This document shows, piece by piece, positions 1 through 64,000 of a stretch of 64,000 nt of DNA (within the stretch, counting starts at the first letter, position 1; every line of letters starts with the position of its first letter). The translations under genes were made by a program, and so were the position numbers. Location: the IMG/VR virus record IMGVR_UViG_3300032218_003260; one strand, 5' to 3'. The notes beneath the pieces were generated by a model that saw nothing but the letters and a program-made list of their open reading frames with translations, did no database searches and had not been told where the DNA came from. This DNA comes from a virus. Its lineage: Duplodnaviria; Caudoviricetes.

Positions 1-354
1 CTCGTCGACGTCCTTCACAGCGCGGGGCGACACGATCCGGTCAAACATGACGCGGTAGCGCGGGCCACGGATGTAGAAGTTAATCGGGAGCGTCGCAAAC
101 GGGAGCGACACAGCCGCCGGGGAGTCGGGCTCCTTGTCCACAACCTTGACGGGCTTGTCAGTGTCAACCTGACGGTCAAGCTCGTCGTTGGTGATGGTCA
201 GCGGCGGCATGATCCGCCGGTAGAACCCGTCTTCACGCATCTTGGTGCGCGTGAAGTCGTTAACCGCATCAATGGCCTGCTTCTGCATGCCGGGGGTATC
301 AAGCTGCTCAAAGAGCGTTTCGTTGAGCAGTTGGATCTCTTGCTGAGTGGGCAT
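1..354 (-). CDS. Major capsid protein, N-terminal part (runs off the window edge)
   Basis: Manual translation: MPTQQEIQLLNETLFEQLDTPGMQKQAIDAVNDFTRTKMREDGFYRRIMPP...KDVDE. It is open to position 1, has a GGAGG RBS upstream, and lies downstream of the protease/scaffold/decoration genes. Not in the ORF track because there is no stop in the window. Confidence 0.7.
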   Translation of the reverse strand, partial: MPTQQEIQLLNETLFEQLDTPGMQKQAIDAVNDFTRTKMREDGFYRRIMPPLTITNDELDRQVDTDKPVKVVDKEPDSPAAVSLPFATLPINFYIRGPRYRVMFDRIVSPRAVKDVDE

Positions 355-393
355 TTTGGGAACCTCCATGTTCCTGAATTAGTTAGGGATAGG

Positions 394-972
394 TCAGTCG
401 ATTGTGGCCGCAGTGCCCGCGGGCAGGTACACGCACCAGAAGGAAAGCGTGTCCACGCCGTTGTGGTTCTTCGACGCACCACTCGAAACAACACCGCAAA
501 CCGGGTTTACGTACTGCACGGCGTTAGCCTTCGTCAGCACACCCTCAACGGCAGCGCCGCCAGTGGTGGGAGCAGTCAGAAGGTCACCGGGGTTGTACGT
601 CACCGCGCTACCGCCGGACGTCTTCACGTACTCAGTGGTGGCGATTTCATAACCACCGGTCGCAACAAGACCAGACAGCTTGCCCGAGGGCGAAACTGCT
701 TGGTGCATGAAGTTACCGGCCGCTGTGGTACCCGGATTGCTGACGTCAGCATCCGTCGAACCGTTCAGCAAGAAGATCGCGACGCCCGTGGCGCTGAGAC
801 CCGGAACGAACACGTCCTTGCCGCCTTCTTTGGCGAGCGTTACGACGCGACCGCGCGGGACATCATACGTGACTGTGCTCAGCAGCTTGGCCGAGTAGTC
901 GAGGGACGCCATATCGAACCAGCCCTTTTTGACGTCAAGGCCGTGTTCAAACATAAGATCAGGAGCAGGCAT
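394..972 (-). CDS. Putative capsid decoration/cement protein
   Basis: 192 aa, beta-rich and small-residue-rich, GGAGG RBS, directly upstream of the capsid gene. Confidence 0.45.
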   Translation of the reverse strand: MPAPDLMFEHGLDVKKGWFDMASLDYSAKLLSTVTYDVPRGRVVTLAKEGGKDVFVPGLSATGVAIFLLNGSTDADVSNPGTTAAGNFMHQAVSPSGKLSGLVATGGYEIATTEYVKTSGGSAVTYNPGDLLTAPTTGGAAVEGVLTKANAVQYVNPVCGVVSSGASKNHNGVDTLSFWCVYLPAGTAATID

Positions 973-1026
973 TGTTAGACCTCCGTGTCTTTCTCAATTG
1001 GAAACGTGTTCCGTAAGGGGACGAAC

Positions 1027-1452
1027 TCAGGTAGTGGGCGGGTTAAGACCAAGGCCCGTAAACAATTTTACGTCGGAAGCCTTGAGGCGACCATCGCGGG
1101 CACCCACATACCCGCTCGTCAGACTGGTTTCCGGGTTATAGCTGGCGGCCTTAGTGGTCACCGGCGTACCCAGACGAGCCATTTCAGCAGCGTTTTTATG
1201 CGCAGCTAATTTGATAACAAGTTCCATCGTGCGCACCGGATCTTGAAGGGCGGTGGCAAGCGCTTCCTTCTGGTGCGACTCGATTCGCTCGTTTTCCACG
1301 CACGCCTTGACGGCTTCGGGGATCAGGTGAGCCAGCTTTTCGCTGGTTTCAACCTGTGCCTTTTCGGCGGCGGCGGCCTTAGTCATCGCGGCATCGGAGT
1401 AACCAATGTAGTCGATGATCTTCTGTACGAGCGCGTTATTTTCGGTAGACAT
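1027..1452 (-). CDS. Head-module hypothetical protein
   Basis: 141 aa helical ORF with GGAGG RBS and KAA motifs, in the head operon. Confidence 0.6.
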   Translation of the reverse strand: MSTENNALVQKIIDYIGYSDAAMTKAAAAEKAQVETSEKLAHLIPEAVKACVENERIESHQKEALATALQDPVRTMELVIKLAAHKNAAEMARLGTPVTTKAASYNPETSLTSGYVGARDGRLKASDVKLFTGLGLNPPTT

Positions 1453-1468
1453 TAAAACCTCCGTGTGA

Positions 1469-2815
1469 TCAACGATTCACAAGTTCGAGAACGTGCTGCT
1501 TCATCATGTCCCGCAACTGGCGCGAACGCTTTGTGCGAGCTTCTTTGACTTGAAACCGACCAGCACGCTTAAAGTTTACAACAGCGCGACCAATGGCGTC
1601 TAAATCTTTAGCAGCCGCCATCTTCGGCTCTTCTGTCGGCATGGCGCCGGCTTCAGGCGCAGCGGCGGCTTCCGGCGGCATACCGCCTTCGGCGCCACCT
1701 GCGTGGCCGCCGTGCGACAGCGCTTGCAGTAAAGCTTCCGGCGGAATGCCGAGTTCTTCAAGCGCCATAGCCAGCTCTTGAACAGCCTCGTCTTCCGACG
1801 GCTCACCGCCGGCGGCTTCAGGAGTCGGGCCACCCTCAGCGCCCATCATGGCTTCAAGACCAGCGGGTGCGCCGCCAGCAGCAGCGTCAGCAGCCGGGGC
1901 ATCGCTCATACCAGACGCAGCGTCTTCCGGCGCGGAATGATCCTCGCCTTCAGCCGCCTCTTCGGTCGGATCGGCGGCGGCGGCCTTGGAGTTTACAAAA
2001 CCAATGAACAGGTCGGCCATTTCGTCGGCTTCGCGGATCGTGTTAGCGCACACTTCGCGAACAGACGCTTCGGCAGCAGCCTTGTCCATACCGAGATGCG
2101 CGGCCAGCTCGTAACCAGCTTTGAACGCGGCAGCTTTGTCGCTGCGAAGCGCGGCAAGATCAGAACCTTCGATCTTGCCGTCGTTGTCGGTGTCGAGTTT
2201 GTGCTGGTCGCCCTTTAGCTCGCCGGTCGATTCGTTTTTTTCTTCAGACTTCTCTTCGGTCTTTTTCTTTAAAAAAGCCGGCATCTCAGCCGCCTTCTCA
2301 TTGTTCAGCTTGCGAGTGCCAAAGTTGATGAGATTGGCAAGAATGTCGTTACCGAGAGCGCCGGCACGATCGCGGGCTTCCTTGAACGTAACCGAGCTGT
2401 ACTTCTCGCCGTCGTTGGCCTTAACCGGCGACGACGTGCCCGGGTCATCTTTATCGCCCTTGAAATCTTTTTCGTTGGAGGGATCTTCGCCAGTGGCCTT
2501 GGCCGAGACGCCGATGTTCGTTTGAACTTCGTCTTGGCGGCCTTCTTGCGACATCTCCGGTGTGTTGTCTACAGCAAGCGCGCCCTGCTGCTTCTTGACG
2601 TCGGCCTCATACTCGCTAGCGCGCGCACCGGTGCTAGCGTTCTGCACGCCGTTGTCAGCACTGGTCGTCGGATGCGAGGAGGCGCCCTGATATCCACCCG
2701 GATCAGCGGGCACGGGACCGGCAGACTTCTCAGCCGCAGTCTTAACAGGACTCTGCGCAATCTCGGCGGCGAGAGCATTAAGTTGATCAAACAGTGAACG
2801 TTGCATCCGTGCCAT
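1469..2815 (-). CDS. Scaffold-like acidic Ala/Glu-rich head protein
   Basis: 448 aa, low complexity, many K-x-A motifs (KTA, KSA, KAA), between the protease and capsid genes. Confidence 0.5.
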   Translation of the reverse strand: MARMQRSLFDQLNALAAEIAQSPVKTAAEKSAGPVPADPGGYQGASSHPTTSADNGVQNASTGARASEYEADVKKQQGALAVDNTPEMSQEGRQDEVQTNIGVSAKATGEDPSNEKDFKGDKDDPGTSSPVKANDGEKYSSVTFKEARDRAGALGNDILANLINFGTRKLNNEKAAEMPAFLKKKTEEKSEEKNESTGELKGDQHKLDTDNDGKIEGSDLAALRSDKAAAFKAGYELAAHLGMDKAAAEASVREVCANTIREADEMADLFIGFVNSKAAAADPTEEAAEGEDHSAPEDAASGMSDAPAADAAAGGAPAGLEAMMGAEGGPTPEAAGGEPSEDEAVQELAMALEELGIPPEALLQALSHGGHAGGAEGGMPPEAAAAPEAGAMPTEEPKMAAAKDLDAIGRAVVNFKRAGRFQVKEARTKRSRQLRDMMKQHVLELVNR

Positions 2816-2858
2816 GACTTTCTCCTTTGGGGTCTAACCGTTTCCGATTAGCTTCCGT

Positions 2859-4316
2859 TCATGTGACATAATTTTGCAATACACAGTGGTTTGCTGTCAA
2901 CCAATTGTTTCCGTATTTCTCGCAGATGGCGGCGTAAGCAGCGATCTTATACAACGCGTAATGTTGCGCAAGAGCTGTTTCTGCTTTTCCACTCGCTTGC
3001 TTGTCGGACGGAAACTCAACTGCCCGGGCGTTACGAAGCGCGGCTAAATAAGCACGTTTCTCAACGCTGACGGGTAATACGCTATGTGTGTGTGCTACCT
3101 TTTCAGCCCATACGCGCACGTTTTGCGGCGCCGCATCAGCTGGAAAGTATACATTGTTTTCAAGTAGCGTGACGACATCTGCGTCGCTAGCTAGTTTTGA
3201 AAACACGTTAGGCAGCGCATACGCAACTGCACTAACAAGTGTGGCGTTAGCTGACTTAACTGTCAACGCTAAAAAATCTCGCAGGGGCAAGATTACGCCA
3301 GCGTCGACCAGTCCGCGTAACACCTCCGCCATTTTAACAGATGGCGCGCTATTTGTATCAATAGCCGGTTGTACCGCGTCAGAACTTGCAAGCGCAGTCT
3401 GGGCCCAGTTACCGCCAGCGCCTGCATCCTTTTCCGCCTGCGCTAGCTGGGTTAACGCTTCTAACTGCAACTGAACGCGGGCGGCAGGGGTACGTCCGAG
3501 GTCAAACCCGAGCGGCGCAGTAATACCTAGCTGCTCGGCAAGTTCGGCACCGGAAACGCAACTATTTGAGGCGGCTTTTTGCAGCTGGCCGGATACGTAA
3601 GCAATACGGTCGGCCGGGCGAAACACGTGGCTGATATCAAAAAACGTCGGGTTTGGATTATCGGCGTGCAGGACGTGACCGTCTTCAAGAACCCGACCCA
3701 TATTGTGCTTTAACCCGCCCGCCTTGCAGTGCCCGCCGTTCTCAACCGAGTCGCAATATTCAGCTCTAGTCTTGGCCGAGTTGCCGCAGGACGAGCACTT
3801 GTCGAACGGGATCTTGCAGGCCATCGACACAGCTATTTCTTTGTCGTTGGCCAGCTTTTCCAGCTCTTTGTCAGCAATCAAGCCGCCGTTTCGATCTGCC
3901 GCCTCTTTCGAACCGTTTAAAGCCACGACCAGCTCGATACGTTTCATGGGCTCGTGGTAGGCGCTGGCCTTTACGACGCCGAAACTTTTAGCGGGGTTCT
4001 TGTTGGCGTGGTCGCGGTAGAAGCGGGCAAACTTTTCAAACGTCTGGTGGTAGTTACGGCAGCAGTCGCGGGTAAAGCCGTCGCCGTTGCGGTTTGGGCC
4101 GTAGTCTTCCGTAGCGCCAATCGCAATCATGTGGACAGGCACTTCGTCTTTGGCAAACTTGATGTTTTCAAGCTTGTGCGCAAACTCAGCGCCAGCGCGT
4201 TTGATGAGGTCCTGCTTATCCGCGCCGATAATACCCCGGCTAGATACTTTAATTAGCGCGGCGACGGGCTCGCTAAAGTCTTGAGCGTGCGGCTGAATAA
4301 CCTTGATCATGCTCAT
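2859..4316 (-). CDS. Prohead (maturation) protease
   Basis: 485 aa with N-x-NGDGF, FYRDH and VSMAC (candidate nucleophile Ser), followed by a CSSC...C...HC cluster. Upstream of the scaffold and capsid genes. Confidence 0.65.
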   Translation of the reverse strand: MSMIKVIQPHAQDFSEPVAALIKVSSRGIIGADKQDLIKRAGAEFAHKLENIKFAKDEVPVHMIAIGATEDYGPNRNGDGFTRDCCRNYHQTFEKFARFYRDHANKNPAKSFGVVKASAYHEPMKRIELVVALNGSKEAADRNGGLIADKELEKLANDKEIAVSMACKIPFDKCSSCGNSAKTRAEYCDSVENGGHCKAGGLKHNMGRVLEDGHVLHADNPNPTFFDISHVFRPADRIAYVSGQLQKAASNSCVSGAELAEQLGITAPLGFDLGRTPAARVQLQLEALTQLAQAEKDAGAGGNWAQTALASSDAVQPAIDTNSAPSVKMAEVLRGLVDAGVILPLRDFLALTVKSANATLVSAVAYALPNVFSKLASDADVVTLLENNVYFPADAAPQNVRVWAEKVAHTHSVLPVSVEKRAYLAALRNARAVEFPSDKQASGKAETALAQHYALYKIAAYAAICEKYGNNWLTANHCVLQNYVT

Positions 4317-4318
4317 GT

Positions 4319-5302
4319 TTACTCTCCCGCGGACGAGCCGCCCAAGCTGTTAAGAAGCGCCGGGACACCAAGCGCACCGAGAACCGGCAGACCGATACCA
4401 GCCATCCGACCACCAACACGCGGCATCTTGCGAAATGCCTGCTGTAATTGCGCTGCGGTAAGCTTTTTACCGGCGCCGCCGACGCCAGATTTACCTTCAG
4501 CCGCGATGGCCGCCAACACGTTGGCGACGTCGTCAGAGTTACGGCCCAGCGTGCCGCCGAGGAAGTTACCGCGCGCCGTTCGTGTGGCTGTGTTGACGCG
4601 GCCGGCCACCGACGCCGGCGTTGTCATGCCGGCTGTTTCCAGCGGCAGACTGACGTCGCGCGGTACGTGCTTAGCGCCGCGCAGACGACGGATGCTGTTC
4701 AAAATTGTTTTTGTAAGCGACGGGTCGTGTGTCGCCTCCGGTAGTTTACCGATGTGTTTAGTTAGATTGTTTGTAACTCGCGTTGGCCCGCTGTTTGCGC
4801 GCAATTGCTCGATAGTAGGTTTCAGCTGTTTGGCAGTAGCGTCGCCAGAATCAAGGAAGCGGTCGAGCTTGCCGTACGCATCAAGCGAATTTGCGGCTTG
4901 GTGTCCGCCGTAAGCGCCAGCGCCCACGCCAGCAATGTTTAACAGCGCGCCAGCAGACGAGCCGTCCTGATTCTTAGCTGCGGCAATAGCCGGCGGTGGT
5001 TCAGCGCCAGTTAACAGCATGTTTTTTGCCGCTGTCGCGCCGAGCCCGCCGATGCCGCCCATTAGCGCATAGTCGAGTATAGCGCGCCGTTTTTTCTTGC
5101 CCTGTAGCGCGCCGATGACGCCGCCAGCGCCGGCGCCGATCGCAGCGTTCTGTAGATACGGGTTACTGAGAATCTGCGACAGGTCCGGTTGGTTACCAAG
5201 CAACGACGCGACACTGGCTACCTTTTCCACAGCGGGATCTGGCGTGCGTGTGGCAATCGCGGAAAGACCGCGCGCGAGTTCGTGAATTTCTGTTGTTTGC
5301 AT
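4319..5302 (-). CDS. Gly/Ala-rich putative virion protein with glycine-zipper hydrophobic segments
   Basis: 327 aa; EKVA motif, AAIGAGAGGVIGAL and C-terminal hydrophobic GxxxG segments. Confidence 0.6.
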   Translation of the reverse strand: MQTTEIHELARGLSAIATRTPDPAVEKVASVASLLGNQPDLSQILSNPYLQNAAIGAGAGGVIGALQGKKKRRAILDYALMGGIGGLGATAAKNMLLTGAEPPPAIAAAKNQDGSSAGALLNIAGVGAGAYGGHQAANSLDAYGKLDRFLDSGDATAKQLKPTIEQLRANSGPTRVTNNLTKHIGKLPEATHDPSLTKTILNSIRRLRGAKHVPRDVSLPLETAGMTTPASVAGRVNTATRTARGNFLGGTLGRNSDDVANVLAAIAAEGKSGVGGAGKKLTAAQLQQAFRKMPRVGGRMAGIGLPVLGALGVPALLNSLGGSSAGE

Positions 5303-5304
5303 AC

Positions 5305-6684
5305 TTACACCAGCCCGCGCGCGTGTATTTGAGATTCAAGATTGTTTTTCAACGCTTCGGCGCGGATCTTCTCCATCTCAACCAGCTGTTTGACGTCAAA
5401 GTCCGCTAACTGACCGGCTTCGAGGCGCTTGCGCAGTAAAGCCTGCATCGCCGCGCCGGAACCCGTAAAGTTTGGCGCGATCTCGGCGATCTGGTTATAG
5501 GCCGAAGCAATTTCATGCGGGTCGTAACCCGAGATGACCGGGTCGTTTAGGATAAGATCGTTTAATACGCCGCGTGATTTAATTTGCTGCAGTTTGTTTT
5601 CATGCTCTGCGTCGGACATGCTCATAAACGCCTTTTGTTTTTGCAGCGCAGGATCGGTCGTTTTCGCTTCGTTTGCTTCCAGTTGGCCCGCAATGCCGCC
5701 CGGACTCATAAGCTTACCGAGATGACCCATCGTTCCGCTGTACGACGTCAGAGGCGGTGTTGTGTCTTGTTTTTTTTTATCTTTAACCGCCGACACCTTA
5801 AGGGCGAGCGGGGCGGTTTTCGGGTCGTGAAGAATGGATCCGGTAACCGGGGTTGGAGCCGCTTTTGGCTCAGCGGCGGGGGGATTTAACGCCGCTAATT
5901 TGCTCGCCGCGTCATTCCGCAGTTCAACCGCTTTGATTACGTTTTCAACCAGCGTCACGACGGGCAGCGCGCCAAAAAAGTTTTCGCTGGTGGCGGCTTG
6001 CTTTGTAAGGTGCGGGTAGACCGCAGCAATCTTGTTTAACGTAGAAACACCGAGATTGCCGAGACGCAGGCCGACTTCACGAACAGCGTCGGGAAACGAC
6101 ATATTGCCGGGCACGCGGAAATACTGCGCCAGCTCTTCCATCGCCGACGCCGCCTTGTGGTGCATTACAGTGGCAAGGCGGCGAATCTCTTCGGCTTCGC
6201 GCTTTGCGGCTTGCTTCTCGCTATAAGCGCGGCGGGCTGCGGAGTGATCATCACGCGGGGCTGGAACGTACTGGGGCGTCGGAAGCACGCTCTTCGCTGC
6301 GGCAGTTTTATTCAAGCTGGCATTGCGCCGATTAATAAACCCTGTTGGCGATACGGCATACTCGGTTGAGATGATGCTTTTGTTTGTTAACTCGGCTGAT
6401 GTTTTAACGTGCTTAGGATACAGCGCGTCCATAACAACGTTTACATTGGCAAGCTGGAAGTCGGCGGCCTTCTCTAGCGTCGTCTCGCCAAGTTCGCGCT
6501 GTTTATTGGTACGACCGGTGTTGTACGCATGCACCATGAGGTTAATATGCCCGGCTGGAATGCCAGCGTCGCTCGCGCTTTTAATAATTGCGTTGTTCGG
6601 GGTAGCGCCTTCGTTGACCAACGTGGCCGCACGCTCAATTGCGCTCAGCAATTTTTGCTCAGCTTCTTTACTTAATGCCCGCAT
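5305..6684 (-). CDS. Putative virion structural protein
   Basis: 459 aa long ORF with KTAA and KQAA motifs, tightly packed in the operon. Confidence 0.6.
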   Translation of the reverse strand: MRALSKEAEQKLLSAIERAATLVNEGATPNNAIIKSASDAGIPAGHINLMVHAYNTGRTNKQRELGETTLEKAADFQLANVNVVMDALYPKHVKTSAELTNKSIISTEYAVSPTGFINRRNASLNKTAAAKSVLPTPQYVPAPRDDHSAARRAYSEKQAAKREAEEIRRLATVMHHKAASAMEELAQYFRVPGNMSFPDAVREVGLRLGNLGVSTLNKIAAVYPHLTKQAATSENFFGALPVVTLVENVIKAVELRNDAASKLAALNPPAAEPKAAPTPVTGSILHDPKTAPLALKVSAVKDKKKQDTTPPLTSYSGTMGHLGKLMSPGGIAGQLEANEAKTTDPALQKQKAFMSMSDAEHENKLQQIKSRGVLNDLILNDPVISGYDPHEIASAYNQIAEIAPNFTGSGAAMQALLRKRLEAGQLADFDVKQLVEMEKIRAEALKNNLESQIHARGLV

Positions 6685-7615
6685 CGGTTTTCTCCGGGTA
6701 GTGCAGTTCTTGAATCAGACCTTGATTCTGTAAAGAACCGCCAGCCGCAATAATCATCATTTCGTCGTTACGTAACTCTGCAGCGCCGTCATCAAAGGGT
6801 AACATTTTTATAGCTGTGGAATCCAGTTTAGTCCCCACTTTGAACGGCAGCGTAGCCAACATTGCGCCAATATTTTCGACAATTGTGGCCTGCGATTTCG
6901 TGGCGTTATCGCTGTTTTTCTCAATCTCTACATATTTTACAAAAGAATCGATCAGCGGTAACTGGGTATGGCTATTCACCGGCACAGTTAGGCTGGCAAT
7001 AGCCGCCTTGTACTTCATCGAATGGATTGCAAAATCTTGGAAAAACGCCGATACGCCGCCCGCAGAATCCGGCTTGGGAATCTCTAGGCAACGATTAATT
7101 GCGGCGTCCAACACATACTGCCCGCCGCGAAAACCAAGTAGTTTCCACAGCAGGTCATAGTGCCGCTCTTGAAGCCCGCGCGTCACAGCGTCGGCCATAA
7201 CAACATTAACAACATAATCCGTGTTGACGAGCTTATCGCGAACGTCAAAAAACGTACTGGCGTAAGCTTCAATTGTCTCGACTTCTGTGCCTAGTTTGTT
7301 GGCGATTTCTTGATCAGACTCACCGGCCAGAATGCGGGCTTCAATTGCCCAGCGCGTCGGTTGCTTATCGGCAGCCCAGAGCGAATGCGCCCAGAACATT
7401 GCGCCGTCGCGTAACATGGCGCCGTACGTCGCAGTTGGGTCGTTATTCGCCTGCTCGAAATGCCGTTTTAATCGAAGGGCGCGGCGAATCCACACAAAAC
7501 CGTCGGCGCCGTCTAGCGCGCGAGATGCTTTACGCCCGCCGCTATCAATCTGAACAGCGCGCAACCAACGCCAATTGGGCGGGCGCAGCGGGTTGGTGCG
7601 GAACGCGTTAAGCAT
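6668..7615 (-). CDS. Hypothetical protein with a probable helix-turn-helix
   Basis: 315 aa; RILAGESDQEIANKLGTEVETIEAY fits an HTH pattern. Confidence 0.55.
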   Translation of the reverse strand: MLNAFRTNPLRPPNWRWLRAVQIDSGGRKASRALDGADGFVWIRRALRLKRHFEQANNDPTATYGAMLRDGAMFWAHSLWAADKQPTRWAIEARILAGESDQEIANKLGTEVETIEAYASTFFDVRDKLVNTDYVVNVVMADAVTRGLQERHYDLLWKLLGFRGGQYVLDAAINRCLEIPKPDSAGGVSAFFQDFAIHSMKYKAAIASLTVPVNSHTQLPLIDSFVKYVEIEKNSDNATKSQATIVENIGAMLATLPFKVGTKLDSTAIKMLPFDDGAAELRNDEMMIIAAGGSLQNQGLIQELHYPEKTDAGIK

Positions 7616-8759
7616 TGTTTAGTCCGTCTAATCCGATGTTGCTCGTATCTTCCGCTAAAACTTTGTATGTATTTTCTTGCAGAAGAAACGGCATTGACGC
7701 ATTTTGATCAACAAACCCGAAACAAAGCGTGCAGTAATACTCGGGAACCGTGTAGTGGAACGTCACACTACTCATTGTCCCGTCGATGCGAATGATGTTG
7801 AAACCCTCTGCCCCAGTAAATTGCGTGTATTGCGTGGGGCTTACTTGATTTAGATATGTTGTTTGCGACCACGACTCGCTCGTTAATGCCCAGATAGGCG
7901 TAAACGGTTTTGGCGCGCCGTTTTCATCAAATACAAGCACTGGCACAGTAGTACCGGGACTACCGACACTGGCAAATGCAACTAGGGCGTCTTTGATAGG
8001 TTGACTAAACACCGCTGTAAATACACCGGCCTGCGTGTTTGCAATTTGTTTGCCGCTTGGCGGTACGCCGTATTCTGGCGGGAAAATCTGCGGTTGGTAC
8101 ATGCCGCTGTGCTCAAACATTCCACCGCCGCTCTGGTTAATTGCGACTGTGATGTTGTTCTGCCCGATTCCAGACGCTGTGGTGGAATCTATGCTAAGCA
8201 TTCTCATCCACTTGAAACCAGAATCGCCAGTACACGAAGCGTCATCGCAAGTCGCTAACGGGTTGTAATTGTCGGCGGCTGGGTTCGTGCAGCCATAAAC
8301 GCACGGAATACATGACCCGTCGTCGCACGTTGCGTTAGGGTTGTAGTTAGTGGCCGTGTTATCCATGCAGCCATTAACACACTGCGGGCAAACCTGCTCG
8401 GCCGCAAACGGAGCCGGCCAATTTACCAACCACGGCCGGGCCGCATAACTGTACGCCCGCGCAAGTTCTCCGTATGTATCATTTGTGTAAAGCCATACGC
8501 CCGTCTCATAGCGAACAACTTCATCACCGTATTTATAAGTTTCTCGCCCCCACGGCGCGTATCCAATAGGAGAAAGAGTGCGCTCGCCCGCGACCCAGCC
8601 CGTCATTTTGACCGGAGCAGTTGCCTCAGAACAACACGAGTCGCCGCGGCAAAACACCAAAGTATCGCCTACAAACACACGTTCAACGTCGTCATCGCCT
8701 ATTTTGATAGACGTGATATTAGCGCTGCCTATGTATGTATCGCTGTCTACTCTTGGCAT
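7608..8759 (-). CDS. Tail-fibre/adhesin-like protein with Cys-rich GCxDxxAxNYNPxAxxDDxSC repeats
   Basis: 383 aa; N-terminal IKIGDDDVERVFVGDTLVF fibre-type motif and two Cys-rich repeats. Confidence 0.5.
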   Translation of the reverse strand: MPRVDSDTYIGSANITSIKIGDDDVERVFVGDTLVFCRGDSCCSEATAPVKMTGWVAGERTLSPIGYAPWGRETYKYGDEVVRYETGVWLYTNDTYGELARAYSYAARPWLVNWPAPFAAEQVCPQCVNGCMDNTATNYNPNATCDDGSCIPCVYGCTNPAADNYNPLATCDDASCTGDSGFKWMRMLSIDSTTASGIGQNNITVAINQSGGGMFEHSGMYQPQIFPPEYGVPPSGKQIANTQAGVFTAVFSQPIKDALVAFASVGSPGTTVPVLVFDENGAPKPFTPIWALTSESWSQTTYLNQVSPTQYTQFTGAEGFNIIRIDGTMSSVTFHYTVPEYYCTLCFGFVDQNASMPFLLQENTYKVLAEDTSNIGLDGLNNA

Positions 8760-8764
8760 AGCGA

Positions 8765-9082
8765 TTACCCGGAAACAATGTAGTACACAGTTGCCGGGTC
8801 TTTAGTCTGCAGCGCGTTATAATCGGTTTGCGTAATTTTGACGATGTTTGTAATTACCGTTGCGCCCTGAATTTCGGCGACGTCGCTCTCTACGTAGTTG
8901 TTATCCGCGCCGCCAATCTGCACAGCCGTTGTGTCTTCAAGCCCGGCATACAGTTTGTTTGCGTTTTCGTCGTACAGTATCTCGCCGGGCTGCACGTTGA
9001 TCGGCGTCGGGTCTAACTCGCTAACAACGTCTCGGCGTCGATGCGGGAAATGCAGCGCGCGAAATACACGTGTGTCAGGCAT
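8765..9082 (-). CDS. Small tail-fibre-associated protein
   Basis: 105 aa; PGEILYDENANKLYAG and C-terminal ITQTDYNALQTKDPATVYYI, patterns typical of phage fibre proteins. Confidence 0.5.
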   Translation of the reverse strand: MPDTRVFRALHFPHRRRDVVSELDPTPINVQPGEILYDENANKLYAGLEDTTAVQIGGADNNYVESDVAEIQGATVITNIVKITQTDYNALQTKDPATVYYIVSG

Positions 9083-9097
9083 AGTAGCACTCCTTAC

Positions 9098-9517
9098 TTA
9101 GCGCAGCATTGGGGTTTCAACGGTAACGGTCAGCACGAAATTCTTAGCGCCGGAACCGTTCGGTTTGATCCAAAGATATAAGAACCGCTGCGGATTTGAC
9201 GGAGAACCGTCGCGGTTCAGATACGCCACGTTAATGTTGCTGTTTTCAGCAATCGCCACGACATCAGGGTCAGACACGACATCGGCAAAATCGGCAAGGC
9301 TGAGAACATGAAACGCCTCGGCCGGCAGCGATGCGTTCGGTTCCGTCTCCTGATTACTTGAATACAGGTCGGCCTCAAACTTGTTGTTGCCGCCACTTGT
9401 TTGCACAAGCGCATAACCGCGCAGGATACCGCGATGCGGCATCTTCACCGGTACGATTGTTTCACTGCCGCTGGTAGCTGTGAATGTAGTTGTGCCCGAC
9501 CAAATCGTGCTAGCCAT
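9098..9517 (-). CDS. Beta-rich hypothetical virion protein
   Basis: 139 aa ORF with RBS, in the operon. Confidence 0.55.
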   Translation of the reverse strand: MASTIWSGTTTFTATSGSETIVPVKMPHRGILRGYALVQTSGGNNKFEADLYSSNQETEPNASLPAEAFHVLSLADFADVVSDPDVVAIAENSNINVAYLNRDGSPSNPQRFLYLWIKPNGSGAKNFVLTVTVETPMLR

Positions 9518-9527
9518 GTTTCACCTA

Positions 9528-11909
9528 TTAAGCGTTTGCGATAGCGCCAAGATCAATATCCTGCGCGGCTTCTTCCGGGTACGGCTCAATCGTCTTCTGC
9601 TTGAGGAACAGAATGACGTCGCCTAGCATTTCAAACGCGTTGCGCAGCGAGTCTTCCAGTTCCGGCATGTCGGCCTTGCCGTAACGTTCGGCAAACCGGT
9701 CACCGTGCCAGTAGAACATGAACAGGATACGGCCGAGCTTATCGAGGCCCTTGGTCAGCTCGCCCATGTACCTATCGACAAGCGAGTCGTCTCGAACGGC
9801 ACGCAACATGGCGCCGACCATCGCGGTGTCGAACACCTCGCGCTGTCCGCTCTGCGCGGCATCAATAACAGAACGAACGTCTTTTTGGTCGAGCAGCGTA
9901 TTCGGGTTGTAAACGCTGCGGTCCGTTTGACTAGCGCTCATGCCCGGCACCTGCATGGCGGTATCAATGCCAAGCTGTGTAGGAACGTTTGTGCCCATGA
10001 TACTTTCGCCGCCCATTACCGGACCCGGATCAGTCGGCGCTGACGGAGCGCCGTTGATCATCATCGGGCCGCCGTACGGGTCGGCGTACTTAACGCGGCA
10101 CTCAAACTTGCGCTTGGCGGCCGCTTGTTTCAAGATCTCGCGGGCAGCCTGCTCGCGGAGGCCGTGGTGTTCCACTAGCGTAACGAGCGCTTTGATCGGG
10201 TTCAGGTTGGCTTCTTTGTTAATCGTTACCGACGAGCCGTTGTGATAAACCGTCAGCGCGGCGGTCTTTTGCATAAGAGCCAGTTGCGCGTCAACAAGGT
10301 TGCCGGGCATCAGGGCCGGCGGATCACTCTCACCACAACCACATGCGTTCTGATCTTCCGCGTTTTCGGCGTCATCTTCGCCTTTGCTCACCTTAAGAAG
10401 CTTGAAACCCTCCGGCACAAAAATGTCGCCCATGCTGGCGCGCAGGCTGGAACCCTTTTTACCGTTAAGGTGAATTCGAACACCGTCGCGGTACTTGTCG
10501 TAGTTCAGCGGGTCGGTATAGCAGCTGCCGCAAACGCTGCCCTTGGGCGGATACTTTGAGTGATCCTCAAGATGCACTTCGTAAATCGTGCTATCTTCGC
10601 TATTGCCGTACTCTTTGATCACGCGAAACGGCGCAGTAGTGTCGTTACGTTTGCTGAGCGCAATGTAACGGGCATCCTTGCTCGGAACGCTGTTGGCTTC
10701 CGGCAGGCTGTCAAACCACTTGTCAAACTCTTCGCCCTCAATGCGCGCCAGCGCAAAGACTTGGTCAGCGCGGGTGTTTAACCAGTTACGCGCGCCATCG
10801 ACGCGCACGACGGTGATGAAGTTTTCACGCTTGACGGCGCCTTGCGGATGTACGGCAACGTAGCAACGCTCGATGTTGCCCGGCTTGACCAGAATCTCGT
10901 ACAGGCCGCTTTCGGTCGGATTAAACAGCTTCTTTTCGACCTGAATGTGATACGGCACCGAGACGTTGTCGCGGTCGCGCTGGTCTTGGATCAGCACGCC
11001 GTCGCGCAGTAACTTCTCCTGATCTTCTTCCGTGTAGCCGTGCGGGGCCTTGGTCTGCACCGTCGCATCATACGTGATGACCTTCAGACCGGCTTGGGCG
11101 GCGGGTTTCTTGGGCGCTTCGGACAGCACGCTGGCTATCTTGGCGCTGGCGGCGAGTTCACGCTTCTTCGCTTCGGCCATCGCTTCCTTGATGATATCTA
11201 AACCATAGAATTCATCGATGGCGGAGGCGATCTGCGGGGCGTGCTTGCACGTGTTAATAAGCGTGCCGATTACTTCACGGCCAGCCTGTTTCAGAAACGT
11301 CTTCAGGTTCAGCGCGTCGCCCATTTCCTTGAACGCCTGCGCGGTATTTAACGTAGCGCTCTTGGCGAGAGCCGGCATCGCAGCCGTCATCATCTCTTTG
11401 AGTGTGGGCTGCGCAGAGCCAAACTTGGCCGGGCTGCGCGAAAGCTGCGTAAAGTCCGGTTGGCGCTGGCCCATGCCCGACAGGTTGCGTTGCACGCCGC
11501 TACCCAGAATGTTGGGCTTGCGGTTGATCAGGTAGTTAATCCAGTTTTCCTTAAGCGGTACGAACATGTCCTGATTTTTGATATACAGGAGTTCGTGGCC
11601 TTTGAGGTCGCCGTTGAGGAAGAACACCGGCGCATACAGCCAGTTAGAGCCAACCTTGAACGCAAAAACACCAACCGCCTTGGTGTTTTCCCGGTTACGG
11701 TCGAGAAGCTGGAAACCAATTTCGTGGTCGAGCAGCTTGGGGGCCGAATCGCGCAGATAGGCGTGGGCCAGATTGCTAAACGACTGCTCGAAGGAGGTGT
11801 CGTCGCCTTTGCCGCCTAGATCGGCATATTTGGTCTGGGTGCGGTCATACGACTGCATTACCTTCAACCAATGCTTAACAGACGACTCTTTCGCTTTTTT
11901 GTTATACAC
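9528..11909 (-). CDS. Large multi-segment structural protein with many K-x-A motifs
   Basis: About 790 aa; probable GTG start 6 nt after GGAGG; KYA, KSA, KIA, KTA, KEA and KQA motifs separate globular blocks. Confidence 0.7.
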   Translation of the reverse strand: MYNKKAKESSVKHWLKVMQSYDRTQTKYADLGGKGDDTSFEQSFSNLAHAYLRDSAPKLLDHEIGFQLLDRNRENTKAVGVFAFKVGSNWLYAPVFFLNGDLKGHELLYIKNQDMFVPLKENWINYLINRKPNILGSGVQRNLSGMGQRQPDFTQLSRSPAKFGSAQPTLKEMMTAAMPALAKSATLNTAQAFKEMGDALNLKTFLKQAGREVIGTLINTCKHAPQIASAIDEFYGLDIIKEAMAEAKKRELAASAKIASVLSEAPKKPAAQAGLKVITYDATVQTKAPHGYTEEDQEKLLRDGVLIQDQRDRDNVSVPYHIQVEKKLFNPTESGLYEILVKPGNIERCYVAVHPQGAVKRENFITVVRVDGARNWLNTRADQVFALARIEGEEFDKWFDSLPEANSVPSKDARYIALSKRNDTTAPFRVIKEYGNSEDSTIYEVHLEDHSKYPPKGSVCGSCYTDPLNYDKYRDGVRIHLNGKKGSSLRASMGDIFVPEGFKLLKVSKGEDDAENAEDQNACGCGESDPPALMPGNLVDAQLALMQKTAALTVYHNGSSVTINKEANLNPIKALVTLVEHHGLREQAAREILKQAAAKRKFECRVKYADPYGGPMMINGAPSAPTDPGPVMGGESIMGTNVPTQLGIDTAMQVPGMSASQTDRSVYNPNTLLDQKDVRSVIDAAQSGQREVFDTAMVGAMLRAVRDDSLVDRYMGELTKGLDKLGRILFMFYWHGDRFAERYGKADMPELEDSLRNAFEMLGDVILFLKQKTIEPYPEEAAQDIDLGAIANA

Positions 11910-11990
11910 GGCCAGCCTCCATGCTGCGCTCAAAATTAGACACAGCATTAATTTACTGCGTCGCGGTCCCTATATCCTACAAAAACAGGT

Positions 11991-13871
11991 TCAAGGCTTC
12001 CACCCGCTTGTTGCGCCTGTTACACCGAATTGCTCGCCGTGGGCTAAAGAAGGCACATAACTGCTGCCCGCGGTATCGCTGCTTAAACCGCGCTGCACGC
12101 TGTTCATAAGCCCTTTTTCTTGATACGAGCCCAACATACGGGTCATCCAGTCAGGGTCGTTGGATATGTTAGCCATACCGCGGACCATTTCAGGCTGGAA
12201 CGGCGGTGGCTCTTTGTGCGCTTGAATTGTTTTTACGCCGTATTTGTTTAGGTTTGTCAGCACGTTTTTACCGATCTTCGTGCCGATTGAATAGTGCAGT
12301 ACTGGTTTTTCTAAATAATGCCCGGTCAATGTGCTGGGTGCGGCAGATACGCTACCTTCACGCGGAGTCCAGTTTCGTTCGATCGATGAATACGGCACTA
12401 CATCATCTGGCACATAATCGCCATATTCGTCCGTGAGGCGCACATGATTTACAAGCCCACGCGCCAGTAGCTCGATGTTGCGGCGATGAGCTGTAATACC
12501 GCTGTTACCCATGACCTGCCGCATGGCCTGCACAAAGTAACGCCGCCCCTCGCCTACGCCCTTGTGGCGGACAATTTCTGCCGGATTTGGCATACCTTCT
12601 GATATAACGTCGCCAGCCTCAAGCTCATCGCCCTTTTTAACCGAAAGATTTCTCTCCGTCGGAACGTAGTGGTCCTGACCGTTAATCTGCACATAGTGGC
12701 CGCCCTGCGGAGCCGGACGAACTTCCTGTACCCGGCCGTCAAGCTGGGCGTGCACGGCGCCATCTGGATATTTCTTCGGGACCTGTACAAGCGCGTTGAG
12801 CGCTTTAAAACCCGAAATCGCGCCTGCGCCGCCGACACCGCCAGAATGCTTCGAGCTGATCTGGCTTTGCGTGACTGGTTCCGACAGCGCTTGTGCTGCC
12901 GCGATACCCACATAATCTCCAATAGGCGGTAAACGCCCCTTTTCCCTGTAACCGACGTCTTTCGCATAAACTCCACCGTCTCCCGGGCCGCCGACAATCG
13001 GACTGCGGACTAAGATATCTTTAGCGCCGCTTTCTTTCAGATCCCGCAGAATTTTGGGCGTCAGCATCGTATTGCGCTTGTACGGCCCAACGGCTCGCGC
13101 AAGAAAAGCGCCTTCATTGTCGGGGTCGTCTACGTCAGTCGGGTAGCCGCGCTCTTCTGCGGCCATGCGCCGCTCTTCGTCCGTGTCGTCATCGTCGTCG
13201 GCTGTAACCAGCAGGCGGTGCGTCATCTGCGCCAGCTGTTTACCGTAGAAACCGGCGTCAGCTGTAGCCGTCTTGAGGTCGATAACACCTTTGCGCGTGC
13301 CGAATGCTCCGGCAAAATATTCCACAGGCCGCAAGCCTTGGCTGTACCCGCGCAGCACCGGAATTGGAATCGGGTCGCCGCGGTGATCGAGGTACTGCAT
13401 GTCGGCGCCAATAATTGAGTTCAGCTGAAACTTGTTGCCCACGCCCGCCCCAGAAATCTGATGCGCGAGTGGGTTATCTTGCCCCTCAGCTTCTTTATAC
13501 ACTTTGTCTAGCAGCTCTTGTTGCGCGGTCTGCGCTAGTTCAAGCAACTTGATGTTGCGCTGTTTTTCATCAAGACGCTTGTCAGCAAAGAGATCGCGCA
13601 TCTGGTTCTGCACGCGCAACTGCACGTGTCGCGCGGCCAGCGTGGGGCGAATGTCTTTGAGGCTGAACGACAGGCCGTTTGTGGTATATCCAGCGTCGCG
13701 ACCAATATCGTGAAGCCGCTTCATCACGTCACGATATTTTTCTGGGTGGTTCTTGGCCAGATCAGTCGCCACGTTTGACATAGTTTTTTTATTCAATACG
13801 CGATCATAGTCGCGCATTTCTGGCGGCAACGCCTCGTTAATCAGAAGTTGGCCGAGCGTTGTCTTTAGCAT
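11991..13871 (-). CDS. rpoC: DNA-directed RNA polymerase, beta' C-terminal polypeptide
   Basis: 626 aa; YSQGLRPVEYFAGAFGTRKGVIDLKTATADAGF (bridge-helix region), GIAAAQALSEPVTQSQISSKHSGG (trigger loop) and RRNIELL. Confidence 0.92.
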   Translation of the reverse strand: MLKTTLGQLLINEALPPEMRDYDRVLNKKTMSNVATDLAKNHPEKYRDVMKRLHDIGRDAGYTTNGLSFSLKDIRPTLAARHVQLRVQNQMRDLFADKRLDEKQRNIKLLELAQTAQQELLDKVYKEAEGQDNPLAHQISGAGVGNKFQLNSIIGADMQYLDHRGDPIPIPVLRGYSQGLRPVEYFAGAFGTRKGVIDLKTATADAGFYGKQLAQMTHRLLVTADDDDDTDEERRMAAEERGYPTDVDDPDNEGAFLARAVGPYKRNTMLTPKILRDLKESGAKDILVRSPIVGGPGDGGVYAKDVGYREKGRLPPIGDYVGIAAAQALSEPVTQSQISSKHSGGVGGAGAISGFKALNALVQVPKKYPDGAVHAQLDGRVQEVRPAPQGGHYVQINGQDHYVPTERNLSVKKGDELEAGDVISEGMPNPAEIVRHKGVGEGRRYFVQAMRQVMGNSGITAHRRNIELLARGLVNHVRLTDEYGDYVPDDVVPYSSIERNWTPREGSVSAAPSTLTGHYLEKPVLHYSIGTKIGKNVLTNLNKYGVKTIQAHKEPPPFQPEMVRGMANISNDPDWMTRMLGSYQEKGLMNSVQRGLSSDTAGSSYVPSLAHGEQFGVTGATSGWKP

Positions 13872-13872
13872 G

Positions 13873-14112
13873 TCACGGCGTCCACATTATTTTCTGCATC
13901 GACTTCGGCTGAAATTCGGACACGACGACCGTTTTGTCGACACCGAGTGCGCGCAGCAGCGAGTGAAACTCTTTCTCGCCAACTGTTGAGTAAACAATGG
14001 CTTCATCAACTTGAATAGCAACAAACAGCGGATTGCCGAGATCGTCTTCGACAATCACGCTGTGTGCTTTTTTTTCGCTGGGCTGCAGACTGTGTTGCGT
14101 TTTAACCAGCAT
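13873..14112 (-). CDS. Small hypothetical protein between the RNAP subunit genes
   Basis: 79 aa, abutting both neighbours. Confidence 0.55.
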   Translation of the reverse strand: MLVKTQHSLQPSEKKAHSVIVEDDLGNPLFVAIQVDEAIVYSTVGEKEFHSLLRALGVDKTVVVSEFQPKSMQKIMWTP

Positions 14113-14830
14113 TGTCCGCTATGCTCCGAATCATGGCGGCGATAGCGTTTGCTTTGATTTGCATCTGCGTCGGCGCGTTCGGATTGGAATAGCCGGGGCC
14201 GAACGGGCGGCCGATCGAAGACGCTGATTTTTCGTGGCGGTCCCACCACGCGGCCTTCGACGGGTCACCTTCTGGCGGCGCGGCGTTCGGCGGCATGGGC
14301 CCGCCCGGAGGTGTCGGGCCGCCCGGCGGCTGCATACCGCCCTGCGCGTTTGGATCTTGCGGCGGGGGCGCCATAGGCCCGCCCGGAAGCGCAGTTTCGG
14401 CCGGCGGGGCGCCAGTCGTTCCCGGCGGCAGGACTAGCGACTCCGGCGGAACCTGCACGCCCATCGCGTTCATAATTGCAGTAAGTTGCTGCTGCATGTT
14501 GTACAGACGATAGTCGAGCATTTGCATCATCTGCTCGGGCTTGAGCTTTTGCTGCGCACCAGCAGGAGCTGCGCCCGGAGCGGCGGGTGCGGCGGGCGCT
14601 GCGGGAGGTGCAGCGGGAGGCGCCATTCCCATAGCCGCTGGATCTGCTGGCGGTGCCGCTGCTGCAGCAACAGCAGACGGATCGGCCGGCGGTACAGCCC
14701 CCATGGCGGCTGGGTCAACCGGCGGAGCACCACCAGCAGCAGCGGGATCCACCGCCGCTCCGGGCACTAATGCAGATTTTTCAAAACGCGCTTTCGCGAG
14801 CGCGATAAGTTCGGGGTTGACCGTGAACAT
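14102..14830 (-). CDS. Pro/Ala-rich putative virion protein
   Basis: 242 aa; GGAGG RBS; EKSA motifs near both ends of a low-complexity core. Confidence 0.65.
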   Translation of the reverse strand: MFTVNPELIALAKARFEKSALVPGAAVDPAAAGGAPPVDPAAMGAVPPADPSAVAAAAAPPADPAAMGMAPPAAPPAAPAAPAAPGAAPAGAQQKLKPEQMMQMLDYRLYNMQQQLTAIMNAMGVQVPPESLVLPPGTTGAPPAETALPGGPMAPPPQDPNAQGGMQPPGGPTPPGGPMPPNAAPPEGDPSKAAWWDRHEKSASSIGRPFGPGYSNPNAPTQMQIKANAIAAMIRSIADNAG

Positions 14831-14850
14831 ACAGCCTCCATGTTTAACGA

Positions 14851-17800
14851 TTACGTATTATCTTCCACAATATGAACCGGGGTGTCCACCTCTATTTCGC
14901 CTCGCCGGTACGCCTGCACGGCGTCCTGCTTGCTACGAAACACGCGGGGTTTGGCTTTTTTACTGATCCGACTGGACGCCAAGTATAACCCAGTCTGGTA
15001 GTCTTTGTTAGGAACGTAGTGCGCCCGAAACGTCGCTGTTGCAAACAAGTTCTTGCTTGGCAGCATCTTTTCAACAGCTTCTTTTGCGGCGTCTTCTGTA
15101 CTCGGAACGTGATACTGCATCGCGTCGCCGTCAAAGTCGGCGCCAAACCCCTTGGTAATTACGGGGTTCACTTCCATGACTTTGTTTTTAGTTAACTTGG
15201 GGTAAAACGCCATCATGCCGTAACGGTGAAGTACTGGGGCGCGGTTGATAACAATTGGCCGCGATGACATCTGCTGATTTAACTCAGCAAACGCTTCTTT
15301 GTTCTTATCCTCGACCGCCTGCATGGCCTGCATACGCGGGAGGCCGCGGCGGACAAGGCCGCGGACAACAAACGGCTTGTAAATGTCCCACGCCTTCTCT
15401 TCTGGTAGCGCGACCTCGTCCATGTCGAGATCGGGGTTTGGTGTGATGACAGCGCGGCCGACAAGGTCTACCGTCGAGCTGAGCAGCTTACGCTGAACAG
15501 TGCCGTACTTAGGCGAGTTGCCAAACACGTGCCGCAGGAAACCTTTGACATTACGCTCGACGTTCTTGGGCTGTTGCGGCTCGCCTAACCCGGTAACAGC
15601 CTTCATCGAGTCGTACACGCTCAGGCGTTCGTCGCCGTAGTCAGATAGTGCGCCAGACGCTTCTTTCAGCGTATCGTTCGCGTCGAGCAGTTCTTTGTAC
15701 AGATAATTAGCGTCAGCAACGAGCGGTAGCTTCTTGCTACCCATCGTGCTGACGGGGCGGAAAAGCGGCGGCAGCACCGGGACTTTACTGATCATCCAGT
15801 CCTTGGGGTGCACGCCGGTTGTTTCAGCGCTCTTTAAAAATCCTAGCCGCCTTACTGCGGCGTCGCGCAGTGTCTTACGCCCGGATTTGATATCTTCCCG
15901 CGCCTGTTCGATCGCCTTCGGCAAGTTAATTCTTTCCAACGCAGATTTAATCGCTGTGGGACCGGTTTTATCGCCTAGCTGCTCTCGGCCAGCCAGCACA
16001 CCACGGAACTGCTTCTCGGTCAGGCCCAACACGCGGCGAATCGGGTCTTCCATGACGGGATTGGGCAGCGGCTCATGCAGCGTGATCTTGCTCCACCGGT
16101 TACCGCCGTGTCCGCCTGTTAATGTCTCGTCAAATAGCCCACCGGCAATAGGCTTGAGCCGCCCTTTCCAGTCCACGGTCTCAGAACTTTTTAACTCGCG
16201 TGGGCCGGCTAGTTCGTCGACGTCCTTGTCCGTCATCGCCATCAGGTTTGAACGGGTGCCCTTGCGCACAACGTTGATACCAGACGCTTTCAGCTGCGTG
16301 ACGAATTTCTCATAGACGTGCGGCACTTTGGGCAGTGGCGGGGTGTAACCAGCCATGAACTGCGACCAGTACTCTGGGTTAGCTTGGCCGCGCACCATCT
16401 TGGCGTCGCGAATAACTTTGCCGGCGCCGTGAGATAGCAGCGCGCCAAGATCTAACATACCGATGCGCTTGGCGCCCTCACTGCCGCCTTTCGCTGGCGT
16501 ACCTTCGGCGGTATACGCGCCCATCGACCGGCCCTGCGCCTTTGATTCACTGGTGTGATGCAACTTCATGAAAAACCGATTACCCGTGAGCACACCGCCG
16601 ATTTTGCGGCCTGTTTCTGGATCGATTACATCTTCAGTGTCGGACAACCCGTGCGCGGCTAATTCTTTTTGCGCAAACTCAATTAGGTCGCGCTTGTTAT
16701 CAAAATCTTTGAGCTTGTACGGTTTGCCGGTTTTGGCAGCAACTTTACCGAGCGCCGCTTCAATCACCTGCGTGGGGTTAATACGGCTGATCAACCCCAA
16801 CGGCGAGACCAGCACTTCAAACGGGTTGCCGTCGCGGTCTTTGGGCATCTGATCGTCCGGGACAATCTCGGCCACGACGCCTTTATCGCCAAAGCGACCG
16901 GTAAGCTTGTCGCCTACGTCCATGGGCGATTGATTCTTCACCACGACGCTGACACCCTTTTTGGTGTGCATAACGTCGGTCACAATTCCGGGCGCGTGAT
17001 GATCCCACGTAATCGTTTCGTTAGTGAAGTTACCGGCGCGCCCACGATGCACTTTGCCGTACACTGTGTCTTTCTTTTTGGCCACAAGTACGAGCGGATC
17101 GCCAAACTTGACCTCGGCGCCTTTTTTAATCGCGCCATTGTCGTCAAATTGATCAAGAAACTTTTTGTCATACTCAGTCGGGAACAAACTCACGAACGCC
17201 TTCTTGCCAACGTGAGTGTTGTCGTCCCACTCGGCTTCGTGCTGATACATATGCTCAGACGTCAGCCGCTTGGATGCAGATTCAGAAATAACTACAGCGT
17301 CTTCGTAGTTCTTGCCGCGAAAAGGCAAATACGCTGTACGCAGATTAAGCCCTAACGCTGCGCTACCGTTTTGATCAGTAAAATTTGACCTTGCCAGCAG
17401 CTGCCCGGGTTCGATCGTGTCGCCGGGCTTTACAAGCGGCGTCTGATGTAAGAACGTCTTACGGTTGTACGGCATCTCGTTATAGAGATCGATTGTCTTC
17501 TTATTACCGTCTTTGTCGCGCAGCACGATACCGTCGGGTGTCACGTCAACTACTTGTGCCCGCTCAGTTGCGCGCGTGGCACCAAGTTTCTCGCCCATCT
17601 CGTCTTCGTGCGAAACGTTTTCATCATCAGCTTTAGCGGACTGCAGTAAGGGCGCTTCAGCGTTTACGAGCGGAAGCGCCTGCGTAAACATTCGACTGCC
17701 CATGATCACACGATGGCCTTTGATCATGGATTTAATTGGCACCATGTTCGTGAGGGCCGAGAACGTCGTGTCCATGTTCGGCAAACTGAACTGCGCTTCT

Positions 17801-19254
17801 TTCCGCGGTACGTACTTCAGTTTGCCGTTAACAAGCGCAGCCACAACGGGCAGGTTGTTATCTTCTTCACCCGGAAACACGAGCGGCGTGTCGGCCAGCT
17901 CTTGCGGTGTTTTGTACACCTTTTCACCGGTTTTCATATCTACAACCGGCGTGTATATCTTGCCGTCGGAGCCTTTCATGGCGCCGCGGGCAAACCGCAT
18001 GTCGACGCCCACTTTTCCAGACTCGGGCGTGCGGAGGTAGTCAATAAACCCAAGATGGCTGGGCTGGACCGAACGCGACTCGGCGGGCACGGCGTCCAGT
18101 GAGCCGATGCCGCCTTCGCCCATTCGGGTCACGCGCGTCTGATGGTCAAAGATCTCGGCCGGGTTGATTTCTTCTAGGCTCGACCCAAGTCCGCTGCCAA
18201 TGAGCGCCGCCGAGATAGCTTTGTCGAACACGCCTGATGGGATGTGATCGATTGACTTCTTTGCGGTTGCTTTCCAGAGCAGTTTGTTAAGAGATTGCCG
18301 GTCTTTGGTAAACCGCTCGGCAATGAGGTCTTCAGGGCCGACAACGGACTGGTACACCATGTTGTCGCGGTCGTCGCTTTCGGCCTCGCGGCGATTCACT
18401 GCGATTAATTTTTTAGTGATCGCCAGAATAGTCTCTGGCGTCATGTTTTTGTATTCAGACCCCAGAGTGCGACGTGTAACTTCCGGGTCAAGTTCGGTCT
18501 TGGCAAACTCGGCGGCGATGGCCTGCGCTTTGGCAATAGCGTCTGCGCCGGCGACGGGTTTGTTTACAAGGCGCGCGTAGATCTTGTCCATCGTGCCCGC
18601 GTCGCCCTTCTCCATGTTAACCGCGGTAATCTCGTTGCCCCACGCCTTGCGAATATCTTGATCGGTCACGCCCATGGATTTGAGCAGCGGCATAAGCGGG
18701 ATCTGCGCCTGCCCGATGCTGATCTTGAACACGCCAGTCTTTGGGTCGAGGAAGTACCGATGCGAACGACCCTTACCCGGTAACGTGTTTACGTGCGCCT
18801 CGATTTCGCCGTTGTCTTTTTCGCGGGTAAACACGCCGGGGCGCAACCGCATCTGATGCGCAAGGGTGTACTCAACGCCGCCGTTAACGAACGTGCCAGA
18901 GTCAGTGAGATACGGCACGTGGGCTATCGTGGCGCGGCGTTGGCCGACGGGTTGGCCGGTTTTGTTATCTGTAAGCGTCCACGTACCTTGCAGCCGGCGG
19001 GCAAGTGTCCCTCTAGAAAGGACAGCTGTCTTCTGATCTGACCTTGTAAAACGTTCAGGTCCTGTGTAACCAACGTCTTGGAGTTGCAACGTATACAGGT
19101 CGTTTTGCAGCGGTTTGAGGCTCTGCGCGCTCGTCAACGCCTGATTGAAGATGTTATCGCGCATCATGCCAACATCGCCAAATGTGCGCATCGTGGGCGC
19201 AGCGGGCGCGGGCATCATCGACGACTTTAACTCAGGCAGCTCGGGGGCTGGCAT
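14851..19254 (-). CDS. rpoBC: DNA-directed RNA polymerase, fused beta + beta' N-terminal polypeptide
   Basis: 1467 aa; beta motifs GDKLTGRFGDKGVV, MKLHH and GAKRIGMLD; beta' motifs KPIAGGLFD, VINRAPVLHR and catalytic GFGADFDGDAM. Confidence 0.95.
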   Translation of the reverse strand: MPAPELPELKSSMMPAPAAPTMRTFGDVGMMRDNIFNQALTSAQSLKPLQNDLYTLQLQDVGYTGPERFTRSDQKTAVLSRGTLARRLQGTWTLTDNKTGQPVGQRRATIAHVPYLTDSGTFVNGGVEYTLAHQMRLRPGVFTREKDNGEIEAHVNTLPGKGRSHRYFLDPKTGVFKISIGQAQIPLMPLLKSMGVTDQDIRKAWGNEITAVNMEKGDAGTMDKIYARLVNKPVAGADAIAKAQAIAAEFAKTELDPEVTRRTLGSEYKNMTPETILAITKKLIAVNRREAESDDRDNMVYQSVVGPEDLIAERFTKDRQSLNKLLWKATAKKSIDHIPSGVFDKAISAALIGSGLGSSLEEINPAEIFDHQTRVTRMGEGGIGSLDAVPAESRSVQPSHLGFIDYLRTPESGKVGVDMRFARGAMKGSDGKIYTPVVDMKTGEKVYKTPQELADTPLVFPGEEDNNLPVVAALVNGKLKYVPRKEAQFSLPNMDTTFSALTNMVPIKSMIKGHRVIMGSRMFTQALPLVNAEAPLLQSAKADDENVSHEDEMGEKLGATRATERAQVVDVTPDGIVLRDKDGNKKTIDLYNEMPYNRKTFLHQTPLVKPGDTIEPGQLLARSNFTDQNGSAALGLNLRTAYLPFRGKNYEDAVVISESASKRLTSEHMYQHEAEWDDNTHVGKKAFVSLFPTEYDKKFLDQFDDNGAIKKGAEVKFGDPLVLVAKKKDTVYGKVHRGRAGNFTNETITWDHHAPGIVTDVMHTKKGVSVVVKNQSPMDVGDKLTGRFGDKGVVAEIVPDDQMPKDRDGNPFEVLVSPLGLISRINPTQVIEAALGKVAAKTGKPYKLKDFDNKRDLIEFAQKELAAHGLSDTEDVIDPETGRKIGGVLTGNRFFMKLHHTSESKAQGRSMGAYTAEGTPAKGGSEGAKRIGMLDLGALLSHGAGKVIRDAKMVRGQANPEYWSQFMAGYTPPLPKVPHVYEKFVTQLKASGINVVRKGTRSNLMAMTDKDVDELAGPRELKSSETVDWKGRLKPIAGGLFDETLTGGHGGNRWSKITLHEPLPNPVMEDPIRRVLGLTEKQFRGVLAGREQLGDKTGPTAIKSALERINLPKAIEQAREDIKSGRKTLRDAAVRRLGFLKSAETTGVHPKDWMISKVPVLPPLFRPVSTMGSKKLPLVADANYLYKELLDANDTLKEASGALSDYGDERLSVYDSMKAVTGLGEPQQPKNVERNVKGFLRHVFGNSPKYGTVQRKLLSSTVDLVGRAVITPNPDLDMDEVALPEEKAWDIYKPFVVRGLVRRGLPRMQAMQAVEDKNKEAFAELNQQMSSRPIVINRAPVLHRYGMMAFYPKLTKNKVMEVNPVITKGFGADFDGDAMQYHVPSTEDAAKEAVEKMLPSKNLFATATFRAHYVPNKDYQTGLYLASSRISKKAKPRVFRSKQDAVQAYRRGEIEVDTPVHIVEDNT

Positions 19255-19257
19255 GGA

Positions 19258-20115
19258 TCACCCCGCCTGCGAGTGCTCGACTTGTTTCTTCAGCGCGATG
19301 ATTTCGTCGGGGTCTACGTACGTCGGCAAAATACCGGAGATACGGGCCTTCGACTTTGCGGCCTCTTCAACCGCCTTGGCGCGGGAACGCTCGCGAGCCC
19401 GGTCGTACATAAGCTTCGCCGCGAGGCCGCCGAGCCCAAGCCCGGCGCCGACATACGCGCCGCCAACCGTAGCCGGAACGCGCTTTGCAACGTCGTACGC
19501 GCCTGTAATCCAATCGAGCAGCGCTGTTTTTTCTGCCGCCGCCTTTTCACTGGCGGTATCGTAAACACTGTCGAGCTGCTTGGCGCCGCCGCCGGTCAGC
19601 GCGTCGTAGTATTCTTTTTCCGCGTCGGCGATAGCGGCCTGCTGGTCGCGGCGTTTCTTGCGCTTGTGCATTGCATCGATCAACTTATAGCCGCCGTACA
19701 GTCCTAGTGCGCCAGCGCCGACTGTCGCGCCGGTTCCGAACGACGACCGGATCACGTTGGGGTCGTACGAGTTCGGTTTCTTTGGCGACGCGTCTGGCGT
19801 AAACGGGCGCAGAAAGCTCAAGACGGAGTCGGGCAGCGCCTTGCCAACACCTTCAGCAACGGTGTCGTATAAACCGGCCGCTTTGGTTTCAGTGATCTTG
19901 GGCGTCTCTTCATCTTCTTCTTCGTACTTCGGCTTGTTTAACGCCTGAGAAAGCCCGCGGGCCAGATAATAAAGACTAGCGGCACCAGCACCAAGGCCAA
20001 GCCCGCCGACACCAGTGCGCATAATACGATCGCCCCAGAAACGCTGGTAATCTTGGGCGGTAGGTTTGCCAACAGGGGCAGCGGGTGGGACGACATTGTT
20101 TGCTGATTTTTCCAT
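19258..20115 (-). CDS. Gly/Ala-rich membrane-segment virion protein
   Basis: 285 aa; three GxxxG hydrophobic helices separated by KAA/KTA motifs. Confidence 0.65.
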   Translation of the reverse strand: MEKSANNVVPPAAPVGKPTAQDYQRFWGDRIMRTGVGGLGLGAGAASLYYLARGLSQALNKPKYEEEDEETPKITETKAAGLYDTVAEGVGKALPDSVLSFLRPFTPDASPKKPNSYDPNVIRSSFGTGATVGAGALGLYGGYKLIDAMHKRKKRRDQQAAIADAEKEYYDALTGGGAKQLDSVYDTASEKAAAEKTALLDWITGAYDVAKRVPATVGGAYVGAGLGLGGLAAKLMYDRARERSRAKAVEEAAKSKARISGILPTYVDPDEIIALKKQVEHSQAG

Positions 20116-20127
20116 TGGTCGCGCTCA

Positions 20128-20475
20128 TTAGTGTTTGGGCGGAATCATGCCATAAACCTGTGCCCATTCAAGCCAGACACGAAAATGTTTATGCTCGTCG
20201 TCCCAATTGTCGGTTCTTTTTAACAGCCGATACCAACCGTTGACTATCTTATCATTTATGTTGTCAAATTCTGCTTTCTGCGCCGGATCCCACATCTCAA
20301 ACATGTGAGATTTAAAGTCATACTGGATATCGATGTTTTCCAGTTCATCTTGCTTTAAATCCGGCCGCTGCCCGCTTCCCAGCACAGGAAACCCGTCGAG
20401 GGTTCCCGGCCAGTTCAGTTGCGCGTTATTGTGCTGCGGGCCGCCAAGTTCGCCGTGATATTTGCGCAGGCTCAC
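20128..20475 (-). CDS. Hypothetical protein
   Basis: 115 aa globular-looking ORF in the operon. Confidence 0.6.
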   Translation of the reverse strand: MSLRKYHGELGGPQHNNAQLNWPGTLDGFPVLGSGQRPDLKQDELENIDIQYDFKSHMFEMWDPAQKAEFDNINDKIVNGWYRLLKRTDNWDDEHKHFRVWLEWAQVYGMIPPKH

Positions 20476-20478
20476 AAA

Positions 20479-20838
20479 TTACCTTTCTGGACGGTAGAGA
20501 CGTAACTTCTTGTTGGTCTTGGCTCGGGCCGCGTACGCTTTGTAAGCAGCGGCCAGTTCGCGGGCTTTCAGGTCTTCTTCGTCGACGTCTGGCTCCGTCA
20601 TCTTGCCGGCGAGATGCCCGGCTAGACCGCCGCCAACAGTGGCCAGCATAAGCGGCGCGTACGCGACGTTACCCAGCGCCTGCCACGAATCAGACATTGA
20701 GGGGAGCTGGAGCGCGGCGCCTTTTACAAAAGCTTCCGCGGCCTTGATGCGCGATTCCAGCGTGGGCCCTGTCAATTGTTCTTCCGCGCAACGTTGGAGA
20801 AACCCCAGCTTAAATGCTTCTTTTTCGGTGACATCCAT
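20479..20838 (-). CDS. Small glycine-zipper protein
   Basis: 119 aa; EKEAFKLGF leader and TVGGGLAGHLAG. Confidence 0.6.
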   Translation of the reverse strand: MDVTEKEAFKLGFLQRCAEEQLTGPTLESRIKAAEAFVKGAALQLPSMSDSWQALGNVAYAPLMLATVGGGLAGHLAGKMTEPDVDEEDLKARELAAAYKAYAARAKTNKKLRLYRPER

Positions 20839-20839
20839 G

Positions 20840-21334
20840 TCAGAAATCTCCGGGCAAAATAAGTTTTTTGGTTGGCGCCCCGACAGTGAAGTCGGGTGTT
20901 ACGTGCTTGCCGGTATCCTTACCAAGCGGTAACGCGCCCGGCAGCGCTGATGTAAAATTAGCGCCGCTGGCCATCGATATCTTACTCTTTCTGCCCGGGC
21001 GGTGTCGCATAAACCACGCGTCTACCGCAGGATCGTCCCGATCGCCCTGTTCTTTGGCTTCTTTTGTAACAGCAACCATATTATCAATTGCCTGCTGTAA
21101 TTCGGCGCGGTCTGCCGATAACCACGCGGCCTTGCCGGGGTTGTCAGCCGCAATCGTTCGCAGGCGTTTTGCCTCGTCGCTAATCGCCTGCGCGCGCTGC
21201 AGAAACTCTCGGCGTGTCAGAACGTAAAACTCGCCGGTAGATTCGTCATGAAGGCAGATAAAGCCGTTTTTGGCGTAAAATTTTAAACCGCGATAGCTGT
21301 AGCACTTCCCGGTCGATCCGTGAGCGGCGGGCAT
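20840..21334 (-). CDS. Hypothetical protein
   Basis: 164 aa ORF abutting its neighbours. Confidence 0.55.
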   Translation of the reverse strand: MPAAHGSTGKCYSYRGLKFYAKNGFICLHDESTGEFYVLTRREFLQRAQAISDEAKRLRTIAADNPGKAAWLSADRAELQQAIDNMVAVTKEAKEQGDRDDPAVDAWFMRHRPGRKSKISMASGANFTSALPGALPLGKDTGKHVTPDFTVGAPTKKLILPGDF

Positions 21335-21342
21335 TCAACACC

Positions 21343-21699
21343 TTACGTACGAGGAATAGGACAAACGCCGTTTTCGCAGTCGCTTGTTTTTACCGGCGGA
21401 AGCGGTTTAACTTGCAGCTTCATCGAAGGCAGCGGCGCCGATTCTTTTACGTTTCCCTTTGGCGCGCCGTCTTTTGGCTCGCAGTCCGGGCAGTCCGTCC
21501 AGCTGATGGTGTCGCCGGTGCGGATCTTGCCGGTACCGCCGCAGCGCTTGCAATCCTTGGTGTCGACCAGCGGTTTAACTACCGGCGCATCAGGAAGCAG
21601 AGCAGAATAAGCAACCTCTGCAGCGACCATCCCGATATAGTCTTTTTTGGGCGGTTCTGCATATGTCACCGGAAAAAATAACATAAGCCATTCAAACAT
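21343..21699 (-). CDS. Exported protein with a DnaJ-type CxxCxGxG zinc finger
   Basis: 118 aa; hydrophobic N-terminus, CKRCGGTG...CPDC. Confidence 0.6.
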   Translation of the reverse strand: MFEWLMLFFPVTYAEPPKKDYIGMVAAEVAYSALLPDAPVVKPLVDTKDCKRCGGTGKIRTGDTISWTDCPDCEPKDGAPKGNVKESAPLPSMKLQVKPLPPVKTSDCENGVCPIPRT

Positions 21700-21738
21700 A
21701 ATTTTACTCGCTACCCGTCGGTGTGTTAATCGTCTTGA

Positions 21739-22761
21739 TTAGATGTGGCCGCGGGCGCCGTAACTGGCCAGTTTCTTCGGCGGCCAGCCGTTTACTCCCG
21801 AGATCGCCACCATGTATCGATTTTTGAGATCAGACCATTTAGCCCAGAAAGAGCCAACAGGAATGTCAACGACAGTACCAAAAATACGGCGGCTTCCACC
21901 ATTCCACGCGCCCCAGCTGTTTTGAACTAATACAAGCGGCTCGCCGTAGAGTTTAATAATTTCTACGCGGTCGTCGACAGCCAGATAGGCAAGGGCATGG
22001 GCCCAACTTCCACGACGTGAACTTACGCCGTTTGTATCACGATCTGCTGAAAATCCTTCACTCCCGCAGCTACTAATGCAGTAACCGTTGGCAAGTAAAT
22101 CGCGCAGTGCTTCGTATGTTTCGACTTCCGTGATAGTCTGCACGCGGTGATTTTCGCCGACCTTGCGCCACGACTCAGGCGGTGTTTTGCTACCGTAAAT
22201 ACCGGCATTGCGTGAGCTGTACTGCGTAAAATCGACATCAATCTCGTCGTACTTTTTTCGCAGCCAAAGGCCAGAGTCGTTAAGCGCAACTTGGGCCGCT
22301 TCGGCACAGCTCCAACCGTCGCCACCGTGCCGGCGCCAGTTGTAAAACGCTTCCGTGCTGAGCACGCCGTTTAAACGCGCGGTATCGCTTACTTCCGGCG
22401 CGCCCTCTAGCTTACTGCTGTTGGGGTCTGGCACGCCGCTAGTAATCTCGCAGCACATTGTGCCAAGACAGGCATTGCGGGTCGACCAACTTACGCAGTC
22501 GCCGCGGCCCTGTGCGCCGCCCGGAAGCGAATCCGGGTAAAGCTTCAAAATTTCAAGAAACGGCAAGCTTAATTTACCTTTGCCAGTTTCTTCGAGTTTA
22601 AATGCCGAGCATGCCATGGCACCGTCGGGGATACCACCGGCGGATTGAATCTGATCGCGTAGCGCCGCGGCGGCTTCGTGATTGGCGTACGCCCCCACAA
22701 AGCCCGTTTCATACGCTGCCACAACATCATAGACGTGGTCAAAAAAATGCTCTGTCGACAT
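21739..22761 (-). CDS. Papain-like (C1) cysteine protease
   Basis: 340 aa; QGRGDCVSWS (Gln/Cys), WAHAL (His) and VQNSWG (Asn). Confidence 0.85.
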   Translation of the reverse strand: MSTEHFFDHVYDVVAAYETGFVGAYANHEAAAALRDQIQSAGGIPDGAMACSAFKLEETGKGKLSLPFLEILKLYPDSLPGGAQGRGDCVSWSTRNACLGTMCCEITSGVPDPNSSKLEGAPEVSDTARLNGVLSTEAFYNWRRHGGDGWSCAEAAQVALNDSGLWLRKKYDEIDVDFTQYSSRNAGIYGSKTPPESWRKVGENHRVQTITEVETYEALRDLLANGYCISSCGSEGFSADRDTNGVSSRRGSWAHALAYLAVDDRVEIIKLYGEPLVLVQNSWGAWNGGSRRIFGTVVDIPVGSFWAKWSDLKNRYMVAISGVNGWPPKKLASYGARGHI

Positions 22762-22779
22762 GGCGGCGCTCCGACATTG

Positions 22780-23208
22780 TTACTTTGCGGCCGAGTTAGC
22801 AATAGTTTCGCACGCCGCGATTAATTTAGCGAGCACTTCCGGGTTGTTCGGCATAACGTCATCGGTACCGACGGCCTTTAAAAACACCGACTCAATTGCT
22901 TCGTCGAGCCCGGGGTACTTACCGACCGTTTCAATCGCTAGATCAAGCGTGTTTTGTTGTACTTCTTCCCACTTTTCAGTTGTCGTGACGCGGCCGCCGT
23001 TGTCGCGCTTCAAAACGTAAACCAGCCCGCTGTACACGCCCTCGACGCGCGCTTTGTCGGCGGCGTCGGCCTTCGACAATAGCTCGACAATCTTCGCGTC
23101 TGTTGCGCCGGGTGGTTTTGTATTGACGGGGTTCGTTAGCGACAAACCGTTCGGAAATACAACCGACAGCAAAAGCAGCAAACCAGCAACCCAAACAATC
23201 TTTTTCAT
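22780..23208 (-). CDS. Exported or membrane-anchored protein
   Basis: 142 aa; MKKIVWVAGLLLLLSVVF signal-like N-terminus. Confidence 0.65.
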   Translation of the reverse strand: MKKIVWVAGLLLLLSVVFPNGLSLTNPVNTKPPGATDAKIVELLSKADAADKARVEGVYSGLVYVLKRDNGGRVTTTEKWEEVQQNTLDLAIETVGKYPGLDEAIESVFLKAVGTDDVMPNNPEVLAKLIAACETIANSAAK

Positions 23209-23498
23209 ACAACACCCTTTGACGGTTGTTCGTACTCCACAATCACGCGCAGCAACGCGGTGCAGGCTTCAACGCCAGCCTTGCAATCCTCGGCGGCCAG
23301 CTTGTCACGCAGGCGGGTCACGGCCAGAATGTCGTCCACAAGCGGCACGGCAATTGAGTCGTGAACGGTGGGCGCATTCGACGTGGCGACCGAAGAGCTA
23401 GTATTTACGCCCTTCAGTTTTGCCAGTAGTTCTTTGCGATACGCGACGAGTAAAACGGCGGCAAAAACCGCCGCGGATAAAAGCTGAAACGTTGTCAT
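23205..23498 (-). CDS. Small membrane-anchored protein
   Basis: 97 aa; N-terminal TM helix, GGAGG RBS. Confidence 0.6.
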   Translation of the reverse strand: MTTFQLLSAAVFAAVLLVAYRKELLAKLKGVNTSSSVATSNAPTVHDSIAVPLVDDILAVTRLRDKLAAEDCKAGVEACTALLRVIVEYEQPSKGVV

Positions 23499-23533
23499 AA
23501 TACCTCCAGTGTTAGCGCGTTGTATTTATTTTA

Positions 23534-24361
23534 TCACGTTTTTGGAACAAGTACATACGGACGACCATTGATAAGGATCGTGCCATTAATTTGTAATCCG
23601 GCATCTTTTGTAATCGGATACGCTTTTGTGCGTTTTCCGTACAGCTTGATGATCTCCGAGATGTCGCCTTCTTTCGGTTTTGTAACATTCGGATCGTAGT
23701 AGGGGGCCATCAGGTTGCCGGCGTTTAAATGCGGCAACCCGAGCGCGTGACCAAGTTCGTGGCAGATAACGGCAACGGCCATGTTGAATGACCAGTCTTC
23801 GGCTTCGTCAAACATTTGATCAAGCTGCACATTCTCGGCAACTCCGCACGGCAGCTCACTCCACGCCAACGTGCCGCCTTTATTATCTAAACCGTTCTTT
23901 TTGCCCATGCCGGAGCGCGCATAAATGTTCGCTTTGTTTGCCGTATCAACGCGCGTCGGATCAATCGCACACACCTCGGCCCACTGCGAAAACGCAATGT
24001 CGTACGCTTCGGCTACTTGAGTCGTGGTGAGCCCGGGTAGATGAATCTCGTGATAGTACGAGATGTTCGGCATCGGCCATTTGCACGGATCGCCGCCGGG
24101 AGCTGTGATATTGAAATCAGGCAGCCCGCAGCGCCGGCGATTGATGCGGTGCGCGGTCTTGGGGCCGACCGTGCCCGTCGGGTTCAGGCCGTTGAATTCC
24201 TGAAACGCCCGAACCGCTTTCTGTAGTTCAGCGCCTTTGAGTTTCTTGACCTGCGCCAGCGTTTTGTCGCCGAAATACCCCAGCGTGTGGAGCCGGCGCA
24301 AAATTTCGCTAATCGGCAGAACATGAGACTCGCTGGCTTGATTTGTTGGCTTCCGTGCCAT
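23534..24361 (-). CDS. Matrixin-like (M10) metalloprotease with a peptidoglycan-binding-like prodomain
   Basis: 275 aa; AVRAFQEFNGLNPTGTVGPKT (PGBD), RRCGLPD cysteine switch, HELGHALGLPH and the LMAPYY Met-turn. Confidence 0.88.
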   Translation of the reverse strand: MARKPTNQASESHVLPISEILRRLHTLGYFGDKTLAQVKKLKGAELQKAVRAFQEFNGLNPTGTVGPKTAHRINRRRCGLPDFNITAPGGDPCKWPMPNISYYHEIHLPGLTTTQVAEAYDIAFSQWAEVCAIDPTRVDTANKANIYARSGMGKKNGLDNKGGTLAWSELPCGVAENVQLDQMFDEAEDWSFNMAVAVICHELGHALGLPHLNAGNLMAPYYDPNVTKPKEGDISEIIKLYGKRTKAYPITKDAGLQINGTILINGRPYVLVPKT

Positions 24362-24381
24362 CGTGCGCGTCCTTGCAGATG

Positions 24382-24786
24382 TTATTGCGCGGCGGCCAAC
24401 TCCATGAGGCCAGTAGCCGCGGCATCATCAATTGTATCACTCAACGTATAGACGGCGCGAACTACAGGATTATCAGCCGTATATTCAACGCCTGTCTTCG
24501 CGCAATGCTCGCGCCACACGTTGTTTAAACGCCGCCGAAGCCGCATCAGCTTGCGCGGAGGAAGCGTTCGTAACTCGCGCATGTTCTGCTGGATTGCGTC
24601 TTCCGCATTCTTTTCTTTGCAGTGAATGATCACCTGCACCAAGATCGAAATAATCATGATGATGGTGATCGGATCAAACTGATACGAGTTGTTACCCTGA
24701 GCGACAAGCTCGTCCGTGAGCCTGTCTCTCAGGGCTGCCAGCGCAGGCGACTCGTTCACGCGGCGCTGCAGTTCTTCTGTAGTCAT
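24382..24786 (-). CDS. Membrane protein, possibly lysis-associated
   Basis: 134 aa; central PITIIMIISILVQVII TM helix. Confidence 0.6.
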   Translation of the reverse strand: MTTEELQRRVNESPALAALRDRLTDELVAQGNNSYQFDPITIIMIISILVQVIIHCKEKNAEDAIQQNMRELRTLPPRKLMRLRRRLNNVWREHCAKTGVEYTADNPVVRAVYTLSDTIDDAAATGLMELAAAQ

Positions 24787-25157
24787 CAGTTGGCCGTCCG
24801 TTCAGCGCGCATCTTCTCGACGGCAACCGCTTCCATGTAGCGATACCGCGCGTCGATCATCTGCGCACGAATCTCGGTGCGGCTAGCGATAAATTTCCAG
24901 ACCAGCGCGCTATTGAGCACAACAATCTGCGTCGCTCCCACAATGGCGGTCAGCGCTTTTGTCAGCACTTCAGCCTGCGTACTGTCGACCCAGCCGATTA
25001 ATACACCTACGGCGATCAGGTTTGTGACAGCAACAGTCACCATTGTCCAAAACTCGGGTGTCAGCCAGTTGTTTGAATCTACGTTGGCGTCGTCAGCAGC
25101 GGCATTGAGCACTCGCAGTTCTTCACGAACAGTTTCAACACTTTTTTTGGTAGCCAT
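24786..25157 (-). CDS. Holin-like membrane protein
   Basis: Start at MATKK after AGGAG; WLTPEFW followed by two TM helices and a charged C-terminal tail. Confidence 0.5.
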   Translation of the reverse strand: MATKKSVETVREELRVLNAAADDANVDSNNWLTPEFWTMVTVAVTNLIAVGVLIGWVDSTQAEVLTKALTAIVGATQIVVLNSALVWKFIASRTEIRAQMIDARYRYMEAVAVEKMRAERTAN

Positions 25158-25220
25158 AACTTCTCCTAAAAAAAAGACGTGGTCGTATTGTACCGGGCCG
25201 CAAATAACATGCAACACGCG

Positions 25221-26276
25221 TTATCGGCCAAACAGGCTCGGGACAATGGCGTGCATCATCCCGCCCCACAGGCCCATATCTTGTAATTTAGCTTGGCCGG
25301 CCGGCGTTAACCCAGCCAGCGCAGAAAGAGCTTTGCCAGCCACCGTAGCTGTGGCCAGCCCAACTCCGGCAGACGCAATACCGTTAATTACGTCAACCGG
25401 ACGAATAATTGGCGAGCGCATGTTTGTGCTGATTCCGCTCATTAGCCCAGTAGTTGCCGCTGCGAATTGCGGCGGTGTGTGGTTTTGAAATCCGCGGTAC
25501 ATACCCATGTTTACATCCTGCCACGCCGCACTATTGAACTGCGGCACTGACACCGTGGGCGCAAACATCGGCTCGTTTGAAAACGCACCAGTCTGCCCGC
25601 CCGGCGGCGAAAAAGATTTTTTCAGCATCTCTTCTTCGTACGGATACGTGACGGGTGTTTTGTTATTTGTAAGCAGCCCGCGCAACATGCTCGTCCGCAT
25701 GGCCTTGGCGTTTGCATATGAATTGAGCCCGGCAAGCCCTACGCCGCTTAGCGCGCCCATCAGACCGAGCGTCCGGCGCAGTTTCCCGCGCTCCAGATAG
25801 CGTTCCGGGAAAAACTGCTCTGCCAGTGCGCCGGCGCCGTAACCCAGACCACCAGCCAGCAGGCCCGTCATTAACCCGTTTGATAACGGCGTCGGGCCGC
25901 CGAGTAGTTTGTTGCCGGTGTTCCAGACCGTAGACAGGCCCGGGATCATTGAGCCCACCTTGACGATAATCTCTTCTGCGGGATCTGGGGCTGCAGGCCC
26001 GTATGTTACAACAGCAGAACTGTACCCGGCGTCGCGCATTGCAGCGATATAGTTGTCGGTCGCCTGTTTTGTCGTGCACGCGGGCGCATACAGCGTAACA
26101 AGGCCCACGTCTGGTTCCCACGTCGCCACAGTTGTGGCCAGCAAACCGTATTTCAGCGCCGTCTGTTCGTGCGCAACTTTGAGCTGGACCGCAACCGGCA
26201 AGAGCGTTGCGACGCGCTCTGGAACAGCCTGCCATTCGTAAATAGTTGGGGCTACGGTCATAAATTTAACGGGCAA
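25221..26276 (-). CDS. K-x-A-punctuated glycine-zipper virion protein
   Basis: 351 aa; GLLAGGLGYGAGAL, GLMGALSGVGLAGL and further GxxxG segments. Confidence 0.65.
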   Translation of the reverse strand: MPVKFMTVAPTIYEWQAVPERVATLLPVAVQLKVAHEQTALKYGLLATTVATWEPDVGLVTLYAPACTTKQATDNYIAAMRDAGYSSAVVTYGPAAPDPAEEIIVKVGSMIPGLSTVWNTGNKLLGGPTPLSNGLMTGLLAGGLGYGAGALAEQFFPERYLERGKLRRTLGLMGALSGVGLAGLNSYANAKAMRTSMLRGLLTNNKTPVTYPYEEEMLKKSFSPPGGQTGAFSNEPMFAPTVSVPQFNSAAWQDVNMGMYRGFQNHTPPQFAAATTGLMSGISTNMRSPIIRPVDVINGIASAGVGLATATVAGKALSALAGLTPAGQAKLQDMGLWGGMMHAIVPSLFGR

Positions 26277-26538
26277 TGCCTGTCATAAATTTTGCAACTA
26301 ATGCCAGCCACGCCAGCACGCCGCTAATAGCGAAAAAAATAATCACGCCGCTCAGGCTAACAACGCGCCCAAGCTTGTGAAAAGGAATTTCTTTGAGCAA
26401 ACGCCACGCTTTGACGTAATCCACAACAGTCGGCGTCGGCGCAGGAGTCGGGGTGGGCGGCGGTGCTGGTTGCGGCGCGTCTGGTGTCTTTTTTTTCCAG
26501 ATCCAACCGGTCAGTTTATCGAGCAGCGGCGTTTCCAT
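26266..26538 (-). CDS. Small membrane protein with a Pro/Thr linker
   Basis: Start METPLL; PAPPPTPTPAPTP then a C-terminal TM segment. Confidence 0.55.
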   Translation of the reverse strand: METPLLDKLTGWIWKKKTPDAPQPAPPPTPTPAPTPTVVDYVKAWRLLKEIPFHKLGRVVSLSGVIIFFAISGVLAWLALVAKFMTGIAR

Positions 26539-27961
26539 TGTTTTTCCCCCAGTTTTGAATGGTGTCAAAGATGTCATTGCCGTATAGCTGTGTTGCCTTA
26601 TCGAACATGTTCATTTGCGGCAGTGTTCCGGTCGCGGCGGCTTGCGCCATTTGATATCTATACTGCGGATCGAGCATCGAGCGATACAAATGCGACTTCT
26701 GTCGCGACGCCAGAATGAAATCACCCCGCTGTTTAGCCTTGAGCAGATGGTCTGTCACGTTTGCGAACACTGGTTTGTTGTGGTCGTATACAAACGGCGT
26801 TCGCAGATCGAGTAAGTTGCGGAACTGCTGCGCATACACACTATTGTCAGCGGCTTTAACCTGCGAACCGATCACTCCGGCGGGCGCATGAAACCGAAAC
26901 TTGGTCGGGCCGTGCGTAATGCCTTTGTATTTCGGCTTAGGATCATCGACGTTCCAATCCTGCGGCGATTGCGAGATTAATCGCCGCAAGATCTCGTGCT
27001 TGCGATCGTATTCACGGCGGTCGGAGTGGGTTTTCGCCGCACGCAACTCGTCGAGAGTGTTCGGTTTCTTAACTTTGGGTTCTTCTTCCGCGCCCTTCTC
27101 TATTTTTTCGATTTTTTCGTAGTACAGCGGGTCTTCTTGCAGATGATCCTTGGCAATTTCTTTGGCGATTTGATCGTCTCTTGTGTGTTCGTGCTCATGT
27201 TTAGCTCCTTCGGCTAACGCTGGTACAGAAAAATCCCGATCGGGAACATTATCGGCTTTTCCACCCGGTAACAGGTCGTTTTGTCCCGAGCGGGAAAGTT
27301 CTGCGGCGGCTTTAAGCTCTCCCCTGCTGATGGGGTTACTAAACCGCTGCCCTTCCGTCGTTTCGGCAGGGGTTTCGTAACCCTTCGACTTGCCGTTGTC
27401 GAGCAGGACGCCTTTACGTCTGGCAGCGACCGTAATGTGAAACGGGTGGTCGTCATTGGGAAGAGCCGACAGTCCGTAACTCTTTCGCAGCGCCGAAAGT
27501 CCCGGGGCGGAAACTTGAATTGCCCAAACTTTGCTTACACCGTTGACGTTTTTGACGTCGATTTCTTTCAGCCCGCCCAGCGTGTAGCCAAACATGTGGC
27601 CGCGCTCGTTAATCTTGTCAGCACCGATAGATGCTACCTCATCGGCCGTCATGATTGATATATGCGCATTTACCAGATCGCCCTTAACGTTTGGAACGTT
27701 AAACACGCCAGCAGTCGGTAATTCAACGCCGGGTTCGGTTAACGCGTCAAATACGCCGCGGACGAGCGCATTCGGTACAGATAACAAAAGCCAGCCAGAT
27801 TTGGCGAGATAGAGCCGACCAGCAAGCGGATAACTTGTGGCGGCCTGCTTGTTGCCGCTGCGGTAGAGCCAGCCGAGCGCGTTGCCGGCGGCGTAGGCGG
27901 GATGCTCGCGATAATACTGCGGGTCCCACGAGAGCGGATCAAGTGCTGAGAGGCTGTCCAT
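26516..27961 (-). CDS. Multidomain protein: 2H phosphoesterase + DUF5661-like domain
   Basis: 481 aa; HIS (aa100) and HIT (aa175) motifs; EHEHTRDDQIAKEIAKDHLQEDPLYYEK; modules bounded by KQA/KAA/KGA. Confidence 0.75.
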   Translation of the reverse strand: MDSLSALDPLSWDPQYYREHPAYAAGNALGWLYRSGNKQAATSYPLAGRLYLAKSGWLLLSVPNALVRGVFDALTEPGVELPTAGVFNVPNVKGDLVNAHISIMTADEVASIGADKINERGHMFGYTLGGLKEIDVKNVNGVSKVWAIQVSAPGLSALRKSYGLSALPNDDHPFHITVAARRKGVLLDNGKSKGYETPAETTEGQRFSNPISRGELKAAAELSRSGQNDLLPGGKADNVPDRDFSVPALAEGAKHEHEHTRDDQIAKEIAKDHLQEDPLYYEKIEKIEKGAEEEPKVKKPNTLDELRAAKTHSDRREYDRKHEILRRLISQSPQDWNVDDPKPKYKGITHGPTKFRFHAPAGVIGSQVKAADNSVYAQQFRNLLDLRTPFVYDHNKPVFANVTDHLLKAKQRGDFILASRQKSHLYRSMLDPQYRYQMAQAAATGTLPQMNMFDKATQLYGNDIFDTIQNWGKNNGNAAAR

Positions 27962-28054
27962 AGCGCGCTTTCAAACTGCCTGAGTAGGACTCGAACCTAC
28001 AACCCCAGCATTAACAGTGCCGTGCACTACCATTGTGCTATCAGGCAATGCGGG

Positions 28055-28204
28055 TCACGGGGTCGCGCTAATACTTGGCGTTGTCATACCTCCGACCGCG
28101 TGACGAGAAACTGCCGCGTAAGCGGACACCAACAGCAAGAGGCAAAACACGGCAGAAGCGCCCCATGCGGCTACGCTCAATTGTTTACGGACGGTCATTG
28201 TCAT
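28055..28204 (-). CDS. Short signal-anchor peptide
   Basis: About 49 aa with one hydrophobic helix, overlapping the end of the holin-like gene. Confidence 0.35.
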   Translation of the reverse strand: MTMTVRKQLSVAAWGASAVFCLLLLVSAYAAVSRHAVGGMTTPSISATP

Positions 28205-28541
28205 GCTCGTGCTCCTGTTCGCGGTCACGTTCGTGCACAATGGTTACTTTTATGCCGGCGCCAGACAATAGCGATATTGCCAGATCCGTTAAAGTTGACC
28301 CGCCCATACCCGCCAGCACGCAAATGCCGATCAGGCCGTAGACGTTTTCGGCTTTCCGATAGTTTTGATACCAAATCAGGGCGATGGCAAGACCGAGAAA
28401 CCCGGCGTTCAGCATCGCGCTGATCACAGCTAGTTTAGACAGTTTCTTGGCAAACCGCAAAAGCGTTGCCAGACCCGCAAACGCAGAAGCGCCAAATGCG
28501 CTCAAAAGCACCGACAACGAATGTAAATTTTCGTCGCCCAT
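28185..28541 (-). CDS. Holin-like protein (three TM helices, LydA-like pattern)
   Basis: 118 aa; three hydrophobic helices, LAGMGG motif and charged C-terminus. Confidence 0.55.
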   Translation of the reverse strand: MGDENLHSLSVLLSAFGASAFAGLATLLRFAKKLSKLAVISAMLNAGFLGLAIALIWYQNYRKAENVYGLIGICVLAGMGGSTLTDLAISLLSGAGIKVTIVHERDREQEHEHDNDRP

Positions 28542-28575
28542 GATTTTAACCGCCTGTAATTGTTGATGTTATAAA

Positions 28576-28797
28576 TGTGTCAAAAGCCCCTGCGATCCCC
28601 TGTCCGCAGGACCTACCACGGCCGAAGCCGCGGTTCTGCAGCAACTTTCAAGGACATAATTTCGTCCCGTGTGGCATTTGCTGCTCCTCCGCCCGTGAGC
28701 CCGACAAAATCTGACCACGGAACCTGTAACCCCCGCGGCATCCCTGCCTTGGAAGATACGCCTAACCAGCCGACCACCACGGCTAACTTTTGACACA
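28576..28797 (-). ncRNA. Candidate structured ncRNA closed by an 11-bp stem
   Basis: Intergenic; TGTGTCAAAAG (28576-28586) and CTTTTGACACA (28787-28797) are perfect inverted repeats; internal hairpins include CCGCGGC-TTCG-GCCGTGG. Confidence 0.4.
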
Positions 28798-28813
28798 AAC
28801 TCAGTTTAACATT

Positions 28814-28845
28814 TTTTATTAGGCGCAAGATACTGCCTAATAAAA
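28814..28845. repeat. 11-bp perfect palindrome
   Basis: TTTTATTAGGC-N10-GCCTAATAAAA. Confidence 0.85.
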
Positions 28846-28875
28846 CGCGGCGATAAATTGTCAAAGAGCGCGCTG

Positions 28876-29328
28876 CTAAATGTACCGCGCGGGAGAATTA
28901 CTGCACAGACCGGCGGGTTCAAATTGATCAATCCAGCCGTGAGATGTTTCAGGAAGAAAGGCGATCGACCGCTGGGTGAGTTCACGAGGAGCAGGCGTCC
29001 AGATGAACTGCGCACTCGTCAGTGTGGGGGTGTCGCTGTCGCAGAAAGCATGCGCGCCGACATTACATAGCGCGTCAAGAGTTTCGCCGTCAAAGCACCG
29101 CGACCAGACGCGCTGCTTGGAAAAAAACCCGGGCTGCGCAATGTTAAAGCCGCCGTCAAATGGCAGCAAAAAACTTCCCTGATGAAACACGACGTTTACG
29201 CATACATGCCAGCCCGCAGAAAGCGCGGCCTGTACGTACGCAAAGCGGTTTTCTTTCTCCGGCAGCGCCCCGTTAATGTTGCCGAGATTGGCAATCAAAA
29301 TACCGTCAAACCGCGTGTTGCGCGCCAT
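28876..29328 (-). CDS. GDPD/PLC-like phosphodiesterase-fold protein with degenerate catalytic motifs
   Basis: 150 aa; IANLGN...EN...Y...AL.AGW.VCVNV...LTS..IWT follows the phage GDPD-like pattern, but the HRG, EID and GHD motifs are substituted. Confidence 0.55.
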   Translation of the reverse strand: MARNTRFDGILIANLGNINGALPEKENRFAYVQAALSAGWHVCVNVVFHQGSFLLPFDGGFNIAQPGFFSKQRVWSRCFDGETLDALCNVGAHAFCDSDTPTLTSAQFIWTPAPRELTQRSIAFLPETSHGWIDQFEPAGLCSNSPARYI

Positions 29329-29415
29329 GCCAACTTCCTTGACTTGTTAACGACTGCCACGTGTTTGTATGTGGCGTATCCTACTCGTGACCGCAGAGTG
29401 TGTCTACGAGTTGCG

Positions 29416-30450
29416 TCAAAGAATCTTGGCGGCAATCAGACATCCGCGCGCAACAGCGTGCAGCGGATCTTTAGCATGACGAACTTCTTTCACCGGCAAC
29501 GGAAAGCCATTCTCTTCAAGCTTCTTTGTGAACATTTCCACAAAGCCTTTGGCCCGCGTCGTACCGCCGGCCAAAGATATCAGAATCGGCTCTTTGAACT
29601 TGGGCAGCGCTTTATGGTCGCGCAGTGCGGCCGCAAGCTGCTTCGTCGTGTAATCGATCAGGCGCTCATAGTACACGCTCACAGCAGCAAGAATTGCGTT
29701 GTCTCCGCCGCCCTCGCCGATAACAAACGTGCCGTGCTCCTTCTCAGCTTGCACAACAGAGTCCGGCTCGTTCGTTGCAACAGCCGTCATGCGATCGATC
29801 CAGTCGCCGGACTTTGTCGTCGAGAACAGCACGGTTGGCTCGCCATTGAGCATCACGCACACGTTCACCATGCCGGCGCCCCATGACAGACCGATGCCGG
29901 TGTAGTCGTCGTGCTCCAGCTCCGAGTAGCACAGCGCCTCGGCTTCGTTGATCGCGCGGGCAGCATAACCCTGTTCAGACAGCACTGTCTTTACTACGTC
30001 TTCGTGGTACGCAACGTCAAAATCATCGTCTTCTTGGTCGACGGGTTGAGCTGGTACGCAGAAGATCAGCTTCTCGTTGGGCGTGCCGGCTGTGCCGACC
30101 ACCTCTTTGAGAATAAACGCCAGCACGCGCTTGGCCTCTTTTTCCTTGGGGCTGACAACGCCGCGGTACATTGGGCGCTTGGCAGAATCATTGCGCTCGA
30201 CGGCTTTCTCAATGGCGTCTTGGCCGAGAATGATAAAACTCCCGTCGGCGTCTTTCACGAAAACTTTGCCCTGCAGGCCCTTCTCGATCATCTTCGTGGC
30301 CACGGGCGTCGTCGGTTTGATGACGTAAAACGCATCACGGAAGTCTTTGTATTCTACGTTGCCCACCAGATGCGGATCGGTCGTGAAGTTAGCGGCAGCG
30401 TCTTGAGCCAGCACGATAAACGATGTTCCGACGTCTAAACCCTTGGCCAT
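29416..30450 (-). CDS. Actin-fold ATPase (MreB/ParM/MamK superfamily)
   Basis: 344 aa; GLDVGTS (phosphate 1), INEAEA (connect 1), WGAGMVN (phosphate 2), EKE, LAGGT (adenosine) and DPLHAVARG (connect 2). Confidence 0.88.
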   Translation of the reverse strand: MAKGLDVGTSFIVLAQDAAANFTTDPHLVGNVEYKDFRDAFYVIKPTTPVATKMIEKGLQGKVFVKDADGSFIILGQDAIEKAVERNDSAKRPMYRGVVSPKEKEAKRVLAFILKEVVGTAGTPNEKLIFCVPAQPVDQEDDDFDVAYHEDVVKTVLSEQGYAARAINEAEALCYSELEHDDYTGIGLSWGAGMVNVCVMLNGEPTVLFSTTKSGDWIDRMTAVATNEPDSVVQAEKEHGTFVIGEGGGDNAILAAVSVYYERLIDYTTKQLAAALRDHKALPKFKEPILISLAGGTTRAKGFVEMFTKKLEENGFPLPVKEVRHAKDPLHAVARGCLIAAKIL

Positions 30451-30452
30451 GA

Positions 30453-30569
30453 TTACTTCCCTTTCTTTTCGAGCTTTTTTTCCAGCTTTTTAATGTACTT
30501 GGCCTGCGCGCGCAATTTAACGCACTGTTTCTTGACCTTCTTCTTCGTCCACTTGTCCCAGAAGCTCAT
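30453..30569 (-). CDS. 38-aa highly basic peptide
   Basis: Manual translation MSFWDKWTKKKVKKQCVKLRAQAKYIKKLEKKLEKKGK; TGATG overlap with the upstream gene, ending 2 nt before the actin gene. Confidence 0.55.
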   Translation of the reverse strand: MSFWDKWTKKKVKKQCVKLRAQAKYIKKLEKKLEKKGK

Positions 30570-30913
30570 CACTTCCCCTTCAGCTGCGCGAGCTTGGACA
30601 CGGACGAACTAATATCATCCTGTGTCTGCGTCGTTTTGCCAAGTTCGAGTTGTTGCGTTTTTTGCAACGTCTCGGTGTTAATTGCGCCTACGTATTTGCC
30701 GGTGTCGATTTCTATCTTGCCTTTGCCGGGCGCGATCTCTTTCATGGCCGCGCGCAGAGTATTCGTCGTAGGCGGGCTAATGGCGGTCGGCGCGTACATC
30801 GGCACAATACCAGCCACGCGCGCCACCAGCCAGTCCAGCCGGCCGATTGCGTAACCCAGCGCAACGCTTCCGGCGACAATTAAGGCTACAACAGAGTAGG
30901 GCAGAATTAGCAT
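30569..30913 (-). CDS. N-terminally membrane-anchored protein
   Basis: 114 aa; hydrophobic N-terminus and a possible coiled C-terminus; translationally coupled toward the actin gene. Confidence 0.6.
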   Translation of the reverse strand: MLILPYSVVALIVAGSVALGYAIGRLDWLVARVAGIVPMYAPTAISPPTTNTLRAAMKEIAPGKGKIEIDTGKYVGAINTETLQKTQQLELGKTTQTQDDISSSVSKLAQLKGK

Positions 30914-31611
30914 GTTTCAGGCTTGCGCCATCCCCGGTGTGATTTGATGCGCCCGGCGTTCACGCTGCGCATATGGCAGTCACGCAGTCCGTTGTGGCGG
31001 CAGAAGTCTTTGAGGTTGTGAATGATAACTAAATCACCGTCTGGATTGAGAAAGTTATACGTTTTGGCGTACTTTTCGCGAATAACGTTGCGCCCGCGCT
31101 CACGAAGTTCTTCCATCCGCTGCTCAGGAATAGCGTGCACACCCGTTTTCATTTCGACTGACTTGGTGCCGCCAATACTCGCCCATTTTTGCCGGGTTGC
31201 TGCGTCCATGCCCGCAAACCCAGAGCCGCTATCGTGCGAGCGTTGGTTGGCTAGTTTGCGCTGCGCTGGCGTGAGGAGAAACCGCCCTGCCGCATTCCGG
31301 TTTAAACACACCTCTGGGCCCAAGTGTTCTGCGTCGGCGTGCGCGGCTTTAATTAGGGTTGTCTCGGCTTTGGACAGATCCGCTGCAGCCTTTTTTGACT
31401 CCCTGCGGTATTGCGCCTGCAGCACGATTTTAATCGCGTCTGCTTGATATTCTGCGTGCTCTGGGTCGTTGTAGTGCGCGAATGTAACTGGCGAACCAAA
31501 ATACCCGTGATCATCGTCTGGGCTGCGGTCGGTAACGCGCGAGCCGTAGTAGAACTTGTACCCCAACGACGGGTACAGGATCACATACAGGTAGTACCAG
31601 CGTTTACGCAT
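30907..31611 (-). CDS. Free-standing GIY-YIG homing endonuclease (Seg-like)
   Basis: 234 aa; YLYVI...KFYYGSR...GYFGS, plus a C-terminal NUMOD-like YNFLNPDG...NLKDFCRHNGL...SHRGW. Confidence 0.8.
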   Translation of the reverse strand: MRKRWYYLYVILYPSLGYKFYYGSRVTDRSPDDDHGYFGSPVTFAHYNDPEHAEYQADAIKIVLQAQYRRESKKAAADLSKAETTLIKAAHADAEHLGPEVCLNRNAAGRFLLTPAQRKLANQRSHDSGSGFAGMDAATRQKWASIGGTKSVEMKTGVHAIPEQRMEELRERGRNVIREKYAKTYNFLNPDGDLVIIHNLKDFCRHNGLRDCHMRSVNAGRIKSHRGWRKPETC

Positions 31612-31612
31612 A

Positions 31613-31658
31613 CACTGAATCCGTTCAGTGCTGGTTTTCAGCCAAATCCGTTTGGCTG
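31613..31658 (-). promoter_or_regulatory. Twin hairpins at the endonuclease translation start
   Basis: CAGCCAAA-CGGA-TTTGGCTG and CACTGAA-CGGA-TTCAGTG, the second ending 1 nt before the ATG. Confidence 0.6.
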
Positions 31659-31684
31659 CCGATAACTTACGTCACCGGGCTGCG

Positions 31685-31897
31685 TTATTGTAACAATTTA
31701 AGCGCGATAATTGGAACCGTTGTATATGCAAGAACAACAGCAATTAACCACAAAATAGAAAAAAACACGCGCCTGATACGCATGTTTGTATGCCAATAGC
31801 GCGCCCGAATTTCGTCCGAGTCGTGGCGCTGCAGAATCTTCGCGTCTAACTCGATCGTTTCTTCAACGGTTAGCTCGGGCTGTGGTTCTCGCGGCAT
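31685..31897 (-). CDS. Small membrane protein
   Basis: 70 aa with a C-terminal TM helix. Confidence 0.55.
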   Translation of the reverse strand: MPREPQPELTVEETIELDAKILQRHDSDEIRARYWHTNMRIRRVFFSILWLIAVVLAYTTVPIIALKLLQ

Positions 31898-31900
31898 AGT

Positions 31901-32389
31901 TCACACTTCAATGTATTTTTCATCGCGCAACACAAGAACGCCAAGTTTTTCTTCAAGCCGGATATATTTCACACTCGCTTCGCGAAACATTTCGTCGCCG
32001 CGGTCGCAGCTTTCTTGCCACGAGCCGTGAGCAGGTGGATGCGCAAACCCGACAACTTCAGTAATTCCGGCGCAGATAATCGCCCGCGCACACTCGGCGC
32101 AGGCGAACCACGGGCAGTACAGCGTCGCGTTACGGGTCGGCACACCCATCTTAGCCGCGCGATAAATAACATTACGCTCGGCGTGCTCAATGTACGAATA
32201 CTTGAGCGGCCGCTGCAGTCGATCGACAGTTTTTACAACGTCGAGTGGCAAGCGGTTGGCTTCGACAACAATATCGCCACGCGGCGTGACAAGGACCGCG
32301 CCGTTCTGCGTGTGAACGTCGTCCGACACGGTTGTCGCGACGTGACAGGCAATGCGCAAGTAAAACAGCGGATCCATGTGGTCGGGCAT
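31901..32389 (-). CDS. dCMP deaminase
   Basis: 162 aa; HAERN and LYCPWFACAECARAII zinc motifs. Confidence 0.9.
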   Translation of the reverse strand: MPDHMDPLFYLRIACHVATTVSDDVHTQNGAVLVTPRGDIVVEANRLPLDVVKTVDRLQRPLKYSYIEHAERNVIYRAAKMGVPTRNATLYCPWFACAECARAIICAGITEVVGFAHPPAHGSWQESCDRGDEMFREASVKYIRLEEKLGVLVLRDEKYIEV

Positions 32390-32651
32390 AGCTGTAATAA
32401 ACGCGGGTTGAATACTGGCAGCAGGACCGCTCGTGTCCCGCTTGTGCTCGTGTAACGTTGGGGCGAAGGAGGCGCTTGGAAACGTTTGAAACCCAGCAAC
32501 CAGTATCCGGCACCACGGCTAACCAAGTGTGATGCAAACACCGGGAGGACGACCGGTGTTCTGCGGCGTCACGTCCGGGCTGGCGCAGAACGGACGGGAG
32601 TGATCCGCTCGCAGCGCATTCCGGCCACCATGCCGCAACTCTCCCGCGTGT

Positions 32652-33194
32652 TCAACTCCGTGAATCCATGTTGTTTAATTTTCGTGCTTGCCGCTTATCG
32701 ACGTCGGCCAGAATGCGCTGGATGTGCCGCGAGTCTTCAAAGCTATCTTGCAGATGATCTTCATAGAACACTTCAAGATACGCGGCTGCAACCTTGTCAT
32801 CGAGCGATTTGAGCTGTTCAAGGCGCTTCGCGTAGTTTACGACGACTTGGCGTTCCAGCGTGTGCGCTTCGATTAAGATATCTTCGACGCGCGTGTACGT
32901 AGCAAACGGGTGTCCGCCGGCGCAGGGCTGAACGAAGTCAAACCCGTACAGGCAGTCTAGAAACTGCTGCACGTGATTCAGTTCGCCCTTGGCCGCTTCC
33001 GTCAGAAACTCTTTGTATTCCTCGGCGTGCAAGCCAGTTACAGCGCTAGCGTGATACAGATAGAACTGCAGGTGCGTCCATTCGTTCTGCAGATCTTCGT
33101 TGATCAATGTCACGAATTCAGCCAGCGTGTATTTACCCGGTTCACCTTCGGGCCCGGGTTCGCCGCTGTGATTTGTTACTCCTTCGTCGGACAT
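32652..33194 (-). CDS. Ferritin/bacterioferritin-like protein
   Basis: 180 aa; EDLQNEW...Y..HA, GELNH, LERQVVVNY and EDSRH diiron-type motifs. Confidence 0.75.
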   Translation of the reverse strand: MSDEGVTNHSGEPGPEGEPGKYTLAEFVTLINEDLQNEWTHLQFYLYHASAVTGLHAEEYKEFLTEAAKGELNHVQQFLDCLYGFDFVQPCAGGHPFATYTRVEDILIEAHTLERQVVVNYAKRLEQLKSLDDKVAAAYLEVFYEDHLQDSFEDSRHIQRILADVDKRQARKLNNMDSRS

Positions 33195-33718
33195 AGCAAC
33201 TGCTCCTTCAGGTAAGCCGCAAGGCGTTGGGCCTGCGGTGTTTCTTCACGAATGATCTGCTCGTAACAGACCGCGCCGTACTGCCGAAAGATCTGCACGT
33301 TATTGACGAACCAGCCCATATGGTAACCAGCCCGCATAAAGTTGACCAGATGATTTGTGGCCTCTTCGTCATACACGTAGTTCTGGCAGCCGAACTTATG
33401 CGCCCAGTATTCTTTGGGCTGGCAGTTAATATGTCCGTGTCCGCCCTGCCCCGGAAGCGCGGCACTAAAAATAATCGTCGGCGCCGTCTGCACTAACTTT
33501 TGCACAAACGCGTCGGCCAGTTCCGGGTTGATATGCTCGGCAACTTCAAGACACAAACAGATATCATAACCCCGACACATGTCGAACTGCGGGTCAAACA
33601 CACTGAACTTATCGTGCGGACAAGCCGGGTCTGGATCAATGCCGTCTACGATAAAGCCAGCGGCGCGGAGGGCGTCGACATAGATTCCGGGGCCACAGCC
33701 GACATCAAGAATTTTCAT
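33176..33718 (-). CDS. Class I SAM-dependent methyltransferase
   Basis: 180 aa; ILDVGCGPG and CLEVAEH...GQGGHGHIN. Confidence 0.85.
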   Translation of the reverse strand: MKILDVGCGPGIYVDALRAAGFIVDGIDPDPACPHDKFSVFDPQFDMCRGYDICLCLEVAEHINPELADAFVQKLVQTAPTIIFSAALPGQGGHGHINCQPKEYWAHKFGCQNYVYDEEATNHLVNFMRAGYHMGWFVNNVQIFRQYGAVCYEQIIREETPQAQRLAAYLKEQLLCPTKE

Positions 33719-34319
33719 TTACGTGCGTCTCCGCGAGCATGTGTAACCCGGCCAGATCAACGGGTGGCCGGATCACCTTGGACACCGGCACGTTCCAGCA
33801 GTCCCACTTGTACTTCCAGCCGTTGTGGCTCGTGGGGTCAACCTCGCCTTTGCGGCCGAACGTGGCGATATCGAAAAAAGCCTTTTTAGGCATGAATCCC
33901 AGCAACCACGCGCGCTCGCAGTCTTTGTGGATCCGCGCAAAACAATACCAGTCACAGAGCTGCCGGACATTCGCGTCGCAGACCGTGCAGTTGTAGAAGT
34001 CGCGCGGAACTTCGTCGTAGTTCTGCAGCTTGGTTTTGACGTCAATGCGCCCCAAGATCGCATCGCGCAGATCCCAGTGGTATATGTCGTCTCCAATCGA
34101 CCGATCCCACTGTTGCGCGTAGAAGTCATGCACAACTTCTTCACCCAAGAGCCCCGTAAACACGCCATAGCCAGCGCGAATCGAGTCGTTTAAATGCGCG
34201 CGGCCGTACTTTTTTAGCAACCGCGCTTCCATCTCGTCCACCCGCGCTAATGCCCGCGCTAGCTGCTCGGATGTAATAAACACTTCAATAACATGCTGCG
34301 TGAATACAGCAGAAGTCAT
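33705..34319 (-). CDS. Putative PD-(D/E)xK-fold nuclease
   Basis: GLLGEEVV...WDL...IDVKTK...DWYCF pattern; start at MTSAVF. Confidence 0.5.
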   Translation of the reverse strand: MTSAVFTQHVIEVFITSEQLARALARVDEMEARLLKKYGRAHLNDSIRAGYGVFTGLLGEEVVHDFYAQQWDRSIGDDIYHWDLRDAILGRIDVKTKLQNYDEVPRDFYNCTVCDANVRQLCDWYCFARIHKDCERAWLLGFMPKKAFFDIATFGRKGEVDPTSHNGWKYKWDCWNVPVSKVIRPPVDLAGLHMLAETHVNENS

Positions 34320-34380
34320 ACGCGTCCTTTCACTTCGGGGTGGGCGAAGTGTAGCGCGTATATTCACAGCGTGCAATACG

Positions 34381-35088
34381 TTACAGCTTTTTTAGAATCG
34401 CGCCGACGAGCGGATGACGCACGACGTCACTGTGGGCAAACTGCACAGTATCAATGCCCGAGATCCCTTTAAGCTTCGCCACGACTTCGTTCATGGGTGG
34501 CGGCGAAACGGGCAAGTCTGTCTGCTGCGGATCACCAGTGACGATGATTTTTGAGTTCTGCCCGAAGCGGGATAAAAATAACTTAAACTGCGTGTACGTA
34601 GCGTTCTGCGCCTCGTCGAACACGCAGATCGAATCATTGAACGTCCGGCCGCGTAGATAACATAACGGCGCCAGCACCACAGCCCGGTTCACAAACTCAC
34701 GTTTGGAGCCGAACTTACCCAGCAACGTGTCCATGGTGTCGTACAGCGGCTGCATGTACGGATTAACTTTTTCGCCAAATGAGCCCGGCAGATAGCCAAG
34801 TTTTTCACCGGCATCCACGATCGGCCGGGTGAGCACGATCGATTCGGCGCGCTTGGCCAGTATCTCGTTGATAGCAAAAGCCATCGCCAGAAACGTCTTG
34901 CCCGAGCCGGCGGAGCCGAGCAGGAACGTGATGTCGTTCTCGTTTAATGTTTTCCACGCGCGACGTTGGGTTTCCGTGCGCCATTCAATATCGCACGGCG
35001 TCAGTAAAGCTCTAGCTTTTTCTTGTTGATCATGGCGTTTCTTCTCTTTCTTCTCGGCGCGGCGGGTAGGCCGTGATTTGGGCGCCAT
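34381..35088 (-). CDS. phoH: PhoH-family ATPase
   Basis: 235 aa; GSAGSGKT, LGYLPG, LRGRTF, DEAQN, GDPQQTDL and VRHPLV. Confidence 0.95.
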   Translation of the reverse strand: MAPKSRPTRRAEKKEKKRHDQQEKARALLTPCDIEWRTETQRRAWKTLNENDITFLLGSAGSGKTFLAMAFAINEILAKRAESIVLTRPIVDAGEKLGYLPGSFGEKVNPYMQPLYDTMDTLLGKFGSKREFVNRAVVLAPLCYLRGRTFNDSICVFDEAQNATYTQFKLFLSRFGQNSKIIVTGDPQQTDLPVSPPPMNEVVAKLKGISGIDTVQFAHSDVVRHPLVGAILKKL

Positions 35089-35147
35089 AGAGTAGTGCCT
35101 TCCTTGGTGTAGTACGTGTGTGAGCGCGGCGTAAAGACTCCTTTACG

Positions 35148-37409
35148 TCACAGATCAGCAAGATCGCTTACACGACCAGACTGAAGCGGCTCAACGCCGC
35201 CGGCCGGAGCTTGGTTAGGCTGCGGTGATTGCGGACCGTAGTAGAACGGGTTTCGTACGTTAGGCACGTACGACCGAGCTGTTTGCGCTGCGTTTGTCAC
35301 GCCGCGGCGAACGTCATTGGCTGTATTTACAACAGTGTTACGAGCTGTACCGTAGGCTGTGCCGGCCGCATCGCCAATTGCAGATCCGGCGTCATGCACG
35401 CCTTGACCAATGGCGCGCGGTACGGCCATAGCTGCCTGTCCGGCCTGCTGTAAACCTGCGCCGACGCGGTTGGCCGTGTCCGAACCAAACTGCTGCGCAG
35501 AGCTAATATAAGGATCAACGGCAGGCGCAGTGGCACGATATGCGCCGTAAGTAGCTCCAGCCGCGATCGGCATAGCGACAGCCGTGCGCGCAGCGTTCAT
35601 AGCTGTGCTGCCCGGAACCTGTGTACCCGCCCAACGCGCTACGCTACCGGCGCCGCGGGCAACCTGACCAGCGCCGTACATGCCGGCACCAGTAGCCGCG
35701 CGAATACCGCCGCCGACTGCGTTACCTACGCCGCCGCGCATCATTTGTTGTGCGCCGCCGCTGGCCATTCGCGCGCCGCGGTTTACAGCCGCATTACCAA
35801 GCTCGCCAGCCGCGGCGCCGGTAGCCCGACTTACAGCGCGTGCGCCGCCAGCCACAGCACGACCACCGCCGCGGGCCATCGCGCCGAGACCTTTGGCGCC
35901 AGCGCCGATTAAACCACTCACGAGCCCAGCAGCTTCTTTTTCGCCGTGCGACTGCTGCGCGTTCGCTGCGTCTGTCGGTACGGGGTTGGGCGCCGAGCGT
36001 TGCTTGTCGTCAATAATCTTGTTACTGCCGCGCGCACTCGGCGTGCAGTTCATCTCAGTCTTGCCGCGGGCCGCACTAGAGCGCGCTTTTTTCTCTTTCT
36101 TGTCTTTCTTCTTGCTGCCGACCGGGCGGCACGAGTCGTTGCTGTAGGGCTTCTTACCCGGCACCGGCTCATAACCAGTCCAACACCGACCCGCTGCTTT
36201 ACCAAACTCCAGCGCCGAGCCTTGCTTCATACCGTTCGTGCTCGCGTTCTGCAGCTGCGGCATAAGCTGTTCAATGATATTTCTATTGTGGGTCAGAAAG
36301 TCATACATCTGCCGACCCTGTCCGCTGCTCATGTTGGGATCGCGCCCCATCAGCATCGTCGTGCCGAACTCCGGGCTCAACTGACTCAGCGCGTTGATCT
36401 GATCCATCGGGTTCCCGCCACCACCGCCAAGCATGCTGTACAACCCGTTGGCGCCCTGACCGACCATGCGCCGAGCACCGTCGCCGAACATACCGGCACC
36501 AGCGGCACCAAGACCAGCGGCGCCCAGACCCAGTGCGCCCATGCCGGCACCCAAACCCGTGTTCCCGCGGCCGCCCATAAACGCACCAGCCAGCGCCAGC
36601 GGAACACCAGCGCCGATCGCGTAGCGGGCTTCGATCGGCAGGCTGTTCCACATACCCGTCAGCCCGCCGTTGTTGGGATTCGCCTCAGCGTGCTGCGCCA
36701 TGGACATCTGCGTATTCATCTGCTGCGCATCGACGTTTTCAGACGTCGGTTCACTGCCGAGGCCCATGGCTTTTCCGGCATAGTGCATGCCGGCCGCGCC
36801 GGTCCCAGCGCCTACCGCTAGATTCAACGGATTGCGCGCGTTCGTCATGGCCGAAGAACCGCCGCCCATCCACTCAGGAAGATTCTTCGCCGCAGCCTGT
36901 GTCCGACCAACCGTCTGATCACCAAAACGCTGGCCGGCAGCGCGCGGATCTAAACCACGCACGCCTTGCACCATGTCGTCGGCTTTGTTAAGACCACGCC
37001 GCATGACATTCATCGTGCCGCGGCCAAGGCCGCCGACGGCATCGACCGCTTGGCCCGCCAGTCGGCCGGGTGTGCCGTGATACAAAGAAGCGGCCTGACC
37101 TTGCGCGGCACGGGCAGCAGCATCGAGACGGCTGGGTCCTGTCGGTTTCGCCGTAAGCGGCACTGCTTTGTAACGATCCTTGAGCGGAATGGTCAGCGGA
37201 TCAACAACGTTTTGTTGCATGCCGCGCTGATAGCCGCGCGTGGCGCTCGTGCCGCGATTGACGAGCTGTTTTCCGCCGCGCACCGCATCATCGGCAAGAC
37301 CTTTGACGGCTTTAGTGCCGGCGCCGATAATGCCGCTCAGTAATTTATCGCGCGCGCCGGCTTCTTTTTCAAGCGCAGCGATGTGTTGACCAAACTCATA
37401 TGCGTTCAT
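35148..37409 (-). CDS. Gly/Ala-rich polyprotein-like virion protein with MNAYEFG leader
   Basis: 753 aa; leader MNAYEFGQHIAALEKEAG, internal KQG/KAA/KEA sites and a CWTGY mini-module. Confidence 0.7.
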   Translation of the reverse strand: MNAYEFGQHIAALEKEAGARDKLLSGIIGAGTKAVKGLADDAVRGGKQLVNRGTSATRGYQRGMQQNVVDPLTIPLKDRYKAVPLTAKPTGPSRLDAAARAAQGQAASLYHGTPGRLAGQAVDAVGGLGRGTMNVMRRGLNKADDMVQGVRGLDPRAAGQRFGDQTVGRTQAAAKNLPEWMGGGSSAMTNARNPLNLAVGAGTGAAGMHYAGKAMGLGSEPTSENVDAQQMNTQMSMAQHAEANPNNGGLTGMWNSLPIEARYAIGAGVPLALAGAFMGGRGNTGLGAGMGALGLGAAGLGAAGAGMFGDGARRMVGQGANGLYSMLGGGGGNPMDQINALSQLSPEFGTTMLMGRDPNMSSGQGRQMYDFLTHNRNIIEQLMPQLQNASTNGMKQGSALEFGKAAGRCWTGYEPVPGKKPYSNDSCRPVGSKKKDKKEKKARSSAARGKTEMNCTPSARGSNKIIDDKQRSAPNPVPTDAANAQQSHGEKEAAGLVSGLIGAGAKGLGAMARGGGRAVAGGARAVSRATGAAAGELGNAAVNRGARMASGGAQQMMRGGVGNAVGGGIRAATGAGMYGAGQVARGAGSVARWAGTQVPGSTAMNAARTAVAMPIAAGATYGAYRATAPAVDPYISSAQQFGSDTANRVGAGLQQAGQAAMAVPRAIGQGVHDAGSAIGDAAGTAYGTARNTVVNTANDVRRGVTNAAQTARSYVPNVRNPFYYGPQSPQPNQAPAGGVEPLQSGRVSDLADL

Positions 37410-37556
37410 GAGTGTTCTCTTCCTGTTTTGTTATCTGTGGCGGCTCTGGGTAATTACACCGGCCGCCTTCGCAACATGTTTCCAAAATAATGCGACAAAA
37501 TGGACACACCAGTTTGCCACGAATTTCAATTCCGGGGCTTTCGCATTGCGGGCACA

Positions 37557-38189
37557 TTACCACTCAAACTCCACCGGTTTGCGCGTCTTGTAGCTGAAGT
37601 CAACGTCGAGCGGCGACTGAAACCGCACACTAGGTAGAGGTAATTTAGGCGCTACCGCAGCTGTCCCGCCAAGTAAACCAGCAGCGGCAAGTGTCGGGAC
37701 GCCAAGTGGCGCGTCACCTACCGCGCGCACGCCCTTACCAACAGCCTGCAAGCCTTCGCCGGCTAAGTTCACTGCATGACCGGCGCCGCGCAAGCCCGAG
37801 CCGCCGAGTCGCATGCCGTGGCCAAGTACGCCGCGGATATCTCGGGTGGTTCGTGTGCTGCCGCTGCCAATATTGTTAATCATGCTCTTGCCGGTCGTCT
37901 GCATGCCGCGGCCCGTGCCTAACAGCAGTCCGCCAAGACCCGTTGAGTTGCCAAGGCTCGTACCGTCTTTTGGACTGAACGTGGGCCGGGCTTTTGTACC
38001 AATAATCTCGCCAGCGCCCTGTAAACCGCGGCCAAAACCTTTAACAATACTTTGCGAGCCGCGATTGATCGTCTGCGCGCCGCGGCCAATACCAGACGCC
38101 GCGTTAGCAAGCCGCGCGACAATCTTTTCAAACCCGGCGCCCTGTTTTTCTAGCTGGCCGACGTTGTATCCAAACTCATATGCGTTCAT
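37557..38189 (-). CDS. Gly-rich protein with MNAYEFG leader
   Basis: 210 aa; MNAYEFGYNVGQLEKQGAG; C-terminal TM-like segment. Confidence 0.7.
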   Translation of the reverse strand: MNAYEFGYNVGQLEKQGAGFEKIVARLANAASGIGRGAQTINRGSQSIVKGFGRGLQGAGEIIGTKARPTFSPKDGTSLGNSTGLGGLLLGTGRGMQTTGKSMINNIGSGSTRTTRDIRGVLGHGMRLGGSGLRGAGHAVNLAGEGLQAVGKGVRAVGDAPLGVPTLAAAGLLGGTAAVAPKLPLPSVRFQSPLDVDFSYKTRKPVEFEW

Positions 38190-38207
38190 GTTTACTGCTC
38201 CTCGATA

Positions 38208-38894
38208 TTAAAAGCTGGCCAGCGGTGTGTTGGCCTGACCGCCACCATAGATGCCGGGACCGCTGGGCTGGAACTGTTGTGCCGGTTGTCCGCCGCCAAC
38301 GCCCATCATGCCTAAACCTGCACTCCCCACGGCGCCCGCAATCGGTAACGCCAACGGAGCCGTTTGCATCGGATTCTTAATGGCAGCGTTGTACATCTTG
38401 CCAACCCTGCCCGGATTTTGAATTGTCGGCAGCGCCTTCTGCAAGACACCGCTGGCAGCCCGATTCGCGCCACTGACAGCCGCCGTGCCCTTGGTTAGAA
38501 ATTGCTGCGAACCGCGAGTGAGCGCTTTGCCAGTATTCGTAAAGCCGGCGCGGGCGAGCTGTTTGCCGCCGCCAGCAATCGCGCGGCCAACGCCCTTGGC
38601 AGCAAAGCCCCAGCCGGGAATGAAGCTCAGCGCGCCGCTCAACCCAGACATACCAGCGTCCATAAATCGGCCGTTGTACAGGTGACGCGAGACGTCGTTA
38701 ATCGCTGTGGGCACGCCGGTAAACGGGTTCGAGTACAGCGCCGTGTCAGCAATCATGCCGCGCTGCGTTGGGTCGCCTAACGGGTTGATTTGACCCATTG
38801 CTGACCCTGTACCAAGTACTGCGTCACCAAGGGCGTTCTGCGCCCGCTTTTCTGTTGCCAGCCCGACACTGTAGCCAAATTCATATGGACGCAT
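38208..38894 (-). CDS. Gly-rich protein with MRPYEFG leader
   Basis: Start MRPYEFGYSVGLATEKRAQ; the LSFIPGWG segment resembles pre-toxin/glycine-zipper helices. Confidence 0.65.
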   Translation of the reverse strand: MRPYEFGYSVGLATEKRAQNALGDAVLGTGSAMGQINPLGDPTQRGMIADTALYSNPFTGVPTAINDVSRHLYNGRFMDAGMSGLSGALSFIPGWGFAAKGVGRAIAGGGKQLARAGFTNTGKALTRGSQQFLTKGTAAVSGANRAASGVLQKALPTIQNPGRVGKMYNAAIKNPMQTAPLALPIAGAVGSAGLGMMGVGGGQPAQQFQPSGPGIYGGGQANTPLASF

Positions 38895-38920
38895 AGATAA
38901 CTCCAGCGGCGAACAGCAAT

Positions 38921-39460
38921 TTATTGTTTTGGCGCGCATTCCCGACTGCACCGAAATACCAGCGAATAGCGTGTATCCGCAACTGGGAGTATTTCATGGT
39001 TCCAATTGTAGCGAATTTCGTCGCGCAGTTGTACAAGACTTCGCGGCGGCAGTTCCACGGAAAAAGCACGCTTCTGCAGTGTAAACACCATGGTGGCAGG
39101 CGTAAGTAAGCTTAATACCGTGATTACCGCACCGCCTTCCGGTAAATCCACATGCGGTTTGATCACCTGTTTTTTCAAATATTGATTCAGCGTAATGGAG
39201 TCCGGGCGCTGTTCTACAAGGTTCTGCGCCACAAGCCTGTCCAGCACAAACTGAAAATGTTCTGGAATCGTGTCCGACAAAATATCATTCGGATACGGAA
39301 CAGGCGAACCCCACCGCTGAATCACGTTTCGCGTACGGGCGTGCCGGCGGGTGTACCCAGTTGGAATGTTCGCTTCGATGTGCGCGAGCAATGTTTGTTC
39401 TTCAACGGGCGACAAAAACTTGTCAATAAGCGTGAGTGTGTAAACATCGGATGGGAGCAT
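38921..39460 (-). CDS. AlkB-like 2OG-Fe(II) dioxygenase
   Basis: 179 aa; LNQY...IKPHVD, VLSL, PRSL...RYNWNHEI and RYSLVFR. Confidence 0.85.
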   Translation of the reverse strand: MLPSDVYTLTLIDKFLSPVEEQTLLAHIEANIPTGYTRRHARTRNVIQRWGSPVPYPNDILSDTIPEHFQFVLDRLVAQNLVEQRPDSITLNQYLKKQVIKPHVDLPEGGAVITVLSLLTPATMVFTLQKRAFSVELPPRSLVQLRDEIRYNWNHEILPVADTRYSLVFRCSRECAPKQ

Positions 39461-39475
39461 GACTGCAATCGCCGT

Positions 39476-39850
39476 TTATTGGTGTGGCGCGGTTGGGCAT
39501 CGACGCTGTGCACGCATTTCTCTGCGAAAAGCCGCCGCCATTTTGCGCACATTGCGGTTATAGCAATGATAGTTAAAAAAGTGCCCAAACATAAAGTGAC
39601 ACGGCGACTCACACAACGTCATAAGATTGCTTTCAGTCAATTCCAACTCCGGCGCAATGCTGACCGGAAAAATATGATGCACGGCAAGGTTTTTTGTCCG
39701 CCCGCACACTTCGCAGGCGGGATGTTTTTTTAAATGCTCGGCCCTGACTCTGCGCCACTCGCCTGCTCGCTGCCGCTGTTCAAGGATGTACCGAGGCCGC
39801 AACCAGAGCGGCAGCCAGCTGACGAAGTAGTCGCGCAAGTAAGTAAACAT
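39476..39850 (-). CDS. HNH endonuclease
   Basis: 124 aa; CEVCG...VHHIFP...NLMTLC...CHFMFGH. Confidence 0.85.
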   Translation of the reverse strand: MFTYLRDYFVSWLPLWLRPRYILEQRQRAGEWRRVRAEHLKKHPACEVCGRTKNLAVHHIFPVSIAPELELTESNLMTLCESPCHFMFGHFFNYHCYNRNVRKMAAAFRREMRAQRRCPTAPHQ

Positions 39851-39972
39851 GGTCGGACTTTCGTACTGCCGCGAGCATACGGCGGGTCATACGGGCAGTG
39901 TTTGCATTTTTTGCCGCAACAACTGCGCTGCGCCAGAAGAATTTCGCGAGATAGCGGCGGATACTTACTCAC
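39730..39972 (-). CDS. Small Cys-rich protein (DUF5522-like CCxxxCxHCPY)
   Basis: SCCGKKCKHCPY motif; the 3' part overlaps the HNH gene. Confidence 0.4.
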   Translation of the reverse strand: MSKYPPLSREILLAQRSCCGKKCKHCPYDPPYARGSTKVRPCLLTCATTSSAGCRSGCGLGTSLNSGSEQASGAESGPSI

Positions 39973-40222
39973 ATTCGTTGTACTTCACAACCAGATACGT
40001 CCCGAGAAAAGCACCGAGCGCCAACGGGAATACATACAGCGGATTCTTAGAATACGAAAGCACGCCATACGCGCCCAAGCTATACAAAAAAGAACTTACC
40101 ACCGCGGCGTTAATTGGTTGGCGCTTGCCGACGCAAATTACATACATGGCATACAGAATATCAATGACTACGTACGTCACGAAGATCATGCCCGCCGTAG
40201 GCCAGTGAAAATCCTGCCACAT
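39965..40222 (-). CDS. Small multi-pass membrane protein
   Basis: Start MWQDF; three TM helices ending GAFLGTYLVVK. Confidence 0.65.
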   Translation of the reverse strand: MWQDFHWPTAGMIFVTYVVIDILYAMYVICVGKRQPINAAVVSSFLYSLGAYGVLSYSKNPLYVFPLALGAFLGTYLVVKYNECE

Positions 40223-40232
40223 AGTTGTTGCC

Positions 40233-40586
40233 TCACATGACAGTAGACGCGTGTGTGAACTTCTTCTCGTAGTGCGAATAGATCTCAGCAAACGCCACGC
40301 CCCACGCAGCGTCGTGGGCGAGCTTGTTAAACGCAGCGTCGTCCACCGCGGTATCCAGTCGGTGATTCCATGCCCGTGCGTGCGCCCACTCATGGATCAA
40401 AACGTCCATAGCGCGAGATTCATCCAGACTTTTGTCAATCTGAATGTGGAACTTCTTGCCCTGTTTCCAGCAGCGGCCCTCTAGTTTAGATAGCTTTACC
40501 CGCCGCGCACTGACGGGAAAAGCCGCGGGACACTCGTCTTTGAGCATCCGCAGGAGGGCTTGGTAATACTTAAAACGAGCCGCCAT
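40233..40586 (-). CDS. SprT-like HExxH metallopeptidase-fold protein
   Basis: GGAGG RBS then MAARF; VLIHEWAHA...HDAAWG. Confidence 0.65.
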   Translation of the reverse strand: MAARFKYYQALLRMLKDECPAAFPVSARRVKLSKLEGRCWKQGKKFHIQIDKSLDESRAMDVLIHEWAHARAWNHRLDTAVDDAAFNKLAHDAAWGVAFAEIYSHYEKKFTHASTVM

Positions 40587-40703
40587 GCTCAGTCCTCCTG
40601 AAGGGCGTCCTTGCCGCAACAGGGTGATTATACTTGAGCTGGCGGAGTTTGGCGCCGCAGTTTATTTGCGACTCATAAAAAATCTGCAGCGTCGTCGGAA
40701 GTT

Positions 40704-41105
40704 TCAGAGATCGGGGCTTTCGCCCAAAGTTGTGATTTTTGGCGGGGCGGGCGGGCGGGCAGGAGCTGTAGGTCGGGCGGGAACTTGCGGTTTAGGCGGG
40801 AGAGGCGCAGCCGACATTCCAGCACGCCCTAAACCTCCGCGAGAAGCGCCCAATGAATTAAATCGTTGGGTTTGCGCTTGAGCTGCCGTCACCCCTGCCT
40901 GTTGCGATTGCGGAACCGGAACATTCTGGCCCGTAGGCGTCTGTACCCGAACACCATTTACATACTGCCCAGCCGGAAGATTCGCCTTTAAACGCGCATT
41001 CCGAATTCGGGCCTCAATTCCCTCTCGGTCTAACCCCTCGTCATCAATATTGGGGTAAGCATCGAGGGCTTGTTTTATTAACCGACCAAACTCAAATGGA
41101 TTCAC
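40704..41105 (-). CDS. Pro-rich protein with MNPFEFG leader
   Basis: 133 aa; MNPFEFGRLIKQAL. Confidence 0.65.
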   Translation of the reverse strand: MNPFEFGRLIKQALDAYPNIDDEGLDREGIEARIRNARLKANLPAGQYVNGVRVQTPTGQNVPVPQSQQAGVTAAQAQTQRFNSLGASRGGLGRAGMSAAPLPPKPQVPARPTAPARPPAPPKITTLGESPDL

Positions 41106-41197
41106 GATAATTCCTATGTTATTTTAGTCCAAACATGTTCGTGGTTCTGCCGTATGTCTGTTGCGACGCTGGCGGAGTTTGGTGGCAGCGATTTATT

Positions 41198-42757
41198 CTA
41201 GAAAAAATCCGCGGCATCGTCGGATGTTACAGACTTCTTCGGATACGGTGGCGCTGCAGAAACGGTTGGCGCGGCCGCAGATGGCGCAGGAACTGAAGTC
41301 GGGGCGGGTTGCGGCATTAATTTACCCTGCTGAAAAGTGCCGCTCATTGTTGTCGCGCCCGGATTTGCTGCGCGAAGCTGTTGCGCCTGTTGCGCCATAC
41401 CCTGCTGACGATTTGCCATTTCCTGCCCCTTGCCTTTACCAAACACACGCGAATAAGCCGCCGGATCAACAGCATTCTTCTGCAGCTGCGCTAGCACAGC
41501 TGCGGCGCTTTTTTTAACTTCTTCGTCGCCCGAGTCTTCCGACTTTTCTTCGGACTTTTCTTCTTTTTCGTCGCTTTCGGGCTTTTTCTTTTTCTTGCCG
41601 ATACTGGAGCCGATGTTACTACCCAGATGCGCACCGGCACCCAAACCAGCAGCGCCGCCCGCTAACAGGCCGATACCGGCTCCGGGGCCGCCACCCAGCG
41701 CACCACCAGCGAGCGCGCCCATGATCCCGCCACCAGCGCCACCAGCCAGCCCGCCGATGCCTCCGCCAGCCACGCCGCCCAGCGTAGAGAGCAGCGACGA
41801 TTGTTTTTGCGCGCCGTAACGCGGCACATCGGGCGTGCCGGTTAACACGCGCATCAGCGGCGCCGTCATCTGTTGAAACGGCGATAATCCGTCTCGATCA
41901 AGACCGCCCACAATTCGTTTGAGGAGAAGAGTTTTGTTTACAGGAGCCACGGGTTTTGCGGCCGGTGTTTTAAGCGATCGGTAGGCTTCGCTCGCGGCCA
42001 GCGCACCACCGGCGCCAGCAGTCCCGGCAACAGCCGGATAAAACACGTCATCACTGGCTAAAGTTTTTGTCGCCTTGCCCAGACCCTTTTGAAGGCTTTT
42101 CAGAATAGATGAGCCTGCGCCAGCTTCTTTATTTTCCCACGACGGCTTGCCAATAGCAGCGCTGGCGCCAGCATAGCCCAGTCCAGCGCCGCCTACAGCG
42201 CCTGTTGTACCGCCGCGCACAATCGCATTGCGCAGATACGCGTCAGAGTATGGCGAAAGCTGTCCCGGGCTACGAATCGGGACTTTCTTGCCGCCGCGTG
42301 ACATCGTCCGGCCGCCGCGCTGTACAAACCGCTTGAGTGCGTCGGCTAATTGCGCCGCGCTCGGACCAAAGAGTGTTTTGCCGATACGAGGACTTGCCGC
42401 TGCGAGTGCAAGAGCCCCCAGCGCTCCGCCTATGCCGCCGCCAATCATGCCGGCACCCGTGCCAGTGCCTTTGACAGCGCCGCGGCCCAGTCCTTCCATA
42501 CGGTGCCCAGATGGCGACGTAACCGCGCCCAGACCAGCACCGACACCGGCTGTGATCGGCAGCGTCACAAACGCCTGTTTGCCCATGGTCTTACCAACCT
42601 GCATACCAAATTGCTGGGGCGTCACGCTCATTCGATCACCTGTAGCTTGCATATGGTTTTGAATCTTGCGCGACGCCACATGCTGCATGATCTTTTCAAA
42701 CAGCTTGCGCCGCGACAGCGCTAACTCAGTTAGTTTATTTACTGGAATCGGCGGCAT
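41198..42757 (-). CDS. Glycine-zipper polyprotein-like virion protein
   Basis: 519 aa (alternative start 42631, MSVTPQQFG...GKQAF); several GxxxG arrays separated by KQA/KEA/KQS/KSA/KNA. Confidence 0.7.
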   Translation of the reverse strand: MPPIPVNKLTELALSRRKLFEKIMQHVASRKIQNHMQATGDRMSVTPQQFGMQVGKTMGKQAFVTLPITAGVGAGLGAVTSPSGHRMEGLGRGAVKGTGTGAGMIGGGIGGALGALALAAASPRIGKTLFGPSAAQLADALKRFVQRGGRTMSRGGKKVPIRSPGQLSPYSDAYLRNAIVRGGTTGAVGGAGLGYAGASAAIGKPSWENKEAGAGSSILKSLQKGLGKATKTLASDDVFYPAVAGTAGAGGALAASEAYRSLKTPAAKPVAPVNKTLLLKRIVGGLDRDGLSPFQQMTAPLMRVLTGTPDVPRYGAQKQSSLLSTLGGVAGGGIGGLAGGAGGGIMGALAGGALGGGPGAGIGLLAGGAAGLGAGAHLGSNIGSSIGKKKKKPESDEKEEKSEEKSEDSGDEEVKKSAAAVLAQLQKNAVDPAAYSRVFGKGKGQEMANRQQGMAQQAQQLRAANPGATTMSGTFQQGKLMPQPAPTSVPAPSAAAPTVSAAPPYPKKSVTSDDAADFF

Positions 42758-45290
42758 TTTCGTCGTCCAGAATGCTGGCGCTGGGTTGTGGCTTGGCGTC
42801 TGGATATTTTAACAGCCGGCGCTTCTTCTTTGAAAGCGGCTTATTGGGCGGTGTTAATTTGAGCGTTTGAAACACGGCGCTCGCTTTTTCCTGCACTTCT
42901 TTGTCTTCTGTTAATTCTCCGCGCCGCCGCTTGAGATACTTTTGTAACTCTTGCTCCTGATAGGCTTGAAGCATGGTTTTTACTTTGTCAGCCCGAGTGC
43001 GCGAGACTAGCTTTGCTGGGTCAATCGCCCAGTGCTGTAGCGCCCAGCCACGTCTTGGCGTGGGATTAGACATAAACGGGCCGCCATGTCTGGCTTTGAA
43101 GCTTGCCCAGCGCTTGATCTGTCGCGTGTCTTCGTCGGGAATGCGGCGGCCTGAGTTATAGTTCTGGTACCACTCCAGCCAGCCCTTGGGATCATGCTCT
43201 GTCACCCATTCTGGCTTCCATTCGCCCAAGCTAGCTAACCGCGGGCCTTCTTTCTCATAGAGCGATTTGTACACACCCATGCGATGTAACTGGCCCGGTG
43301 TAAAATCAGGTTGGAAATCAGGCAGCTCGGCGGCGGCTCGTTTCAAAAGCGCAGACACAACGCACGTCACCTGACCCGGTTCCGCTTCGGTGACGTGTTT
43401 GTGACAGGAAACCGGAAAAACATCCCCGCGTTGTGCCTGCGCTATTTTGTCTTGCACGTACTTCTGCATCGGCAATTCTTCCAGCGTCGTATGCTCGTAC
43501 GGGTTGCCTAACAGATCAAGTTGTTTGATGGCAGCACGCAGTTTGTAGATTGCCGCATTACCTGCAGGTTCACGTCCCGGTTTCCATTTGGGTTGGGTGC
43601 CAAATTTGTGCTTTTCAACTAAATCGTCGTCAGACCACGTCTTGCCTGTGTCGACGTGAAACCGGCCCATAAGTTTAGCCGTGTCTAAGTCTGGCGTAAC
43701 ATAACTGCCAGCGGCCAATGTTTGTAAATCAGCATTGGGCGAACCATGGTAGAACGTGCGTTGTTCCGCCACTTTCTGCTTGCGATATTTGTCGCCCTCG
43801 TCTTGCAAAATCTTGCGGAAGATCTCGTTGAGCTGTTCTTTCTCGGCCGTGAGGTGTTCAAGTACTTCGTCGCCAGTACGCTCGCGCTGATATCCCATGA
43901 GCTTGCCGATGATGCTCGGATCTTGGCTGGCGCTTAGATATCTTTGGACTTGAACGTTCTTGAGTTCTTCCGGTAAGTCTCTGTGCGAGTCAAAGCGCAG
44001 ACCACGACCGCGAGCTTGCTGGCTGCGCGACTCATGCCAGTGCGGGTCTAGAAGCTGGATGAGACTCGTACCCTTGGTGGACAAGCCTTCAGCGCCAGCC
44101 GGGCCGATGAGTAACGCCCGGAGCTTGCCGGTGTTGTATGCGTCCACGGCAGCTTGGCGCGCCTTTGTGCTAACGCCGCCGTGGAAAAACGCATGCGGGA
44201 TCTTGGCTTTCTCTAGGCCAGCAGCGTAGGGGGCCAAGCCAGAGTCAATAAAGTTGGAATAGATGATGGCTTTCTTGCGTTTGTCTTCGCCCAGCGTCTT
44301 TTGCAGGTTTTGAAACGCCGTCTGTAACTTTGCGCTCTGCTGAAACGCCTTGGCTGGATCTTTGTCAGCGCGAAAAGGCTGTGTACTGAGACTTACTTGA
44401 CGTAAACCAGTGAGGAAGCTGTTTAACTTCGCCAGCTCGTCTTTGGATAGCGGGAACTCTTGGTCCAACTTCCATAAGAACCCCGGCGGAATCTTCGTGC
44501 GAATAGCTTTTTGAATCTTGTCCTGCGCGGGAGACAGGGGCACACGCACGGTTTCTTCGTTAACATTCACGCCTTCAGGAGTCTTGCTCGGCTGGTAATC
44601 CACCTTGCCCTGTAGCAAGCTTCGCAATTCTTTCTCATTCTTCACCACGGGTTTCACACCGGGCTTCACGCCGCGCAGCCAGCCAAATAAGCCCGGTCGC
44701 ACAGTCTTATAGTCGATGTAGCGCTTCTCGAATTCCTCGGGCGTGATCGATTTGTTGTTCAGCATCGACAACAAGTTCGCCAAGTCCGTGGGCGAATTTG
44801 TGATCGGCGAGCCTGTGAGCAGCAGCAGGCGTTTGGCTTGAGCAGCAGCTTCCGCGGCGCCAGCAGAACTCGCGCTCCCCGGATTACGCAGCCTATGCGC
44901 CTCGTCCATGATGAGCGTTTTGGGCGGCGTTTGGAACTTCTTGCCCAAAGCTAATCCCGTGTAGCTCATGATCTCGGGGTTAGAATTCCGCGTGAACTTT
45001 TTGATCTCTTTATCGAAGTTACCGCGCAAGCTCGCCGGAACCACCACGCCATAGTCTTCGTTGTCTTGCTCTTTGGCCGCTTCAGCAGCAGCCAGAGACG
45101 AGAGTGATTTCCCGGAACCCAGCCCGTGATACACAAGCAGTCTGGGATCTGGGCCGGCAATACGGTCGGCAATCCGCTGCTGATGCTCTTGCAGCTGGAT
45201 TTCGGGAAGTAGTTCTGCGACTTTATGCCACAGGCCAGCCGGAAGCGCGGATGTCTTCGGCGCAATGTCGTCGTCGAGAATGCTGTTCAT
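42735..45290 (-). CDS. Multidomain protein: SF2 helicase + ART-like domain + DPxGW domain
   Basis: 851 aa; HGLGSGKS, MDEAH, LTGSP and QQARGRGLRFDSH; then FYHGSP...SYVTP; then DPKGWLEWYQNYNSGRR...RQIKRW. Confidence 0.85.
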   Translation of the reverse strand: MNSILDDDIAPKTSALPAGLWHKVAELLPEIQLQEHQQRIADRIAGPDPRLLVYHGLGSGKSLSSLAAAEAAKEQDNEDYGVVVPASLRGNFDKEIKKFTRNSNPEIMSYTGLALGKKFQTPPKTLIMDEAHRLRNPGSASSAGAAEAAAQAKRLLLLTGSPITNSPTDLANLLSMLNNKSITPEEFEKRYIDYKTVRPGLFGWLRGVKPGVKPVVKNEKELRSLLQGKVDYQPSKTPEGVNVNEETVRVPLSPAQDKIQKAIRTKIPPGFLWKLDQEFPLSKDELAKLNSFLTGLRQVSLSTQPFRADKDPAKAFQQSAKLQTAFQNLQKTLGEDKRKKAIIYSNFIDSGLAPYAAGLEKAKIPHAFFHGGVSTKARQAAVDAYNTGKLRALLIGPAGAEGLSTKGTSLIQLLDPHWHESRSQQARGRGLRFDSHRDLPEELKNVQVQRYLSASQDPSIIGKLMGYQRERTGDEVLEHLTAEKEQLNEIFRKILQDEGDKYRKQKVAEQRTFYHGSPNADLQTLAAGSYVTPDLDTAKLMGRFHVDTGKTWSDDDLVEKHKFGTQPKWKPGREPAGNAAIYKLRAAIKQLDLLGNPYEHTTLEELPMQKYVQDKIAQAQRGDVFPVSCHKHVTEAEPGQVTCVVSALLKRAAAELPDFQPDFTPGQLHRMGVYKSLYEKEGPRLASLGEWKPEWVTEHDPKGWLEWYQNYNSGRRIPDEDTRQIKRWASFKARHGGPFMSNPTPRRGWALQHWAIDPAKLVSRTRADKVKTMLQAYQEQELQKYLKRRRGELTEDKEVQEKASAVFQTLKLTPPNKPLSKKKRRLLKYPDAKPQPSASILDDENAADSSK

Positions 45291-45302
45291 GAACCACGTG
45301 AC

Positions 45303-46151
45303 CTATTTTGACTCATTTATATCTAAATGGGTCGCCGGCTCTGGACCCGTGGTAGCCTGCGCGGCAAGCGCTAGCTCGTGCTGCTTGATCTGCGATTCTA
45401 CCCAATCCCGGTACATACTCACACGGGTAAAAGCACTGTCGTCGCCATACGTGCCGTCCGGTTTACCGTCGTCGTGGGCCAGAAACGAATTAATTCCGGC
45501 TAATTCGTTGCCGATAAACATTCCGCCGCCAGAATCACCGGGGGCAATCATGAACTCTAGCGGAAACCGGCCGTCTTTGCGGGGGGCGCAGGCGACCACC
45601 GAGAGAAACGCCGCCGAAAGCTTATTCTGTCCGGCGCGGCGTTGGTTGTCTGATTTGGTGGCGCCCGTTGTAAAGTTTCCAGTTGAACCCCAGCCCGCGA
45701 TGGTGACAGCCTGCCCAAGTTCATCTGCTTTTGTGTACAGCGGCACGTAGAAGTTCAGCTTGAAATCATCGTCAACATAACAGAGCGCAATGTCGTGCAG
45801 GCCAACTTTGTTTTCGTTGTAGTCCTTGTGCTGCACCTTGTAGGCCACGTGGTGTTTCTTCTCGCCAACATAAATCACGTCGTCTTTGGAGCCGTTAATA
45901 ACATGCGCCGCGGTCAACGCCCAGTGCGGTCTAATAATGACCGCTGATGCCAGTTGTTCGTGGTTCTTTTCGCACTTCTTGCAGTCGACGTTATTGGTAA
46001 TTCGGACTACAAACGGAAATTGCTTGCCAAATTCGACGTACTTGTCGTCGGGAGTGCTGGGGTCGATCGTGCCGGCCATCGCGGCACGCGATACAGCCAA
46101 GAGAATAATCACGAATCGTAGTAGGCGGGCAAATAGTTCTTGCACGTTCAT
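45303..46151 (-). CDS. Exported trypsin-like (S1) serine protease
   Basis: 282 aa; signal-like N-terminus, LTAAHV, HDIAL and GDSGG. Confidence 0.92.
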   Translation of the reverse strand: MNVQELFARLLRFVIILLAVSRAAMAGTIDPSTPDDKYVEFGKQFPFVVRITNNVDCKKCEKNHEQLASAVIIRPHWALTAAHVINGSKDDVIYVGEKKHHVAYKVQHKDYNENKVGLHDIALCYVDDDFKLNFYVPLYTKADELGQAVTIAGWGSTGNFTTGATKSDNQRRAGQNKLSAAFLSVVACAPRKDGRFPLEFMIAPGDSGGGMFIGNELAGINSFLAHDDGKPDGTYGDDSAFTRVSMYRDWVESQIKQHELALAAQATTGPEPATHLDINESK

Positions 46152-46189
46152 GGCAAGCCCCCAGTCTTTGATATGTAAGTGTTGCTATC

Positions 46190-48205
46190 TCATGCTTGTG
46201 GTTGTTGAGGTTTCAAGAGTGTCATGGCCTTGGCAAACATGTGCGGATCGAGCTTGGGTTGCGGCGGAAGCTTGGGCGAGCGCAACAAGCCTTGACCTAA
46301 ACCAGTCAGGCCATAACCAGCAGCGCCCATCAGGCCCATGGCGCCAATCCCTGCGCCTACGCGGCCCCGGAAGCCTTTGGTGAGGTCTTTCAGCGCTTGG
46401 CCTTTGTGCGTGACTAACACAGGCTCGAAGATGTCGCTGAGCGCTACGCGATTGGGCAGCCACGCATTGGGATCGCCCTTGAACTTGCCGCCAACGAGAC
46501 GTTCATACAAGCTCGCCGGGCCGCCACCACAGTGCGTGCCGTAGCAATTGGTGCGGCCAAACATGCGGCGAAATGTATTTAATCCAGCAACTTCGCCCAC
46601 CGCTGTTTGACCAGCAGCAACACCAGCGTAGGGATCGACACCCATGCGCTTGGCGGCCTGTAAAAACTCTGCCTCGTTGTTAATCTTAGCGCGATACGGC
46701 TCTTTAACGCGCATCCATAACGTCGGCTTGTGCCCGATTGGCTCTTTTTTGCCGCGATAATACCCCCGCGGATTCTGACTCGAACCTTCAGTGACCGTGT
46801 GCTTGTAAACCGTGTCGGCGCCATGTGGCACTAATCTCTGCGGGCGCTCTTCCAGCTGGCGCTCAACAGTTTTGATCCAGCCGTCGTCATGTAACCCAGT
46901 GTTATCTCGAAAGCCGTCCAGCCAGTCACGCACAGCGTCGCGCGCACCGCCCAAGCCTTTTTGCCACCAGCCTTTGATTGCATCTTTGGGTAAGTCGGTG
47001 CCGTGCGCAGCGATGTAATCAGCCGGCGTGCGCCCAACATTCGTGGCGCTCATGCCGCCGTGTAACAAGCTGGGCACAAATGTCTCAAACTGCTTTGGTT
47101 TAAATAACTTTGATTTGGGCAGCGCTGCGGGATTACCACCGGCAGCTTCGAGAAGCGCTTCAACTGTGCGCTTCTGCGTCGTGGTTTGTGGGCCACGCGC
47201 TTCTATACTGCGTGCAAGATTATCCCAGCGCTCTGGCGCTGTACGCCGAAGATCTTGCGCAATCTGCTTGAACTTGGGATTCTTCGCGGCCATCTCGTCG
47301 AAGCGTTTGGCCAGTGCTTCTTGTCGGTCTGCGCTGCCTGTTAATTGTGTTAATTCACGATCAAAGTTCTGCGCTTTTGTATCTGGCCCGTCAAAGAAAC
47401 CGCCCTCAAACGTCGGTGACCATGTTGCACGCGTTTTGCCGCTGGGGCTAGTTTTTAATTCACCTGTCTGTGTCTTACCTGCATCTTCTGAGACACGAGC
47501 AAGAAAACGCTTGAAGCCTTTGACAGCTTTTGTTTTGGCGCCGACTGCTTTGTTTACTTCAGCGAGATCGGGCCGCGGGACTTTGGGCGGCGTGGCTGAT
47601 TTCCCGGCACTGACAGCCGCGTCATATGTATCCCATGCTTTCTGCCGTGCTTGAAGCTGCGCCAATTGTTTCGTCCGGCCACGCAGGCGTTCTTTTGCGT
47701 TACCGTAGGACTCCGTGCCCTGCATGTTCTCTTTGGCATCAGCAGCGACAGACTTACGCCACGCTTTTGGATCGCGCATCTGGGGTGAGTACAGCTCGCC
47801 GCGGTCGTTCATGAGGTACGGCAGTGGCGCGCCCAACTCACCCTTGGGTACGCCAGTCACGCTCCAGTGTGGGCGCACATATGGGCCGGCTACTTGGCCG
47901 TGTGCGCCCGGGCCGCCTGACGCAGCATGAGACCCGCGCACCAATGTGTTTGTGAATAAATCTCCGCCGCCTTGTAAGCCAGACAGGCCAAAGTCGCCCG
48001 GCTGAACTTCCTGCATGACCTTTTTAAGATCTACAAGGCCATTGGCGAGCGTAGCATCAGGAGCAGCTTCGAGAATCTTGCGGTACTGCGGGTACTCGCG
48101 AAAGATGTACTCCAACAGACTGACACCGGGCGGAAGAGCAGCGATACCGGCGCCAACTGGGCGGTAATCAAACGGCGCTTTTGACGAAGAATCTTGTACG
48201 GGCAT
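46190..48205 (-). CDS. Large hypothetical protein with a possible C-terminal permuted papain-like domain
   Basis: 671 aa; C-terminal ...DPY...NCYGTHC...LY...LPNRV.LSDIFEPV followed by a Gly-rich TM segment. Confidence 0.6.
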   Translation of the reverse strand: MPVQDSSSKAPFDYRPVGAGIAALPPGVSLLEYIFREYPQYRKILEAAPDATLANGLVDLKKVMQEVQPGDFGLSGLQGGGDLFTNTLVRGSHAASGGPGAHGQVAGPYVRPHWSVTGVPKGELGAPLPYLMNDRGELYSPQMRDPKAWRKSVAADAKENMQGTESYGNAKERLRGRTKQLAQLQARQKAWDTYDAAVSAGKSATPPKVPRPDLAEVNKAVGAKTKAVKGFKRFLARVSEDAGKTQTGELKTSPSGKTRATWSPTFEGGFFDGPDTKAQNFDRELTQLTGSADRQEALAKRFDEMAAKNPKFKQIAQDLRRTAPERWDNLARSIEARGPQTTTQKRTVEALLEAAGGNPAALPKSKLFKPKQFETFVPSLLHGGMSATNVGRTPADYIAAHGTDLPKDAIKGWWQKGLGGARDAVRDWLDGFRDNTGLHDDGWIKTVERQLEERPQRLVPHGADTVYKHTVTEGSSQNPRGYYRGKKEPIGHKPTLWMRVKEPYRAKINNEAEFLQAAKRMGVDPYAGVAAGQTAVGEVAGLNTFRRMFGRTNCYGTHCGGGPASLYERLVGGKFKGDPNAWLPNRVALSDIFEPVLVTHKGQALKDLTKGFRGRVGAGIGAMGLMGAAGYGLTGLGQGLLRSPKLPPQPKLDPHMFAKAMTLLKPQQPQA

Positions 48206-48320
48206 AGTGCGACCGTTGTTTTGCTAACAATATCTCGCCCATTCTACTGCGCTTTATTCTATTACAAAAGCTGGGTTGGACTGAAAATGAGTTACGGCGC
48301 TGTAAAAACAGTTACCAAAG

Positions 48321-48334
48321 CGCTGATAGCTAAA
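48321..48334 (+). repeat. CGCTGATAGCTAAA element, copy 1
   Basis: Identical copy at 53267-53280; perfect reverse complement at 48905-48918. Confidence 0.9.
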
Positions 48335-48385
48335 AAAACGCTTGGCAGCCGGGAGTGGTTAGCTCCCGGACTGCGTCTGCGTTTT
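48332..48385 (-). terminator. Intrinsic terminator
   Basis: GCAG(T)CCGGGAG/CTCCCGGCTGC stem followed by a T7 run on the minus strand. Confidence 0.75.
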
Positions 48386-48802
48386 TCAATTGACCGACTC
48401 CGCGATAGCCGCGTTGTAATCATAGCTGGTCATGTAACCACGGTTAATAACCACCGTTAATTGCGCAAAACAATTGTCGATTTCTTTGTTGCACGCGTCG
48501 ATTTCCGGCCATTTGGCGAGGGCTCGGATGAGGGCGTCGCGGGAATCTTGCTGTTGCCGAATCTTGGCATTGATTTCGGTCATCGCGGCTTCCCACGCAG
48601 CTTTGTCGACGTACTTGTGTTTGTTAAGCGCCGGCGACCACACGAACCGCTCACTCAACGGGGCGGTGATGTCCGTGGTGGTTTTCCTTGGCAGGAAGTG
48701 CCGACAGGCAATCCACAGCACTGTCATGACTACCATGCCAGCAATGAGCGACTGGCCCATCGCGTACATCAGCCCGGCAACAAACATCAGAATCGTATCC
48801 AT
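48386..48802 (-). CDS. Membrane-anchored hypothetical protein (cassette gene)
   Basis: Start MDTILMF; N-terminal TM segment; has its own promoter-like motif and terminator. Confidence 0.65.
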   Translation of the reverse strand: MDTILMFVAGLMYAMGQSLIAGMVVMTVLWIACRHFLPRKTTTDITAPLSERFVWSPALNKHKYVDKAAWEAAMTEINAKIRQQQDSRDALIRALAKWPEIDACNKEIDNCFAQLTVVINRGYMTSYDYNAAIAESVN

Positions 48803-48878
48803 CGTGGTTTTCCCTTGTGGAAAGAATGCGGCTGGAGACACAACACGTGGCTTACCAGCAAAGAGCTAGGCTCCTCAC

Positions 48879-48910
48879 TAGATATACCCGGTTTTGGCCG
48901 TTTATTTAGC
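48879..48910 (-). promoter_or_regulatory. Bipartite promoter-like motif CTAAATA-N17-ATAT, copy 1
   Basis: Minus strand GCTAAATAAACGGCCAAAACCGGGTATATCTA; five copies with exactly 17-nt spacing. Confidence 0.7.
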
Positions 48911-48912
48911 TA

Positions 48913-51900
48913 TCAGCGGTTAGCGGTATACGCGACGCCCGCACCACCCGCTGCAAGCCCGCCGACCCCGGCTGCGCCATAGCCCACGCGCTTAGCCATT
49001 GGGACCATGGGCGATGCCACGGTCATGCCGTAGCGAATCGCGGGGCCGTACACCATCTTGCTCAGCGTCGGATTCACGCCGGATTCCTGCGGCTTGTACA
49101 CCATGCTGTGATCGGCTGCGTTCATACCTTGTAGCCGCCGGGGCGATAACTGAAACTCAACAGGTGTGCCTTTGAGCGTCCCTTTGATGTTATGCCCATG
49201 ATAGCCGGGGCGCATTAACATCTTGGACCCAGTGATTTGCACACCAGCGTCTGTCAGTTGTTTTGTTAACGAATCAACAGCAGGTTGACCGTAGCCTTGG
49301 CTGGACGAAAGCCGAAAGCCAAGTAAGTCGTTGGTGACTTGATCTGTTCCGTGGCCTGCGATGCTTCCGGGTGTCTTCACGCGGCCGGCATATGTCTGGA
49401 AACCCTGCGGCTTGAACGACGACAAGAACTCGTTGCCAGCCTGCAGGGCTTGATTGCGCTCGGCGTGCAGGATGCCTTCGGGGACAGAATTACCCAGCGT
49501 CGTCATGGGCCCGCGGAACGACTGGCGCGCAGCTGTCATGCCTTTCGACAGCCCTTTGAAACCCAGCCTGCGTCCAAGCCCCATAGCGCCAGAAACTAAC
49601 CCAGCCGACTTTTCTTTCGCGTCGGGCCAGCCGGGTTTGAGCTGGTAGTCATACACAGGCTCGCCGGCCAACAGCTGCTGCTTGGCCAATGTGGGCACAG
49701 CGCCAGCGATCGAACCGTCTGGTTGGGGCTGTAACCGATAGCGTTCTTTCAGCCACTGTTTATGATATTCAGGCGTTTCTTTGGCCAGCCGATCAAACTG
49801 CTGCGTGGCGATAAACGTGTTGATATCATCCGGCGTCATCGTAATCGGGTGCAGCTTTTCGCGCTGTTTTTTCAGGGGCGTGATGCTGTAATGCACACCC
49901 TCTTGTAGCGGCGTTTTATTTTCGCGCTCTGCTAGGTGTTTGCGCAGCCGGTCAAGCACGGCCTGTTGTTTTTTTTTATTACCGGGTAACACAGCGCGGG
50001 CTTCACCAGTGCGGGCGTTGTTATATGCAATCCCGGGATGGTCTAACTCGTCCAAAATAGTATGCAAAGACTTGCGCAGGTTTACGCCTTGTACGTCGCC
50101 GTCAAAGCGATACACGCCGGCTTTTTTATCTGTCACTTGTCTGGCCGCGGCGTCAGCTTTAAACCCGCCCAGCGTCTTCTTGCCGTAGTGCGCGAGCATG
50201 GGCGCAGAAGACGCCAGCATGTATGTGGGCAGGCCAATAAACGCCGATCGGCCGCCCTTGAGCTTCATCTGGCGCATGAGCTTGGCGCCCCGACGAGACG
50301 CATCAAACTCAGACGCTAACATCGGCACTGCGCCGACTGTACCCGCAATCGCCGAGTTCCGAGAGTTAGTCTCGTTGTTTGAAAGCAGCGCGCCGGCCGT
50401 ACCTAATCCCAGCGCCGGCCGACCGATTTGATTACCGCGCATGAGCCATTTGCCGCCCATGTGGTGCCCGATCTCGTGCGCTAACACGCCGGGGTTACTC
50501 ATGCGCGGACTATGGCCAATCGTGGGTTTTGATATCCCCATACCCGGATTTGCCGGTGTATAAAACGCGGGGGTGTTGCGCACACTATCAGCCGCTGAAC
50601 GGCGCATTCTGTACTTGATGTTATTCATGAGATCGCCAAGCCAGTTGCCCGTTGTTTTAGGTGCTATCTTTGGGTCAATCTTGCTGGCAACGTTCAAACT
50701 ATCTGTCACATCTACGCCCTGCCCCTTTGCGTAGTCACTGAGTTGTTGCCACGCTTGCGATGTTTCAAGCGTCGGCACAGCGTTCATTTCTGGGCGCGCA
50801 ACACGGTTCATGTACGCAGTTAATGGCACGCCAATCGCAGCATTTGTCGCCGGCATGCCACCGAGGTACCAGCCCATCGAGTGCCCTAAACCGGGCTTAG
50901 CGGGTTCTTTTTTTTTTGCTTCGATTGCGCTTTTTTTACCAAAACGCGCAGCAAAATCTGCGGGCGATACCGGGCGAATCGAAGGCGGCGCGGCTGTTGT
51001 TGCTGGGGCGGCCGGCGGTGTGGCCGGCGCTGCAGTGGGCGATACAGGGCGCTGCATAACTGGCGAGGGAGCCGGACGAGCTGCCGGGGCTGGGCTTGGT
51101 CGCGGAACAGCAGTTGGAGCCGGCTGCGCAACTGGCGTGGGTCTAGCTTGCTGCGAAACAGGAGCGGGAACCGGACGCGCTGCCGGCCGAGGTGCTGACG
51201 TTACCGCTTGCCCCGCTCCGGTGGCGCGTTGCGTGTCTATTCGCTGGCGCATCAGCTGATAATTTTGCAATTTTTGCCATTCTGGTACGCCGTCGTTCAC
51301 GTTTACAACGTTTTTCATGTAACTACTGAGGTCGGCGCTCGTGGGCCGTGCAGGCATTTTGAACGGTGTGCGCGCAGCTGCCGCAATTGGTTTTTTCGCA
51401 ACTCCGCTGACCGCTTTACCAGCCATGCGACCAATCGAGCTGAGTAAACCGGCCATCTTCTCCCCGCCTACAGAATTGGCTGTCCCAAACGCGGCGTTCC
51501 CTGTGATATCACCCGTCGAAGACAACGCGCCGTATGAATTAATAGGATTGGCGTTGGGAGACGAACCGCCGCCAACAGGGGGTAGTTGGCCAGACGGAGC
51601 AGGCGAGCCCGTGTTTGCTGGCTGGGCGGCGGGAGCCTGTGGTTGGCCTTGTGGCGCCTGTGCCTGCATACCCATAGGGAGCGGCGTACCCATCGCCGGC
51701 ATGGCATATCGCTTAATTCCGGCGTTTGCAGGCATCCGGGCAGCCTCTCGGGCCTCCATTTCAGCCCTTTCATTCTCCATCGCCTGCATAATGGGCTGCG
51801 ACAAAACAGCAGAAAGCTTCGCCATTAACGTGTTTACACCATAATTTGGCTTTGTTTCCGAGTTACATCTTTCGCCCTTGGTTTTAACGACCTTGGGTGG

Positions 51901-52725
51901 ATTTTCGCCTGCAACTGTGGGCTTATCACTGGCCGGCTGCTCGATATAGACCTCTTTGGTGTCCGCTTTCTTGGATAATTTCCTGTAAATATCGAGGGCT
52001 ACAGAGTTTACAGCCGATTGTTTGTAAGTTGTCATGGGAGGTTTATTTGCAAAGGCTGCGTTAATGGGGGATTGGCTTGCGGTACCGGTGACATGGGGCA
52101 AAAACCCGACAACTCCACCAACACCAAGGTTCATGACACCGTTTGCGACTCCGATACCCTTCTCTAATGTCTCGGTAGGGAGTTCGCCATGTTGTTTTAC
52201 ATAGCGCTGCGTCTGATTCTGAAGCTGCTGGACGTCTTTATACGCTCTGGTGGCTTTATTGACGGTACTTTTATTGACGTTGGCGAAAGTCTTGGGGAGT
52301 TTTGAGTTTACAAGCTTATCGGAGAGTTCTAGTTGGCGCGCAGAGAGGACAGCAGCGTTGGGGAGGCGCTTGAGCAGTCTGTATGAGCGCATGGGGTTAA
52401 AAAACAGCACGCTTTCCCTTGCGGCATTCTGAAACAACTGCTGCAACATCGGCGAGCCAACACGTTTTGATAGCATTCCGGCAGCTGCAAGGCCGGCGGT
52501 TGTGCCCAGAGTGCTTAATCCAGCGGCAGCGGCAGTGTCTCGGGCTGCGGCACCGGGAGAAAAGTCGGCTTGCTTGGCCTCTGTGTCAGGTTCTTTGTCT
52601 TTTTTACTGTCAGACGCGTACATGGGGAGTTTCTTTTTGATCGGATACTCGTGCGCCCAGCGTTTGGCAAGCTCTGGATGCTCGGCCCACAGAAACCTAC
52701 GCTGCTTTTCTGACTTAAACGGCAT
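48913..52725 (-). CDS. Polyvalent polyprotein: Zn peptidase, acylphosphatase-like and RelA/SpoT-like synthetase modules
   Basis: 1270 aa; MPFKSEKQRR N-module; HEIGH...EFDAS (aa750-810); DVQGVNLR (aa877-884); GRVKT/DLLGFR/GYHG/VEFQ/DHSMVYK (aa1114-1211); K-x-A sites between modules. Confidence 0.8.
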   Translation of the reverse strand: MPFKSEKQRRFLWAEHPELAKRWAHEYPIKKKLPMYASDSKKDKEPDTEAKQADFSPGAAARDTAAAAGLSTLGTTAGLAAAGMLSKRVGSPMLQQLFQNAARESVLFFNPMRSYRLLKRLPNAAVLSARQLELSDKLVNSKLPKTFANVNKSTVNKATRAYKDVQQLQNQTQRYVKQHGELPTETLEKGIGVANGVMNLGVGGVVGFLPHVTGTASQSPINAAFANKPPMTTYKQSAVNSVALDIYRKLSKKADTKEVYIEQPASDKPTVAGENPPKVVKTKGERCNSETKPNYGVNTLMAKLSAVLSQPIMQAMENERAEMEAREAARMPANAGIKRYAMPAMGTPLPMGMQAQAPQGQPQAPAAQPANTGSPAPSGQLPPVGGGSSPNANPINSYGALSSTGDITGNAAFGTANSVGGEKMAGLLSSIGRMAGKAVSGVAKKPIAAAARTPFKMPARPTSADLSSYMKNVVNVNDGVPEWQKLQNYQLMRQRIDTQRATGAGQAVTSAPRPAARPVPAPVSQQARPTPVAQPAPTAVPRPSPAPAARPAPSPVMQRPVSPTAAPATPPAAPATTAAPPSIRPVSPADFAARFGKKSAIEAKKKEPAKPGLGHSMGWYLGGMPATNAAIGVPLTAYMNRVARPEMNAVPTLETSQAWQQLSDYAKGQGVDVTDSLNVASKIDPKIAPKTTGNWLGDLMNNIKYRMRRSAADSVRNTPAFYTPANPGMGISKPTIGHSPRMSNPGVLAHEIGHHMGGKWLMRGNQIGRPALGLGTAGALLSNNETNSRNSAIAGTVGAVPMLASEFDASRRGAKLMRQMKLKGGRSAFIGLPTYMLASSAPMLAHYGKKTLGGFKADAAARQVTDKKAGVYRFDGDVQGVNLRKSLHTILDELDHPGIAYNNARTGEARAVLPGNKKKQQAVLDRLRKHLAERENKTPLQEGVHYSITPLKKQREKLHPITMTPDDINTFIATQQFDRLAKETPEYHKQWLKERYRLQPQPDGSIAGAVPTLAKQQLLAGEPVYDYQLKPGWPDAKEKSAGLVSGAMGLGRRLGFKGLSKGMTAARQSFRGPMTTLGNSVPEGILHAERNQALQAGNEFLSSFKPQGFQTYAGRVKTPGSIAGHGTDQVTNDLLGFRLSSSQGYGQPAVDSLTKQLTDAGVQITGSKMLMRPGYHGHNIKGTLKGTPVEFQLSPRRLQGMNAADHSMVYKPQESGVNPTLSKMVYGPAIRYGMTVASPMVPMAKRVGYGAAGVGGLAAGGAGVAYTANR

Positions 52726-52942
52726 TGGCGTAGCTCGAAGGATAGTGAACTCAGCGGAAATCCCGGATAGTTGGAGTTCAAACTAGTCGGAAAAACCTAT
52801 AAGTTGGTCGGCGCGGCTGTTCCAAAGCTGAATACGCCCCCATTTTGGCATACAAGGGCTGAGAAGAAAAGGGCGAAGGCGCGTCTGATACACTAGAAGG
52901 TGGTTTTAAAAATGGACTTGGCGTTTCGACAAGGAGGCCGCC

Positions 52943-53272
52943 ATGAAAGCTCTACGGATTATGTTATTTAGCCTGCTGTGCGTGATCGCTATGGGGCAGG
53001 TTTGCGCTGATACAGTGTTAATGTTTTCCGCTGACTGGTGCAAATACTGCCAGATAGCCAAAAAAGACCTACTGGAAAATAAAGACGAGGTGGCAGAGTG
53101 GAATATCGCGGTGGTCGATACTGATGAGAGCCGAGAAATGGCGGAACAGTATGGCGTAAATAGCCTGCCGACGTTTATCTATCTAAACGACGCCGGGGAA
53201 GAACTAGCCCGGGTGGTTGGCTATAAGGGCTACCGCCAGTTAAAGCGCTGGGTGGAAAAGAATAAGCGCTGA
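52943..53272 (+). CDS. Exported thioredoxin-like protein
   Basis: 109 aa; GGAGG RBS, signal-like N-terminus, WCKYC and SLPTF. The only credible plus-strand gene. Confidence 0.9.
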   Translation: MKALRIMLFSLLCVIAMGQVCADTVLMFSADWCKYCQIAKKDLLENKDEVAEWNIAVVDTDESREMAEQYGVNSLPTFIYLNDAGEELARVVGYKGYRQLKRWVEKNKR

Positions 53273-53301
53273 TAGCTAAAGAAAAGACGCAGCTTTTCCT
53301 G

Positions 53302-53499
53302 TTATAGGGTCTTTACGGCGCTGAACTGTTTTATCATCTGCATCACATAACTGAGCAGCGCCGAGTTATCTCCCGGAAGCTCAGTTATGACGTGGTGCAT
53401 GATTCCGAGCACGAGTACAAGAGCCTGTCGGTCATGCTCTTTTGACGCGTGCTGTACCGCTTGAAACATCATGACTGTGATGATATCCGCAGGGGTCAT
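53302..53499 (-). CDS. Small hypothetical protein
   Basis: 65 aa with an AAGGAA RBS. Confidence 0.5.
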   Translation of the reverse strand: MTPADIITVMMFQAVQHASKEHDRQALVLVLGIMHHVITELPGDNSALLSYVMQMIKQFSAVKTL

Positions 53500-53514
53500 T
53501 AGGTTCCTTTAGTT

Positions 53515-53570
53515 AAAAAAAAGCGCATGCAGCCCCGGGGCTTGGGCGGCACCCGGGGCTGCAATACGCT
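53515..53570 (-). terminator. Intrinsic terminator
   Basis: 12-bp stem TGCAGCCCCGGG/CCCGGGGCTGCA plus a T run. Confidence 0.8.
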
Positions 53571-53604
53571 TCCGCGCAGCAATGGTTACATTACTGCGCA
53601 CACA

Positions 53605-54264
53605 TCAGGTCGTCGCCGTAGCGAGCGCCGTGGCGGTCTTCACCGCGCGGCGGCCTTTGGAGCCGTTCTTGATCGCCGTGGCGCGAGCCTTGGCGATCTC
53701 CTCCTTGTCCACACCCGCCGTGAAGAGGGTGTAGCAGGTCTCGGCGAGCACGCCGGCGGTGACCGCGCAGGTGAGCACGCTCACGAGCTTGGCCGTACCG
53801 ACCGTCGCGCCAGCAGCGACCGCGAGGCCGCCGATGGTGCTGCCGACCAGCACGCCGCCAGTGACAGCAACGCCGATGGCCGCGGCGCCGCACAGGATCT
53901 TGATGGCGACCGTGTTGAGCTTGATCCAGTCCACATTCTTCGTCGAGACGAGGTTGCGGACATAGGCCAGCGCCAACTTGGCGTCACCAACAGCGCGCTT
54001 CATCTGGGCGCCGATCCAGTTCAGGACGCCGGCGCACCACTCGTAGATCGTGGTGAACACCTTGCCCATGAACTCCCAGACCGCCCGCCCGACCGCCAGC
54101 AGCGAGTCGAGCAGGTTGTCGAGAGAGGAACCGAGACCCTTGCCGGCCGTCTCGCAGAAGCCCGGCTCGCGCCGCGGTGCTCGTGTGATCTTGCCAGTCT
54201 TGGACTTGGCCTTCACACCAGCGTGACCACCGACAGCGGGAGCAGCAGAAACTTGAACCGTCAT
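53605..54264 (-). CDS. Ala/Gly/Val-rich hydrophobic protein (cassette gene)
   Basis: 219 aa; strongly GC3-biased codons; between promoter copy 2 and a terminator. Confidence 0.65.
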   Translation of the reverse strand: MTVQVSAAPAVGGHAGVKAKSKTGKITRAPRREPGFCETAGKGLGSSLDNLLDSLLAVGRAVWEFMGKVFTTIYEWCAGVLNWIGAQMKRAVGDAKLALAYVRNLVSTKNVDWIKLNTVAIKILCGAAAIGVAVTGGVLVGSTIGGLAVAAGATVGTAKLVSVLTCAVTAGVLAETCYTLFTAGVDKEEIAKARATAIKNGSKGRRAVKTATALATATT

Positions 54265-54359
54265 CGCAACCTCTTCTTTCTATAGAGAGGAGTCAAGCTA
54301 CGCCTAACCCGGGTAACATGCGGGGGTATCGACAACACGCCGATACCAGAGAGGGTCAC

Positions 54360-54390
54360 TAGATATACCCGGTTTTTCGGGTTTATTTAG
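54360..54390 (-). promoter_or_regulatory. Bipartite promoter-like motif, copy 2
   Basis: CTAAATAAACCCGAAAAACCGGGTATATCTA. Confidence 0.7.
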
Positions 54391-54393
54391 TTA

Positions 54394-61722: not shown

Positions 61723-61783
61723 TGGCTGGTTGATAGGGCAACCATTTAACCAAGCCCAACACCTAGCGAATGCGTTGGCACCA
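61723..61783. repeat. 61-bp direct repeat, copy 2
   Basis: 8 nt upstream of tRNA-Leu on the minus strand. Confidence 0.9.
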
Positions 61784-61796
61784 CAATTTGTTTGTA

Positions 61797-61973
61797 CTAG
61801 ACGAGCTGCGGCCGAAGCTGTTTTTCAACTTCGGCTCTCAGATTTTCGACTGCCTCCAGACACTTCTGGCGGTTCTCGGGAGTTACGCTCTCGGCGTCCG
61901 CGATCGCTCGACGCGTCCAAGTCGTGCAATCTAAAATCGCCAACACTTGCGCCGGCGTCAAATGAAAAACCAT
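61797..61973 (-). CDS. 58-aa hypothetical protein
   Basis: Manual translation MVFHLTPAQVLAILDC...KQLRPQLV, with an AAAGGAA RBS. Confidence 0.55.
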   Translation of the reverse strand: MVFHLTPAQVLAILDCTTWTRRAIADAESVTPENRQKCLEAVENLRAEVEKQLRPQLV

Positions 61974-61996
61974 TTGGTTCCTTTCTGTTAAAAAAG

Positions 61997-62233
61997 CTAT
62001 GACCCCATGAGCGTTGCGACTTGATCCAGCGTCGCGTTCTTCAAATCAAACGGCGCAGACCAATTGCCGGCGATTTCGATCGGCGTTTCGCTCTTGAGGA
62101 TAATGACGCGCACGAAATCATCCCGGCCATGACAATCGGACAACGCCGTCTTTGCAGCGTCCATGTCGTCGCTCTCGACGATAGCGACGCCAAAACCGGC
62201 ATTGCCCGGAACAAAACCCAACGCTGCAATCAT
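61997..62233 (-). CDS. Small hypothetical protein
   Basis: 78 aa; AAGGAGG RBS. Confidence 0.6.
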   Translation of the reverse strand: MIAALGFVPGNAGFGVAIVESDDMDAAKTALSDCHGRDDFVRVIILKSETPIEIAGNWSAPFDLKNATLDQVATLMGS

Positions 62234-62273
62234 GTTTTCCTCCTTCGCGTGGTGTTAAAAACAATCGCACCAT

Positions 62274-62346
62274 TGACCCCACGGGGATTCGAACCCCGGT
62301 AAACGGAACGAAAATCCGTTGTCCTAGGCCACTAGACGATGGGGCC
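62274..62346 (-). tRNA. trnE: tRNA-Glu(TTC)
   Basis: GGCCCCA acceptor, ACGGA-TTTTCGT-TCCGT anticodon arm, CGGGG-TTCGAAT-CCCCG T-arm. Confidence 0.9.
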
Positions 62347-62355
62347 AGTGTCGTC

Positions 62356-62541
62356 TCAGTCTACCTTTTCGACGTTTAACGCGATAAGAAAACCGCACAT
62401 TTGCGCGAACGTGATCAGCTGCTTCTCTTTGAGTTTGAAGAAATCTGCAAAGTGAGCAAACAGATCGCAGGGCGACAAGTCTGTGGGGTTCTGCGTTTCG
62501 CGCAACTTAGATATCAATTCGGCTGCTCGTTCCAGTGTCAT
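62356..62541 (-). CDS. Small hypothetical protein
   Basis: AAGGAG RBS then MTLERAAEL; 61 aa. Confidence 0.55.
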   Translation of the reverse strand: MTLERAAELISKLRETQNPTDLSPCDLFAHFADFFKLKEKQLITFAQMCGFLIALNVEKVD

Positions 62542-62577
62542 CTCGCTGCTCCTTCGTGTAAAGATAACAAAACCCAA

Positions 62578-62648
62578 TGGGCCGCCAAGGAATCGAACCT
62601 TGCATCGCGAGTTAATAAGACTCGCTTGCCTACCAGTTTCCGCGGCCC
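62578..62648 (-). tRNA. Atypical tRNA-Ile(TAT)-like gene
   Basis: Perfect acceptor GGGCCGC/GCGGCCC and T-arm CAAGG-TTCGATT-CCTTG; anticodon loop CTTATTA; shortened, poorly paired D-arm. Confidence 0.6.
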
Positions 62649-62711
62649 GCGTGGGTGGGGCGCCAGAGGCTTGGGCTACCTCCAGCGCCCCACCGTCAGC
62701 GAGTCTACGCT

Positions 62712-63074
62712 TCAGCGGTAGCGTTTGCACGCATACCACCGGCCATCCCTGCCACGCGCGACCCCTTGGTCTACGACCGCTCTGCCGCTGTTGCTGTAGC
62801 AGCAGTTGCCCAGCGCCTGTTCAGGCGTCGAGCCCGTGCCGACGCCTTCGTAGCCTGAGTTCCCGCCGTGATGTCCCATGCGGCCATTGCTGGCCTGAAG
62901 CTCGGCTACGCCCTGCGCCGAACCGGTGTGCCCGGCATAAGACGTAGCGTACGAGTAGGACTTGACGGGAGCCGGAACCTGAGACGGCGTGTAGTGGCGC
63001 CTATGTCGCGGGGCAGCATGCGCAACGCTGACCATCGAAAGAACGACTGCTACACACATGAGAAAACGAAACAT
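62712..63074 (-). CDS. Exported minimal CAP/SCP-like protein
   Basis: Start MFRFLMC with a signal peptide; RMGHHGG...YEGVG...ALGNCC...GVARG.DGRWYACKRY. Confidence 0.55.
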   Translation of the reverse strand: MFRFLMCVAVVLSMVSVAHAAPRHRRHYTPSQVPAPVKSYSYATSYAGHTGSAQGVAELQASNGRMGHHGGNSGYEGVGTGSTPEQALGNCCYSNSGRAVVDQGVARGRDGRWYACKRYR

Positions 63075-63162
63075 AACGATCCTCCGTGATCCTGTCGCGG
63101 GTGTGCGCGACGTCAAAAAAAGAACCCCACACCGGGTTACACAAACAGACGGTTTCCCGTCT

Positions 63163-63537
63163 TTACGCGGCAGCGAGCTTACGGCGTTTGGCCGCAGCGC
63201 GGCGCAGCTTGACCTCCGGCAAACCCCGCGGACGGCACAATGCGTACTGTACCGCGGCAGCCAGCAGCGCGTTCGAGTTTCGCTGAGAGAACACGTATCC
63301 ACCGTTCTTGTCGTTTGCCAGAAACGGATTACCCTTCCACTTATCAGGGCTCTTGGGATACTTCTTGACACGCTCGTCGAGCCACACTTCGGCCGCATGC
63401 TGGCGAACTTTGTAGAACGTGTTCATCGCCATGGCCCGCAGACCGAGCGTGCGACGATACACATTAACCTGCTCAAAAATCTCCCGCATGAACGACCGAC
63501 AACCGCAGCCCTTGGGGGCAACAAACTGGATCTTCAT
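63163..63537 (-). CDS. Hypothetical protein
   Basis: 124 aa; AAGGAG RBS. Confidence 0.6.
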   Translation of the reverse strand: MKIQFVAPKGCGCRSFMREIFEQVNVYRRTLGLRAMAMNTFYKVRQHAAEVWLDERVKKYPKSPDKWKGNPFLANDKNGGYVFSQRNSNALLAAAVQYALCRPRGLPEVKLRRAAAKRRKLAAA

Positions 63538-63663
63538 CAGAATCTCCTTCTATCATCCCTGAACTTACAGCTGTTACGCGCAGCTGTTTCCCATAGAAAT
63601 CATCGCCGCGTAAAGACGATGATTGTTTTGATATCAACGGGATTGAAGAGTAACCCGGATAAA

Positions 63664-63737
63664 TAGGCGCAAAGGGACTCGAACCCCTAACCCCCTGCAT
63701 GTAAAGCAGGTGCTCTGACCAATTGAGCTATGCGCCT
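63664..63737 (-). tRNA. trnV: tRNA-Val(TAC)
   Basis: AGGCGCA acceptor, CCTGC-TTTACAT-GCAGG anticodon arm, AGGGG-TTCGAGT-CCCTT T-arm. Confidence 0.93.
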
Positions 63738-63743
63738 GCGAGA

Positions 63744-63998
63744 CTACGCCTCGCGCTCTCGCTCGCGGCGTTGACGCCGACGAGCCCACGGAGACCGGTT
63801 CCAGTACCAGCCCCGCCAGCGATTGCAATACGCACGCCAGCGCCGACGCAACTTGTGATACCACTTGTTGCGGCCGATACCGGTGAGGTACTGCTGCGTC
63901 CAGAATTCCATCGACTCGTCTGACGTACCATCCACGTAGCTTTCGCCGCAGTCGAAGCATCGGTTCGCCGGCACACGATACATAGGAACTTTGTGCAT
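63744..63998 (-). CDS. Arg/Trp-rich hypothetical protein (start may lie outside the window)
   Basis: 84 aa with a CFDC motif, at the window edge. Confidence 0.45.
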   Translation of the reverse strand: MHKVPMYRVPANRCFDCGESYVDGTSDESMEFWTQQYLTGIGRNKWYHKLRRRWRAYCNRWRGWYWNRSPWARRRQRREREREA

Positions 63999-64000
63999 TG

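Follow-up and report, generated by a model that had tools for sequence, protein, structure and literature searches.

The T4 head protease gp21 acts at L/I-x-E sites, and in the same system a capsid-targeting sequence is carried by the internal proteins and Alt; this leader also contains Y-Q-E-F. Herpesvirus assemblins have the specificity (V/L)-x-A↓S, to which the K-x-A motif considered here offers a parallel by analogy only. Among giant phages, the prohead proteases phiKZ gp175, 201phi2-1 and SPN3US gp245 recognize (S/A/G)-x-E or A-x-E; for SPN3US gp245, cleavage follows A-x-E, N-terminal propeptides come off through multiple cuts, and the enzyme also strips its own C-terminal propeptide (PMC10052503). 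A different class, the polyvalent proteins of phages and conjugative elements, was described by Iyer, Burroughs, Anand, de Souza and Aravind in 2017, who predicted self-processing via an embedded metallopeptidase and named no cleavage motif (PMC5512222).

The window analysed here, 64,000 nucleotides of an uncultivated jumbo phage of about 200 kb, was originally predicted to carry a genome-wide K-x-[AGS] motif recurring in the capsid N-terminus, a scaffold-like protein and over 15 other ORFs. The tripeptide does occur where it had been placed, for instance in QKQAI of the partial capsid ORF (Table 1), but it is no genome-wide signal: the 52 minus-strand genes hold 249 copies against 266 expected from per-protein shuffles (z -1.3), and the number of ORFs is what composition alone predicts. 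For K-x-A the same genes give 136 against 119 expected. PhoH and dCMP deaminase, originally described as not using the motif at domain boundaries, do contain K-x-[AGS], at chance level.

Table 1. Features of the window discussed in the text
Feature	Position	Strand	Remarks
Major capsid protein, N-terminal part	1..369	-	partial ORF; K-Q-A (in QKQAI) at nt 274-282
141-aa head-module protein	1027..1452	-	7 sites
448-aa scaffold-like protein	1469..2815	-	Ala-rich; 13 K-x-[AGS] sites
485-aa candidate head-maturation protease	2859..4316	-	gp21/assemblin fold, motif-rich
N-domain of 485-aa protein	nt 3606-4316	-	residues 1-237
His103 of 485-aa protein	nt 4008-4010	-	invariant
Ser164 of 485-aa protein	nt 3825-3827	-	invariant
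K247-A-A of 485-aa protein	nt 3570-3578	-	disordered linker 238-251
K439 site of 485-aa protein	nt 2994-3002	-	helical C-domain; one of further conserved sites there
327-aa Gly/Ala-rich protein	4319..5302	-	conserved N-terminal K27-V-A at nt 5216-5224
459-aa scaffold-like protein	5305..6684	-	13 sites
806-aa virion-module protein	9528..11948	-	conserved variable-x sites clustered in first ~270 residues
481-aa protein, 2H-SAK and DUF5661	26516..27961	-	Pfam
Sites of 481-aa protein	K38 nt 27842-27850; K217 nt 27305-27313; K289 nt 27089-27097; K369 nt 26849-26857	-	
Internal joint K491-E-A of 753-aa Gly/Ala-rich protein	nt 35931-35939	-	protein at 35148-37409
Leader of 753-aa protein	37359..37409	-	17 residues, leader alignment
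Leader of 210-aa protein	38139..38189	-	protein at 37557-38189
Leader of protein in 38208-38951	38841..38894	-	leader alignment
Leader of 133-aa protein	41067..41105	-	shorter variant M-N-P-F-E-F-G...K-Q-A; protein at 40704-41105
519-aa protein	41198..42757	-	joints K210-E-A nt 42122-42130, K318-Q-S nt 41798-41806
Leader-like stretch of 519-aa protein	nt 42572-42631	-	Met43 to K-Q-A
851-aa protein, SNF2-type helicase	42735..45290	-	Pfam helicase domains
Sites of 851-aa protein	K23-V-A nt 45216-45224; K506-V-A nt 43767-43775; K650-R-A nt 43335-43343	-	
Extra module of 851-aa protein	nt 43344-43766	-	residues 509-649
282-aa trypsin-family protease	45303..46151	-	Pfam Trypsin E 2.9e-20; signal-peptide-like N-terminus; rival enzyme
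1270-aa modular protein	48913..52725	-	
Joints of 1270-aa protein	K51-Q-A nt 52567-52575; K235-Q-S nt 52015-52023; K423-M-A nt 51451-51459; K598-S-A nt 50926-50934; K867/868 nt 50116-50127; K1039-S-A nt 49603-49611	-	

Against shuffled controls by gene class, the overall null result goes together with a clear excess in the head-assembly set of four proteins (141, 448, 459 and 485 aa). There, when all residue pairs at spacings 0-3 were scanned without bias, K-x-A came out as the most over-represented spaced pair (41 versus 17.6, z 6.1); K-A, K-xx-A and K-xxx-A showed no enrichment. K-x-[AGS] counts exceed the shuffles in the 141-aa (7 versus 2.9 expected), 485-aa (19 versus 9.1), 806-aa (22 versus 13.5) and 459-aa proteins, the last with 11 K-x-A versus 5.2. 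In the head-assembly set, 35 of 52 sites are kept with varying x in all of about 25 relatives, whereas same-residue controls reach 41 of 162 (Fisher p 1e-7). These counts are not independent events, since the relatives, at 60-96% identity, are mutually related. The same conservation test revealed no such excess in RNAP and other genes.

Individual proteins illustrate this persistence. Mean site retention in the 448-aa protein, which has neither a Pfam nor a PHROG match, is 0.95 in 27 relatives; ten of its 13 sites are present in every relative, and site 25 appears as KTA, KSA, KVA or KAA. Retention reaches 0.94 in the 141-aa protein and 0.85 in the 459-aa protein (0.44 for the reversed pattern), whose sites 126, 218 and 296 are kept with at least four different x in poorly conserved surroundings. 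K27-V-A of the 327-aa protein is found in 10 of 10 homologs; its one other site is not kept. In the 806-aa protein, K40, K196, K220, K254 and K270 occur in 92-100% of relatives with three or four different x; its true start is probably Met31, and its Atlas record begins at residue 31. The capsid protein measures 308-313 aa at full length in relatives (whole gene in L002:12445-13386), and the position of its K-Q-A, about 12 residues ahead of a conserved R-E-x-G-F-x-R-[RK]-I block, is K-N-A in the distant relative L134 and K-E-A in phages Arash and Vibrio D69.

The proposal that the 485-aa protein is a protease was strengthened: its AF2 model (103 homologs, pLDDT 89.5) supports a gp21/assemblin fold, with VIA-align Z-scores of 11.3 to T4 gp21 (5jbl; 151 aligned, rmsd 3.3), 6.5 to the VZV protease and 4.9 to the HCMV protease, and a Foldseek probability of 1.0. 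H103, S164 and four cysteines are invariant in the homologs, some of which have inteins adjoining both H103 and S164. The protein matches neither a Pfam family (E<=0.01) nor a PHROG protease family. Sites K23, K39, K95, K247 and K439 persist across 102 homologs at 38-53% identity, K439 with 70% retention amid surroundings of only 22% identity. The expected location of sites outside folded domains held in part: K247-A-A lies in the sole stretch of the model below pLDDT 50, but many sites of the N-domain fall within predicted helices and strands, several of them conserved, perhaps for structural reasons. The window also encodes other peptidases.

A 17-residue leader, M-x-x-Y-E-F-G...E-K-x-A, heads a small paralog family. 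In the leader alignment, 19 of the 20 distinct leaders have their K at residue 15 or 16, and divergence sets in directly after the Ala; in relatives, the Y-E-F-G-K-x-A of the leader also closes an internal module. The 753-aa protein has a homology breakpoint exactly at residue 493. The protein encoded in 38208-38951 probably starts at Met20 (nt 38894).

For the 481-, 851- and 1270-aa proteins, sites had been predicted to coincide with domain boundaries, and this holds by an independent test, in which homology breakpoints of five multi-domain proteins were determined against seven related genomes: 12 of 24 breakpoint clusters lie at most 4 residues from a site, versus 3.2 expected, and none of 5000 randomisations reaches 12. 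Eleven control motifs were weaker, the best being K-x-x-[AGS] (p about 0.05). The domain labels fared less evenly: Pfam confirms only 2H-SAK, DUF5661 and SNF2 helicase, acylphosphatase falls below the Pfam threshold, and ART-like and RelA/SpoT-like are weak leads.

Extra modules, or cassettes, are bracketed by two sites. The Pfam domains of the 481-aa protein (residues 95-182 and 246-289) each lie between sites, and residues 292-366 form an extra module. In relatives G003 and G005 this module is missing and just one K-x-G stands in its place; another relative (Gb) carries a different module after K-G-A. Homologs of the 851-aa protein in five relatives pass from the helicase through one K-x-[SG] to an A-E-L-P-D-F module, whereas the window has a cassette, possibly ART-like, between two sites. 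In six related contigs, homologs of the 1270-aa protein (346-772 aa) share modules 1-50 and 235-425, differ in later parts and diverge directly after K-x-[AGS]. Breakpoints of the 519-aa protein fall at residues 62, 208-216 and 325, and K-x-[AS] after a Q-Q-F-G-M-Q stretch is kept in six relatives. Elsewhere in cargo proteins K-x-[AGS] is depleted (51 versus 81-97 for seven control arrangements, Poisson p 9e-6), in a class picked after per-protein z-scores had been seen; without the 671-aa protein the count is 48 versus 75.6 (p 5e-4). Of 1261 pairs in these proteins, only one is more depleted than K-x-G, and the 1270-aa protein has 15 sites versus 25.6 expected. The two RNAP proteins, with 40 sites, show no depletion.

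Distant relatives L134, Arash and Vibrio D69 likewise show K-x-A enrichment in genes adjoining the protease. Virion mass spectrometry of Arash, a cultured phage, gives RNAP as the most abundant virion protein and an abundant ortholog of the 851-aa helicase module, Gp217, matching residues 28-499, the stretch between two sites. This lends indirect support to a virion-cargo role. The scaffold-like neighbours Gp221 and Gp223 have 100% tryptic coverage, so that peptides spanning K-x-A were detected: either the cut after Ala is incomplete, or it occurs after Lys, or precursors were present in the preparation. Both the undepleted RNAP, for all its abundance in the Arash virion, and the many protease sites in helices and strands indicate that the tripeptide alone is insufficient for cleavage.

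Enriched and conserved in scaffold-like proteins and the protease, present at module joints and the leader end and purged elsewhere in cargo, K-x-A behaves like a selected linear signal in this subset of proteins. We favour, with moderate confidence and on the strength of sequence patterns and structural models, the view that it is the recognition motif of the 485-aa head-maturation protease, comparable in role to L-x-E of T4 or A-x-E of phiKZ and also used at polyvalent-protein joints; cleavage, the responsible enzyme and packaging are what we infer. In its fuller form the motif appears to read (L/T)-E-K-x-A plus a small residue, the Ala being replaced at times by Ser or Gly, and our guess, from the assemblin analogy, is that the scissile bond follows the small residue. 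The protease would be incorporated in the prohead with the scaffold-like 448-, 459- and 141-aa proteins, and would make many cuts in these and in its own C-terminal half, allowing their exit from the head. Through it the capsid protein would lose about 30 residues, the 806-aa protein part of its N-terminus, and a small family of Gly/Ala-rich internal proteins the 17-residue leader. Multi-domain proteins would be cut at joints, and helicase, 2H, ART-like and other modules would be carried in the head as separate pieces and delivered later. If true, this would add a new cleavage specificity to those of T4-gp21-like head proteases.

Could the motif be selected without being cut? In our view it is unlikely to serve as a docking or targeting signal that brings proteins to the prohead or scaffold, or to be favoured at module ends as a linker or helix cap. 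A packaging signal could equally well stand at leaders and junctions, the folded parts of the protease contain conserved sites, and the fully covered Arash scaffold-like proteins give no sign of removal. However, 13 conserved copies in one scaffold-like protein, together with specific depletion elsewhere in cargo, are what one would expect of a protease site and not of a docking motif. A spacing of i/i+2 does not match a helical repeat, and the other K-A spacings are unenriched. That the pattern has no function and is produced by Lys/Ala-rich composition, shared ancestry and BLAST alignments ending at low-complexity linkers seems very improbable. The proteins are indeed Ala-rich (15-18%), the relatives are close and all genes together show no excess, but reversed and shifted same-residue controls are neither enriched nor conserved nor at breakpoints, K and A stay while x varies, and the signal survives in the distant protease homologs as well as in Arash and Vibrio D69.

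Alternatively, K-x-A may be cut by another enzyme, which we regard as rather improbable: the 282-aa trypsin-family protease (after Lys), the HEIGH zincin module of the 1270-aa protein (by self-processing) or a host protease. The Pfam Trypsin gene stands among cargo genes, and a cut with Lys at P1 would be in keeping with an S1 protease and also with the tryptic coverage in Arash; autoproteolysis by embedded metallopeptidases was predicted for such proteins (Iyer et al. 2017, PMC5512222). However, the N-terminus of the trypsin-like protein looks like a signal peptide, and its canonical S1 position, six residues ahead of the catalytic Ser, is not acidic; its gene is absent in Arash and has an in-frame stop in G005, while the motif features persist in Arash and L134. 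Relatives' 1270-aa homologs without the zincin module retain the junction motifs. In addition, the motif is densest in the gp21-fold protease itself and the proteins flanking it.

The putative K-x-A system resembles that of T4 in its protease fold, its head-module location, a short motif recurring in scaffold/core proteins and internal proteins whose leader, about 10-17 residues long, ends at the motif. Unlike T4, it would have Lys and a small residue rather than Glu at P1, its enzyme, 485 aa long, contains both a Cys4 insertion and a helical C-domain, and the motif also lies between domains of long multi-enzyme proteins. As in giant phages, many head and ejection proteins would be processed, propeptides multiply cut and the C-terminal part of the protease shed, and a multisubunit RNAP is packaged in the virion, here in Arash; the phage lineage, the RNAP architecture (beta-beta' fusion) and the motif differ, and nearly all SPN3US cuts remove N-terminal propeptides, whereas sites here also fall between modules. 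Assemblin shares the fold clan and, as proposed, a small P1 residue followed by another small one, but it belongs to eukaryotic viruses, uses a Ser-His-His triad and lacks a P3 Lys in its motif. As in polyvalent proteins, unrelated effector domains (SNF2 helicase, 2H 'Swiss Army Knife', ART-like, zincin) are strung together in architectures that differ among close relatives, and capsid packaging was predicted for that class (PMC5512222). In contrast to the model of Iyer et al., the joints here are marked by a linear motif common to the head-assembly proteins, also in relatives without the zincin module.

The original prediction described K-x-A as a genome-wide motif. This claim fails when composition is controlled for: over the 52 likely genes of the window, K-x-[AGS] occurs 249 times for 266 expected from per-protein shuffles, that is, without overall enrichment. 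The motif is nevertheless real in a subset of proteins, as counts are highly uneven between them. They are raised in the 141-aa (7 versus 2.9 expected), 485-aa (19 versus 9.1, z 4.1) and 806-aa (22 versus 13.5) proteins, as is K-x-A in the 459-aa protein (11 versus 5.2), and lowered in long multi-domain proteins (1270 aa, 15 versus 25.6; 671 aa, 3 versus 13.6; 851 aa, 11 versus 17.1). As a guard against cherry-picking, we scanned all residue pairs at spacings 0 to 3. K-x-A was the top-ranked spaced pair in the four head-assembly proteins (41 versus 17.6, z 6.1), where E-K was raised too, while K-x-G was the second most depleted of the 1261 pairs ranked in the cargo set.

Seven other orders of the same residues served as arrangement controls. 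K-x-[AGS] was found 52 times in the head-assembly proteins (controls 16-46), 22 times in the 806-aa protein (10-14), 51 times in the cargo/polyvalent proteins (81-97), 40 times in the RNA polymerase (RNAP; 31-39) and 84 times in all other genes (70-93). The short motif recurs more often than chance predicts in the protease, the scaffold/core proteins and the capsid N-terminus. From 70 curated sites we derived the consensus (L/T)-E-K-x-A, with A, S or G as the next residue. In relatives, the Glu-ending motifs [AGS]-x-E and [LIV]-x-E are unremarkable in number across the head-module genes. The 806-aa ORF itself is probably annotated 30 codons early, its real start being Met31, where both the Atlas record and conservation begin; compared with the Atlas, this protein yielded no lead.

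The close relatives of the window are 27 IMG/VR contigs, whose 448-aa proteins are 60-96% identical to its own. Twelve span about 194-205 kb; of those examined, five have a CheckV completeness of 97-100%, three with terminal repeats. The only cultured relatives, namely Salmonella phage Arash and Vibrio phages D69, D148 and D181, are all distant (identity of about 31% in RNAP and 37% in the protease domain), and a tblastn search of cultured phages with the 448-aa protein returned zero matches. Membership of the published 'moraphage' lineage was clearly ruled out. Genes lie nearly throughout on the minus strand and, besides the features tabulated below, include PhoH, dCMP deaminase, a methyltransferase, ferritin-like and 2OG-oxygenase proteins, several peptidases and four tRNAs. 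The Volactin-type protein, a phage-encoded member of the actin family, is 89-97% identical across six relatives, and the 275-aa protein is probably a cell-wall enzyme. In the related genome L134, the beta'C gene contains an intein and a homing endonuclease.

Features of the window discussed in the text
Feature	Coordinates	Strand	Assignment
448-aa head-assembly protein	1469-2815	-	
485-aa protein	2859-4316	-	candidate head-maturation protease
C174, C177, C188 and C197 of the 485-aa protein (residues 174-197)	3723-3797		
806-aa ORF	9528-11948	-	
RNAP beta' C-terminal part (beta'C, 626 aa), separate gene	11991-13871	-	Pfam
RNAP beta-beta' fusion (beta-beta'N, 1467 aa)	14851-19254	-	Pfam
275-aa protein	23534-24361	-	peptidoglycan-binding domain and matrixin (M10) metallopeptidase domain
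481-aa protein	26516-27961	-	polyvalent protein
344-aa actin homolog	29416-30450	-	Pfam Volactin, full length, E 2e-62
Gly/Ala-rich protein family	35148-42757		opened by leader M-x-[AP]-[YF]-[ED]-F-G-x3-G-x2-3-[ED]-K-x-[AG]
HNH endonuclease	39476-39850	-	among leader-bearing cargo genes
SprT-like metallopeptidase-motif protein	40233-40619	-	among leader-bearing cargo genes
851-aa protein	42735-45290	-	polyvalent protein
Trypsin-family protease	45303-46151	-	
1270-aa protein	48913-52725	-	polyvalent protein
N-terminal module of the 1270-aa protein (residues 1-27)	52645-52725		

Within the four head-assembly proteins, motif sites are preferentially conserved: 35 of 52 are kept in all of about 25 relatives, versus 41 of 162 for control pairs (Fisher p 1e-7). 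The residue between K and A is free to vary, so that KTA, KSA, KVA and KAA may be read at one site. The same test revealed no excess for motif sites in RNAP and the remaining genes. Trimming of RNAP at its N-terminal K-S-S was considered and rejected, since this site is not retained in relatives. Among 102 protease homologs (38-53% identity), K23, K39, K95, K247 and K439 persist, and K439 is retained in 70% of homologs within a region only 22% identical. Sites within the folded protease N-domain may, however, be conserved for structural reasons. Protease-adjacent genes are likewise enriched in L134 (41% protease identity), Arash and Vibrio D69, and the capsid position occupied by K-Q-A in the window reads K-N-A or K-E-A in these three.

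The 485-aa protein could not be classified by sequence. Pfam gave zero families at E<=0.01, a PHROG search gave a single match to a PHROG of unknown function and zero protease families, and sequence and profile searches of PDB sequences returned nothing useful. AF2 run on 12 close relatives was unusable (pLDDT 35.8), whereas a 103-sequence alignment produced a model with a pLDDT of 89.5, comprising an N-domain (residues 1-237), a helical C-domain and a single disordered stretch (238-251) that contains K247-A-A. The modeled N-domain matches T4 gp21 (5jbl) with Z 11.3 and rmsd 3.3 over 151 of 165 residues; the next best structural matches are the VZV and HCMV (herpesvirus) proteases. Foldseek gave a probability of 1.0. 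The model thus displays the assemblin-type fold of the MEROPS clan SH capsid-maturation serine proteases, and H103, S164 and four cysteines are invariant in the 103 sequences. As curated protease families fail to match by sequence, we file the protein, on the strength of this model, as a new sequence family inside the gp21/assemblin fold and outside S77 and S78. Searched at E<=0.001, this family comprises 2614 representative proteins, each standing for a 50%-identity cluster. The head-module gene order (459, 327, 485, 448, 141 and 192 aa, then capsid) is kept in the 27 IMG/VR relatives, L134, Arash and Vibrio D69.

Two further features of this family deserve mention. The invariant C174, C177, C188 and C197 make up a probable zinc-binding insertion, located in a region of the protease domain that the model shows with little regular secondary structure. 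Many homologs (P0002, P0006, P0055 and about 25 others, 600-1300 aa) harbor inteins with Hint, Intein_splicing and LAGLIDADG domains, positioned directly past the invariant His103, at about residues 69-73, or at about 165-185 beside Ser164.

Do the sites retained in cargo proteins fall between domains? To locate boundaries without domain labels, we used the points where homology to seven related genomes stops. Half of the 24 breakpoint clusters found in seven proteins are no more than 4 residues away from a K-x-[AGS], for 3.2 expected; 12 was reached in none of 5000 randomisations, and eleven control motifs scored worse. The placement of sites at domain boundaries is thereby borne out. In the 851-aa protein, the window carries an extra module of 141 residues bracketed by K506-V-A and K650-R-A, whereas five relatives pass from the helicase through one K-x-[SG] to the A-E-L-P-D-F module, with nothing between. 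The insert of the 481-aa protein (residues 292-366) is similarly bracketed by K-G-A and K-A-A. Homologs of the 1270-aa protein (346-772 aa) have two modules in common and differ in the other downstream modules, similarity being lost immediately past a conserved E-K-x-[AGS]. These joints are retained in relatives without the HEIGH zincin module. Such a cassette-between-two-sites pattern suggests a route of effector-module exchange.

The domain labels first attached to these modules fared unequally. In the 481-aa protein Pfam confirms both 2H-SAK and DUF5661, and the 851-aa protein has a Pfam-supported SNF2 helicase; the acylphosphatase-like, ART-like and RelA/SpoT-like labels are leads or sub-threshold matches only. 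Pfam run on separated modules confirms neither ART nor RelA/SpoT, for which the Atlas gives leads only (scores 0.83-0.84). As in the polyvalent proteins of Iyer et al. (2017), at least two unrelated effector domains from the typical repertoire occur per polypeptide, and architecture differs among close relatives, cassettes coming and going in the 481- and 851-aa proteins.

The 1270-aa protein opens with M-P-F-K-S-E-K-Q-R-R-F-L-W-A, part of a 27-residue segment that recurs, with 60-80% identity, in at least 490 stretches of IMG/VR, for the most part on small unrelated contigs; it is a widespread portable N-terminal module. A Cys-rich module (P-A-W-Q-R-S...C-S-R-M-C-G-M...W-N-C-K-C-S-S) is present in its relatives on contigs L112-L115, L111 and L029 and is missing from the window's protein; it always terminates in Y-E-F-G-K-x-[AS] or a close variant.

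The leader of the Gly/Ala-rich family carries the motif at a fixed place: of 20 distinct leaders, 19 have its K as residue 15 or 16, and sequences diverge directly past the small residue. Related genomes contain one to four copies, in adjacent paralogs only, always on the coding strand and mostly within the region of this family. Relatives of the 1270-aa protein also have Y-E-F-G-K-x-A at the end of an internal module. A complex prediction that paired residues 1-50 of the 210-aa leader protein with the protease N-domain scored 0.01 in a run without controls, and so weighs on neither side.

Published virion mass spectrometry of Arash lists 116 proteins, from a preparation in which contaminants are possible. 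Gp217, abundant there with 1148 spectra, is the ortholog of the 851-aa helicase module (34% identity, E 2e-79), and its counterpart is exactly the stretch from K23-V-A to K506-V-A; for the polyvalent proteins this points only indirectly to virion packaging and delivery along with the DNA. Orthologs of RNAP are the most abundant proteins. The scaffold-like proteins reach 100% coverage, and uncut K-x-A peptides were therefore present in that preparation.

Taken together, sites are retained and multiplied in the protease and the scaffold-like proteins, retained at joints and where leaders end, and eliminated from the remainder of would-be prohead co-residents. This three-part pattern matches the prediction from selection on a protease recognition motif, and we consider it fairly probable that K-x-A is the one recognized by the head protease. 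The gp21 fold, site conservation and joint and leader placement argue for this part of the original prediction, while RNAP does not fit it: since RNAP is not depleted of the tripeptide, sequence context must matter. Motif pattern and fold together predict cleavage at K-x-A by the 485-aa enzyme. Alternatively, the trypsin-family protease could be the enzyme responsible, but it has no acidic specificity residue, its N-terminus resembles a signal peptide and it is missing from Arash. This protein has a strongly conserved [KQ]-Y-[VLI]-E-F-G-K that recalls the Y-E-F-G leader, with Phe instead of a small residue next.

If K-x-A is indeed the site recognized by the 485-aa enzyme, it would provide a rule for predicting, in their mature form, the virion and ejection proteomes of a phage group that is very large and almost uncultivated. 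We advance more tentatively, and with rather less confidence, that the K-x-A joint and Y-E-F-G form a portable 'cut-here' boundary between swappable effector modules (helicase, ART-like, 2H, alarmone-synthetase-like and peptidase) in head-packaged polyproteins dissected by the capsid-maturation protease. A dsDNA phage would thereby handle its injected effectors by a polyprotein strategy. As for how polyvalent proteins release their many domains, a capsid protease acting at conserved joints would free them in place of, or besides, an embedded peptidase.

Head-maturation proteases with a short motif operate in T4 and phiKZ-like phages, where the sites have been the main guide to which virion proteins undergo processing and injection. 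Motif-directed head processing in T4, phiKZ and SPN3US parallels the pattern described here from sequence and models, so the kind of system is already known. To our knowledge, however, K-x-A-type cleavage specificity is unreported for any prohead protease. The T4 and phiKZ motifs end in Glu (L/I-x-E, A/S/G-x-E), whereas the consensus in the window is E-K-x-A; what is new here is this putative Lys/small-residue specificity and its apparent deployment at the joints of polyvalent proteins.

Follow-up and report, generated by a model that had tools for sequence, protein, structure and literature searches.

A two-chain, bacterial-type RNA polymerase core with a beta-beta' fusion in an uncultured lake phage, probably carried in the virus particle

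Sequence comparison identifies the product of the locus described here as a two-barrel, DNA-dependent RNA polymerase (RNAP) of the bacterial type, whose catalytic core is made of two polypeptides; these constitute the sole RNA polymerase of an uncultured lake phage of about 200 kb. Taken as a whole, the reading that we favor, and regard as probable, is that this tailed phage packages the two-chain core in its particle. All features of the RNAP locus lie on the minus strand, and coordinates refer to the 64,000-nt stretch of DNA that was analyzed (the window). The first gene (14851..19254) spans 1467 amino acids (aa) in one uninterrupted reading frame and encodes complete beta together with the catalytic N-terminal part of beta'. 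The second (11991..13871) encodes a 626-aa chain that starts at the TTxG motif and covers beta' through to its C-terminus. Both genes had been recognized in a preliminary description of this DNA, which however left unmentioned the two open reading frames (ORFs) that separate them, of 242 aa (14102..14830; rich in proline and alanine) and 79 aa (13873..14112).

The beta portion occupies residues 1-995 of the first chain (16270..19254), where a MAFFT alignment to Salmonella RpoB finds every conserved beta region; the insertions SI1 and SI2 of the E. coli lineage are missing, and the flap tip is shortened. Solved bacterial beta chains in the PDB match residues ~43-1019 (E=1e-68), and Pfam recognizes Rpb2_6 (2.6e-49), Rpb2_3, Rpb1_1 and Rpb1_2 (3.8e-24) in this chain. 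The beta domain set characteristic of a bacterial-type enzyme is present, and so is the double-psi barrel of beta, including the active-site loop with its conserved lysine. In this loop, the sequence GRFGDKG (residues 786-792; 16879..16899) aligns to bacterial GRHGNKG and retains the lysine, a substitution that had been reported correctly, though it is variable within the family (119 close relatives have GRFGDKG in 100 cases, GRYGDKG in 18 and GRHGDKG in one).

At the fusion junction (16249..16290), the end of beta, KASGINV, is followed by a linker of seven residues, VRKGTRS (KASGINV|VRKG being residues 989-999), after which beta' resumes at about E. coli residue 20. In the alignment to Salmonella rpoB and rpoC, the beta C-terminus (...SLGINIELEDE) runs straight into beta' at ~residue 20, and this, along with the single 1467-aa frame, bears out the initial claim of a fusion uninterrupted by a stop. 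Such a joint has a counterpart in Helicobacter and Wolbachia, where rpoB and rpoC are united so that beta is joined head-to-tail to beta' via naturally adjacent termini. To survey the fusion, we took the best 150 cluster representatives (50% identity) from a library of 1.8 billion proteins. All 150 were fused, and in 145/150 of these best distant representatives one unbroken BLAST alignment crossed the junction. Moreover, the chain ended within 15 residues of the common split point in 385/386 homologues, and because the fusion and the split point are shared this widely, assembly error is excluded for the fusion. The broader suggestion that the fused gene is an artefact of assembly or gene calling, or else a decaying relic, is in our opinion vanishingly improbable and effectively refuted, as more than 380 homologues from independent assemblies, along with four cultured phages, have the same unbroken frame, peptides cover 100% of the homologous protein gp206 of Salmonella phage Arash, and the catalytic residues are conserved.

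Downstream of the junction, solved beta' chains in the PDB match the first chain at residues ~1069-1464. The beta' clamp coiled-coil, which in bacteria is the binding surface for sigma region 2, is retained in slightly shortened form (residues 1182-1220; 15595..15711; aligned to Salmonella beta' 262-309). The catalytic loop, identified by alignment to Salmonella beta', reads GADFDGD (residues 1371-1377; 15124..15144) and keeps all three aspartates, with glycine in place of asparagine at its first position. The preliminary description had noticed this change, but 19 of 119 close relatives keep NADFDGD (the first residue being G in 97, N in 19 and A in two), and the aspartate triad, as xADFDGD, is found in 118 of the 119. 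With all of beta and the Mg-binding loop of beta' in the first chain, the active site has its two halves on one protein. This chain stops ~90 residues past the catalytic loop. When both are matched to solved beta' chains, the second chain takes over at the point reached by the first; on 8i23_D, for instance, the first chain extends to position 561, and the second begins at 577. None of the 386 homologues was found to contain the beta' C-terminal part. The second gene does open at the TTxG motif as first described (its product begins MLKTTLGQ), and the split point is indeed unusual, in that the break lies before TTxGR here and after TTxGR in cyanobacterial gamma. In cyanobacteria and plastids, beta' is likewise divided after the catalytic double-psi barrel, into gamma (RpoC1) and beta' (RpoC2); cyanobacterial gamma, however, is not fused to beta. 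The end of the phage chain falls at residue ~553-563 of the 624-626 aa of gamma, which continues for another ~60 residues, and the phage break is therefore upstream of the cyanobacterial one.

The second chain contains Pfam Rpb1_5 (5e-24), and its residues 1-498 match M. tuberculosis beta' 663-1187 (PDB, E=2e-37). Alignment places region H in it, together with the rim helices, bridge helix and trigger loop, and finds no SI3 insertion. In the bridge helix region (residues 175-219; 13215..13349; Salmonella beta' 769-805), the GxRKG residues G191, R193, K194 and G195 are invariant among 23 family members, and the trigger loop (residues 324-350; 12822..12902; Salmonella beta' 926-940) retains the catalytic histidine H342, also invariant in the family alignment. 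In the assembled enzyme, the first chain would thus bring all of beta and, via the short linker, the catalytic part of beta', the second chain would add the bridge helix, the trigger loop, the remaining clamp and the jaw, and the tether between beta and beta' may assume the assembly role that belongs to the alpha dimer.

Neither of the two zinc sites of bacterial beta' is present. The first had already been described as deleted, and the alignment to Salmonella rpoC agrees: at residues 1038-1059 (16078..16143; GGLFDETLTGGHGGNRWSKITL), the phage has GGLFDETLTGGHGG|NRWSKITL in place of GLFCARIFGP, 32 residues with C70, C72, C85 and C88, and RMGHIEL, and the 32-residue gap corresponds exactly to the four-cysteine zinc-binding domain. 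At the former second site (12948..13205), alignment finds an acidic tract, TADDDDD..., where DCGT is expected, and GGPGDGGVYAKDVGY replaces C..GVCxxCYG, so that all four cysteines are lost there as well. The polymerase as a whole, in fact, has no cysteine in the 2093 aa of its two chains, for which the probability is ~2e-14 at the background cysteine content (0.92% in the window; 1.49% in a related genome, G002). In G002, cysteine is absent from both RNAP chains, from a sigma-like factor and from an SNF2 ATPase, against 2-10 residues in capsid, portal and tail proteins; among intein-free close homologues, 106/111 have none. Such a metal-free and cysteine-free composition could be an adaptation to passage through the tail and refolding. 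In Arash, gp206 has the same zinc-binding-domain deletion and one cysteine, and the second chain, gp216, retains the second zinc site with four cysteines; for this reason, the loss of cysteine is not needed for whatever process Arash uses.

The two-chain enzyme had been called minimal. Three 100%-complete relatives of ~205 kb and Arash each encode one beta (PF00562) and one beta' (PF00623) locus, and a Pfam-level search of these genomes found neither alpha (PF01000, PF01193) nor omega (PF01192), with controls positive in 14/14 genomes. The alpha dimer and omega of the bacterial core are therefore missing at the sequence level, and to this extent the description holds at Pfam sensitivity; a sigma70-like factor, however, is part of the system. 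Its gene lies outside the window, and the factor was detected in 5/5 complete genomes from three deep clades (Sigma70_r3, 38 bits, above the Pfam cut-off), although it could instead redirect the host polymerase. A second likely partner of the polymerase is an 851-aa SNF2-family ATPase (42735..45290, minus strand; Pfam SNF2-rel_dom and Helicase_C), the orthologue of Arash gp217 (34% identity, E=2e-71).

Whether these components suffice bears on the ORFs that surround the polymerase genes. The RNAP operon is tight and conserved, with a gene order that is identical in 50 independent IMG/VR contigs. The 242-aa ORF intervenes between both RNAP genes in every related contig that reaches that far, and the 79-aa ORF, kept across the family at 38-99% identity, ends 1 nt from the start codon of the second chain. 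Upstream, two further ORFs of 285 and 115 aa occupy 19258..20475, the stop codon of the first lying 3 nt ahead of the RNAP start codon. It is conceivable, but in our judgment doubtful, that the core requires additional subunits not recognizable by sequence, for which these four ORFs would be the candidates. They hold their position in ~40-50 related contigs, are cysteine-free like the polymerase and are translationally coupled to it, and there are precedents in phiKZ gp68 and AR9 gp226, the phiKZ-type fifth subunit being devoid of detectable similarity to cellular factors. No homologue of the candidates was detected in Arash, however, and searches of Pfam, PHROGs and a protein atlas returned no match and assigned no function to any of them.

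The surroundings of the locus speak for a virion enzyme. The next gene downstream of the second chain (9528..11948) encodes an 806-aa weak homologue of Arash gp218 (E=1.5e-8 by tblastn and phmmer), followed at 2859..4316 by a 485-aa homologue of the Arash virion protein gp222 (36% identity, E=9e-30) and, clipped by the window edge (1..369), by the N-terminal portion of the gene for the major capsid protein, which was recognized via G002: the Arash capsid protein gp226 matches G002 56610-57551 (E=8e-35), which corresponds to window positions 1-369. All three are on the minus strand, co-directional with the RNAP genes, and the order RNAP, gp218-like, gp222-like, capsid and tail is common to this phage and Arash. 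In sucrose-gradient-purified Arash particles, gp206 gave 3516 spectra, the most of all proteins, with 100% coverage, ahead of gp216 (1210), the SNF2 ATPase gp217 (1148) and the sigma factor gp10 (467), and gp218 was also among the proteins detected (PMC10585845). Expressed per residue, gp206, gp216, gp217 and gp10 each yield ~2.0-2.4 spectra. Since the Arash orthologues are abundant in particles and the head and tail gene block is shared, we consider it likely, by analogy, that the two-chain RNAP is carried in the virus particle of the lake phage too. Of the earlier argument from a virion operon to a packaged enzyme, the location of the genes in a head and tail block thus stands as observed, and packaging itself is indirectly supported by this location and by the comparison with Arash.

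We also weighed the alternative that the RNAP is not packaged and acts in middle or late infection, the early genes being read by the host polymerase and the Arash signal reflecting carry-over. The Arash proteome, in fact, comprises 116/272 encoded proteins (43%), including ribonucleotide reductases and hence enzymes of nucleotide metabolism, and its authors allow for carry-over of abundant infection proteins (PMC10585845); furthermore, phage sigma factors usually serve the host enzyme (PMC7598289, PMC13282480). Against this, the RNAP genes sit within the late head and tail block and not among early genes, gp206 tops the particle proteome with polymerase, sigma factor and ATPase at equal per-residue counts, and the lack of cysteine in precisely this set of proteins would be difficult to account for in a purely cytoplasmic enzyme, which leads us to consider an unpackaged polymerase unlikely. 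If the polymerase is packaged, as we favor, it would be synthesized late alongside the head and tail proteins, enclosed in the capsid together with the SNF2 ATPase and the sigma-like factor, and ejected into the host, where it could begin early transcription without the host polymerase.

Several phage polymerases invite comparison. Those of the phiKZ/AR9 group are likewise two-barrel enzymes without alpha or omega, one set of which is packaged and injected (PMC7598289, PMC7824862). Their sequence similarity to the lake phage RNAP is, however, weak (PHROG matches of 22-99 bits), their beta is in two to three pieces and never fused to beta', whereas that of the lake phage is a continuous 995-residue module. 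In their beta', the split comes after the catalytic barrel; that of the lake phage falls ~90 residues past the catalytic loop. They also carry two paralogous sets per genome (virion and non-virion), as opposed to a single set in the lake-phage relatives and Arash, and have phage-specific fifth subunits and no sigma70 homologue, unlike the lake-phage relatives with their sigma70-like factor. In Helicobacter and Wolbachia, the fusion takes in all of beta', the zinc sites are retained and the enzyme operates alongside alpha and omega, whereas the lake phage cuts beta' ~90 residues after the catalytic loop. Finally, tailed phages of the mReC type, Vibrio phage Va2 and Rhizobium phage RHph_Y65 (Kleczkowskaviridae) have bacterial-like beta and beta' that branch apart from the cellular enzymes, with beta' as one unsplit chain of 1127-1192 aa, an intact zinc-binding domain and NADFDGD, at 24-26% identity to the beta' N-terminal part of the lake phage. 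The mReC screen admitted only subunits of 800 aa or more and called for the motif NADxDGD (Weinheimer & Aylward 2020; PMC7481178), and for this reason the present family would have escaped it.

Our literature search found no paper describing the fused-and-split architecture. The preliminary description had conceded that its novelty would fall if the layout were documented, and it does exist in Arash and in Vibrio phages D69, D148 and D181, although the annotations there go no further than "beta subunit" or "hypothetical protein". Arash (OQ632216; PMC10585845) encodes gp206 (1525 aa) and gp216 (606 aa), together with the sigma factor gp10 and the SNF2 protein gp217, and its paper labels the polymerase proteins "beta" and "beta'", with the fusion and split unmentioned. 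The lake phage has every feature of this Arash-type layout: the same fusion, the break at the same point just before TTxG, the deleted zinc-binding domain, and, among its relatives, one RNAP set with a sigma-like factor. Identity is nonetheless 32% and 24% in the two chains, the Arash catalytic loop reads AADYDGD versus GADFDGD, and the Arash RNAP genes have nine unrelated genes between them, of which seven lie on the opposite strand, with the portal gene just upstream and the gp217 gene adjoining that of the second chain. The Vibrio phages (OZ195729 and others, ~187 kb) encode a sigma factor and a fused chain of 1527 aa (~31% identity), followed by two tiny ORFs and a 609-aa ORF that, by position and size, is a putative second chain; the annotation lists these proteins as hypothetical. 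A homing-endonuclease insertion interrupts the fused gene of D148 and D181.

Both RNA polymerase (RNAP) genes lie on the minus strand, the first (14851-19254) being a single uninterrupted frame of 1467 aa, here chain 1, and the second (11991-13871) an ORF of 626 aa, here chain 2; every string quoted in the preliminary description was found in their translations, GGLFDETLTGGHGGNRWSKITL being at chain 1 residues 1038-1059. The fusion of beta to the N-terminal part of beta' claimed there holds, as the one open frame aligns first with Salmonella RpoB and, after a 7-residue linker, with Salmonella RpoC, where beta' resumes at about residue 20; the junction, between KASGINV and VRKG, falls at chain 1 residues 989-999 (nt ~16249-16290, minus strand). 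The beta module is complete to its C-terminal ...SLGINI motif and, as compared to Salmonella RpoB, is without the SI1 and SI2 insertions of enterobacteria. Pfam matches are to Rpb2_6, Rpb2_3, Rpb1_1 and Rpb1_2 in chain 1 and to Rpb1_5 in chain 2, and solved bacterial structures of beta and beta' cover chain 1 residues ~43-1019 (E down to 2e-68) and ~1069-1464, respectively. The reported loss of the beta' zinc-binding domain corresponds to a 32-residue gap against Salmonella RpoC which removes exactly that domain (C70, C72, C85, C88) and keeps its flanks, GLF... and ...RMGHIEL, while the clamp coiled-coil, switch regions, NRAPxLH and the Asp triad are retained in the same chain. GRFGDKG (chain 1 residues 786-792) and GADFDGD (residues 1371-1377) are present as first described and vary among close relatives: GADFDGD is the majority form of the catalytic loop, with NADFDGD in 19 and AADFDGD in two of 119, and GRFGDKG interchanges with GRYGDKG. 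These substitutions are lineage polymorphisms, not defining traits.

Chain 1 ends at about residue 568 of E. coli beta', and chain 2 starts, as had been noted, at the TTxG motif (MLKTTLGQ; TTVGR, residues 572-576, in E. coli). The beta' match in fact passes from one chain to the other, with residue 561 of 8i23_D at the end of chain 1 and 577 at the start of chain 2. The position of this split was rightly called unusual, given that the cyanobacterial break is located ~60 residues further along, and cyanobacterial gamma (624-626 aa) meets the end of chain 1 at ~553-563. Chain 2 carries the rim helices, bridge helix, region H and a trigger loop with its catalytic His, without SI3, and the second zinc site retains none of its four cysteines (C814, C888, C895, C898), a poly-Asp tract being part of what replaces them. 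For its N-terminal 135 residues, the only PDB matches are beta' chains from actinobacteria and a few from elsewhere. A Peptidase_M23 match in chain 2 (Pfam E=0.003) is below the Pfam cut-off and was read as the beta' barrel-sandwich hybrid motif, not a peptidase. At the level of sequence, a complete two-barrel catalytic core is thus spread over two chains, with both active-site halves on chain 1, chain 2 supplying the bridge helix and trigger loop, and no zinc sites. The original observation is therefore confirmed and its interpretation supported, with one correction: the genes are not adjacent, as a Pro/Ala-rich ORF of 242 aa (14102-14830, minus strand) and one of 79 aa (13873-14112, minus strand) intervene. 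Complex prediction for the 79-aa product with chain 2 reached no verdict (score 0.00) and weighs on neither side of the question of binding.

A fusion and a split in one enzyme could be suspected of being artefacts of a single assembly. No match was found when the window was compared with phage records at the DNA level; a word-indexed protein search, in turn, returned over 120 clusters with >=75% identity, nearly all ~1460 aa long and encoded on contigs as large as ~205 kb, and IMG/VR holds 50 loci, several on ~200-205-kb contigs and one with terminal repeats (CheckV completeness was 100% for the three relatives examined). In an exhaustive HMMER search against 1.84 billion cluster representatives, the best 150 matches were all fused, at 44-60% identity, and in 145 of them one BLAST alignment spans residues 1000-1080. 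Among the 386 fetched homologues extending to the chain 1 C-terminus, 385 have their end no more than 15 residues from a shared position, and sequence of the C-terminal part of beta' found in chain 2 is absent from all of them. Related contigs keep the order 285-aa ORF, fused chain, 242-aa ORF, 79-aa ORF, chain 2, 806-aa ORF, and the genes of the RNAP operon overlap or are separated by 1-42 nt. Such constancy of fusion, split point and gene order rules out the artefact reading and indicates that both are ancestral, selected features. Our search for unfused relatives of the N-terminal part of beta' returned only fragments and intron- or intein-split pieces of the same fused family. The architecture is not a one-genome curiosity, as the fused chain occurs in 150 or more protein clusters defined at 50% identity. 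The fused gene is also an intein hot-spot: among the 150 distant cluster representatives (P0124-P0273), 127 exceed 1560 aa, reaching up to 3350 aa, and Intein_splicing, LAGLIDADG and Hint domains are found in their inserts. Insertion is most frequent within the catalytic GADFDGD loop, at about residue 1375-1380, and further sites are near residues 410, 600, 825, 925 and 1240; the window copy is intein-free.

Few biological machines are as conserved as the multisubunit RNAPs, and their subunit layout rarely deviates from the norm, the known exceptions being the cyanobacterial and archaeal splits, the Helicobacter fusion, which joins a whole beta to a whole beta', and the phiKZ fragments. The layout seen here combines fusion and split in one enzyme, which also does without a recognisable alpha or omega and without either structural zinc ion; as a natural minimal core, it could serve to ask what these components are needed for. 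Salmonella phage Arash (OQ632216) shares it, in the form of gp206 (1525 aa, 32% identical across 99% of the query) and gp216 (606 aa), as do Vibrio phages D69, D148 and D181. The D69 chains are at 12001-16584 and 17223-19052, a homing-endonuclease insertion interrupts the fused gene in D181 and D148, and both chains are annotated as hypothetical proteins in the public Vibrio phage records. The phiKZ and AR9 enzymes similarly lack alpha and omega; their beta' is split after the catalytic barrel and they exist in a packaged form, but their beta is split and never fused to beta', they come as two sets, and no sigma70 homologues accompany them (PMC7598289, PMC7824862). Unsplit phage beta' chains (Vibrio phage Va2, Rhizobium phage RHph_Y65), on the other hand, retain the zinc-binding domain and NADFDGD. 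Recent capture of the RNAP from the host is unlikely, as similarity to bacterial enzymes is even, at about 27-30% with no phylum preferred, and proteobacterial insertions are absent from the chains. Literature searches on the Arash polymerase, on phage rpoB-rpoC fusions and on jumbo-phage RNAPs (reviews to 2026) turned up no account of this layout; although the kind of enzyme is known, its fused-and-split form is widespread and unrecognised. The mReC survey required NADxDGD and >=800 aa per subunit (PMC7481178), criteria by which the family would be filtered out. Moraphages (PMC12619734), considered as a description of the window lineage, were rejected, as they encode no RNAP.

A single beta and a single beta' catalytic locus were counted per genome in Arash and in three complete relatives of ~205 kb, and no match to alpha (PF01000, PF01193) or omega (PF01192) was obtained in these genomes, while controls were positive in 14/14 genomes. 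A homologue of the Arash sigma factor, gp10, is found in the complete relative G002, ~21 kb outside the stretch corresponding to the window; it matches Sigma70 region 3 above the Pfam cut-off and has a region-4-like helix-turn-helix. Such a factor accompanies the fused polymerase in 5/5 complete genomes from three deep clades. The window also encodes an SNF2-family ATPase (42735-45290, minus strand), orthologous to Arash gp217. SNF2 ATPases accompany bacterial RNAP (RapA) and poxvirus virion RNAP (NPH-I), both of which the window protein may recall. Recent reviews hold that RNAP-encoding phages have no sigma factors, to which this group would be a counter-example (PMC7598289, PMC13282480); a 2026 review still says so of RNAP-encoding jumbo phages. 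Pfam, PHROGs and the protein atlas returned nothing for the ORFs at 19258-20115, 20128-20475, 14102-14830, 13873-14112 and 9528-11948. A search for host contigs gave no host assignment, as it yielded just two short ones, both from a single unclassified MAG.

In sucrose-gradient-purified Arash particles, gp206 tops all proteins in spectra (3516, with 128 unique peptides and 100% coverage), and gp216, gp217 and gp10 follow with 1210, 1148 and 467 (PMC10585845). Divided by protein length, these counts amount to 2.0-2.4 spectra per residue for all four, compatible with a roughly equimolar complex. The Arash authors propose a role in early transcription and also allow carry-over, and their particle-associated list includes 116 of 272 proteins (PMC10585845), which limits its specificity. 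The RNAP genes had been placed inside the virion operon and packaging inferred from it, and gene context agrees: they are co-directional with genes for a gp218-like protein (9528-11948), a gp222-like protein (2859-4316) and the major capsid protein (1-369), all on the minus strand and in the Arash order, and in G002, which is collinear with the window, this one-strand order continues into the tail genes. By analogy with Arash, packaging of the RNAP in the virion of the window phage is likely, and it might be, after phiKZ and N4, a second and independent example of a particle-carried phage polymerase.

The two chains contain no cysteine in 2093 residues, against a background of 0.92% for the window and 1.49% for G002 (probability ~2e-14). 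Both chains, the sigma-like factor and the SNF2 ATPase are likewise cysteine-free in G002, and are the counterparts of the four proteins prominent in Arash particles. The capsid, portal and tail proteins of G002 have 2-10 cysteines each and none is cysteine-free, so this trait is not general to virion proteins. The window ATPase has two cysteines and the Arash polymerase keeps five, hence the rule for this set is strong but not absolute. In all, 12 of 192 G002 ORFs encode cysteine-free proteins of >=250 aa, the set of four among them, and in the window six consecutive genes (11991-20475, minus strand; 2814 aa) are devoid of cysteine.

The alpha-dimer platform normally brings beta and beta' together, a role that the covalent tether probably takes over here. 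In the mechanism we propose, the enzyme would be made along with the structural proteins, packaged with the sigma70-like factor and the SNF2 ATPase, and ejected to transcribe early genes, the absence of metal sites and thiols easing unfolding, passage through the tail and refolding. Being the sole polymerase encoded, it may also serve later gene classes. At its boldest, our reading is that of a self-sufficient injectable machine, in which a two-chain, alpha-less, zinc-free and cysteine-free RNAP, held together by the tether, would share the capsid with its own sigma70-like factor and the SNF2 ATPase at similar abundance and, once through the tail, would refold and start transcription. We hold this boldest reading to be possible rather than probable. 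If true, it would free a large group of phages, common worldwide in lakes and the sea, from host RNAP from the first minute, and would go against the accepted view that a phage has either an RNAP or a sigma factor, not both. Arash is a cultured member with a tractable host, and these hypotheses are directly testable.

Between 7000 and 26500, neither sigma70-type promoters (6 found vs 10 expected) nor terminators (32 vs 28) exceeded chance. The motif CTAAATA-N17-YATAT, however, occurs five times in the window (48882-57122, minus strand) vs 0 expected, and only six times in the whole 204.6-kb G002, where every site falls within the matching ~6-kb stretch. A short GC hairpin is present in the spacer of each copy; these sites are candidate early promoters, without a link to the polymerase. 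Elsewhere on the minus strand, the window encodes a cysteine-free 2H phosphoesterase and DUF5661 protein (26516-27961), a PhoH-like ATPase (34381-35088), an acyl-transferase or NAAA-like hydrolase (54394-55614), an M10 metallopeptidase with a peptidoglycan-binding domain (23534-24361) that may be a lysis or entry enzyme, a trypsin-like serine protease (45303-46151) that may be the prohead protease, and an actin-like protein of the Volactin family (29416-30450; PF25216, E=2e-62).

What the first reader, a model, noticed from the sequence alone, without database searches (positions are those of the whole stretch)
43821..45203. SF2 helicase resembling poxvirus/NCLDV NPH-I and early transcription factor ATPases
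Seen: HGLGSGKS, DEAH, TGSP and motif VI QQARGRGLRFDSH followed by VQVQRY. Established: GRxxRxxSH plus a V-x-V-x-x-Y strand is characteristic of virion-packaged NCLDV D6/D11-type helicases that serve early transcription. Inference: together with the RNAP, a phage analogue of a packaged early-transcription apparatus.
Basis: partly seen in the sequence, partly recalled or inferred. Interest (0 to 1): 0.65.

Follow-up and report, generated by a model that had tools for sequence, protein, structure and literature searches.

The report
Giant-virus-type transcription helicase in phage
An uncultured ~200-kb lake phage encodes a motor protein whose closest relatives outside its own phage family are the D6/D11 transcription helicases of giant viruses and poxviruses; in related phages its gene sits inside the phage's own RNA polymerase operon and, in one cultured relative, the protein is packed into the virus particle, so it is probably part of an injected early-transcription machine.

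Summary
Motif VI (GRxxRxxSH) and a following ~6-residue Leu-Pro insertion plus VxVxRY strand are shared with NCLDV D6/D11 helicases and absent from classical SNF2.

With that region removed, phage family and NCLDV helicases form one clan (SH-aLRT 100). Grouping the family with ordinary phage SNF2 helicases is rejected (p-AU 2e-87).

The link to RNA polymerase is supported by comparison, not shown for this phage:
- 30 of 32 long IMG/VR contigs with the helicase, and 13 of 13 near-complete genomes, encode the fused beta-beta' polymerase.
- In at least four divergent lineages the gene lies inside or directly beside the polymerase operon.
- In Salmonella phage Arash the homologue is about as abundant in virions as the polymerase subunits.

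Exceptions exist: PA-SR01 has the helicase without the polymerase, and Vibrio phage D69 the reverse.

In the window's clade the gene has moved into a block of putative injected cargo proteins and gained two modules (ART-like and helical). Verdict: a phage branch of the D6/D11 lineage, a new variant of a known kind. Activity and packaging are untested. Other notes of this scan cover the neighbouring cargo genes, not this gene.

The parts
42735..45290 (-). Whole gene, 851 aa (P0001): ATPase core, module Y, linker, module X, basic tail
   Evidence: ORF list and translation. The start lies 12 nt after the upstream protease gene, and the 3' end overlaps the next gene's start by 23 nt.
43776..45224 (-). 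Snf2-fold ATPase core of the D6/D11 type (residues 23-505)
   Evidence: Pfam and PHROGs; AlphaFold pLDDT 92.6, pTM 0.88; Foldseek and VIA against Snf2 remodelers, CSB and NPH-I; 63-95% identical across ~200-kb contigs.
45105..45128 (-). Motif I / Walker A, HGLGSGKS (residues 55-62); Q-motif LQEHQ lies at 45180-45194
   Evidence: Sequence; G58, G60, K61 and Q37 invariant in 61 cores.
44895..44906 (-). Motif II, DEAH (residues 129-132); motif III TGSP lies at 44805-44816
   Evidence: Sequence; D129 and E130 invariant.
43938..44021 (-). Motif VI QQARGRGLRFDSH, then the RDLPEE insertion, then the VQVQRY strand (residues 424-451): the D6/D11 signature
   Evidence: Aligned to NPH-I. SH and the Leu-Pro insertion are shared by the phage family and all NCLDV groups and absent from 22 classical or ordinary SNF2 proteins.
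43452..43775 (-). Module Y (residues 506-613): beta-rich, ADP-ribosyltransferase-like fold with conserved H (FYHGS), Y (SYVTPD) and E (NPYEH); present only in some relatives
   Evidence: Model pLDDT about 90. Best VIA matches are 9ld3_A (ADPR complex; Z 6.7, rmsd 2.6, 74 aligned) and Rhs toxin TreX 8s2m_B (Z 6.0, rmsd 2.4, 77 aligned). DUF3990 TM 0.50. Sporadic distribution. The evidence is weak.
42876..43328 (-). Module X (residues 655-805): helical domain of unknown function (signature PKGWxxWYxxYxxGRR...RQIKRWxSFKARHGG...PTPRRGWAL), N- or C-terminal to the core in relatives
   Evidence: Model pLDDT about 90. Permuted position. Found in 14 of 146 representatives. Standalone in Vibrio phage pVa-21. 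No Pfam match.
45303..46151 (-). Trypsin-like serine protease gene immediately upstream; conserved neighbour throughout the close clade
   Evidence: Pfam Trypsin 2.9e-20; synteny in L011-L054 and others.
14851..19254 (-). Phage RNA polymerase subunit, a beta-beta'N fusion (1467 aa)
   Evidence: Pfam Rpb2_6 2.6e-49 and Rpb1_2 3.8e-24 in one ORF; 32% identical to Arash gp206.
11991..13871 (-). Phage RNA polymerase beta'C subunit (626 aa)
   Evidence: Pfam Rpb1_5 5.1e-24; homologous to Arash gp216.
9528..11948 (-). p806, conserved last gene of the RNAP operon; weak homologue of the Arash virion protein gp218
   Evidence: tblastn 1.7e-5 to the Arash gp218 region and 7e-7 to the equivalent D69 gene. 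It follows beta'C, or the helicase, in L055 and L076-L080.

Best explanation
The gene encodes a Snf2-fold, ATP-driven DNA translocase that belongs to the same lineage as the D6/D11 helicases of giant viruses and poxviruses (NPH-I, VETF small subunit).

Its ancestral role in this group of ~100-230-kb phages is most likely as an accessory factor of the phage's own two-subunit RNA polymerase (beta-beta'N fusion plus beta'C). It would be made late, packed into the capsid with the polymerase, injected with the DNA, and use ATP to move along DNA next to the polymerase during early transcription.

Because these phages encode a sigma factor, the most likely job is after initiation: pushing or releasing the polymerase (elongation, termination and transcript release, or recycling), as NPH-I, RapA or CSB do.

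In the window's own clade the gene has left the polymerase operon for a block of putative injected cargo genes and has gained an ART-like module and a helical module. There the motor probably also serves as a carrier that delivers extra activities into the cell.

Shown: the ATPase fold with intact motifs, the D6/D11 affinity, and the co-occurrence and operon linkage in relatives. From the literature: virion abundance of the Arash homologue. Inferred: physical binding to the polymerase, packaging in this phage, and the step of transcription affected.
For: 1. Intact catalytic motifs and a confident Snf2 fold.

2. D6/D11 affinity.
- The family profile's best PDB hit is vaccinia NPH-I (1.5e-22), tied with SsoRad54; RapA is only 1.7e-10.
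- In BFVD, ranks 2 and 4-8 are NCLDV 'early transcription factor 70 kDa subunit' or DEAD/SNF2-like helicases (3e-32 to 4e-23), ahead of ordinary phage SNF2.
- SH plus the Leu-Pro insertion are shared.
- Phage family plus NCLDV form one clan (SH-aLRT 100) with that region excluded; the rival groupings are rejected at p-AU 2e-87 and 6e-68.
- Masked-HMM median scores: short NCLDV 208 bits, ordinary phage helicases 81, GQ SNF2 69.

3. Link to RNAP.
- 30 of 32 long contigs, and 13 of 13 genomes at least 90% complete, that carry the helicase also encode RNAP beta.
- Gene orders: beta-beta'N, helicase, beta'C, p806 (L076-L081, with a 3-nt gap in L078); beta'C, helicase, p806 (L055); beta'C then helicase (Arash); helicase then beta-beta'N (L075).
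- The cargo-block arrangement is one derived clade.

4. Packaging. Arash Gp217 has 38 unique peptides and 1148 spectra, against beta' Gp216 with 1210 and Gp218 with 1149. Spectra per residue are 2.3, 2.0, 2.4 and 1.9 for gp206, gp216, gp217 and gp218 (PMC10585845; gene lengths).

5. The family is virtually absent from 185,579 prokaryote genomes.
Against: - In this window the gene is about 27 kb from the RNAP genes and sits among cargo-type genes.
- PA-SR01 has a family member (4e-117) but no RNAP beta or beta' signature. Vibrio phage D69 has the Arash-type RNAP but no family helicase. So neither gene strictly needs the other.
- The Arash virion preparation contained 116 proteins, including ribonucleotide reductases, so detection alone is not specific.
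- Co-occurrence is confounded by common descent: most contigs may belong to one viral family.
- No family protein carries the cargo leader peptide noted elsewhere in this genome.
- By whole-core structure NPH-I is not the best PDB match (INO80 Z 30.7, rmsd 3.1, 405 aligned; NPH-I Z 23.8, rmsd 4.2, 429 aligned).
- No biochemical data exist for any family member.
Confidence: 0.58

Rival explanations
1. Polyvalent anti-defence cargo. The Snf2 motor is an injected counter-defence protein like P1 DarB. It would travel along the incoming phage DNA to shield it from restriction or to strip host proteins, and carry effector modules such as the ART-like domain. Its proximity to RNAP genes in relatives would only reflect that both lie in the virion-protein region.
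For: - The core occurs at any position in proteins of 400-2900 aa with variable extra domains (AAA/kinase-like, NUDIX, DUF6321), the pattern of polyvalent proteins (PMC5512222).
- The best PHROG is a 1881-position 'DNA helicase' profile.
- In this window the gene lies beside a 1270-aa multi-enzyme protein and a protease.
- K-x-A sits at module borders.
- PA-SR01 keeps the helicase without any phage RNAP.
Against: - There is no DNA methyltransferase domain, which is the defining partner of DarB-type SNF2 modules.
- The minimal forms (472-497 aa, core only) sit inside RNAP operons with a 3-nt gap to the polymerase gene.
- The operon context occupies the deeper branches, and the cargo block is one derived clade.
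- The nearest relatives outside the family are transcription helicases of giant viruses.
Confidence: 0.2
2. VETF-like initiation factor. The ATPase is the small subunit of a promoter-binding early transcription factor, with the conserved operon partner p806 (Arash gp218) as the large DNA-binding subunit, as D6 pairs with A7 in vaccinia.
For: - The best named hits in the viral fold library are annotated 'Early transcription factor 70 kDa subunit'.
- p806/gp218 is a conserved neighbour and is about equimolar with Gp217 in Arash virions.
Against: - Arash and D69 encode sigma factors, and the Arash one is in virions. Earlier notes of this scan describe sigma-type phage promoters in this genome. 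So initiation probably does not need a VETF.
- p806 has no detectable similarity to any solved protein, A7 included.
- D69 keeps p806 without the helicase.
Confidence: 0.1
3. Ordinary replication, recombination or repair helicase, as assumed for most phage SNF2-type helicases (an annealing helicase or UvsW substitute).
For: The generic annotation 'DNA helicase', and the Snf2 fold shared with repair factors such as Rad54, Rad5 and CSB. Ordinary phage SNF2 genes lie among replication genes, for example Gordonia phage Orchid beside DnaQ.
Against: - The gene is never found among replication genes in the loci examined; it lies in RNAP operons or virion and cargo blocks.
- The homologue is abundant in Arash virions.
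- Grouping with ordinary phage helicases is rejected (p-AU 2e-87).
Confidence: 0.06

Closest known systems
NCLDV D6/D11-type helicases: vaccinia NPH-I (D11L; PDB 6rfl_Y, 8c8h_Y), the VETF small subunit (D6R; 7amv_W), and the giant-virus 'early transcription factor 70 kDa subunit' / 'DEAD/SNF2-like helicase' (the SFII marker)
   Same: - Snf2-fold two-lobe ATPase.
- Motif VI GRxxRxxSH, followed by a Leu-Pro insertion of about 6 residues and a VxVxRY strand.
- One clan in the tree.
- Encoded by a virus that brings its own multisubunit RNAP.
- The Arash homologue is packaged in virions, as NPH-I and VETF are.
   Different: - The host virus is a tailed phage with a bacterial-type, sigma-using, fused beta-beta' polymerase.
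- I saw no Rap94 or A7 partner, and did not search the genome for either.
- Poxvirus NPH-I itself is distant outside motifs V-VI (32 bits masked); the near relatives are short (about 440-550 aa) giant-virus forms.
- The window protein carries two extra modules.
- No activity has been measured.
Salmonella phage Arash Gp217 'DNA helicase' (WGL32668.1; PMC10585845)
   Same: A true family member (2e-124 to the family profile; 33% identity), with SH and the Leu-Pro insertion. That phage has the same fused RNAP.
   Different: It is core only (472 aa), encoded directly after beta'C, and detected abundantly in virions. The authors listed it but did not interpret it. The window protein is 851 aa and sits away from the RNAP.
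K2ORF4p helicase of the yeast cytoplasmic linear plasmid pGKL2 (Sykora et al. 2018, PMC6211774)
   Same: A D6/D11-like helicase that works with a two-subunit RNAP made of a beta-beta' fusion plus a beta' C-terminal subunit. That helicase was shown to interact with the RNAP and with DNA in vivo.
   Different: It is a eukaryotic cytoplasmic element thought to derive from poxvirus-like ancestors. The split point of beta' probably differs.
RNAP-linked Swi2/Snf2-type helicase of phiKZ-like jumbo phages (Iyer et al. 2021, PMC7824862)
   Same: A phage SF2 helicase whose phyletic pattern follows a phage multisubunit RNAP and that is often encoded next to the beta'C gene. A RapA-like role was predicted.
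   Different: It is described as Rad25-related. No phiKZ-like phage appeared among tblastn hits at E<=1e-5 or in the top 50 viral fold matches, so it seems to be a separate family that reached a similar arrangement.
Polyvalent proteins / P1 DarB-type SNF2 modules (Iyer et al. 2017, PMC5512222)
   Same: A Snf2 core used as a hub fused to unrelated modules, with variable architecture between close relatives, located among cargo-type genes.
   Different: There is no adenine methyltransferase or LPD36 partner. The minimal forms are RNAP-operon genes.
Bacterial RapA/HepA
   Same: A Snf2-type ATPase that acts on RNA polymerase (recycling).
   Different: Much weaker similarity (1.7e-10, limited to the first part of lobe 1). 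No RapA N-terminal domains. Classical motif VI.

Membership tests
Swi2/Snf2-fold SF2 ATPases | Q motif and helicase motifs I, II, III and VI intact | tested here: met
   LQEHQ, GSGKS, DEAH, TGSP and QxxGRxxR are present. Invariant residues across 61 cores. Pfam SNF2-rel_dom and Helicase_C are above their cut-offs.
Swi2/Snf2-fold SF2 ATPases | Two RecA-like lobes with Snf2-specific helical insertions; whole-core structural match | tested here: met
   Model pLDDT 92.6. VIA: INO80 Z 30.7 (rmsd 3.1, 405 aligned), CSB Z 26.6 (rmsd 3.3, 413 aligned), NPH-I Z 23.8 (rmsd 4.2, 429 aligned). Foldseek E about 1e-20.
NCLDV D6/D11-type helicases | Motif VI of the form GRxxRxxSH (SH in place of the GQ of classical SNF2) | tested here: met
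   GRGLRFDSH. S435 and H436 are invariant in the family. Aligned to NPH-I GRAIRLNSH. Present in all 36 NCLDV sequences aligned; note that those sequences were selected by this motif.
NCLDV D6/D11-type helicases | Insertion with conserved Leu-Pro between motif VI and the following VxVxRY strand | tested here: met
   SH-RDLPEE-LKNVQVQRY. The insertion is shared with the short and long NCLDV groups (poxviruses keep only the Pro) and is absent in 18 GQ-type and 4 ordinary phage helicases. It was not part of the selection pattern.
NCLDV D6/D11-type helicases | Groups with D6/D11 proteins rather than other SNF2 lineages in a phylogeny | tested here: met
   One clan with SH-aLRT 100 on 413-419 columns without the motif region. 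Alternatives are rejected at p-AU 2e-87 and 6e-68. Whether it is nested in NCLDV or sister to it is unresolved (p 0.48-0.51). The tree is unrooted, and vaccinia D6R and the VLE ORF4 protein were not included.
NCLDV D6/D11-type helicases | Packaged in the virion together with the viral RNA polymerase | not testable with these tools
   The only evidence is the Arash homologue: 38 unique peptides, 1148 spectra, about equimolar with the RNAP subunits (PMC10585845).
NCLDV D6/D11-type helicases | DNA-dependent ATPase that drives transcript release or promoter binding by the viral RNAP | not testable with these tools
   No biochemistry is available. Operon linkage is contextual only.
Polyvalent proteins (Iyer et al. 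2017) | Several unrelated enzymatic domains in one polypeptide, with architecture that varies between relatives | tested here: met
   ATPase plus ART-like module plus helical module. Relatives carry AAA/kinase-like, NUDIX or DUF6321 modules in any order.
Polyvalent proteins (Iyer et al. 2017) | SNF2 ATPase coupled to a DNA adenine methylase (DarB-type dyad) | tested here: not met
   No methyltransferase domain in P0001 at E<=1. None is recorded among the Pfam domains of the 150 listed relatives.
RapA/HepA | Specific sequence similarity across the whole core, and the RapA N-terminal domains | tested here: not met
   RapA scores 1.7e-10 over profile positions 22-151 only, far below NPH-I, SsoRad54 and ISWI. 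The core starts at residue 23, with no N-terminal domains.
phiKZ-group RNAP-linked helicase (Iyer et al. 2021) | Homology to the helicase encoded beside beta'C in phiKZ-like phages | tested here: inconclusive
   No phiKZ-like phage among tblastn hits at E<=1e-5. I had no sequence of that family to compare directly.

The most novel reading that the evidence does not exclude
The D6/D11 transcription helicases that are a hallmark of giant viruses and poxviruses (and of the yeast killer plasmids) share a specific common origin with an RNA-polymerase accessory helicase of tailed phages. A 'packaged multisubunit RNAP plus Snf2-type helicase' early-transcription module would then have been exchanged between, or inherited across, the two great realms of dsDNA viruses. 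The phage family would provide the missing natural outgroup for rooting the D6/D11 tree.
Probability: 0.35. Interest if true: 0.8.

Novelty: new variant of a known kind. Interest (0 to 1): 0.66.

Why it matters
- **A phage counterpart of the poxvirus machinery.** Poxviruses and giant viruses start infection with a polymerase and Snf2-type helicases carried in the particle. A tailed-phage counterpart built from the same helicase lineage would be an experimentally easy model (Arash grows on Salmonella Typhimurium) for how such motors help a viral polymerase terminate, release or recycle.
- **Origin of an NCLDV core gene.** D6/D11 trees are currently rooted between paralogues because cellular outgroups are poor (bioRxiv 10.1101/2022.05.25.493380). 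This phage family could supply an outgroup.
- **Metagenomic screening.** The 'SFII / DEAD-SNF2-like helicase' is a standard giant-virus marker. Short giant-virus helicases score about 210-250 bits against this phage family's profile, and the top viral fold matches carry that marker's annotation. Marker-based screens could therefore pick up these abundant lake phages.
- **The fused polymerase layout.** The beta-beta' fusion-plus-split polymerase accompanied by a D6/D11-like helicase was described as unique to yeast cytoplasmic plasmids. It is in fact common in a large phage group.

Tried and rejected
- **Nucleotide search.** Megablast of the locus against 50,697 phage records gave no match.
- **Modules X and Y.** Pfam found nothing at E<=10. 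The atlas gave only unnamed clusters, plus DUF3990 (TM 0.50), DUF5824 (TM 0.57/0.32) and DUF6321 (score 0.87), which are leads only.
- **Module X is not universal.** I first thought it universal (97-99% of 149 homologues). That was a ranking artefact: it occurs in only 14 of 146 unbiased representatives.
- **Solved structures do not single out NPH-I.** It is absent from Foldseek's top 50 and ranks 49th in VIA.
- **Position relative to NCLDV.** Whether the family is nested within NCLDV or sister to it could not be resolved (p-AU 0.51 and 0.48).
- **Cargo leader.** The peptide M-N-P-F-E-F-G reported for neighbouring genes is absent from all 296 family proteins.
- **K-x-A as a cleavage tag.** The motif is not enriched overall (5 against 7.1 expected). 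K-x-A-E occurs twice (P = 0.07). Its fixed position 10 residues before the Q motif, even in proteins that begin there, could simply be structural.
- **p806 as an A7-like partner.** No PDB similarity.
- **Sigma70-type promoters and terminators.** Nothing above chance around the gene.
- **Prokaryote genomes.** Only two MAG scraps matched, but a single narrow pattern was scanned.
- **NCLDV capsid check.** Only 8 of 28 records could be searched.
- **Complex prediction was not run.** The RNAP fusion subunit (1467 aa), or beta'C (626 aa) with the core (about 490 aa), exceeds the 1000-residue limit, and no interface is known to guide cutting.
- **RNA-seq look-ups were not used.** Metatranscriptomes cannot show timing or packaging.
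Full report
**What is there.** The finding lies in a minus-strand ORF, 42735..45290, of 851 aa. All listed motifs are present: Walker A HGLGSGKS (55-62), DEAH (129-132), TGSP (159-162), motif VI QQARGRGLRFDSH (424-436) and VQVQRY (446-451). Pfam gives SNF2-rel_dom (5.4e-11) and Helicase_C (2.3e-11), and PHROGs gives phrog_62 'DNA helicase' at 6e-44. An AlphaFold model of residues 1-510, built on 61 diverse relatives, is confident (pLDDT 92.6, pTM 0.88). It matches Snf2-type motors over the whole core. VIA gives INO80 Z 30.7 (rmsd 3.1, 405 aligned), CSB Z 26.6 (rmsd 3.3, 413 aligned) and vaccinia NPH-I Z 23.8 (rmsd 4.2, 429 aligned). Foldseek gives E about 1e-20 to many remodelers.

**The rest of the protein.** Residues 506-851 fold into two confident domains joined by a disordered linker.
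- **Module Y (506-613)** is beta-rich. Its best structural matches are ADP-ribose-handling folds: 9ld3_A (Z 6.7, rmsd 2.6, 74 aligned), the Rhs toxin TreX 8s2m_B (Z 6.0, rmsd 2.4, 77 aligned), and DUF3990 (TM 0.50). It has conserved H, Y and E positions (FYHGS, SYVTPD, NPYEH). The ART-like reading is weak.
- **Module X (655-805)** is helical with a strong signature but no known family. In relatives it lies N- or C-terminal to the core. It occurs alone in Vibrio jumbo phage pVa-21. It is present in only 14 of 146 unbiased representatives.

**The family.** The window comes from an uncultured phage of about 200 kb; the longest contig carrying this exact protein is 201,997 bp. The core is 63-95% identical across many such contigs. 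843 clusters at 50% identity reach E<=1e-30. The core sits at any position in proteins of 400-2900 aa. Cultured members are Salmonella phage Arash Gp217 and a Pseudanabaena phage PA-SR01 protein. The family is virtually absent from 185,579 prokaryote genomes (one narrow pattern was scanned).

**Is it D6/D11-like?** Six lines of evidence agree.
1. HMMER aligns NPH-I 'GRAIRLNSH...RRYVNVHF' to the window's 'GRGLRFDSH...LKNVQVQRY'.
2. The family profile's best PDB hit is NPH-I (1.5e-22). It is tied with SsoRad54 (2.5e-22), ahead of ISWI and INO80, and far ahead of RapA (1.7e-10).
3. In the viral fold library, rank 1 is a family member. Ranks 2 and 4-8 are giant-virus proteins annotated 'Early transcription factor 70 kDa subunit' or 'DEAD/SNF2-like helicase' (3e-32 to 4e-23). 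Ordinary phage SNF2 helicases start at rank 9.
4. A scan of IMG/VR for W-N-E-x4-Q-x2-G-R-x2-R-x2-S-H returned the phage family together with many giant-virus bins and contigs of poxvirus size. Representatives of both NCLDV groups carry NCLDV capsid genes, and 0 of 4 phage-family contigs do.
5. In the alignment, phage and NCLDV proteins share SH and also a Leu-Pro insertion of about 6 residues before the VxVxRY strand. Both features are absent from 18 classical 'HRIGQ' SNF2 proteins and from the 4 nearest ordinary phage helicases.
6. With the whole motif V-VI-strand region deleted, the phage family plus NCLDV are one clan (SH-aLRT 100). Forcing the phage family together with ordinary phage helicases costs 191.6 lnL (p-AU 2e-87). 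Masked-HMM medians are 208 bits (short NCLDV), 102 (long NCLDV), 81 (ordinary phage), 69 (GQ SNF2) and 32 (poxvirus NPH-I).

**Limits of the phylogeny.**
- The sets were picked by motif, although those columns were removed.
- The tree is unrooted.
- Whether the phage family is nested within NCLDV or sister to it is unresolved (p 0.48-0.51).
- Vaccinia D6R and the yeast plasmid helicase could not be included.
- The nearest NCLDV relatives are short giant-virus forms. Poxvirus NPH-I resembles the phage protein mainly around motifs V-VI.

**Is it tied to the phage RNA polymerase?** The window encodes a beta-beta'N fusion (14851..19254, 1467 aa) and a beta'C subunit (11991..13871, 626 aa), as in Arash gp206 and gp216.
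- Of 32 long IMG/VR contigs carrying the helicase (95% down to 40% identity), 30 encode RNAP beta. So do 13 of 13 genomes at least 90% complete. The two misses are fragments 56-60% complete.
- The window's clade has a conserved block: p1270, p671, trypsin-like protease, helicase, Gly-rich protein. It lies more than 10 kb from the RNAP.
- Other lineages put the helicase in the RNAP operon:

| Loci or phage | Gene order |
|---|---|
| L076-L081 | beta-beta'N, helicase, beta'C, p806 |
| L055 | beta'C, helicase, p806 |
| Arash | beta'C, helicase |
| L075 | helicase, beta-beta'N |

- In L078 the helicase is a bare 497-aa core that starts 3 nt after the polymerase gene's stop codon.
- A tree of the cores confines the cargo-block arrangement to one well-supported clade. 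Its basal member has the operon context, and the deeper branches are RNAP-linked or of unknown context (midpoint rooting only). RNAP linkage is therefore probably ancestral.
- The counter-examples are real. PA-SR01 has the helicase (4e-117) but no beta or beta' signature. Vibrio phage D69 has the RNAP and p806 but no family helicase.

**Is it packaged?** This is not testable here. In Arash, virion mass spectrometry found Gp217 with 100% coverage, 38 unique peptides and 1148 spectra, next to beta' Gp216 (1210) and Gp218 (1149). Gp206 was the most detected protein at 3516 (PMC10585845). Divided by length, the four give 2.3, 2.0, 2.4 and 1.9 spectra per residue, which is roughly equimolar. The preparation also contained 116 proteins, including metabolic enzymes, so this is suggestive rather than proof. 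The window's p806 and its 485-aa ORF (2859..4316) are homologous to the Arash virion proteins gp218 and gp222. No family protein carries the cargo leader noted elsewhere in this genome.

**Mechanism.** The most likely reading is a DNA translocase that accompanies the injected phage polymerase. Arash and D69 encode sigma factors, and the Arash one is in virions. Earlier notes of this scan describe sigma-type phage promoters in this genome (I did not test this). A post-initiation role is therefore more likely than a VETF-like initiation role: elongation, release at termination as for NPH-I, or recycling as for RapA. In the window's clade the motor has also become a carrier of extra modules, in the style of polyvalent proteins (PMC5512222). 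The main rival is a purely anti-defence, DarB-like role. It lacks the defining methylase partner and does not explain the operon-embedded minimal forms.

**What is known.**
- Iyer et al. 2021 predicted an RNAP-linked Snf2-type helicase in phiKZ-like phages (PMC7824862). That appears to be a different family.
- The Arash paper listed Gp217 in virions without interpretation.
- The yeast plasmid pGKL2 combines a beta-beta' fusion, a beta'C subunit and a D6/D11-like helicase that binds the RNAP. That fusion was called unique (PMC6211774).
- A D6/D11 phylogeny preprint notes the lack of good outgroups and mentions no phage relatives.
- I found no description of this phage family as D6/D11-like.

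I therefore file it as a new variant of a known kind.

Noticed in passing
window 11991-19254 (-): The phage RNA polymerase is a beta-beta'N fusion (1467 aa) plus a separate beta'C (626 aa). That is the same gross layout as the yeast plasmid pGKL2 ORF6/ORF7 enzyme, which Sykora et al. 2018 described as unknown in any other RNAP. The layout is shared by Arash, Vibrio phages D69, D148 and D181, and dozens of IMG/VR genomes. The split point probably differs: here it falls just after Rpb1 domain 2.
   Followed up: partly
window 42735-45290 (-), residues 23, 506, 615, 650: K-x-A sits exactly 10 residues before the LQxHQ motif in 203 of 243 family proteins. In this protein 4 of the 5 K-x-A occurrences fall at module borders or in linkers. 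This echoes the K-x-A junctions noted for the neighbouring 1270-aa protein. Whether it is a cleavage site or a structural element is unresolved.
   Followed up: partly
window 42876-43328 (-); L003 6001-6474: Module X is a mobile helical domain of about 130 aa with a striking W/R-rich signature. It occurs before or after the ATPase core, combined with DUF6321 and a zinc peptidase in other proteins (P0122), and as an unannotated standalone ORF in Vibrio jumbo phage pVa-21 (KY499642 46886-47359). Function unknown.
   Followed up: partly
window 45303-46151 (-): A trypsin-like serine protease gene (Pfam Trypsin 2.9e-20) with a hydrophobic N-terminus lies 12 nt upstream of the helicase. It is a conserved neighbour throughout the close clade. 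Its substrate is unknown.
   Followed up: no
window 26516-27961 (-): A 481-aa protein with a 'Swiss Army Knife' 2H phosphoesterase domain (2H-SAK, 8.9e-8) and DUF5661 (1.5e-8). Both are typical of phage polyvalent or cargo proteins.
   Followed up: no
window 54394-55614 (-): A 406-aa protein with acyl-CoA:6-APA acyltransferase / NAAA-type (Ntn hydrolase) domains, which is unusual in a phage.
   Followed up: no
L149, L141, L112, L148, L204 and others (IMG/VR giant-virus contigs): A group of short (about 440-550 aa) giant-virus helicases scores 186-250 bits against the phage family profile, 2-3 times more than classical SNF2. Conversely, these phages could be picked up by the NCLDV 'SFII' marker used in metagenomic giant-virus screens.
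   Followed up: partly
L004 (Vibrio phage D69) 19223-23172: D69 keeps the Arash-type operon (beta-beta'N, beta'C, gp218-like) but has only a 66-aa ORF where Arash has the helicase. This is a natural 'deletion' useful for comparative experiments.
   Followed up: partly
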